Source: Octopus bimaculoides (taxonomy: Eukaryota). Taken from it: a stretch of DNA of 35,883 nt. Below, piece after piece: positions 1 through 35,883 of the stretch. The notes beneath the pieces are model-generated. The model searched no databases and had not been told where the DNA came from. It was given only the letters and a program-made list of their open reading frames with translations. Made by a program: the position numbers and the translations under genes. Positions within the stretch are counted from its first letter, which is position 1. The number at the start of each line of letters is the position of its first letter. The stretch spans positions 56,162,867-56,198,749 of the forward strand of contig NC_068987.1 of assembly GCF_001194135.2 (NCBI RefSeq), written 5' to 3'.

Positions 1-1199
1 TTTTTTTTCTCACTCTTACTCCACCTCTCACTCACTCACTCCACCTCTATCTCTCTAACTAACTAATATATAACGGGCAAACGAACAAGCAGATTATCAT
101 ATAGATATTGCACACTGCCTTTCTGATCATATAATATGTCAAATGTTCAAATGACATTTTTCCAAGAACTTTCGTTCAGTTTTCTTTCGTAAATCAAAGC
201 GGTACACTAAATACTTTTAACAAGATAACAAAAATCCATACTACTGTAAGTCTGAGGGCTCTATAATCAGAACAGCTGAATGGCAAACCCTACTAATTTC
301 TAAAATATTTTATGACAACTCAATACAGACATTGTAGTTTTCTTTTGCATTTCCCAATTCTATTTTACTTTATTTTCTGTTTGAATCAATCAGTTCCTTT
401 CTTTCGTGAAAGCCGTCTTTTTCGAAATTGGTGTTCAGTTAGTCAGTCACGTTATCAAAATCTGTTTGCTGCGTTACCTAAGAACTTCTTCAATAGTTAT
501 AAATTTATTATATGCTTCTCACCAGATGTCCAGTGCGGTCATTTCCCTCATTTATTCTACAGATGATATTTCTATCTTTGGACAACTTAAGCAAATTTTC
601 ATTTTCTACTCCAAAAAGTAACCAGTTTTCCTCTTATGAATATTTCAATTTGTTCATTCCACCAGGAGTCTCTTCTATAGGTAATATTATGCTTTATGTA
701 CACTGCATAGCTATATTCTTATATATTTATAACCAGGATTGCCGTTCTTACCAATATCCAATAACCTGATGATATTTTCGGACAGCTAAGAATGAGACAG
801 GTAATATTAAATCCAAAATGAGCTAACACCTTTTCCTGGCATCTAGACACTTCTTCTGTATTATTATCCTTATAACAGTTGAGCTACATGATAGCTGTCT
901 TTAGATACTGATAATTGAGAAAGTCGTCATTGATCAAAGATCGTTCGTTTTATTCCTGTTTCTGTCAGTTTATTGTTTGCGAGTCATCTAACCACATAAC
1001 TTTCTGTTAGTAATCGATTTTTGTTTTTGTTGTTGTTGCTGTTGTTGTTTGTTTGTTAGTTTTTTTGTTTAAAGATATGTTTAGTTATCACGTTACTTAA
1101 GCTTGAAATTCAGAGTCGTCTTCTAATGAATATTTACTAAAATCCATTCTCTCATTCTCCGTAGAATGTTCTCATATATAATGAAGACACGAAGTAGTG

Positions 1200-1292
1200 A
1201 ATATAGATAGACAGACAGACAGATAGATAGATAGACAAGTTGACAGACTGACAGACTGTTAGACGGACAGAGGGACAGACAGACAGATAGAT
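1200..1292. repeat. Compound (AGAT)n/(AGAC)n microsatellite
   Basis: Direct reading of tetranucleotide runs. Confidence 0.9.
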
Positions 1293-2475
1293 ACACTGGT
1301 TCGTGTCTTCATTTAGATGCCTGAATTTTATTAAGTTTTTATCTCGCTTTATCCAAACAATATTTAAAACGTTTATTGAATTTATTTCCCCGCCCTCCTT
1401 GTTTTTCTCTGATATGGAGTCCTTTAATATCATGTTCGACAGCAAATAAATCTTTTTGCATATTTTTATATTCATAACTGAAGACTGTTCTTCAAACGGA
1501 GCATAGAAATATTGGCGTTAGAATATTTGCGGGCAATCGTTTAGCTGTGTACACGCTATTCCGGTTGGTATATTTTCTTGCGATATTCTTGTGTTTTATC
1601 TTGTATGTCATGATGACATAAGCTGTAGGAGATCAGTGCCAAGGTACATGTAATATTTATCACTGGAGACAACATATAAGATACCCGATTCATTATTTCG
1701 CCTTTTTTTCACTAACTTAATCTACCCATGTATGCAATAAAGAAATACTGTTCCTTTATATTGACATTTTCAAGAAAAGACTAATGAGCGAATTTTACAT
1801 GATTAAAAGTAACTATACATTAGATTAGATTCAGTGTTATATACTCACGAACATATATTCATTCTTTGGATACTTTCGTTATAAATTATGGATAAATACT
1901 GCACAAGAAAGATTACCTTATATTCTGTTATATGCGTAGGGGAAAGTCATCTCATTTTCAGCTTTATTCTGTTAAATATTATAAGATATCTTATCTACTC
2001 ATTAAAAATATACTTACTCTATATATTTAGTTTTAGGATAATGAAGTAAAACGAAATACACTTCCCAATTCTTTTATGGTTTATCTTTCCTTTGTGAGGC
2101 ATGGTTTAGTGCCTCAAGCTTCTGTGTTTCAACAAGCATAATCAAATATTCATTTGTAATCAAGTCAGGCTGTTACTACAGTCTTGTCCTATTTCGATCT
2201 TGTTATTCAATGATTGTTCACTGTATCTTCAAGACATTTTATTCTCCACACTTGCTCGTCTATCACTACATTGGCTATTTCACAATGTTCTTTTGACGAA
2301 TAGCTTTTAACAAGCTCGATATATTTCCTGACATGCATTCGATCGGTAGTTTTGAGCTATGTGAACCACCTTATATTTTGTTACTATTTCAATGAATCCT
2401 CTGTTTTACTAACATAATACAGTAAAACTGTGCTGTCATAAGATATTTGCTTGCCCTTTTGATGAACATTTTTTT

Positions 2476-2600
2476 GTGCATTTGTAACTGTGCACATGTA
2501 TAACTATGTACATTTAACCGGGTACGTGTAACTATGTACATGTGTAACTGTACATGTGTAACTGTGTACATTTGTAACTGTGTACATGTACCTGTGTATC
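2476..2600. repeat. Degenerate minisatellite, 14-16 bp unit (TGTAACTGTGTACATG-like), about 7-8 copies
   Basis: Repeated tgtaactgtgcacatg / tgtaactatgtacatg / tgtaactgtgtacatt units. Confidence 0.8.
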
Positions 2601-2659
2601 TGTGTATTTATGCTTATACCTGTGTGTTATGTCTCAAGCTACTGCTATCTAGCACCTTC

Positions 2660-2935
2660 GGATGATCTCTGCTCAACCGCTACACGACGGCTACTCAACT
2701 GACAGTCAACTCTCAGTCAACCAACTCCTACCACGGTCAGACTGCCTCTATTTATATGTCTTGGTCGAGCGTACTTCTTCACTTGGGGGCGTCGACACAA
2801 CACTGTGTCCGTCCCTGTATCTTTATGTATGGCTCTTTCTTTTTTAATTCCTTGAATTATTACTCTAAAGAGCGGGGGTTACTCTAAGAAACAAAGCTCC
2901 GCCATTGGATTTTAAATAACAATCCCAATAATGTT
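2660..2935 (+). mobile_element. Possible Penelope-like element terminal fragment
   Basis: GC-richer island with short internal repeats (cagtcaac x2) and a CTAAAGA...GAAAC motif resembling PLE termini. Recognition is from memory only. Confidence 0.3.
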
Positions 2936-3349
2936 TTTTGTTAAATTTCAGAAACAAATTCCATGTATTCTTTGTTCCACTTAAATATGCTTTAGAGAAT
3001 ACATGACGCTATTAGGTAGTCACTTTATTTGTCTGAAAATCTTAGGTTTTGAGATTATTTCAGGTAATAATTGTTAATAACATAATCAAAAGCGCAGATT
3101 TTCATGGACAGAAATGTATATTTATAATGTCATCAGATAAGCTGAGGATTTCAAAGAAGTTATCCATATATGTTTTCTTTACACTGGTTTTTATAGAGCA
3201 TCTGACATCCAAAAGAATGTAAGTTTTGTTTTCTATTCAAAACACGTGTCACAACTGTTGTTGTTGTTGTTGTTGTTGTTGTGTAACCCCAAGTCTTCTT
3301 AATTAGAGCCGGTCGGGAGCTATACTATGGGTAATAAGCCGAAACAGTA

Positions 3350-4450
3350 AACGAAGCATACAGATCTATTACTCCGGATATACCATTCCACTGTCTACCT
3401 ATCTCCCGTATTGCACAATCGAGTATACTGGAATCAAAGGCATTTGGTGAAATTTTCTCTCAAATATTCTTTGTATTGCAACGTATGAATTCCTCGACGT
3501 TTTGTTTTTCTTACATATAGCATTGTGTGTTGTTTCAAGATAACACCATGTTACATAGCATGGTGATAGCTTCATGACGTTTGAAGTCAGTTTCTGACTG
3601 TGCATTTTATGTTTTATAAATAAACGTATCGCTGTCCGTCACTACCTGTTTCGTTCAATGTGGGTATCTTTTTCGGCATGTGACGTGATGTAGCAGTCAT
3701 ATATTTAAGAGAGGCTACACTTCCTGGTGATATCGGCATCACTCTCAAATTTCGGAGGTAAATATACCCCCATGTATAGATGATAACCTTGCGTTTGTAG
3801 GCAGTCTTTCTTCTTCAAATCTTTGTTGACGTAGGTCTGTACGACAGTTCTAGGTACGTCATCGAGGATAGCATTTCTTTTGGTGAGTTCATCCCAGTAT
3901 GAATATTGTTCCCTACACTTTTACGTACATTCTTGAAGTACTTGTTTTTGCTGTTGTTGTTTAGCACATGTCATTTGAGTGATGTAATACCATACGACAC
4001 TCCAAGGATGTTTTGGCTAATCTTAAAACTCTTTCTCGATTTTTCTTCTGAGAAATAGCCTGTCGATATCACTATTTCTGTGGAAGTTTCCATCTGATGT
4101 CACAATCTTTCCGATTTTAATGTTAATGAAGTTGATTTCTTCTGTAGTTTATTCAAGTGTACCAAATGTTGTTCCAGTGCAAATTCATTGTGAAATATTG
4201 TCTTGTCCTAAGAGTAAAGATCCGACTGCCACATATATTTTTAGAGATTCAGCTAATAATCTTTGTAGTGGACAGCATCTTTATAATTTATATTTTCATC
4301 ACTACCCATGCATTTGTTGAATTCATTGTACGCAACAGAAGAGCTAGTGAAATGATTTGGTATGGATATTTTATTTTGAGAAACAGTGTCTTTGCGTTCA
4401 CCTGAGAAGCCTAGATTATTTCGGATCAAATACCATCTCTATATCAGCTG
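3350..4450 (-). mobile_element. Highly degenerate R4/Dong-like (RLE-type) non-LTR retrotransposon ORF fragment
   Basis: Minus-strand translation gives GNFHRNSDIDRLFLRRK (4041-4091), compared with the HxxSDVDRLYxxRKxGGRGL motif C-terminal of RT in R4/Dong elements. Also LNNNSKNKYFKNV, PRTVVQTY and THNAICK; many stops and frameshifts. Confidence 0.55.
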
Positions 4451-6336
4451 AAAATGCTATAAATTCTGTTTCTAAACATTGTTGATGTTTTCACACTAAA
4501 TCTCAAGATTTAATCACAAAAGAAATGGATTACATTTACGTTTCTTACAGCTGCTGTCCCAATCATATGATCACGGAACTTTTGCAGAAGAAATAACAGT
4601 GGATTTAGTGTTAAGACAAATACATTCATAGACAGGCTATTTCCTAGAGATATCCCTTTGGAAAGATTATACCGTCAGAGACAATCATTCAGCTTCCAAT
4701 TGCAAATAAGGGGATGACAAAGGTTTTTCCATAATCAGAAAGTTTCTACTATGCTTTTCGTTTACTTCAAGCAGCACAGCTTATTTAAAAAGTATTCAGC
4801 ACATCTCAACACTTCTTTCTTTCTACTTCCCTGTTCTCCAGTAATTTCCTTCTTGGACTCACAATATCTTGGGGAGATTTTGTTCAGAAAGCCTGTGTGA
4901 AACTTATACTGGTTAAGTAAGCAGTAAACCTATACATTTATCTGCTAAGTAAGAATTTTTATTCTTGATAAAAGCATTTATTTGTGCTACATTAAACCAA
5001 TTTGGCATGTCAGTTTAGCCTTCCATACCTGTTTTAATTATACATGCTAGAGACTTCTATAGAACATCATTATTTGCACTTCCATAATCGTTTCAACCCT
5101 TTGAATGTGGACAGCGAATATATCTGCTAAAAGTTTTATTGCCCCGGACTTCAGAAAGCGGTTTTACCTCACAGCTTTGAAAAAAAAAAGCGGAGACACC
5201 TCATCCGCCAGTGGAACTTTTTACAAAAGATAAATTTTCAAATTTTCTTAATTTTTTTCACAAATTTCATCGAATATCTCTTTAAAGAGCAAAATTCAAA
5301 TACTTTTTAGTGATTGATATAAAACCCGCACCTGCAAGTACGGTTTCCATATTCACTATTAAAAAAAGATAATATTGCAGAAGCAGAAAATATTAATTCA
5401 TTTTTTTTTTTTTTGTGAATAATTAACATTATAACAGGAATAACCATGAAATTTAATTACGTAGTCAAATATGCATGTCAGTGACTTCCTTGGCCTTCCA
5501 TAGTTGTTTTGAATATGCATGCTACTTTAAAAGCACAAATACTGTTAATATTGATACATTGTTACTTCCTGATCATATTCAGTCATGATACTTGAAATCC
5601 TTTGAATTTCTAATCTAAGAAATTATAAAAATGATTTTAAATATTCCATAGAAAGTGCTTTTAAACAAGATAACGTTTTTCCCCTCTGGTATACAACTTG
5701 TTACATAGAAGCAAATTTGTATTTAATACTGGCTCATTGAAATATTTATTTATTTATTTATTTACTTATTTATTTGCGATAACGGAGTTCTTCACTCAAC
5801 ATTTTAAATTCGTGCACTGAAGTTATTAATCGATCCCTTGGAGTTTGGACTGCAGAATCTCCATACATTTGAGAAGGGTTTTTTTTTTCATAAGACATAA
5901 TCAGTTTTCGGTGAACTTATTATTCAGAATAAATCTTATGATGGTCTCCAAATGTCTGATCCTGCGTTACATATTGATATTTTCTTCTAGGTTTAGCTGG
6001 TTTATGTTGGATTATTTCAATACACATCTGCTATAAATATCTTCTAAATGTTTTTTCTGAGTTACAGCAGCGATAAAGAGTGAGTTATTGATTATATCTA
6101 ATACGTATTATCATATATTTCAATGTGGTCTCTAGTGAAATCGTCAATGCCTTTTCACGTGACAGTGGGGATTTTTTTTTCTATAGGTTTCTGATAGAAG
6201 GTCTACTGTATAATGATAGCTTCCAGTAAATGGAAGAATTAATCTCAGATTGTGGTAATAAGTTGCATATATTCTACATGTGTATTCTACGCGCATAAAC
6301 ACGCACAGACACATATATGTGTGCGAGTATGTGTGT

Positions 6337-6383
<47 letters not shown>

Positions 6384-6422
6384 TTTGTGTGTGCGTGCGA
6401 GCGTGTGTGCGTGTATATTGAA

Positions 6423-6760
6423 GGCACATGGCTTAGTGGTTAAAGCGTTAGAATGACAATCATGAGGTAGTGAGTTCGATTCTCGGACCGGACTGTGTGT
6501 TGTGTTCTTGAGCAAGACACTTTATTTCATGTTGCTCCAGTTCACTCAGCTGTAGAAATGAGTTGCGACGTCACTGGTGCCAAGCTGTATCGGCCTTTGC
6601 CTTTCCCTTGGATAACAACGGTGGTGTGGAGAGGGGAGGATGGTATGCATGGGTGACTGCGGATCTTCTATGAACAACCTTGCCTGGACTTGTGCTTCGG
6701 AGGGTAACTTTCTAAGTGCAATCCCATGGTCATTCATGACCGAAGGAAGACTTTTTCTTT
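6423..6760 (+). mobile_element. tRNA-derived SINE (family A here)
   Basis: A box tggcttagtggtt and B box gagttcgattctc, followed by the core cttgagcaagacactttatttcatgttgctccagttcactcagctg that is shared with the copy at 8701. Confidence 0.85.
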
Positions 6761-6767
6761 ATGTATA

Positions 6768-8290
6768 CAGTGGGGAGAAATAAATATTCGTACATGTCAA
6801 AATGCTTTATTTATTTAATTTCTAATGAACATAAATGGGAAATACCAATACTATATTTGCATACACATACATAAACTAAGAATATGCAAAAGAAACTAAT
6901 AAATTATAGTAACTAATGAATTTATATACACTTATAAATATTTAGGGGTGAAAAAAGTATTCGTACAGAACATAAATAACTGAGAATTCTGATTTAATAC
7001 TTCGTAGGATAACCATTATTCAGTTCCACTTCAACCAATCTCTTCTTGTAGTTCTGAATCAATGACTCGCATGTTTCTTTAGGAATTTTTTCCCATTCTT
7101 CTTGACAAATTTTCTTCAAATCTGGAATGCACATTGGGGCTCTTGAATGAGTTTTAATTTTCAAATAACGCCACAAATTTTCAATGGGGTTCAAGTCAGG
7201 TGACTGGCTTGGCCATTCTAATAATTTTATATTGTGATTGACAATCCATTTTTGGTAGACTTCGCCGTGTGCTTAGGGTCGTTATCCTGTTGTAAAACCT
7301 ACCCTTCACAAAGCTGGATCTTTTCTACAGAGTCCCATAAATCATTGTTCGAAATATCACATGTAAATTGCCAGTGCCATTTCAAGAGAAACACCCCTAC
7401 ACAATGATGTTGCCACCTCCAAACTTTACTGTAGGAATTGTGTTTTTCGGCGAATAGGTGGTACCATCCCTCCTCCAAACATGGCTACNNNNNNNNNNNN
7501 NNNNNNNNNNNNNNNNNNNNNNNNNNNNNNNNNNNNNNNNNNNNNNNNNNNNNNNNNNNNNNNNNNNNNNNNNNNNNNNNNNNNNNNNNNNNNNNNNNNN
7601 NNNNNNNNNNNNNNNNNNNNNNNNNNNNNNNNNNNNNNNNNNNNNNNNNNNNNNNNNNNNNNNNNNNNNNNNNNNNNNNNNNNNNNNNNNNNNNNTTTTC
7701 GATACTTCATTTCATTTTTCCTAAAGATCTAGGGGAAATCTTGCGTGGTGCACCGGATCTTATCCTGTTTTCAACAGTTCCCGATTTTTTATATCTTTGA
7801 ATAAATGAAGATATGATAGAAAATGGAACACAAAGGGTCTCTGATATTTTCCTGTAACTTTTACCTGCTTTCCACTGTTCAATGATTAAGTTTTTCACTG
7901 AATTAGTGAGTTCTTTACTTTTCGCCATTATTACGACACTACTTTATGTTATCTCAGTGCTGAATGAAGAAGCTAGCGTTCTGACACTTAAAAATGACCA
8001 CTGATAAGATTATTGGAACAAACGAGAAAGTTCTAGTAAAAACCAAATATTATTTTAACAGTATTTTGTGTCATAGAAACTCATAAATTTATTCTGTACG
8101 AATACTTTCTTCACCCCTAAATATTTATAATTGTATATAAATTCATTAGTTAATATAATTTATTAGTTTCTTTTGCATATTCTTAGTTTATGCATGTGTA
8201 TGCAAATATAGTATTGGTATATCCCATTTATATTCATTAGAAATTAAATAAAGAATTTTGACATGTACGAATATTTATTTTCCGCCACTG
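6768..8290 (-). mobile_element. Full-length but inactivated Tc1-family (DD34E) DNA transposon with ~205-bp IR/DR inverted repeats
   Basis: TA-flanked CAGTG...CACTG termini; TIRs 6768-6977 and 8087-8290 are reverse complements. Transposase runs 7928->6994: MAKSKELT...SGAPRKIS, VKFGGGNII*GCFS, QQDNDPKH, WPSQSPDLNPIENLW. It has stops and frameshifts and an N gap at 7489-7695. Confidence 0.95.
6994..7928 (-). pseudogene. Tc1 transposase pseudogene
   Basis: Paired-like HTH N-terminus (7707-7928) and catalytic C-terminus. The D(34)E spacing is restored by one base at acc aaa aa tgg. In-frame stops are present. Confidence 0.9.
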
Positions 8291-8700
8291 TATATATAAT
8301 GTGCTGAGGTGCTGAGTAATGTTGGGAAAGATATCGGTGACATTTTTATATTTTTATAACTGTCTTCTATTGTAGATTTTGGTTGGTTCTGGATGTGTTT
8401 TCACGATTGACTGCCACTCTATGTGTATGTATATATGCGTATATGTAGGCATGTGTGCTTGTTTATAATATCTTCAAAGAGTCCTGAATACCAATGTCCT
8501 TGCTGAATAGGACGGTTGATAAATCTGCTAGTAGTCAGTGCTCCAGTCTATGGAAGATTACCTTTTCACGTAACTTGGTATCTACCTCCGATATCTACAT
8601 GAAGTGAATGCGTTTAATACATTACGACGTACAGTATACGGAGAAGGAGTCTATGGTGTAGCACTGCTAACGAAATATAGAGTAGCTGCATATATCTTTG

Positions 8701-8968
8701 AAGCGTGGCTTAATAATTAAGATATTCGGTTCCCAGCGGCGCGTTGTGACCTTGAGCAAGATACTTTATTTCACGTTGCTATAGTTCACTCAGCTGCCAA
8801 AATGGGTAGTACCTGTATTTCAAGGGCCCAGCCTTGTCACACTTTATGTCACGCTGAATCTCCCTGAGAACTACATTAAGGGTACGCATGTCTATGGAGT
8901 GTTCAGGCACTTTCACGTTAATTTCATAAGATCAACTTGAACGCACGTCGTCGCAAGCGACAGAGTGC
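8701..8968 (+). mobile_element. tRNA-derived SINE (family B): core shared with family A, 3' module shared with family C
   Basis: Core cttgagcaagatactttatttcacgttgct...cagctg, then cagccttgtcacact...gtcacgctgaatctccctgagaactac and the end gtcgcaagcgacagagtgc. Confidence 0.75.
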
Positions 8969-9142
8969 TAGAAGAGCATTTATCTTTGTATCATAACAAG
9001 TAATATTGTATCATAAGATGTATATTTTTCAAGTACATTTATCCTTGGAACAAAAGGGAGATCCAGTTCACTGACAAAATTCAAACAAGATCTACACGCA
9101 AACACACGCGTGCACGCACACACAAACCCATGTGCGTATACA

Positions 9143-9159
9143 TCATATATATATATAGA

Positions 9160-9227
<68 letters not shown>

Positions 9228-9570
9228 TAGATAGATAGATAGATAGATAGATGTGTACGTATGCGTGTGTGTATGTATGTATGTATGTATGCATGTATGT
9301 GTGTATGCGTGTATGTATATACATATATATATATTGACGGCGGCAGCTGTCTGTCACAGGTCGNNNNNNNNNNNNNNNNNNNNNNNNNNNNNNNNNNNNN
9401 NNNNNNNNNNNNNNNNNNNNNNNNNNNNNNNNNNNNNNNNNNNNNNNNNNNNNNNNNNNNNNNATACACATATGAATGTAAGTACGCGTGCATATGCAAA
9501 TGGATATTCATTATCGCTTTATATTTGAATAATATCTGTAATAGTACACACGCAAGTACATGTATACATT

Positions 9571-9601
<31 letters not shown>

Positions 9602-9761
9602 CTGTGTGTGTGTAATATACATATACATACATGTACATATAATATATACATATATATAATATATACATATATATGTCTATGTGTGTGTGTATGTGTGTAT
9701 ATATATATATATGTGTGTGTGTACGTGTGTGTCTGTGTGTGTGTATGTATGTGTGTGTGTT

Positions 9762-9810
<49 letters not shown>
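9143..9810. repeat. Compound microsatellite block upstream of exon A (AT, AGAT, AGAC, TATG, GT)
   Basis: Direct reading; includes a 100-N gap at 9364-9463. Confidence 0.9.
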
Positions 9811-9814
<4 letters not shown>

Positions 9815-9839
9815 GTGATCGTATATAATTGTGTTTCAG

Positions 9840-9950
9840 TCAGCTACGGATCAACATCTCCAAGATTACTGGTCAAAGTGTTAGTATTTCTCAGTATTGC
9901 TCTACTGAGTGCAGCCAATTCAGATGATGAATGTACGAAGACTGATTCAG
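9840..9950 (+). CDS. Coding exon A (phase 1-1) of an uncharacterised secreted protein; encodes the signal peptide
   Basis: Acceptor ttgtgtttcag| and consensus donor CAG|gtaagc; 111 nt. Only one frame is open: xSYGSTSPRLLVKVLVFLSIALLSAANSDDECTKTDS, with a hydrophobic core and an A-N-S/D cleavage-like site. It is an island of complex sequence inside microsatellites. Confidence 0.75.
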
Positions 9951-10029
9951 GTAAGCTGAGCCCTCCTCCTCTCTTACTCTCTCTTGTCTACCTATGTAAT
10001 AATCTCTATAGAGAATTTCTTTAATGTAA

Positions 10030-10161
10030 TTTATTTTCTGCCTTTTTCTCTCACTCTCTCTCTCTCTCTCACTCTTCTTCGCTATCTCTATCTCTGTATC
10101 TCACTCATTGACTCACTCTTCCTATATATATACCTATGTGTGTGTCCTTGTGTGTGTGCTT

Positions 10162-10235
<74 letters not shown>

Positions 10236-10376
10236 GTTCTCATTTTGTCCGTCTCACTCAAATGCTCATGTTTTGAAAACGTTTCACCATTACAAATATA
10301 TATGCACTCTCACATACATACAAATACACATACATATATACATAAATGCATGCAGGCATAGATAGATAGATGGATG

Positions 10377-10423
<47 letters not shown>

Positions 10424-10495
10424 GGATGGATGGATGGATGGATGGATGGATGGATGGATGGATGGATGGATGGATGGATGGATAGATAGATAGAT

Positions 10496-10532
<37 letters not shown>

Positions 10533-10679
10533 GCAGATATAAATATATACATGCATACCTAAATAGATGTATATAAGAGTGCATATAAATCCTTACTTAA
10601 ATATGAATTAATGCATTTATACATACGTACATATATATACATATATATAAATACACACACGCATACACACACACGCACG

Positions 10680-10739
<60 letters not shown>

Positions 10740-10854
10740 TATATACATATTCATATATACATATATACATACATATATAAATTTATATTTATACATACAT
10801 ACATGTATATATACATACATGTATATATACATACATATATATCCAAACACATGC

Positions 10855-10909
<55 letters not shown>

Positions 10910-11000
10910 TGCTTACATACATGCATACATACACTCGCACAATCATACACATATGAATACATACATACATATATACATACATACATGCATACATTTATAG
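10030..11000. repeat. Compound microsatellite block downstream of exon A (CT, GT, GATA, GGAT, AC, AT, ATAC)
   Basis: Direct reading. Confidence 0.9.
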
Positions 11001-11778
11001 ACATATCTACCTCTAATATATTTGTATTTACGTAATGCCTCACAATTTATTACATCACCTCGACTTTCTAGCAGAACACGTTCTTAGCTCCACATGGTAT
11101 CAGGTGCAAAGTCTAAAATCGCACGAACAGAACAAACCAAGCAGTCTTTGTGGTAATCTTTGAATATTGGATAAGTTATTGCATTGAGGCTTAAACTAAC
11201 GTCTTGTTGAAGCATGAAATATTTGGGATTAATCAAAGTAATATACTGCACAACGCTGTTTTTCAACACAGTAATGCATTGCATTATATAAGTAGAACGC
11301 AACACTATATAGCTCTACAATGTTCCAGTTACTGCATTAACCTTTTGTTGTTTTTTTTGGTTTTTGTTTTTGTTTGTTTTTGTTTTGTTTTTTTGCTTAT
11401 TTATTTTGGGTTGTTTCAGTCATTTGAGAAGGGTTATGGTCGAACAAATCGCCCCCCAGTGCTTATTCTTTTAAGTCTTGAGCTTATTCTATGCCGAATC
11501 GCTGTGTTGCGGAGGCAGAAACAAACCAACATACATACATACATACAAACATACATACATACATACATACATACATACATACATACTGACCATGTAACAT
11601 CTCTGCTCGTAAGTTACCCCATCATTTCGTTTTTGTCTTGCTATTACATGTTTTATTATGGACTCCCTGAAGAGAAATAAATGAGGAACCCCAACAGCTT
11701 TTTCTTCTTTGTGAAACATATGTAGGAATTAAAGGAACTTTTATTAACATGCATTTTTGCTCCATTTATTATTATACA

Positions 11779-12089
11779 GGAGTGGCTGTGTGGTAAGTAG
11801 CTCGCTTACCAACCACATGGTTCCGGGTTCAGTCCCACTGCGTGGCACCTTGGGCAAGTGTCTTCTACTATAGCCTCGGGCCGACCAAAGCCTTGTGAGT
11901 GGATTTGGTAGACGGAAACTGAAAGAAGCCCGTCGTATATATGTATATATATATGTATGTGTGTGTATATGTTTGTGTGTCTGTGATTGTCCCACCCAAC
12001 ATCACTTGACAACCGATGGTGGTGTGTTTATGTCCCCGTAACTTAGCGGTTCGGCAAAAGAGATCGATAGAATAAGTACTAGGCATCCA
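11779..12089 (+). mobile_element. tRNA-derived SINE (family D), runs into gap
   Basis: ggagtggctgtgtggtaag (A box) ... ggttcagtcccactgcgtggcaccttgggcaagtgtcttctactatagcctcgggccgaccaaagccttgtgagtggatttggtagacggaaactgaaagaagccc, an internal AT/GT tract, then cttagcggttcggcaaaagag. Confidence 0.9.
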
Positions 12090-12959
12090 NNNNNNNNNNN
12101 NNNNNNNNNNNNNNNNNNNNNNNNNNNNNNNNNNNNNNNNNNNNNNNNNNNNNNNNNNNNNNNNNNNNNNNNNNNNNNNNNNNNNNNNNNNNNNNNNNNN
12201 NNNNNNNNNNNNNNNNNNNNNNNNNNNNNNNNNNNNNNNNNNNNNNNNNNNNNNNNNNNNNNNNNNNNNNNNNNNNNNNNNNNNNNNNNNNNNNNNNNNN
12301 NNNNNNNNNNNNNNNNNNNNNNNNNNNNNNNNNNNNNNNNNNNNNNNNNNNNNNNNNNNNNNNNNNNNNNNNNNNNNNNNNNNNNNNNNNNNNNNNNNNN
12401 NNNNNNNNNNNNNNNNNNNNNNNNNNNNNNNNNNNNNNNNNNNNNNNNNNNNNNNNNNNNNNNNNNNNNNNNNNNNNNNNNNNNNNNNNNNNNNNNNNNN
12501 NNNNNNNNNNNNNNNNNNNNNNNNNNNNNNNNNNNNNNNNNNNNNNNNNNNNNNNNNNNNNNNNNNNNNNNNNNNNNNNNNNNNNNNNNNNNNNNNNNNN
12601 NNNNNNNNNNNNNNNNNNNNNNNNNNNNNNNNNNNNNNNNNNNNNNNNNNNNNNNNNNNNNNNNNNNNNNNNNNNNNNNNNNNNNNNNNNNNNNNNNNNN
12701 NNNNNNNNNNNNNNNNNNNNNNNNNNNNNNNNNNNNNNNNNNNNNNNNNNNNNNNNNNNNNNNNNNNNNNNNNNNNNNNNNNNNNNNNNNNNNNNNNNNN
12801 NNNNNNNNNNNNNNNNNNNNNNNNNNNNNNNNNNNNNNNNNNNNNNNNNNNNNNNNNNNNNNNNNNNNNNNNNNNNNNNNNNNNNNNNNNNNNNNNNNNN
12901 NNNNNNNNNNNNNNNNNNNNNNNNNNNNNNNNTATATATATATATATATATATATATAT

Positions 12960-13285
12960 TCTTTTACTTTTTTTACTTGCTTCAGTCATTTGACTGCGGC
13001 CATGCTGGAGCACTGCCTCTTATTCGAACAAATCGACCCCAGGACTTATTTTTTGTAAGCCTAGTACTTATTTTATCGGTGGAGGGACAAACACAGACAC
13101 ACAAATACATTTATGTGTGAATGTGTATACATTGGGCTTCTTTTAGTTTCCGTTTACCAAATCCACTCACAATGCTTTCGTCGACCCGAGGCTATAATGG
13201 AAGATACTTGCCCAAGGTACCACGCAGTTGGACTGAACCTGGAACCATGAGGTTGGGAGAAAGCTTCTTACCACACAGCCACTCC
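12960..13285 (-). mobile_element. SINE family D, minus strand, internally deleted
   Basis: Reverse complement of the 11779 copy head, plus the tail tcttttacttgcttcagtcatttgactgcggccatgctggagcactgcc. Confidence 0.9.
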
Positions 13286-13334
13286 TGTGCGTGTATATAC
13301 ATATATATAGATACATATATATGTGTATGAATGT

Positions 13335-13450
13335 ATGTATATATATATACGACAGGATTCTACACAATTTCCTTCTGTCAGATTCTCTCCCTTGCCCATT
13401 GTGCTGCACAGTGCGACTAAACCCGAAACTACATGGTTGCCAGGCGAACG
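13335..13450 (-). mobile_element. Degenerate family D SINE head fragment
   Basis: Reverse complement gcaaccatgtagtttcgggtttagtcgcactgtgcagcacaatgggcaag...gacagaaggaaattgtgtagaatcctgtc resembles the D head. Confidence 0.5.
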
Positions 13451-13874
13451 TCTGTGTCAAAGGGATCTAGCCTTGTCTTACGCTTCCTTATACACGCTCT
13501 GTCTGAGAATTCCGCGAAAGATACACGAACCTATGGAATTCTCATTCATGCGCGAATATTATGGGTGCGTGTGGTTATATGTATGTGAGTGTATATGAGA
13601 ATACGAGTGCATGGGGTGTAGAAAGGAAAAGAAAAAAAGAAGAGCTTGTGTTCGTTTCTAAAATATTAAGTTAGGTCCTGTTTTGTTTCGCTTTCTGTAT
13701 GTATTGTATGAGCTATTCAACTGTAGTATCCAACCATTTGAAACTTGGACTATAAAACGAGTCCCCCTCACAGTTTCACTCATGTACCTTTGGGTATACA
13801 GGAATACAGGAATACAGTTTTAATGGTAGTTATCTGTCGTGCAATTTTAATTTAAATCGTACTATATATGTGCA

Positions 13875-14284
13875 GAGGTGGCTCTGTGGTAAGAAGTTTG
13901 CTTCTCAACCACATGGCTCTTGATTCAGTCCCTCTGCGTGGAACCTTGGGCAAGTGTCTCCTATTATAGCCTCGGGCCGACCAAAGCCTTGTGAGTGGAT
14001 TTGGTAGACTGAAACTGAAAGAAGCCTGTCTTTTAATATATATCTATATTTATGGGTGTGTGTTTTTGTGCCTGTGTCCCCCCCCCACTCCCACCGCTCG
14101 GTGTAGGTGTGTTTACGTCCTCATAACTTAACAGTTCGGCAAAGAGACCAATAGAATAAATACCAAGCTTTTTAAAAATATAATTATTGGGTTCAATTCA
14201 TTCGACTAAGAATTCTTCAAGGCGGTGCCCCAGTATGGCCGTAGCCAAATGGTTGAAACAAGTTAAGAATAAAAGAAAAGATAA
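13875..14284 (+). mobile_element. SINE family D, near full length
   Basis: Same head, core and tail (ttcttcaaggcggtgccccagtatggccg...tgaaacaagttaagaataaaag) as the other D copies. Confidence 0.9.
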
Positions 14285-14590
14285 CAGATATAATTCCATA
14301 TATATCTTTTATGTTGGGTGTAGTGTTAACATATTTAATAAGGAATTTTGCTGTGCTTTCTTTTCTTTGTCCCTTTAGGTTAAAAGCTATGTTTGCTTGT
14401 TTGAGTTTTTGTACAGTTTGAACATCTAGTTAGGCTTTCACTGACCGAAACATAACCGTTCATCGACATAATTTTGATATAACATCGCATTTCTTTCTAA
14501 CGGAAAACTAACAATTTCTTATATGTTGTTAACAACTATTTTAATGATGTGATTTTTGTGTGTGTGTGTTTGTTTCTAATCTCGCTCTAG

Positions 14591-14762
14591 AATCTTCATG
14601 TTGTGATATCAGCGCAGAGTTACGAGACAAATGGTATTTTTCTGGCGGCAACAAAACCAATTTCTTGCGAATACGCCAACGTGTTATGGTCACCTACGAT
14701 TCAGCAAATGGTAAAGTCAGATACAAATGTGAAGAAAAGAAAAATAATGTTTTCCTAATCAG
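14591..14762 (+). CDS. Coding exon B (phase 1-2) of the same gene
   Basis: Acceptor ttctaatctcgctctag| and donor AG|gtaagt; 172 nt. Encodes (E)SSCCDISAELRDKWYFSGGNKTNFLRIRQRVMVTYDSANGKVRYKCEEKKNNVFLI(R), in frame with exon A. Confidence 0.85.
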
Positions 14763-16883
14763 GTAAGTTACCAATGATTTAAAATATTCATCTGTTTAGC
14801 TACTCGTTACTTAGATTTTACAGCTTTGAAAAATTGAGGTATTTGTGAATTAGCTGTTTTTGGTCATAGACACAGTTCTATTTAAGAAACACACGTTAAC
14901 TAAACGTTTAGCCTTTTGCTCAGTAGTCTGACATCTAAACGGCTATTGGAGATTAGTGCAGATCCGACTAGCTGCGGATCTCCAATAAATGTCATTAGTA
15001 CATAAACACAACTTCAAAATAATTGAACCCACCTTGATATGCAAATACATTATATTTCTATATTCTGTGAAGACGTTCTTTTTTGGTAATGCTTGACGCT
15101 TGTTTTCAAAATCAATAAACCTACGTAGTCAAATTTATGCTCTTTTGTTATAAATTTTGAGATTAAATCTACCGTCAAAGTTCTTATTTACATTTTTCTT
15201 TTAACTTTAATTCTTTGAATTGTCTAGCCAATTTACGTTTTAATCTCCCCAAATAATTTCCCATTTAAATATAAAATGTTGCCAACACCATGATACTAAT
15301 CTTTGAACAGATCACAAACACCGTCTTCTCGTCAAAGTTTGATTCAGTTATGTGTATTCTTTGAGGTATGCATATCGTTCTTAACAGTTCGTAGCTTACT
15401 GAAGTTGTTGATGCTGTTCATATTGGATTACTGCTTATTAGACCCAAGTTGGCCTTGATCGATCACAACTATGATCAAAGGTAGCTCATCTATGCAGACA
15501 TTTGAAAGGCATAGCATACCTTGGAAAAAATTATTTAAAGTGTTCCTTTTGAAGATAGCAAGATTCAATTTTAGGGAAATTTAGCCATCATTACTATCAT
15601 GTAGTCGAGTGAATATTTAGAGACTCCCTTGTTGGTTCAAATGCATTATGTTATAGCTATAGGAAAGATACATTTGTGCAGTCAGCCAAATACAATGATA
15701 AACACTACTCTTTGAATATATATGTTTATATATGTAACTCCTATTTCATTTTAGTATTTGGAAAATAGAATTTATAATTCGCTCCCATCTGTTTGAATCG
15801 CAATTGTTTAGGCCTATAGGATGCAGTGCCGTCGGACTGCTAACTGAGTTTTTTGTTAGTTTGTATCATAACACTATAGTTGTAGTCTGATCATAGCCAA
15901 GACACTTAACACATTCGACGTCCAAACTAATCAAGTTTTAAATAGAGCTCCCTGTCTCTGAGAAATGGAAAAAGATTTTTTAGCAGTATTTTGTTAGCTT
16001 GTAAAGCTTAGCTCAAATTTTTGTATTATGAATGTAACTTGTGGAGCAGTGGATGTGCATCCCTTTTCCCATATAAACATGGGGCCTGAGAAAGGTTCAC
16101 ATATGTACTGTCTTATTGACGACAGGTATTTGAACTATGACTTTTAAAAAACCAGTGTCTTACACAAAGATGTAATGAAACTCTCAGCAGCAGACACAAA
16201 TTCACAGCATATACAATCTGTTTATCCAATAGTGAAGCAAATGCTAACTTAATGTAGGAAGAACGATGAATTTTATGAATCGAGATTAAATTTGTATCGA
16301 ATTAATAAAAAAAACATACAAAATCAAGTAAGGCAGCTCAAAACTAAAAGAAAAAAAGAAAAGAAAAGAAAATTCTTCTTGTTTATCCAATATTTTATCC
16401 ATTCGGTTATATTTCTCCTCTAGAGCGAGAAGCCCTAATTTCTTAACTGAAAATATTTTTTTTTTAAATTCCGAGCGGAACTTTGCAACTGTGCTACAGT
16501 TCTCTGTAGAATAGCTTTGTTCAAAACATAAGGTAACGTATAAACATTATGACTCCCCTGAGACAAACAGATCCGCGATAACTCATGTTGAAAGATCATA
16601 TCGGTTACCAACTTAAGAAACGTAACCTTTTCAAACAACTCAACTGACCACAGATAAACGGTAAGAGATAAAAACACTGGTTTGCCCGCTGGCTTCGTTA
16701 CAGATTATTTAATACTTCAGCATCTTTGCAAGTTTTATTTTCATATTAAGATGTGTCTTAACTCTAACGACTTATCTTGGGCATCTGCGTTAATAATCAC
16801 AAACAAAAATCGTTCTAAATTTTTCCCGACTATTCTTGTTTTTGAGTCTTTTTCCTTAGCTTTCTCTTCTGCTTGTATATATC

Positions 16884-17015
16884 TCTCTCTCTCTCTCTCT
16901 CTCTCTCAATCTCTCTCCCCTTTCTCTCTCTCTCTTTCTCTCCTCTCCTTCTCTCTCTCTCCCCTCTCTTTCTCTCCCCCTCTCTCTTTCTCTCTCTCAC
17001 TCTCTCTATTTCTCT

Positions 17016-17092
<77 letters not shown>
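16884..17092. repeat. Long (CT)n microsatellite
   Basis: Direct reading. Confidence 0.95.
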
Positions 17093-17099
<7 letters not shown>

Positions 17100-17277
17100 C
17101 TATTTCTCTCCATATGTCTTTGTATATGTAGTTATGTGGTGTATGAAAGATTGATTTATATAAAGTTTTGTATATTTGCATAAATAAATGTATTTATAGC
17201 TTTCTGTCTTTCTTTATGTATTTGTGTATGTTTTTATGCATTTATGCATGTATTTATGTCTTTCTTTATGTATATAC

Positions 17278-17279
<2 letters not shown>

Positions 17280-17325
<46 letters not shown>

Positions 17326-17344
17326 GTATATACGAATGCGTGTT

Positions 17345-17420
<76 letters not shown>
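17280..17420. repeat. (AT)n-(ATGT)n-(GT)n compound microsatellite
   Basis: Direct reading. Confidence 0.95.
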
Positions 17421-17422
<2 letters not shown>

Positions 17423-17429
17423 AAAGTGC

Positions 17430-17595
17430 AGGAATTGTTGTGCAGTTAAATATTTTGCTTAGCAACTAATTAGTTTTGGGTTCGACCTCAATTCGCGGAA
17501 CGTTGAGAAAGAGTCTTCTACCGTAGCTTCAACTTCACCAAGACCTTATGAGTTAAATATAAATATGGTAGATGACAACTGTGCAGAAACCCACT
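17430..17595 (+). mobile_element. Old, degenerate family D-like SINE head
   Basis: gggttcgacc (B box-like), gagtcttctaccgtagc, agaccttatgagt and tggtagatgacaactgtgcagaaaccc align loosely to the D consensus. Confidence 0.5.
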
Positions 17596-17929
17596 TGGAA
17601 ATCAGTACAAGTTCATGAGTAGTTGGCTTAATCCATTTCCTGATTTAACAGCAACATCTGGCCCTTGGGGTCATAAGTGATGAAATAACAAAATAGCTCT
17701 GTTTCTCCCGCAAGACTTGGAGGTCCTTAAAAGGAACACGAATGCTACTCTTCACCTCTGACAAAGCTATTAGCTCTGCATAGCCGTATGGTTCGAGTAA
17801 TTATTTGGCATAATTGCATTTCACAGCAGTTTGCTTCCTACTAACATCCATTATGTATTAGTAGCCCTTCTATTAATATTGTTAATATATGTGTGTGTAT
17901 GTGTTTATGTATGTATACACACAGATGGA

Positions 17930-17971
<42 letters not shown>

Positions 17972-18052
17972 NNNNNNNNNNGTGTGTGTGTGTGTGTATG
18001 TGTGTGTATGTATGTATGTATGTATATATATATATATATATAAATGAGTAAC

Positions 18053-18384
18053 AGAGGTGTATAAGTATCAATTCGTTACGGCCGTTTCGAGCGACATCAT
18101 TACAAAGAAAACCGTTCTCATCAGATGACCGCATAGACTTCAAGCATAAAGGACAAGTCAAATATTTAAACATATTCATAGCATCAATAGATAGCAAATA
18201 TTTACAATGATTCCGCTGCTAATTGATTTAGCAGAATCATTAAATATCTAACTTGTCCTTTATGCTTGAGGTGTATGCGGTCATCTAATGAGAACGGTCT
18301 CCTTTATAATGATGTAATGCTTTCATTGATCAATTAAAGGAGTCGCTCGAAACAGCCGTAAAGAATTGACACTTATACATCTTT
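18053..18384. mobile_element. Imperfect ~330-bp foldback (MITE-like) element
   Basis: Left arm gtgtataagtatcaattcgttacggccgtttcgagcgac...gttctcatcagatgaccgcata...agcataaaggacaagt is mirrored in reverse complement at 18241-18384. There is a central hairpin at 18206-18241. Confidence 0.8.
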
Positions 18385-19036
18385 CTTACTCATATTTTAC
18401 TCACCTACCCTANNNNNNNNNNNNNNNNNNNNNNNNNNNNNNNNNNNNNNNNNNNNNNNNNNNNNNNNNNNNNNNNNNNNNNNNNNNNNNNNNNNNNNNN
18501 NNNNNNNNNNNNNNNNNNNNNNNNNNNNNNNNNNNNNNNNNNNNNNNNNNNNNNNNNNNNNNNNNNNNNNNNNNNNNNNNNNNNNNNNNNNNNNNNNNNN
18601 NNNNNNNNNNNNNNNNNNNNNNNNNNNNNNNNNNNNNNNNNNNNNNNNNNNNNNNNNNNNNNNNNNNNNNNNNNNNNNNNNNNNNNNNNNNNNNNNNNNN
18701 NNNNNNNNNNNNNNNNNNNNNNNNNNNNNNNNNNNNNNNNNNNNNNNNNNNNNNNNNNNNNNNNNNNNNNNNNNNNNNNNNNNNNNNNNNNNNNNNNNNN
18801 NNNNNNNNNNNNNNNNNNNNNNNNNNNNNNNNNNNNNNNNNNNNNNNNNNNNNNNNNNNNNNNNNNNNNNNNNNNNNNNNNNNNNNNNNNNNNNNNNNNN
18901 NNNNNNNNNNNNNNNNNNNNNNNNNNNNNNNNNNNNNNNNNNNNNNNNNNNNNNNNNNNNNNNNNNNNNNNNNNNNNNNNNNNNNNNNNNNNNNNNNNNN
19001 NNNNNNNNNNNNNNNNNNNNNNNNNNNNNNNNNNNN

Positions 19037-19090
<54 letters not shown>

Positions 19091-19092
19091 AA

Positions 19093-19449
19093 GGTATGGC
19101 TGTGTGGTTCTAGGTTCAGTCCCACTTCGTGGCACCGTGTACAATTCTCTTCTACTATAGCTTCGTGTCAGCCAAAACCTTGTGAGTGAATTTAGCCCAT
19201 CGTATATTTATATATGTATCTGTGTGTGTCTTTGTATCTGTGTTTATCCTCTCCATCTCTTGACAACTGATGTCGGTGTGCTTATGTCCCCATTAACTAG
19301 CGGTTCGGCAAAAGAGATCGGTAGAATAAGTACCAAGCGAAAGATATAAGTAGTGGAGTCGATTCATCTGAGTAAAAATTCTTCAAGACGGTGTCCCAGC
19401 ATGACCGCAATCTAATGACTGAAACAAGTAAAAGATAAAAAAATAAACT
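19093..19449 (+). mobile_element. SINE family D copy with small deletions
   Basis: ggctgtgtgg...ggttcagtcccacttcgtggcacc...ccttgtgagtg...agcggttcggcaaaagagatcggtagaataagtacc...ttcttcaagacggtgtcccagcatg. Confidence 0.85.
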
Positions 19450-19572
19450 ATATATATATATATATCACGGTGGTGCACCAGCATTACCGCAGCCACTTGG
19501 CTGAAACACATAAATAAATATATATTTGAAGGTTTGGAGGTGATGTACAGAAATTATATAGAAAAAAATTAA

Positions 19573-19778
19573 GGTACTCAGAAATCAGGATGTTTGTACA
19601 TTTACAGATTTTTATTAATGTCACATATTAAATAAAGTGCTTTTCACCTGGTCGTGCAGGATTTTCAAATTGTTTTCAAACAATTTGAAAATCCTGCACG
19701 ACCAGGTGAAAAGCTATTTATTTAATGTGACATTAATAAAAATCTGTAAATGTACAAACATCCAGATTTCTGAGTACC
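19573..19778. mobile_element. 206-bp near-perfect palindromic non-autonomous DNA transposon flanked by TTAA (Kolobok-like termini)
   Basis: TTAA|GGTACTCAGAAATC...GATTTCTGAGTACC|TTAA. The arms pair along almost their entire length around a tiny loop at 19676-19677. Confidence 0.8.
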
Positions 19779-20603
19779 TTAATNNNNNNNNNNNNNNNNN
19801 NNNNNNNNNNNNNNNNNNNNNNNNNNNNNNNNNNNNNNNNNNNNNNNNNNNNNNNNNNNNNNNNNNNNNNNNNNNNNNNNNNNNNNNNNNNNNNNNNNNN
19901 NNNNNNNNNNNNNNNNNNNNNNNNNNNNNNNNNNNNNNNNNNNNNNNNNNNNNNNNNNNNNNNNNNNNNNNNNNNNNNNNNNNNNNNNNNNNNNNNNNNN
20001 NNNNNNNNNNNNNNNNNNNNNNNNNNNNNNNNNNNNNNNNNNNNNNNNNNNNNNNNNNNNNNNNNNNNNNNNNNNNNNNNNNNNNNNNNNNNNNNNNNNN
20101 NNNNNNNNNNNNNNNNNNNNNNNNNNNNNNNNNNNNNNNNNNNNNNNNNNNNNNNNNNNNNNNNNNNNNNNNNNNNNNNNNNNNNNNNNNNNNNNNNNNN
20201 NNNNNNNNNNNNNNNNNNNNNNNNNNNNNNNNNNNNNNNNNNNNNNNNNNNNNNNNNNNNNNNNNNNNNNNNNNNNNNNNNNNNNNNNNNNNNNNNNNNN
20301 NNNNNNNNNNNNNNNNNNNNNNNNNNNNNNNNNNNNNNNNNNNNNNNNNNNNNNNNNNNNNNNNNNNNNNNNNNNNNNNNNNNNNNNNNNNNNNNNNNNN
20401 NNNNNNNNNNNNNNNNNNNNNNNNNNNNNNNNNNNNNNNNNNNNNNNNNNNNNNNNNNNNNNNNNNNNNNNNNNNNNNNNNNNNNNNNNNNNNNNNNNNN
20501 NNNNNNNNNNNNNNNNNNNNNNNNNNNNNNNNNNNNNNNNNNNNNNNNNNNNNNNNNNNNNNNNNNNNNNNNNNNNNNNNNNNNNNNNNNNNNNNNNNNN
20601 NNN

Positions 20604-20766
20604 GTTCGGCAAAAGAGATCGGTAGAATAAGTACCAAGCGAAAGATATAAGTAGTGGAGTCGATTCATCTGAGTAAAAATTCTTCAAGACGGTGTCCCAG
20701 CATGACCGCAATCTAATGACTGAAACAAGTAAAAGATAAAAAAATAAACTATATATATATATATAT
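20604..20766 (+). repeat. SINE D tail identical to 19303-19465
   Basis: 163 nt exact match including the (TA) run; begins exactly at the end of an N gap. Confidence 0.9.
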
Positions 20767-20827
20767 GCATATGTACATATATACACATGCATATACATAT
20801 ATCCATACACACATACACACACATGTC

Positions 20828-21227
20828 TTTTACCTTTTACTTGCTTCAATCATTTGAGTGCGGCCATGCTGGGGCACTACCTTCGAGAAATTTTCGTCAA
20901 ATGTATCGACCCCAGGACCTATTTGTTTCTTAAGCCTGGTTCTTATTCTATCGGCTTCTTTTGCCGAACCACTAAGGTTACTGGGACATAAACACACCAG
21001 CACTAGTTGTCAAGCGGTGGTGGGGGACAAACACAGACACAAAGACACACAGATGTATATATACATATATACGAGGTGCGTCTTTCATTTTCCGTCAACC
21101 AAATCCACTCACAAGGCTTTGGTCGGCCCGAGGCTACAGTAGAACTTTCGAAAGGCACCACGCAGTGGGATTGAATCCAGAATCATGTGGTTGGGAAGCA
21201 AGCTTCTTATCACATTGCCACACCTGC
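20828..21227 (-). mobile_element. SINE family D, minus strand, full length
   Basis: Reverse complement of the D head, core and tail: aaatccactcacaaggctttggtcggcccgaggcta, ggcaccacgcagtggg. Confidence 0.9.
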
Positions 21228-21364
21228 GTATATATNNNNNNNNNNNNNNNNNNNNNNNNNNNNNNNNNNNNNNNNNNNNNNNNNNNNNNNNNNNNNNNNN
21301 NNNNNNNNNNNNNNNNNNNNNNNNNNNNNNNNNNNNNNNNNNNNNNNNNNNNNNNNNNNNNNNN

Positions 21365-21692
21365 ATGGGCCAGTGGTTAGGGCAGCGGACTCGCGGTCAT
21401 AGTTTCGATTCCCAGACCGGGCGTTGTGAGTGTTTATTGAGCGAAAACACCTAAAGCTCCACGAGGCTCCGGCAGGTGATGATGACGAACCCTGCTGTAC
21501 TCTTCCACCACAACTTTCTCTCACTCTTACTTCCTGTTCCTGTTGTGCCTGTAATTCAAAGGGTCAGCCTTGTCACACTGTGTCACGCTGAATATGCCCC
21601 AGAACTACGTTAAGTAGGCTGTTCCGTTGATCGGATCAACTGGAACCCTCGACGTCGTAAGCGACGGAGTGCCAACAACAACAACAACAACA
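21365..21692 (+). mobile_element. tRNA-derived SINE (family C) with (AAC)n tail
   Basis: agtggttagggcagcggactcgcggtc...tttcgattcccagacc head, a 3' module shared with family B, and the end cgtcgtaagcgacggagtgcc followed by (aac)n. Confidence 0.85.
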
Positions 21693-22589
21693 TGTATGTA
21701 TGTATGTATGTATGTGTGTATGTGTTATGTATTGTTTTGGTGCATACATTCACGAATAATATAATTATAATTAGAGGTGCGTTAATATATTTTCATTAAA
21801 TTTTTCGTCACACATTCTTTGACCTTTCTGAAACAACTATTTATTGCAACCGGTCTACGTCTTCTCTTTTGCTTCCTTGTTGGTTAATGCTGCCAAGAAT
21901 CATTGCGTGTTGTTATCGTCGTCATCGTCGTTGTTGTTCTTGCTGCATGAGTGTGTATGCAAGAAAGCTTGTGTCTCGTTTTTCTTTTGGGAACATATAA
22001 AAATAAGATAGATATTATAAATTGTTTTTATAAATCTTATAAATCTGATTTCTAGTTTGTTAAGTTCTTGTCAACAACGAATCTTGTATTTCATACAGGT
22101 AGAAATTTCACATCATATCATGTAGTTTTAATTCATTATTTATGATACCGTGTATTAAATCGACAAATGTGTAGAGTTTTTAGTACATAGCAGAACATTC
22201 AATAATAATACAAATGCCAACATAATCCGAATTTCAATAAATTTGCATTAAATTTTTCGTCACACATTCTGTCACCTCTTCTGATCAGAAATCTTTTGTA
22301 TTCTATAACACACTTACAGCTTCAACGCACGATAGCATCGTAAGAATAAAATAAAACTACGTGGAACGTAAAAAAAGAAAACGACTATTTTTAAAACTTT
22401 AACATTCAATATAAATTATCTTAACCACGAAATCCATCACAAATCCGATTATTCGGTTTAACGCTTCTCACGTGAAATGAACAATCTTTGCATTAACGTA
22501 GCTATTGAGGGTGATTTTAAATTGCATCCAGTAGTAGGGGGGGGGGCTCTGGTTTGGGAGTTCCAGGATTCTGAGAAATGTGGAACCAC

Positions 22590-23070
22590 CTCTTAACCAT
22601 TATTGTTCCTGTGATTCGAAGATGTAGCATTTGGTCGGGCTTCAGCTACGGGTAAATTAGCAAGTCAGTCGGGTAGATGAAGTTCGTTAGCCTGGGTAAC
22701 CTATTTAGAGGAAGGAAATCTCTGATTCCAAACCTCCGCTACCTTACTGTCATACCCAGTCTTAGAGATGGTTTCGAGAGTAAAACCTGAGGAAAAATCG
22801 GGAGACGGAGCCCCTGAGGCAGTTCGACGCTATCTAAAACCTCATCCCGGCAACTCCTACGATGACGCTGGTGCCACATTGTAACGGCCGGGCTGCTCCT
22901 TTAGATCCATCAATGACATGGAGAGAGGGGATACGTTGCGTGGACAACAACCTGTCCTCCATTCAATAATAGCGCAAGGATTGGATCTTATCGAACACCC
23001 TATACTGGAGAAATATTAGCCACAGCCATCGCTGTTCCAGGAGGGCAGGCAACTAGGACCTTCAACGACA
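22590..23070 (+). mobile_element. RTE-clade LINE 5' leader fragment (degenerate)
   Basis: gaaggaaatctctgattccaaacctccgctacctt...gagtaaaacctgaggaaaaatcgggagacggagcccctgaggcagt resembles the conserved 5' leader of RTE LINEs as I recall it. It is a GC-richer island with no long ORF. Confidence 0.55.
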
Positions 23071-23385
23071 GATGAATGACATGAGTTTTAGCGTAAAATT
23101 TACCAGCAGGACTTGAACTTAACTATTTCAGTTCAGACATAATCACTACCATTCATGAGACCATTATATTATTTCCTATTGATAATTTCCAGTTTCCTAT
23201 CGAACTGGCCACAACCAATATATCAATGAATCCATGAAGTATTAAGACAATATCAGTATAAGCTTATATATTTGTATTTTACTACATGTATGTGTTTATA
23301 TATATGCCTGTTTGTGTATGTATGTGCGTTTATGTGTCTGTGTGCGTGTGCATGCGTATGCGTGTGTGCGCACGTGTGTATGTAT

Positions 23386-23775
23386 GTCATTAGTGAGTTT
23401 CATTTCAAGATTTCTTACGAATAGAGAAAGAGCTGGTTTCTCACCTAGATCCAAGGTTCCTTAATTTCAACAACATCAACAGGGTATATTTTTATGTATG
23501 TATAAGTGCAGATTTGTATATTTTGTTTTATGTATGTATCCTCATGCACGTAGTTGTATGACTATACATGCTCATATATACTTAAATGATAAACTGCTGG
23601 AAAGTTTTATAGATTTTTACAGTTCCAGTGATGGCTTGGATCAGTTGTCTTCGAATCAGCTTTCTCCTTTCTGGTTTGAGAAGCCTAATTTTTCAAGATT
23701 GGTATTTAGGCAGTGTGTTATATATCCCAGTGCCCCAATAATTACAGGTATAAACCTCAATCTGGATAGAGTAGC
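23386..23775 (-). mobile_element. 5'-truncated R4/Dong-like (RLE) LINE: ORF C-terminus and 3' UTR
   Basis: Minus translation RFIPVIIGALGYITHCLNTNLEKLGFS(fs)KPERRKLIRRQLIQAITGTVKIYKTFQQFII*, typical of the RLE C-terminus. The 3' UTR matches 35698-35862. Confidence 0.8.
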
Positions 23776-23777
23776 TG

Positions 23778-23892
23778 CATGTATGTATGTATGTATGTAT
23801 GTATGTATGTATGTATGTATGTATGCATGTATGTATGTATGCATGTATGTATGTGTGTATGTATGTATGTATGTATGTATGTATGTATGTAT
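23778..23892. repeat. (TATG)n microsatellite
   Basis: Direct reading. Confidence 0.95.
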
Positions 23893-24178
23893 CTGCTGTG
23901 TAAACAGGCATCGTGAATTAATTTTCGTTTCTGTTTTTCTTGTATTTCTCTTATACCTTTTCCTTCTCTTTGAGAAAGGACACAACCAGAAGCGTTAGAT
24001 CCTCTTATTTGATGTATTTATTTTCATTGGACTCACTCTTGCTATGTTGTTGTTTAGTTTAATATTTCTTCGCACTTTTTCTGCCACGTGTTTTGCTTCT
24101 CTGGTTTCATATCTCATTTGTTAGTTTGCCTCCTCATTGTCTCATAATCTTAACTCGTTTGTGCGTTTTTATCCATTA

Positions 24179-24225
<47 letters not shown>

Positions 24226-24242
24226 TACGCATATATATAATA

Positions 24243-24431
24243 TAGCGGTATTTCGTCTGCCGTTACGTTCTGAGTTCAAATTCCGCCGAGGTCGACTTTG
24301 CCTTTCATCCTTTCGGGGTCGATAAATTAAGTACCAGTTACGCACTGGGGTCGATGTAATCGACTTAATCCATTTGTCTGTCTTTGTTTGTCCCCTCTAT
24401 GTTTAGCCTCTTGTGGGCAATAAAGAAATAA
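24243..24431 (+). mobile_element. tRNA-derived SINE (family E), 5'-truncated, young-looking
   Basis: tagcggtatttcgtctgccgttacgttctgagttcaaattccgccgaggtcgactttgcctttcatcctttcggggtcgataaattaagtaccag...gggcaataaagaaata. Confidence 0.9.
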
Positions 24432-24457
24432 GATAGATATATGCATATATATATATT

Positions 24458-24495
<38 letters not shown>

Positions 24496-24794
24496 TATGA
24501 TTGTATCGTTTGTTCGCCCGGTTATTTGAAACGTGTGTACTATACTATTATTTTCACATATTCAACTTTCATTAAACTAAAATGCACCAGTCTAACGTTG
24601 CACTTCTACCGTCCGTCTTATCCCTTTTACTCATTTCCCTCTGAATCTAATGCCGCATCAATATTAACTGTTTTAGATGCATTTCTCGGATATAACGTTA
24701 TCGATCTCAACATTAGATCTCAGAGTTTATCCTTTGCGTTCGATATTCGTGTATGTATGTATGTATGTATGTATGTTTGTATCTGCGTGTATTG

Positions 24795-24825
<31 letters not shown>

Positions 24826-24951
24826 CATGCATACATACATGTATGTACACAAAATATACATATATGCGTATATATTATACCATGACAAAGATATAGAGAA
24901 TATCGCTTTATTGTATGTCTTTTTGTCTTCAATAATATATTTGCCAATAAA

Positions 24952-25002
<51 letters not shown>

Positions 25003-25107
25003 TCTCTTTCCCCCTTCCCTCTACCTCTCATTCTCTGATGCTTTCTTATCAAAATTTTTATTTTCAGTCTTTATTATATTTTATTTTTGTGTTTTTCTAA
25101 CCTACAG

Positions 25108-25211
25108 AAAGAAAGTGTATCGCCCTAACAAAGACGGAGTGTTGTGTTTGGGTTTTTCCTACTCTCGAAACAACAACAACAAACCCGAAAATACACTGGT
25201 TCGATATAATA
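25108..25211 (+). CDS. Coding exon C (phase 2-1) of the same gene
   Basis: Branch-like ctaac, pyrimidine tract and ctacag| acceptor; donor A|gtgagt; 104 nt. Encodes (R)KKVYRPNKDGVLCLGFSYSRNNNNKPENTLVRYN(S), phase-compatible with exons B and D. Confidence 0.85.
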
Positions 25212-25540
25212 GTGAGTATATATACGTGTGTGTGTGTGTATGTGTGTGTGTAAGTGTGTGAGTGTGTGTACGTGTGTGTGTGCGTGTGTGTGTGTTTGTA
25301 TTTTATATGATTTCTTGCAATTCACAGAAGAAAGGCTACGTATATGACCCAGCAATAAATCATTAATTATTCAATTGATTACATTTTCTGTATGTGTGTG
25401 TGTGTGTGTCTTATTTTATATGCTTTATTTGCACAGCAGTTTGGACAGTAATATCTTCAGGCATTATCTTATGTATGCTGGTGGAGAAAATGTGGAAAAG
25501 TAGAAGGTGAAAAAACAAAAGAGTAGAAGCTGATAATATT

Positions 25541-25670
25541 GGTTTCAAATTCTGGCCCAAGGCCTGGAAGACAGAGTCGACCTCAGCGAAATTTGAACTC
25601 AGAACGTAAAGAAGGACGAAATGTCGCTAAGCATTTTGCCCGGCATGCTAACGATTCTGCCAGCTCGCCA
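25541..25670 (-). mobile_element. SINE family E, minus strand, internally deleted
   Basis: Reverse complement tggcgagctggcagaatcgttagcatgccgggcaaaatgcttagcgacatttcg...gagttcaaatttcgctgaggtcgact. Confidence 0.85.
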
Positions 25671-26215
25671 ACTTAGAAGCAGAGACTACTGATAAGAAAG
25701 ACGTGTAGGAATGACATAAAAAGAAGGAAGAGTCAGAAAAATGGTAACGCGACCGGTGTACATCGAGTCGTATGACCCGATAAAAATTGCTCTATGTGGT
25801 TGTTTAACCTACAAAAAAATAGTAGTCAAATTTATTACAAGCCCTACATTTGTTGTCTTTAAAAAGGGATAGGAGAGAGTGGATGATGTATTGCCTGAAA
25901 AGATGATGGGATGGTTTTGATTGAATGCTCTGATCATAGGTTTACTTAAACAGAGCTTACGCTGAGGTATCCTGAACAACAATAAACCATATGGTCTTTC
26001 GTTTCTGTTTAAGATAGTAAGCTGTGACTCCCCGTCGAAATGGCGTCCATTTGCATAGTTTTTCATTATTGTTAATGCTAAGTTATGCGAACATGCAAGC
26101 TCTGAAGAGTGGAGACAATCTACTTGTGTAGCGAGTTGGTAAGTCGATAGTGCATCACCTCTCTTTTAATAACCCCAGGAAAACTTAAACATGTCAATAT
26201 TTATATATTCTTAAA

Positions 26216-26430
26216 GCGGCGAGCTAGCATAGTTGTTAGCACGCCGGTTAGAATGCTTAGAGGCATTTCGCCCGTCTTCGTGTTCTGAGCTCAAATTCCG
26301 CCGAGGCCGACTTCGCCTTTCATCCTTTAGGGAGTCGATAAAATAAGTATCAGTTGAGCACTGGGGCCATGCAATCGACTTACCCCTCCCCCTATAATTG
26401 CTAACCTTCTAACAAAATTTGAAACCAATA
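26216..26430 (+). mobile_element. SINE family E, full length
   Basis: gcggcgagctagcatagttgttagcacgccgg...ttctgagctcaaattccgccgaggccgacttcgcctttcatcc...tttgaaaccaata. Confidence 0.9.
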
Positions 26431-27536
26431 TTTATATACTATTAACTCTCAAATAAATGGTTCTCGAACTAGGAGATGGGTGTTTCTATGAAGAGGAATG
26501 TGTTGGTTTTGTAGTAAAGATGCACTTAGCTGGGGATAGATTGATATATAAATCAATTGGCTTCACGTGGGAAAAAAAAACAATAAGAAAACAGAGCAAG
26601 TTCAAAGTTATCTCTAGTTATCTATGTAATATTATTTGTTTATTTCACTGTTTCTCAGTAAATTGAGATTACGTGTGAGGAGTATCAAATGATCTCTGTA
26701 AGTCAAAAGGACTAATCATCCATTGATGAGTCCCACTGATTACGTTAAATGAAGCAAAAATAATTCAGACATTTGATGTCTGATTTTATTTTATCTTTGT
26801 GGGAAATAAATAGTTGTTCAGCATTATATGCGAGCACTTATTTATGTGTGTAATAGAATTTGGAGCGGCGGTCCATTTAATCTTCATATGGTTGTATGTT
26901 GAAAACGTATTTTTAAAAAAATAACATTCTTTGATAACATAAGCGATAAAATTGTTGAGTTTTGAACAGAACAAATATTGATTTTTACTGAAAATATCTC
27001 ATGAAGTTTACTGTGCCAGGGCAAATAATTATTTTAATACAACAAAATGGCCGGCGGTTGTTCTAGTAAAATACGATTACATCCAAAAAGAAATACTTGT
27101 AAAAGTTTATCTCATATAGCAGTCGGGCAATTTTGCATCAGCAGATATATTTACTTCATTAAATTCTATTTCTTTAGTAAAGCATATTCTGATTTGCTAT
27201 AAATATCTCCTGAGTTCACAAATGCATTTTTCTCGCTGTTAGGATTAATCACTTATTTTGCCATCTGCCAGTTTAACTGGGTTTTCTTTAGATTTCGCAA
27301 TAAAGTCGACAATAAAAAGAGCTAGTATTTCATTCAAAACATCAACAGGTTCATATTGTCACTAGCACTACGTTCTGTCCCTGAAAATAAAAACTCTTAG
27401 CTCTTACATATATTCTAAGTTGGACATAGGCATTATGAAAAAGTACAAATCATCATTGTAAGAACTGCATGAATAATAAGTGTTCCTTAATTTTCAATAC
27501 GAGGTGAGCTTGAAATAAGTGACTGACACCAATGTA

Positions 27537-28235
27537 CGAGGGAGTGTCAAAAATTATACGCACTCTTGTTTTTTCAATGTATTTACACAAAAGCAGGAGA
27601 TAAACAAGTACATCATTTTCCTAAATATTCTTCTTCTTTTTCGATGCACTTAGTCCAGCGGTCCACAAGAAGGTTTTCGGTTAGTCGTGCAACCATTTAC
27701 ACACTCCTTCCTTCACATTTTCATCCGTAGGAAATCGACAGCCTCGTAAACTATCTGTAAGCGGTCCAACGATATGATAGTCGGAAGGGGCGAGATCTGG
27801 GCTGTAGGCAGGGTGTTCCAGCACCTCAAAACCCAATTGCTTATTGGTTTCAACGTCTGGGCGGCCGTGTGTGGATGTGCATTGTCATGCAACAACAAAA
27901 CTTTCTTCGACAATAGGCTTCGGCGTTTGGTGCGAATTGCTGGCTTTGATTTGTTGGACAACAAAGCACTGTATCTTGCACTGTTGATCGTACACCCCCT
28001 TTTCCAGAGAAATCGGATTACTGCTCTTTGTTCTTCTTTGGTACACGTTGCTAGTGGAGCGGCCATGCTTGCACAGCAAAGCCAAAAAGCCAAAAAGAAA
28101 AATAGTGCGATCAGGCTCAAACTTCGATCACGTGACCCAATAGTACCAACTATAAACGCGCGTGAGCAGAAAGCAGTGTGACAATAATAAAGATTTGTTA
28201 TGGTGAAGGTGTGTATAATTTTTGAATTCCTCTTG
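27537..28235 (-). mobile_element. Internally deleted mariner (DD34D) transposon
   Basis: TA-flanked imperfect TIRs (cgagggagtgtcaaaaattatacgcac vs rc caagaggaattcaaaaattatacacac). MAAPLATCTKEEQRAVIRFLW is fused directly to TINSARY...LLLHDNAHPH...(fs)EHPAYSPDLAPSDYH. Confidence 0.9.
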
Positions 28236-28262
28236 TATTATAATAGGAAAGCAATTATTATG

Positions 28263-28635
28263 TGGGTGGTGCTTTGACAGAAACATTGGAGCGTCAGGCA
28301 AAATGCTTAGCGGCATTTCGTCCGCTTTTATGTTCTGAATTCAAATTCTGTCGAGGTCGACTTTGCATTTCATCCTTTCGAGGTCGATAAAATAAGTACC
28401 AGCTGATTGTTGGGGTCGATCTAATCGACCTATCCCTCCTCCGAAATTGTTAGCCGTGTACAAAACTTAAAGCAATATTTCTTCCCACCTTTTAAGTTCT
28501 GAGTTCACAGCTCTCCAAAGTCAATTTTGGCTTACACCCTCCCTAAATCGATCCAATCAAATACCAGTGATATTCTGAGGTTGATGTAATTTTCCTCCAA
28601 AATGTTTGGCCTTATTCCTGTTAGAAACGATTATT
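28263..28635 (+). mobile_element. Two tandem family E SINE copies (second degenerate and 5'-truncated, from ~28490)
   Basis: aaatgcttagcggcatttcg...gtcgactttgcatttcatcctttcgaggtcgataaaataagtaccag, then a second aagttctgagttcacag...gtcaattttggcttacaccc...aataccagtg. Confidence 0.8.
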
Positions 28636-28699
28636 GTTATCAGGAAACGTTTGGAAAAAAAATCGACTCTTCCTTCAGGAAGGTATTGTGAATAAAAAA

Positions 28700-28815
28700 G
28701 GGGATCTATCCATTTCTTGCTCTAAATATAGGTTTGATAAATTAACGGCCCATGAGTAACCCAAATAGATAGGCAACTGGAGTCCATATTTAGGGCAAGA
28801 AATGGATAATCTCCC
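28700..28815. mobile_element. Small MITE-like inverted repeat element
   Basis: tatccatttcttgctctaaatatagg ... ccatatttagggcaagaaatggata forms ~25-bp inverted arms; no clear target-site duplication. Confidence 0.6.
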
Positions 28816-29163
28816 ACTGTAAGGTTTTAATCTTAATCTTCAATGCTGATTTCCTCTTATTTAAAATTCTTCATCTTTTTGTACACATTACTTTGTGAAT
28901 GGTGTCAATCTATAGTAGGTTACAGGGAGTTAACTACCTGTAACTTACTGTGGATTATACACAACCTGCACCTCTCCTTCGTATACAACTCAATGACGTG
29001 TTGCTTCTATTCGAAAACCAATTATATTTTTCTACGAGAAAGGACAGGAAAAAGAATTACTGCAGAGCAAGAATTATTCAACCATGAGCAGTTTGAACGA
29101 CCTAAGTCAGTTAATAAAAAGTTATGCTTCACAACTCATGTGATTAAAGAATTTTGCTAAATA

Positions 29164-29692
29164 CAGTACCGGGCCAAATATCCGGCAAGCTAGGTGACCG
29201 GAAGTGTCCTGGATTTCTGGATTTTTCGCTTTTCTGGAGTCAACCTGAATATATACTTAAAATATAAAATAAAGTATGGAAAGTAAGGAACTAAATTGAA
29301 TTGAACAGATTCAAATTAATACATTTCTAAAGTAGGTTCTGTTTGATATTTATTAATCCACTTAAAATTCTTAGAATATAACATACCGTACCATGTATTC
29401 CGTATAATGTTTATAGGATGAAAATTAAATAAAAAAAAATGGTGAAGAATATGAATATATTTAATTGACACAAGTACAAATTAATACAACTGTAAAGTAG
29501 AATATGTTTAATCCTTATCAATCTACATAAAAAAAAAGTAAAGCACAAAACTAGTTTTAACACACCACATGCAAATTAATCAATTTCAAAAAGAGGGTCT
29601 GTTTGCTATGTTTACAGAGTATAGTATATTGGAAGATACTGTGCAGTACTCCCGAATTTCTGGAAGCCAGATATGAGTTTCGTCCGGTAGTG
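29164..29692. mobile_element. Degenerate pogo/Tigger-like MITE
   Basis: TA|CAGTACCGGGCCAAATATCCGG at the left. At the right, ccagatatgagtttcgtccggtagtg|ca is a loose reverse complement. The interior is AT-rich. Confidence 0.4.
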
Positions 29693-29756
29693 CATCTTGA
29701 ATGAAGATTTATCTTCTAAAATATACAACAATGTTTTCTTTGTCTTTATTTTGCAG

Positions 29757-29885
29757 GTATGAGACAAAGTTTCCATATCCTCAGTCCTGAACTGATTCCA
29801 CGTGATCAACCTGTTAGCATTGACACCCAATGTGATTTATTGAAGACTGGTGGAACGAAGCCAACTGCTGCTCTCCAACGATCAG
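29757..29885 (+). CDS. Coding exon D (phase 1-1) of the same gene
   Basis: Acceptor tttctttgtctttattttgcag| and donor CAG|gtatat; 129 nt. Encodes (S)MRQSFHILSPELIPRDQPVSIDTQCDLLKTGGTKPTAALQRS, in frame with exon C. Confidence 0.8.
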
Positions 29886-30134
29886 GTATATATCCTATAA
29901 ACATACATACAAATTCACATACACTTACACACGCATGTATTTATATAGATATATACAATTTCTACTTTTTTGATGTGATATATTGTATCAGTATATACAC
30001 TTGTTTGCATAATAACATTATTACATAGTTTCAGTAACATTGGCGTAATAACAGCTCATGAAATTTGAAACAGTTGTAAAGATATATAAAGTACTATATT
30101 CGTTGTCAAATATGCTTATTTTTGCGTGTATATA

Positions 30135-30768
30135 TTGGGTCATCCTATATATAATGCGGGTTTTCAAAATTCTTTTATTTTTCAAAATTCAAATAAACAA
30201 AGTTCTTTTTTAATCTAAAATATACTCTACTTCATTTACTACAATGCTCTTCCATTTATCTGGTACACTTGCAAGGCCCCACTTCCAAAATTCAACTGTC
30301 CGTGACGAAAAATAATCTTCCAGCACTGTTCTGGCCTCGTCTACAGAATTCATACTTTTTCGTCGAAATGATTTTGAAGTCTGCGGAAAAAATGATAATC
30401 AGATGGAGTAATGTCCGCCGAATATCGTTTGCCATTCAAACTGCTCTACCTTTACAATGTCATCCTCGCTCTATGTGGCCGAGCATTATCCTGATGGAAG
30501 AACATCTCTCGTTTTGAAACCAAAGATGGTCGTTTTGCTTCTAGCGCTGACTTGAATGACTGGTTGAATGACCAGATCCAAACTTCTCTGCTCGTTCCTC
30601 AACAGTTACGCTGGGATATTTTTCCACCAAGATTTGCAGGGCGTCCTCGTCGTGCGCTACCGATTTATCAGGACGAGGCTCGTCTTCTAGGCTGTTGTTT
30701 TCGGCTCGGAATTTTTGGAACCACCGCTGACACTGACTTACACTTATTGTCCGATCCTATATACTGCG
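30135..30768 (-). mobile_element. Mos1/Hsmar1-type mariner remnant, internally deleted and interrupted by a LINE
   Basis: Terminal TA|TTGGGTCATCCTATATATAATGCGGGTTTT. Minus translation gives QCQRWFQKFRAENNSLEDEPR...STS, then EAKRPSL...FFHQDNARPH...PSDYHFFRRLQNHF...PDKWKSIVVNEVEYILD*. Confidence 0.9.
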
Positions 30769-31200
30769 TACATACATACATGGTGGTTGGTGGTTGTCTA
30801 CTCCTTACACAGAGTTTGACCACCTCCTGTACCTACAGCTTAGTCCTTTCATGGCGTCTAATGTAGCGTTTTAAACCAGACAGTGTTTTGAAAAAAACAC
30901 CCACACAGATTGCACCTCTGATTTACACTACCAATACCTGCAAGTAAGTTCTGCTCATTGTGGATCCTAACATGTCTTTTAAGACCCCCATTGGATTTGC
31001 AAACCCTCTGGCACACACCACATTCAAACGTGTGCACAGACATATAATCAGAATAGTTGGTTGAAGTTTGTTTTCCATGGGTTCGCAGGTGAGATTTGAG
31101 GCCAGCCAAAGACAGACATGGTCTGTCACAGACTGTGCACACAAAAAGGTCCTTATCATTCACCTTCTCGATCTTTACATTTTTCCTTAAATATCTCTTG
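30769..31200 (-). mobile_element. 3' end of an RTE-like LINE encoding three tandem C2H2 zinc fingers, with (ATGT)n tail
   Basis: CTVCDRPCLSLAGLKSHLRTH (31077-31139), CGVCQRVCKSNGGLKRHVRIH (30960-31022) and frameshifted CNLCGCFF/KTLSGLKRYIRRH (30851-30914). Preceded by basic KRYLRK; short 3' end then an (ATGT)3 tail; the 5' part is lost in an N gap. Confidence 0.65.
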
Positions 31201-31406
31201 NNNNNNNNNNNNNNNNNNNNNNNNNNNNNNNNNNNNNNNNNNNNNNNNNNNNNNNNNNNNNNNNNNNNNNNNNNNNNNNNNNNNNNNNNNNNNNNNNNNN
31301 NNNNNNNNNNNNNNNNNNNNNNNNNNNNNNNNNNNNNNNNNNNNNNNNNNNNNNNNNNNNNNNNNNNNNNNNNNNNNATATATATATATATATATATATA
31401 TATATA

Positions 31407-32280
31407 CGAGGTGTAGTCAAAAAGTATCCGACCTTGGTTTTTTGCACAAAATAATAATGCGTGGACAAAATTCGCATGAGTACTAGGTGGCTGCGTCCTT
31501 CCTGAGCATGTGCAAACTTTTTCGTGTCTGTAGGTTGCGCTATTCGCCCGCAGTGATGCGTTGAGTACAGACGTGAAGAGCGTGCTGTGTGATTTTTCTT
31601 TTTGAGTTAAGATGACACAGCGCATTGAGCAAAGATACTGTTTCAAATTCTGTCAAAAACTTGGTGATACACAAGCCCAGATTATCGAGTAAATTCAGAA
31701 GGCCTTTGGAGATGATGCTATGGGAAAAACACAAATAAAGGAGTAAAACAACAGGTTCAAAGATGGCCGCACCTCAGTGGACAGTGAGCCATGAACATGC
31801 ACCACAAGGTCAGATAATCAACAAATAATACTACTTGGGGCTTCTTCGTCGCCTTCGGGAAGCTGTGCAGCGAAAACGACCCGACCTGTGTACAGTAAAC
31901 AACTGGCAACTTTACCATGACAACGCACCCACTCATTCCGCCCACGTCGTCCAAGCATTCCTCGTCAAGCAAAGCATACAACTTGTTTGTCAGGTTTCCT
32001 ACACCCCAGACTTGGCTCCGTATGACTCTTGGCTATTCCCAAAGTTAAAAAAAACACTCAATGGGAGAAGATTTGAGTCAACACAGCAAAATTCGACAGC
32101 ATAGCTCCACAACATCCCAAACAGTGATTTCCAGAAATGTTTCCAGCAGTGGCAGGAACGCTGGAAGAAGTGTGTAGACATCCAGGGCAAATACTCTGAA
32201 GGAGACTAAATCAAAATGGTGAGTTTTTTAATACTACTTGTTCTTTGACCACAGATCGGATACTTTTTGACTACACTTTG
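31407..32280 (+). mobile_element. Internally deleted mariner (DD34D) with intact 25-bp TIRs
   Basis: TA|cgaggtgtagtcaaaaagtatccga ... tcggatactttttgactacactttg|TA (2 mismatches in 25). From ATG 31612: MTQRIEQRYCFKFCQKLG...RFKDGRTSVDSEP fused to ...WQLYHDNAPTH...YTPDLAPYDSWLFPKLKKTLNGRRF...; several stops. Confidence 0.95.
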
Positions 32281-32284
32281 TATG

Positions 32285-32319
<35 letters not shown>

Positions 32320-32580
32320 ATAAGATCGTTATTTAAAATACCGATCAGGTGGCTAGCATGGGAATAAAAACCTCATAGGTAATAATTATTATTAAAATTA
32401 TAATTAAGGGTATCTAAGAGATACCACCATGCTAGATATAGCAGCCAAAACTTGACTCTAAAACCGCATTAAATGTTCATACAGCACCAGGGNNNNNNNN
32501 NNNNNNNNNNNNNNNNNNNNNNNNNNNNNNNNNNNNNNNNNNNNNNNNNNNNNNNNNNNNNNNNATATATATACATATAT

Positions 32581-32618
<38 letters not shown>

Positions 32619-33614
32619 AAAAGTAAATGAGTATATGCATATATACGTACAGGTATGTGCAGAGGTGAGGATCGAAATCCTTCAAAGGGTTGTCAAACAT
32701 CCAAGTCCGCAGGTACAGTCTAAGTAAAGAATATATATAAAAAATGTATATTCAGTATTTTCAAAAACAATAAATGAAGTATAATGAAAGGAAAAATTGT
32801 AGATGTAGACGAACTTTAATTCATAATCTAAGTTGGTACAGAGCAGCCAATATACTTTCTACAAATTGTTTCGGAAAAGCTTTTTATGAAATAAAAATTA
32901 CATACTGATATAAATAATTACGACCAACAAAAATATAAAAAGACCTTTCATAGCCCAGACGGGAACGAACAAATAATGATAGAATGAAAGATAACTAGAA
33001 CGCCAGATATTCAAAACCAGAAAATATATATCTAAAAAACCATTCCAGCATTTTATTAACATTACAATTCACGATGTGTAAATATCAAGAAAAGACAGAT
33101 AAATTTAATGAAACAAAAATTAACTACAAAAATAATAGAGTTATCTAATCAAAAATTAATAACTACAAACCGATATATTATGCACTAAAAAGTAATAAAT
33201 GTCCTAATTCAAAGTTAATAATATGGTAATATCAAACAAAAATAAAAAGAAAAAGCAATTCTTTGGTTTACAAAATAGCCTTCTACAAATAAAACAGTAG
33301 AACGGAGAAAGAGAAAGAGTAGTATCAGTGAAGGAAGAGGAGAGAAAATAATAATACAATGAAGGAGAGGTAAAGAGAGGAATAGCCATGACCGAAAGTG
33401 TGAGAGAAAGTAATAACCGTTTGAGAAAGAAGAACGCGGAGGGAGTGTATCTTCTGTTCTCAACATATGAATGAGAAAGGAAGGGGCGAATAAAGTAAAA
33501 AGAAAAGCCATTTAGAGAATGTATATGGGTTCTGTACCAACCTGGATTATGAATTAAAGTTTGTCTACACCTACAATTTTTCCTTTCCTTATACTTCATT
33601 TATATATATACACA

Positions 33615-33823
33615 GTTTCATATCTTGACACAAGGACAATAGTTTTAAGGAAGATATTTAGCTGATTATATTGACTCCAGTATTTTGATTGATGCTTTTT
33701 GTCGACCTCGAAAGTATGAAAGGCAAAATCGACTTCAGCAGGATTTGAACTGAGAACGTAAAGAGCCGGAAATATTCCCCTAAGCATTTTGAAAGACGCG
33801 CAAACGATTCTGTCAGCTCACCA
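33615..33823 (-). mobile_element. SINE family E, minus strand, diverged
   Basis: tgtcgacctcgaaagtatgaaaggcaaaatcgacttcagcaggatttgaactgagaacgtaaag...ctaagcatttt...aacgattctgtcagctcacc. Confidence 0.85.
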
Positions 33824-33831
33824 CTTTATTT

Positions 33832-33863
<32 letters not shown>

Positions 33864-34602
33864 ATGTGTGTGCAAGAGAGAGAGAGAGAGAGAGAGAGNN
33901 NNNNNNNNNNNNNNNNNNNNNNNNNNNNNNNNNNNNNNNNNNNNNNNNNNNNNNNNNNNNNNNNNNNNNNNNNNNNNNNNNNNNNNNNNNNNNNNNNNNN
34001 NNNNNNNNNNNNNNNNNNNNNNNNNNNNNNNNNNNNNNNNNNNNNNNNNNNNNNNNNNNNNNNNNNNNNNNNNNNNNNNNNNNNNNNNNNNNNNNNNNNN
34101 NNNNNNNNNNNNNNNNNNNNNNNNNNNNNNNNNNNNNNNNNNNNNNNNNNNNNNNNNNNNNNNNNNNNNNNNNNNNNNNNNNNNNNNNNNNNNNNNNNNN
34201 NNNNNNNNNNNNNNNNNNNNNNNNNNNNNNNNNNNNNNNNNNNNNNNNNNNNNNNNNNNNNNNNNNNNNNNNNNNNNNNNNNNNNNNNNNNNNNNNNNNN
34301 NNNNNNNNNNNNNNNNNNNNNNNNNNNNNNNNNNNNNNNNNNNNNNNNNNNNNNNNNNNNNNNNNNNNNNNNNNNNNNNNNNNNNNNNNNNNNCGGCTAG
34401 AAACTGCTTGTCTTGTAATTTAGTGAATATGGGTGTTGACGTATTGTCGACTAGGCCTACCATTGTCAACAGCTGCGTATTAGATCCGGAAGAGTAGGCA
34501 AAATTTCGTATCTTATTCAGTACTCGGTTTCGGTAAGAAGGAAATCCGCTCACAATCTGTGGAGATAAGTTGAGCAACAAGATGATGCAGTCAAGCAAAC
34601 TA

Positions 34603-34729
34603 CAGGGTGTCCACAAAGTCTAGGTATATGAGGATTAACATATACTTTAAGAAATTATTATTTCTTATATTTAATTGTTTATGTTATGATTCTATTTACT
34701 CCATGTACCCAGACTTTGTGGACACCCTG
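34603..34729. mobile_element. 127-bp Tc1/mariner-type MITE
   Basis: TA|CAGGGTGTCCACAAAGTCTAGGTATATG ... CATGTACCCAGACTTTGTGGACACCCTG|TA; ~28-bp TIR with 2 mismatches. Confidence 0.9.
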
Positions 34730-35254
34730 TACAATGCTATTTTACTAATAAGCGTTCACATTTGACACAAAAGCATTTATAATTTGCGGGACTTCTAATA
34801 TATCTTAAAATGCAAGGCTTTATTTTCTAAAAGTAAAGCTAATGGTTCAGGAAAGGTCCCGATAGCTAGCTTCGAGGCTTTTGAAGAAACTGCTAGGGGA
34901 ATGAAGGTGGCCCATACTAAGGGAGGAAAGTCGATCAAGCCTGTTTGAATAGTGGTAGTCAGATATATTTTGACGAATGAGGTAGCCAATGAAACTGTGG
35001 AAATACCACTGATATAATGTGTTATGTATGCATATTATTGGTATGTCAGCAGACATACAAAAGTAGACTTAGAAGAGACTGAAGGAATCTGTTTACAGAC
35101 TCCACAGGTTGCTGAAATGATGGACACCATTGGGAAATGTCATTTAACACAATTTAAGTTTGCTCTGGAAGAAGTCATATCCAATTAATTATGTACCTCG
35201 AGGAACTTAAAGCAATTTCCACCGTCCTGAAATGTTTGAGACCCTCCGTCACAG

Positions 35255-35269
35255 ACAGACAGACAGTCT

Positions 35270-35333
<64 letters not shown>
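35255..35333. repeat. (ACAG)n-(ATAG)n microsatellite
   Basis: Direct reading. Confidence 0.95.
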
Positions 35334-35697
35334 GCAGTCAACAACATCGTTGCAAAACAAATTTGCTAACTCCTTGGCTACACCTCAACAAGATATATCT
35401 GAGTTCCTCTTGTTTTCCGCTCTCCTTGTCTTCGGAAAGTCAATCAAGAATCTTAGTCGTATCGTTGCTTTCATCATATCTGTACTCTGGCTATTAAAAG
35501 AGAGAGTTCTTTGTGAAATGATGACTTAATTCGTCTAATTACTTTTAGTGATTTATATAAGACTTCAGCAGTAATGGCTATATAGCTAAGAAGTTCACTT
35601 CAAAATCTAATTATTTGACGACTCTCATAGCTTCGACACGTCCAAAGTCTTCTGTCTGACACTTGATAAACAGAAACTGTGAAAAGGGTGTCAGATG

Positions 35698-35862
35698 CAT
35701 GCATACATACATAAAACAAAATATACAAATCTGCACGTATACATACATACAAAAATACACTGTTGATGTTGTAGAAATTCCAATGAAGGAACCTTGGTTC
35801 TAGGTTAGAAACCGGGTCTTTCTTTATTAGCAAGAAATCCTGAAATAAAACTGAACAATGAC
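35698..35862 (+). mobile_element. 3' UTR fragment of the R4/Dong-like LINE
   Basis: catacatacataaaacaaaatatacaaatctgcacgtatacatacat...ctgttgatgttg...aaggaaccttggttctaggttagaaacc...aatgac matches the reverse complement of 23386-23545; followed by (TA)n. Confidence 0.8.
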
Positions 35863-35883
35863 TATATATATATATATATATAT

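What the first reader, a model, noticed from the sequence alone, without database searches (positions are those of the whole stretch)
9840..29885. Hidden four-exon gene for an uncharacterised secreted six-cysteine protein, invisible in the ORF track
Four short exons spread over 20 kb have canonical splice sites and chain in phase (1-1, 1-2, 2-1, 1-1) into 516 nt with no stop: xSYGSTSPRLLVKVLVFLSIALLSAANS|DDECTKTDSESSCCDISAELRDKWYFSGGNKTNFLRIRQRVMVTYDSANGKVRYKCEEKKNNVFLIRKKVYRPNKDGVLCLGFSYSRNNNNKPENTLVRYNSMRQSFHILSPELIPRDQPVSIDTQCDLLKTGGTKPTAALQRS. The signal peptide, six Cys, one N-glycosylation sequon (NKT) and the phase-1 boundary after the domain suggest a modular extracellular protein. The C-x8-W...C...VLCLGF...C...L-x-R pattern reminds me of beta-rich invertebrate extracellular repeats (DUF7042/7043/7044- or APCDD1-like), but that assignment is unverified. 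The ATG exon and later exons are not found here.
Basis: partly seen in the sequence, partly recalled or inferred. Interest (0 to 1): 0.75.

Follow-up and report, generated by a model that had tools for sequence, protein, structure and literature searches.

The report
Annotated octopus secreted-protein gene, exons 2–5
The four exons are real and correctly spliced, but they are the middle of an already annotated Octopus bimaculoides gene (LOC106875689) for a secreted two-domain protein of unknown function that is conserved across molluscs.

Summary
Exons 9840-9950, 14591-14762, 25108-25211 and 29757-29885 (+) all have AG/GT borders and chain into 516 nt with one open frame. That 516-nt chain occurs exactly in an intron-free transcript contig, so all three predicted junctions are confirmed. 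Every N gap lies inside an intron.

The window is Octopus bimaculoides chromosome CM046607.1. The peptide equals residues 23-193 of RefSeq XP_052825661.1, "uncharacterized protein LOC106875689" (322 aa). So the gene is annotated, not hidden.

The full gene has 8 coding exons over 92.9 kb. The ATG exon lies 28.7 kb before the window and exons 6-8 lie 15-28 kb after it.

The protein has a signal-like N-terminus and two homologous ~130-aa domains, each with four invariant Cys and each encoded by a three-exon unit with matching phases.

Orthologues occur in cephalopods, gastropods, bivalves and a chiton, and all are unnamed. They reach Pfam DUF7043/DUF7044 just above threshold; the octopus protein falls just below.

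A high-confidence domain model (pLDDT 92) has no significant PDB neighbour. APCDD1 and ZP readings are not supported. Function is unknown; an extracellular binding role is inferred.

The parts
1..9839 (+). 3' part of intron 1 of LOC106875689. The intron is 38,484 nt in the assembly; the ATG exon lies at window-equivalent -28708..-28645, outside the window.
   Evidence: Window maps at 100% identity to L006 38710-74592. Exon map rebuilt from L006 equals the mRNA CDS.
9840..9950 (+). Coding exon 2 (111 nt, phase 1 to 1), residues 22-59. It holds the hydrophobic signal-like segment LLVKVLVFLSIALLSAA and the first cephalopod-specific Cys (C53).
   Evidence: AG/GT borders. Exact match to mRNA L007 344-454. 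The five most hydrophobic 15-residue windows of the protein all lie at residues 30-49.
9951..14590 (+). Intron 2 (4,640 nt as assembled), containing the N gap 12090-12932 and SINE-like repeat copies.
14591..14762 (+). Coding exon 3 (172 nt, phase 1 to 2), residues 59-116. First exon of domain 1, with C62/C63, the LRDKW motif, the NKT sequon and C105.
   Evidence: 76% identical to the cuttlefish-group orthologue P0001.
14763..25107 (+). Intron 3 (10,345 nt as assembled), containing N gaps 17972-17981, 18413-19036, 19784-20603 and 21236-21364.
25108..25211 (+). Coding exon 4 (104 nt, phase 2 to 1), residues 116-151. Second exon of domain 1, with VLCLGFSY (C129) and the near-invariant Arg (R148).
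   Evidence: domain alignment.
25212..29756 (+). Intron 4 (4,545 nt, no gap).
29757..29885 (+). Coding exon 5 (129 nt, phase 1 to 1), residues 151-194. Third exon of domain 1, with C176. It ends at the boundary between the two domains.
29886..35883 (+). 5' part of intron 5 (21,386 nt as assembled). Exons 6-8, which encode domain 2, lie at window-equivalent 51272-51437, 62055-62158 and 64080-64198, outside the window.

Best explanation
The window lies wholly inside one gene, Octopus bimaculoides LOC106875689 (XP_052825661.1, 322 aa).

Shown:
- The gene is transcribed and spliced exactly as predicted.
- It has 8 GT-AG coding exons over about 93 kb.
- The protein has a hydrophobic N-terminal segment followed by two homologous ~130-residue domains.
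- Each domain has four invariant Cys plus a near-invariant Trp and Arg.
- Each domain is encoded by a three-exon unit with matching intron phases (1-2, 2-1, 1-x). This indicates an old tandem duplication of a three-exon module.
- Orthologues exist across Mollusca.
- Domain 1 is predicted with high confidence as nine successive antiparallel strands plus a short helix.

Inferred:
- The hydrophobic segment acts as a signal peptide, cleaved near SAANS/DDE.
- The protein is N-glycosylated (N79, N230) and holds two disulfides per domain, plus one extra cephalopod-specific N-terminal pair.
- It is released as a soluble extracellular protein, since no second hydrophobic segment stands out.
- Each domain most likely works as a small disulfide-locked beta-meander (calycin-like barrel) binding module for an extracellular partner, possibly a small hydrophobic ligand. 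I put that functional step at about 0.3.
For: - Exon structure and translation.
- Exact 516-nt match in transcript contig L007.
- 100% identity to P0002 residues 23-193, and its NCBI name and accession.
- Genomic placement on CM046607.1, where this is the only called gene in 113 kb.
- Internal repeat: the window's domain 1 matches domain 2 of P0001 at E=9e-10.
- Equal exon lengths and phases in the two modules: 172/104/129 against 166/104/119 nt.
- Four invariant Cys plus W14 and R89 across 31 domain copies.
- Family range: 46 representatives out of 1.84 billion. Named members are molluscs, with weak single-domain relatives in nemerteans.
- Pfam DUF7043/DUF7044 matched in 19 and 18 of 31 domain copies.
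- Hydropathy, sequons and Cys positions.
- AF2 domain model with pLDDT 92.2 and pTM 0.86.
- The nearest Foldseek hits, none significant, are up-and-down barrels of the avidin/streptavidin and FABP type.
- A mussel relative carries the same domain type on a mucin-like stalk ahead of a hydrophobic, TM-like C-terminal segment. That fits an extracellular recognition or binding module.
Against: - No signal-peptide predictor was available. The annotated N-terminus places 29 residues before the hydrophobic core, which is long for a signal peptide. A start at Met20 would look more classical.
- The octopus protein itself is below the Pfam cut-off: 23.3 bits against 27.
- All Foldseek matches are non-significant (best E 0.14, TM<=0.46). 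The 'calycin-like' label therefore rests on strand order and the Trp/Arg pair, not on a demonstrated fold match.
- Pfam Lipocalin did not match any domain copy.
- No ligand, tissue or phenotype data exist.
- Model coordinates could not be inspected, so disulfide pairing and any cavity are unverified.
Confidence: 0.85

Rival explanations
1. The protein is a protein- or glycan-recognition, adhesion or matrix module rather than a carrier of small hydrophobic ligands. The two domains would act as surface-binding heads.
For: The mussel relative P0041 (678 aa) displays two DUF7043-type domains on Ser/Thr-rich mucin-like stalks, ending in a hydrophobic TM-like segment. That layout is typical of cell-surface recognition proteins. 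UniRef labels two orthologues 'ZP domain-containing'. No lipocalin, FABP or avidin match is significant.
Against: The octopus protein has no stalk and no other hydrophobic segment among its most hydrophobic windows. The nearest folds, though non-significant, are ligand-binding barrels. No direct evidence favours either reading.
Confidence: 0.35
2. It is an APCDD1-like protein: two tandem beta-barrels that bind the lipid of Wnt and inhibit Wnt signalling.
For: There is an architectural analogy only. Both are extracellular, with two homologous beta-rich domains in tandem and intradomain disulfides. APCDD1's own nearest folds are also weak lipocalin/P2 matches (PMC10193966).
Against: - No Pfam APCDDC hit at E<=10 for the window peptide or P0001, nor at E<=1 in 31 domain copies.
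- No PDB sequence hit at E<=10.
- No APCDD1 chain among the top 50 Foldseek hits for either model.
- The domains are ~130 residues, whereas ABD1 and ABD2 superpose over 160 C-alpha atoms.
- 8 family-conserved Cys against 12, and none assigned to an interdomain bond.
- No second hydrophobic segment among the most hydrophobic windows.
Confidence: 0.03
3. It is a zona-pellucida (ZP) module protein that polymerises into extracellular filaments, as the UniRef name of the Lottia and Pomacea orthologues suggests.
For: UniRef names V3ZWK4 (Lottia) and A0A2T7PKR7 (Pomacea) 'ZP domain-containing protein'. The mature length is about 260 aa and there are eight conserved Cys, which superficially resembles a ZP module.
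Against: - Pfam Zona_pellucida was not found in P0003 at E<=1, P0013 at E<=0.1, or any domain copy.
- The two halves are clear sequence repeats of each other, each with four Cys.
- No ZP structure appears in the Foldseek top 50.
- There is no C-terminal propeptide or hydrophobic tail.
Confidence: 0.03
4. It is a chance chain of open segments, or a dead pseudogene.
For: None beyond the general abundance of AG...GT-bounded open segments in AT-rich introns.
Against: An exact transcript exists. The protein is 59-68% identical in decapodiform cephalopods and 34-38% identical in other mollusc classes, with invariant Cys and Trp. The chance of an open 171-codon frame is 5e-6.
Confidence: 0.01

Closest known systems
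NCBI RefSeq gene LOC106875689 (XP_052825661.1), Octopus bimaculoides, 'uncharacterized protein'. Orthologues of at least 90% identity: Octopus sinensis LOC115214146 (XP_036360984.1), Octopus vulgaris CAI9726403.1, Argonauta hians GAB1598382.1
   Same: It is the same locus. The window peptide is 100% identical to residues 23-193, and the exon coordinates match the model.
   Different: Nothing differs. The window simply lacks coding exon 1 and exons 6-8. An older 232-aa model of the same gene (A0A0L8GNI1) is incomplete.
Pfam DUF7043 (PF23070) and DUF7044 (PF23071), metazoan domains of unknown function
   Same: Orthologues pass the curated cut-off at 29-31 bits against 27. The match starts at the first invariant Cys and covers about the first two thirds of each ~130-aa domain.
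   Different: The octopus protein scores below the cut-off (23.3 bits; the window part 13.8-14.6 bits). The profiles cover only about 65-70 of about 130 domain residues. No function or paper is attached to either family.
Calycin-type up-and-down beta-barrels (avidin/streptavidin, FABP/P2, lipocalins)
   Same: The predicted order is nine consecutive antiparallel strands, then a short helix, then a last strand. There is a conserved Trp in the first strand and a conserved Arg late in the domain. These folds top the Foldseek list. That the Trp/Arg pair resembles the calycin signature is my inference from general knowledge of the superfamily.
   Different: No match is significant (E>=0.14, TM<=0.46). 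No Pfam Lipocalin hit was found. The four-Cys pattern and tandem layout are not calycin features.
APCDD1 (PMC10193966)
   Same: Both are extracellular, with two homologous disulfide-bonded beta-rich domains in tandem.
   Different: No sequence or Foldseek similarity was detected. The domains here are smaller, there are fewer Cys, no interdomain disulfide is conserved, and the protein appears soluble rather than membrane-anchored.

Membership tests
RefSeq gene model LOC106875689 / XP_052825661.1 | Identical protein sequence and the same genomic exons | tested here: met
   100% identity over 171 aa. Window equals CM046607.1 (L006 38710-74592) at 100%. The CDS rebuilt from 8 exons equals the mRNA.
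Pfam DUF7044 (PF23071) / DUF7043 (PF23070) | Whole-protein score at or above the gathering cut-off of 27 bits | tested here: inconclusive
   The window peptide scores 13.8 bits and full P0002 scores 23.3 bits, both below the cut-off. Orthologues pass: P0001 29.6, P0003 29.7, P0004 29.7, P0005 30.8/30.0, P0006 29.1, P0008 30.6. Of 31 domain copies, 19 match DUF7043 and 18 match DUF7044 at E<=1. Membership therefore rests on orthology.
Pfam DUF7042 | Any match to the profile | tested here: not met
   DUF7042 was never listed.
APCDD1 family | Match to Pfam APCDDC, or sequence similarity to solved APCDD1 | tested here: not met
   No hit at E<=10 for the window peptide or P0001. No PDB sequence hit.
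APCDD1 family | Two beta-barrels superposing over about 160 residues, 12 conserved Cys including an interdomain disulfide, and a single-pass membrane anchor (PMC10193966) | tested here: not met
   Domains are ~130 aa with 4+4 invariant Cys. The only hydrophobic segment found is N-terminal. No APCDD1 chain appears in the Foldseek top 50.
Zona pellucida (ZP) module | Match to Pfam Zona_pellucida, and a ZP-N/ZP-C immunoglobulin-like fold | tested here: not met
   No Pfam hit in P0003, P0013 or any domain copy. No ZP chain in the Foldseek top 50.
Lipocalin/calycin superfamily | Closed up-and-down beta-barrel with a significant structural match, and the strand-A Trp packing on a late Arg | tested here: inconclusive
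   The strand order fits, and W14 and R89 are near-invariant. But the best Foldseek hits (avidins, FABP1) have E>=0.39 and TM<=0.46, and Pfam Lipocalin does not match. Model coordinates could not be inspected.
Secreted protein (classical pathway) | Cleavable N-terminal signal peptide and no other membrane segment | not testable with these tools
   No SignalP was available. Hydropathy shows one strong segment at residues 30-49. Orthologues begin with short hydrophobic N-termini at the aligned position.

The most novel reading that the evidence does not exclude
The ~130-residue four-Cys domain (DUF7043/7044 type) could be an extracellular beta-barrel fold with no solved representative. It would be largely restricted to lophotrochozoans (molluscs and nemerteans) and would work as a tandem carrier or sensor for a hydrophobic ligand. 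That would make it a functional analogue, or a very remote relative, of APCDD1 and the lipocalins.
Probability: 0.15. Interest if true: 0.5.

Novelty: already known. Interest (0 to 1): 0.22.

Why it matters
As a gene find it adds nothing, because RefSeq already holds this exact model. The result does show that the first-stage reader can recover correct splice junctions and phases from raw sequence.

The residual interest is modest. This is a single, well conserved, mollusc-wide secreted protein family with a clean tandem-duplicated three-exon module. It has a high-confidence predicted fold, no significant neighbour in the PDB, and no literature. A structure or a ligand would give a function to two Pfam DUF families.

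Tried and rejected
- Searching the window for the ATG exon and for domain 2 by tblastn and exact 5-mers found nothing. Both lie outside the window.
- PDB sequence searches with the full-length and domain profiles gave only a chance TCR hit at E 0.55, then nothing.
- Foldseek with the full-length model (pLDDT 73.6) gave only noise. A single-domain model (pLDDT 92.2) still found no significant hit.
- The third word-indexed protein search, with the domain alignment, returned only two proteins and no named relative.
- Literature searches for DUF7042/3/4, LOC106875689, six orthologue identifiers and the four SRR run numbers all returned zero papers. The tissue of expression is therefore unknown.
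- Rfam found no RNA family in the window.
- The APCDD1, ZP and chance-ORF readings were considered and rejected; see the rival explanations.
- dN/dS was not attempted. The only DNA-level orthologue in hand is 68% identical at the protein level, so synonymous sites would be saturated.


Full report
**1. The observation**

The window is 35,883 nt with 35% G+C and ten N runs. At the stated coordinates there are four segments: 9840-9950, 14591-14762, 25108-25211 and 29757-29885. Each follows a pyrimidine-rich tract and an AG, and each is followed by GT. Joined, they give 516 nt. With the window's base composition a random codon is a stop 6.85% of the time. A run of 171 open codons therefore has a chance of about 5e-6.

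**2.

Gap 12090-12932 lies in the intron between the first and second window exons. Gaps 17972-17981, 18413-19036, 19784-20603 and 21236-21364 lie in the intron between the second and third. No gap touches an exon.

Continuity of the coding sequence does not depend on the assembly. L007 is an intron-free 2,246-nt contig assembled from the public run SRR32601320. It contains the spliced 516 nt exactly at positions 344-859 and encodes the full protein. Exon order, orientation and frame are thus confirmed by a transcript. The public chromosome record carries the same gaps, so intron lengths remain estimates.

**3. What it is**

A first protein search found one relative, P0001 (293 aa). It is 59% identical over 164 residues and colinear across all three junctions. 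It is encoded without interruption on 1.2-1.7 kb contigs from several sequencing runs.

Searching with P0001 then returned P0002, 'uncharacterized protein LOC106875689 [Octopus bimaculoides]', 322 aa. The window peptide is 100% identical to its residues 23-193. Its accession is XP_052825661.1. Orthologues of at least 90% identity are annotated in Octopus sinensis, Octopus vulgaris and Argonauta hians. P0001's cluster includes a Sepia (Acanthosepion) pharaonis protein.

The window maps at 100% identity to GCA_001194135.2 chromosome CM046607.1 (L006 38710-74592, about 56.16-56.20 Mb). LOC106875689 is the only called gene in the 113 kb fetched.

**4. Full gene structure**

Eight GT-AG coding exons, taken from L006, reproduce the mRNA CDS exactly.

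| Exon | Length (nt) | Position (window coordinates) |
|---|---|---|
| 1 (ATG) | 64 | -28708..-28645, outside the window |
| 2 | 111 | 9840-9950 |
| 3 | 172 | 14591-14762 |
| 4 | 104 | 25108-25211 |
| 5 | 129 | 29757-29885 |
| 6 | 166 | 51272-51437, outside the window |
| 7 | 104 | 62055-62158, outside the window |
| 8 | 119 (with stop) | 64080-64198, outside the window |

The introns are 38.5, 4.6, 10.3, 4.5, 21.4, 10.6 and 1.9 kb as assembled. The whole window is therefore intragenic, running from intron 1 to intron 5.

An in-frame stop precedes the ATG in the mRNA. The first 279 nt of the mRNA (5' UTR) have no match within the 10 kb upstream of exon 1. At least one further non-coding exon, or a gap, therefore lies upstream.

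**5. Protein anatomy**

The five most hydrophobic 15-residue windows all lie at residues 30-49 (LLVKVLVFLSIALLSAA). None lies elsewhere, so a second membrane segment is unlikely. Orthologues start with short hydrophobic N-termini at the aligned place.

Two homologous domains follow, at about residues 60-193 and 194-322. The window's domain 1 aligns to domain 2 of P0001 at E=9e-10.

In an alignment of 31 domain copies from 16 proteins, four Cys are invariant and one Trp and one Arg are nearly so. Sequons are at N79 (NKT, also present in P0001) and N230.

The two domains are encoded by exon triplets of 172/104/129 and 166/104/119 nt. Their phases are identical (1-2, 2-1, 1-x), and the introns fall at the same aligned residues: FLIR|K against FLFR|A, and YN|S against LN|S. 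This is a tandem duplication of a three-exon module. A genomic ORF from another cephalopod (P0007) shows homology starting at APGC and ending at FLMR. That matches the exon 6 borders.

**6. Family and distribution**

A profile search of 1.84 billion representatives found only 46 proteins at E<=1e-3 and 10 at E<=1e-30. Named members are all molluscs:

- Gastropods: Lymnaea, Pomacea, Elysia, Nucella, Babylonia, Lottia, Batillaria.
- Bivalves: Solemya, Pinctada, Saccostrea, Crassostrea, Mizuhopecten, Pecten, Potamilus, Mytilus.
- A chiton: Liolophura.
- Cephalopods.

Weak single-domain relatives occur in the nemerteans Tubulanus and Lineus. All are called 'uncharacterized' or 'hypothetical'.

Pfam places orthologues just above the cut-off in DUF7043 or DUF7044 (29-31 bits against 27). 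The octopus protein scores 23.3 bits and the window fragment 13.8 bits. Of the 31 domain copies, 19 match DUF7043 and 18 match DUF7044. No other family recurs. No paper mentions these DUFs, the locus or six orthologue identifiers.

**7. Fold**

The full-length AF2 model (6 sequences) had pLDDT 73.6 and gave only noise in Foldseek. A model of domain 1 alone, built on the 31-copy alignment, reached pLDDT 92.2 and pTM 0.86. It shows nine successive strands, a short helix before the last strand, and no low-confidence segment.

Foldseek against the PDB gave no hit at E<=0.001. The best was E 0.14, and TM-scores did not exceed 0.46. The list is dominated by avidin/streptavidin barrels, with FABP1 and levivirus coat proteins. 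PDB sequence searches were empty.

The domain therefore has no significant solved neighbour. The description 'calycin-like up-and-down barrel with a strand-A Trp and a late Arg' is my inference, not a demonstrated match. I could not inspect coordinates, so disulfide pairing and any cavity remain open.

**8. How it most likely works**

Shown: transcription, splicing, the ORF, conservation, the repeat structure and high-confidence beta structure.

Inferred:
- ER targeting by the hydrophobic segment, with cleavage near SAANS/DDE.
- N-glycosylation.
- Two disulfides per domain, plus a cephalopod-specific N-terminal pair.
- Release as a soluble extracellular protein.
- Binding of an extracellular partner by each barrel-like domain.

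The mussel relative P0041 carries two DUF7043-type domains on mucin-like stalks and ends in a hydrophobic, TM-like segment. That supports an extracellular recognition or binding role for the domain type. Whether the partner is a small hydrophobic ligand (about 0.3) or a protein or glycan (about 0.35) cannot be decided here.

**9. Comparison with known families**

- **APCDD1.** It shares only the general layout of two homologous disulfide-bonded beta domains outside the cell. It differs in domain size, Cys count (12, including an interdomain bond), membrane anchoring and every similarity test.
- **ZP module.** The UniRef label 'ZP domain-containing' on the Lottia and Pomacea orthologues is not reproduced by Pfam or Foldseek.
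- **DUF7043/7044.** Membership is borderline for this protein and is met by its orthologues.

**10. Verdict**

It is wrong on 'hidden' and unsupported on 'APCDD1-like'. The gene is already in RefSeq as an uncharacterised protein, so novelty is 'already known'. The residual interest is a mollusc-wide protein family with no function, no literature and no significant solved structural neighbour.

Noticed in passing
window 6994-7928 (-), split by N gap 7489-7695: Remnant of a Tc1/Sleeping-Beauty-type transposon in intron 1. ORF 7707-7928 matches the SB transposase HTH domain (PF25787, E 1.7e-14). ORF 6994-7194 looks like a transposase C-terminus by eye but had no Pfam hit.
   Followed up: partly
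window 30858-31646 (-), interrupted by N gap 31201-31377: An antisense ORF in intron 5 encodes C2H2 zinc fingers (PF00096, E 4e-8). It may be a ZNF gene fragment or part of a mobile element. No gene is called there in the public annotation.
   Followed up: partly
window 31835-32104 (+) and 27713-28120 (-): These look like mariner/DDE-type transposase fragments. The first gives a sub-threshold DDE_3 hit (23.3 bits against 28.6). The second has an HDNAHPH-like motif by eye but no Pfam hit.
   Followed up: partly
window 11777-12084, 13078-13298, 13864-14277, 19105-19443, 20826-21235: A dispersed 200-400 bp repeat (SINE-like) occurs in both orientations at 70-85% identity within introns 2 and 3. 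Several copies abut assembly gaps.
   Followed up: no
window 19303-19465 and 20604-20766: A 163-bp stretch is 100% identical on either side of N gap 19784-20603. The second copy starts right at the gap edge, and both end in a (TA)n run. This may be an assembly redundancy rather than a true duplication. It is intronic and has no effect on the CDS.
   Followed up: partly
window 30132-30767 vs L006 88519-89168: An inverted copy at 85.5% identity lies about 19 kb downstream in the same intron. It is probably another repeat family.
   Followed up: no
P0009 (Solemya velum KAL5006574.1, 823 aa): This model joins a complete two-domain family member (residues 8-287) to an MFS transporter segment (PF07690). 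It is probably a merged gene model rather than a true fusion.
   Followed up: no
The first word-indexed search, with the window peptide, did not list P0002 even though P0002 is 100% identical. P0002 appeared only when the cuttlefish-group orthologue was used as the query. A single null from that tool should not be read as 'unannotated'.
   Followed up: no
L007 1-279 (mRNA 5' UTR): The first 279 nt of the transcript contig have no match in the 10 kb upstream of the ATG exon in L006. At least one more 5' non-coding exon lies further upstream or in a gap.
   Followed up: no
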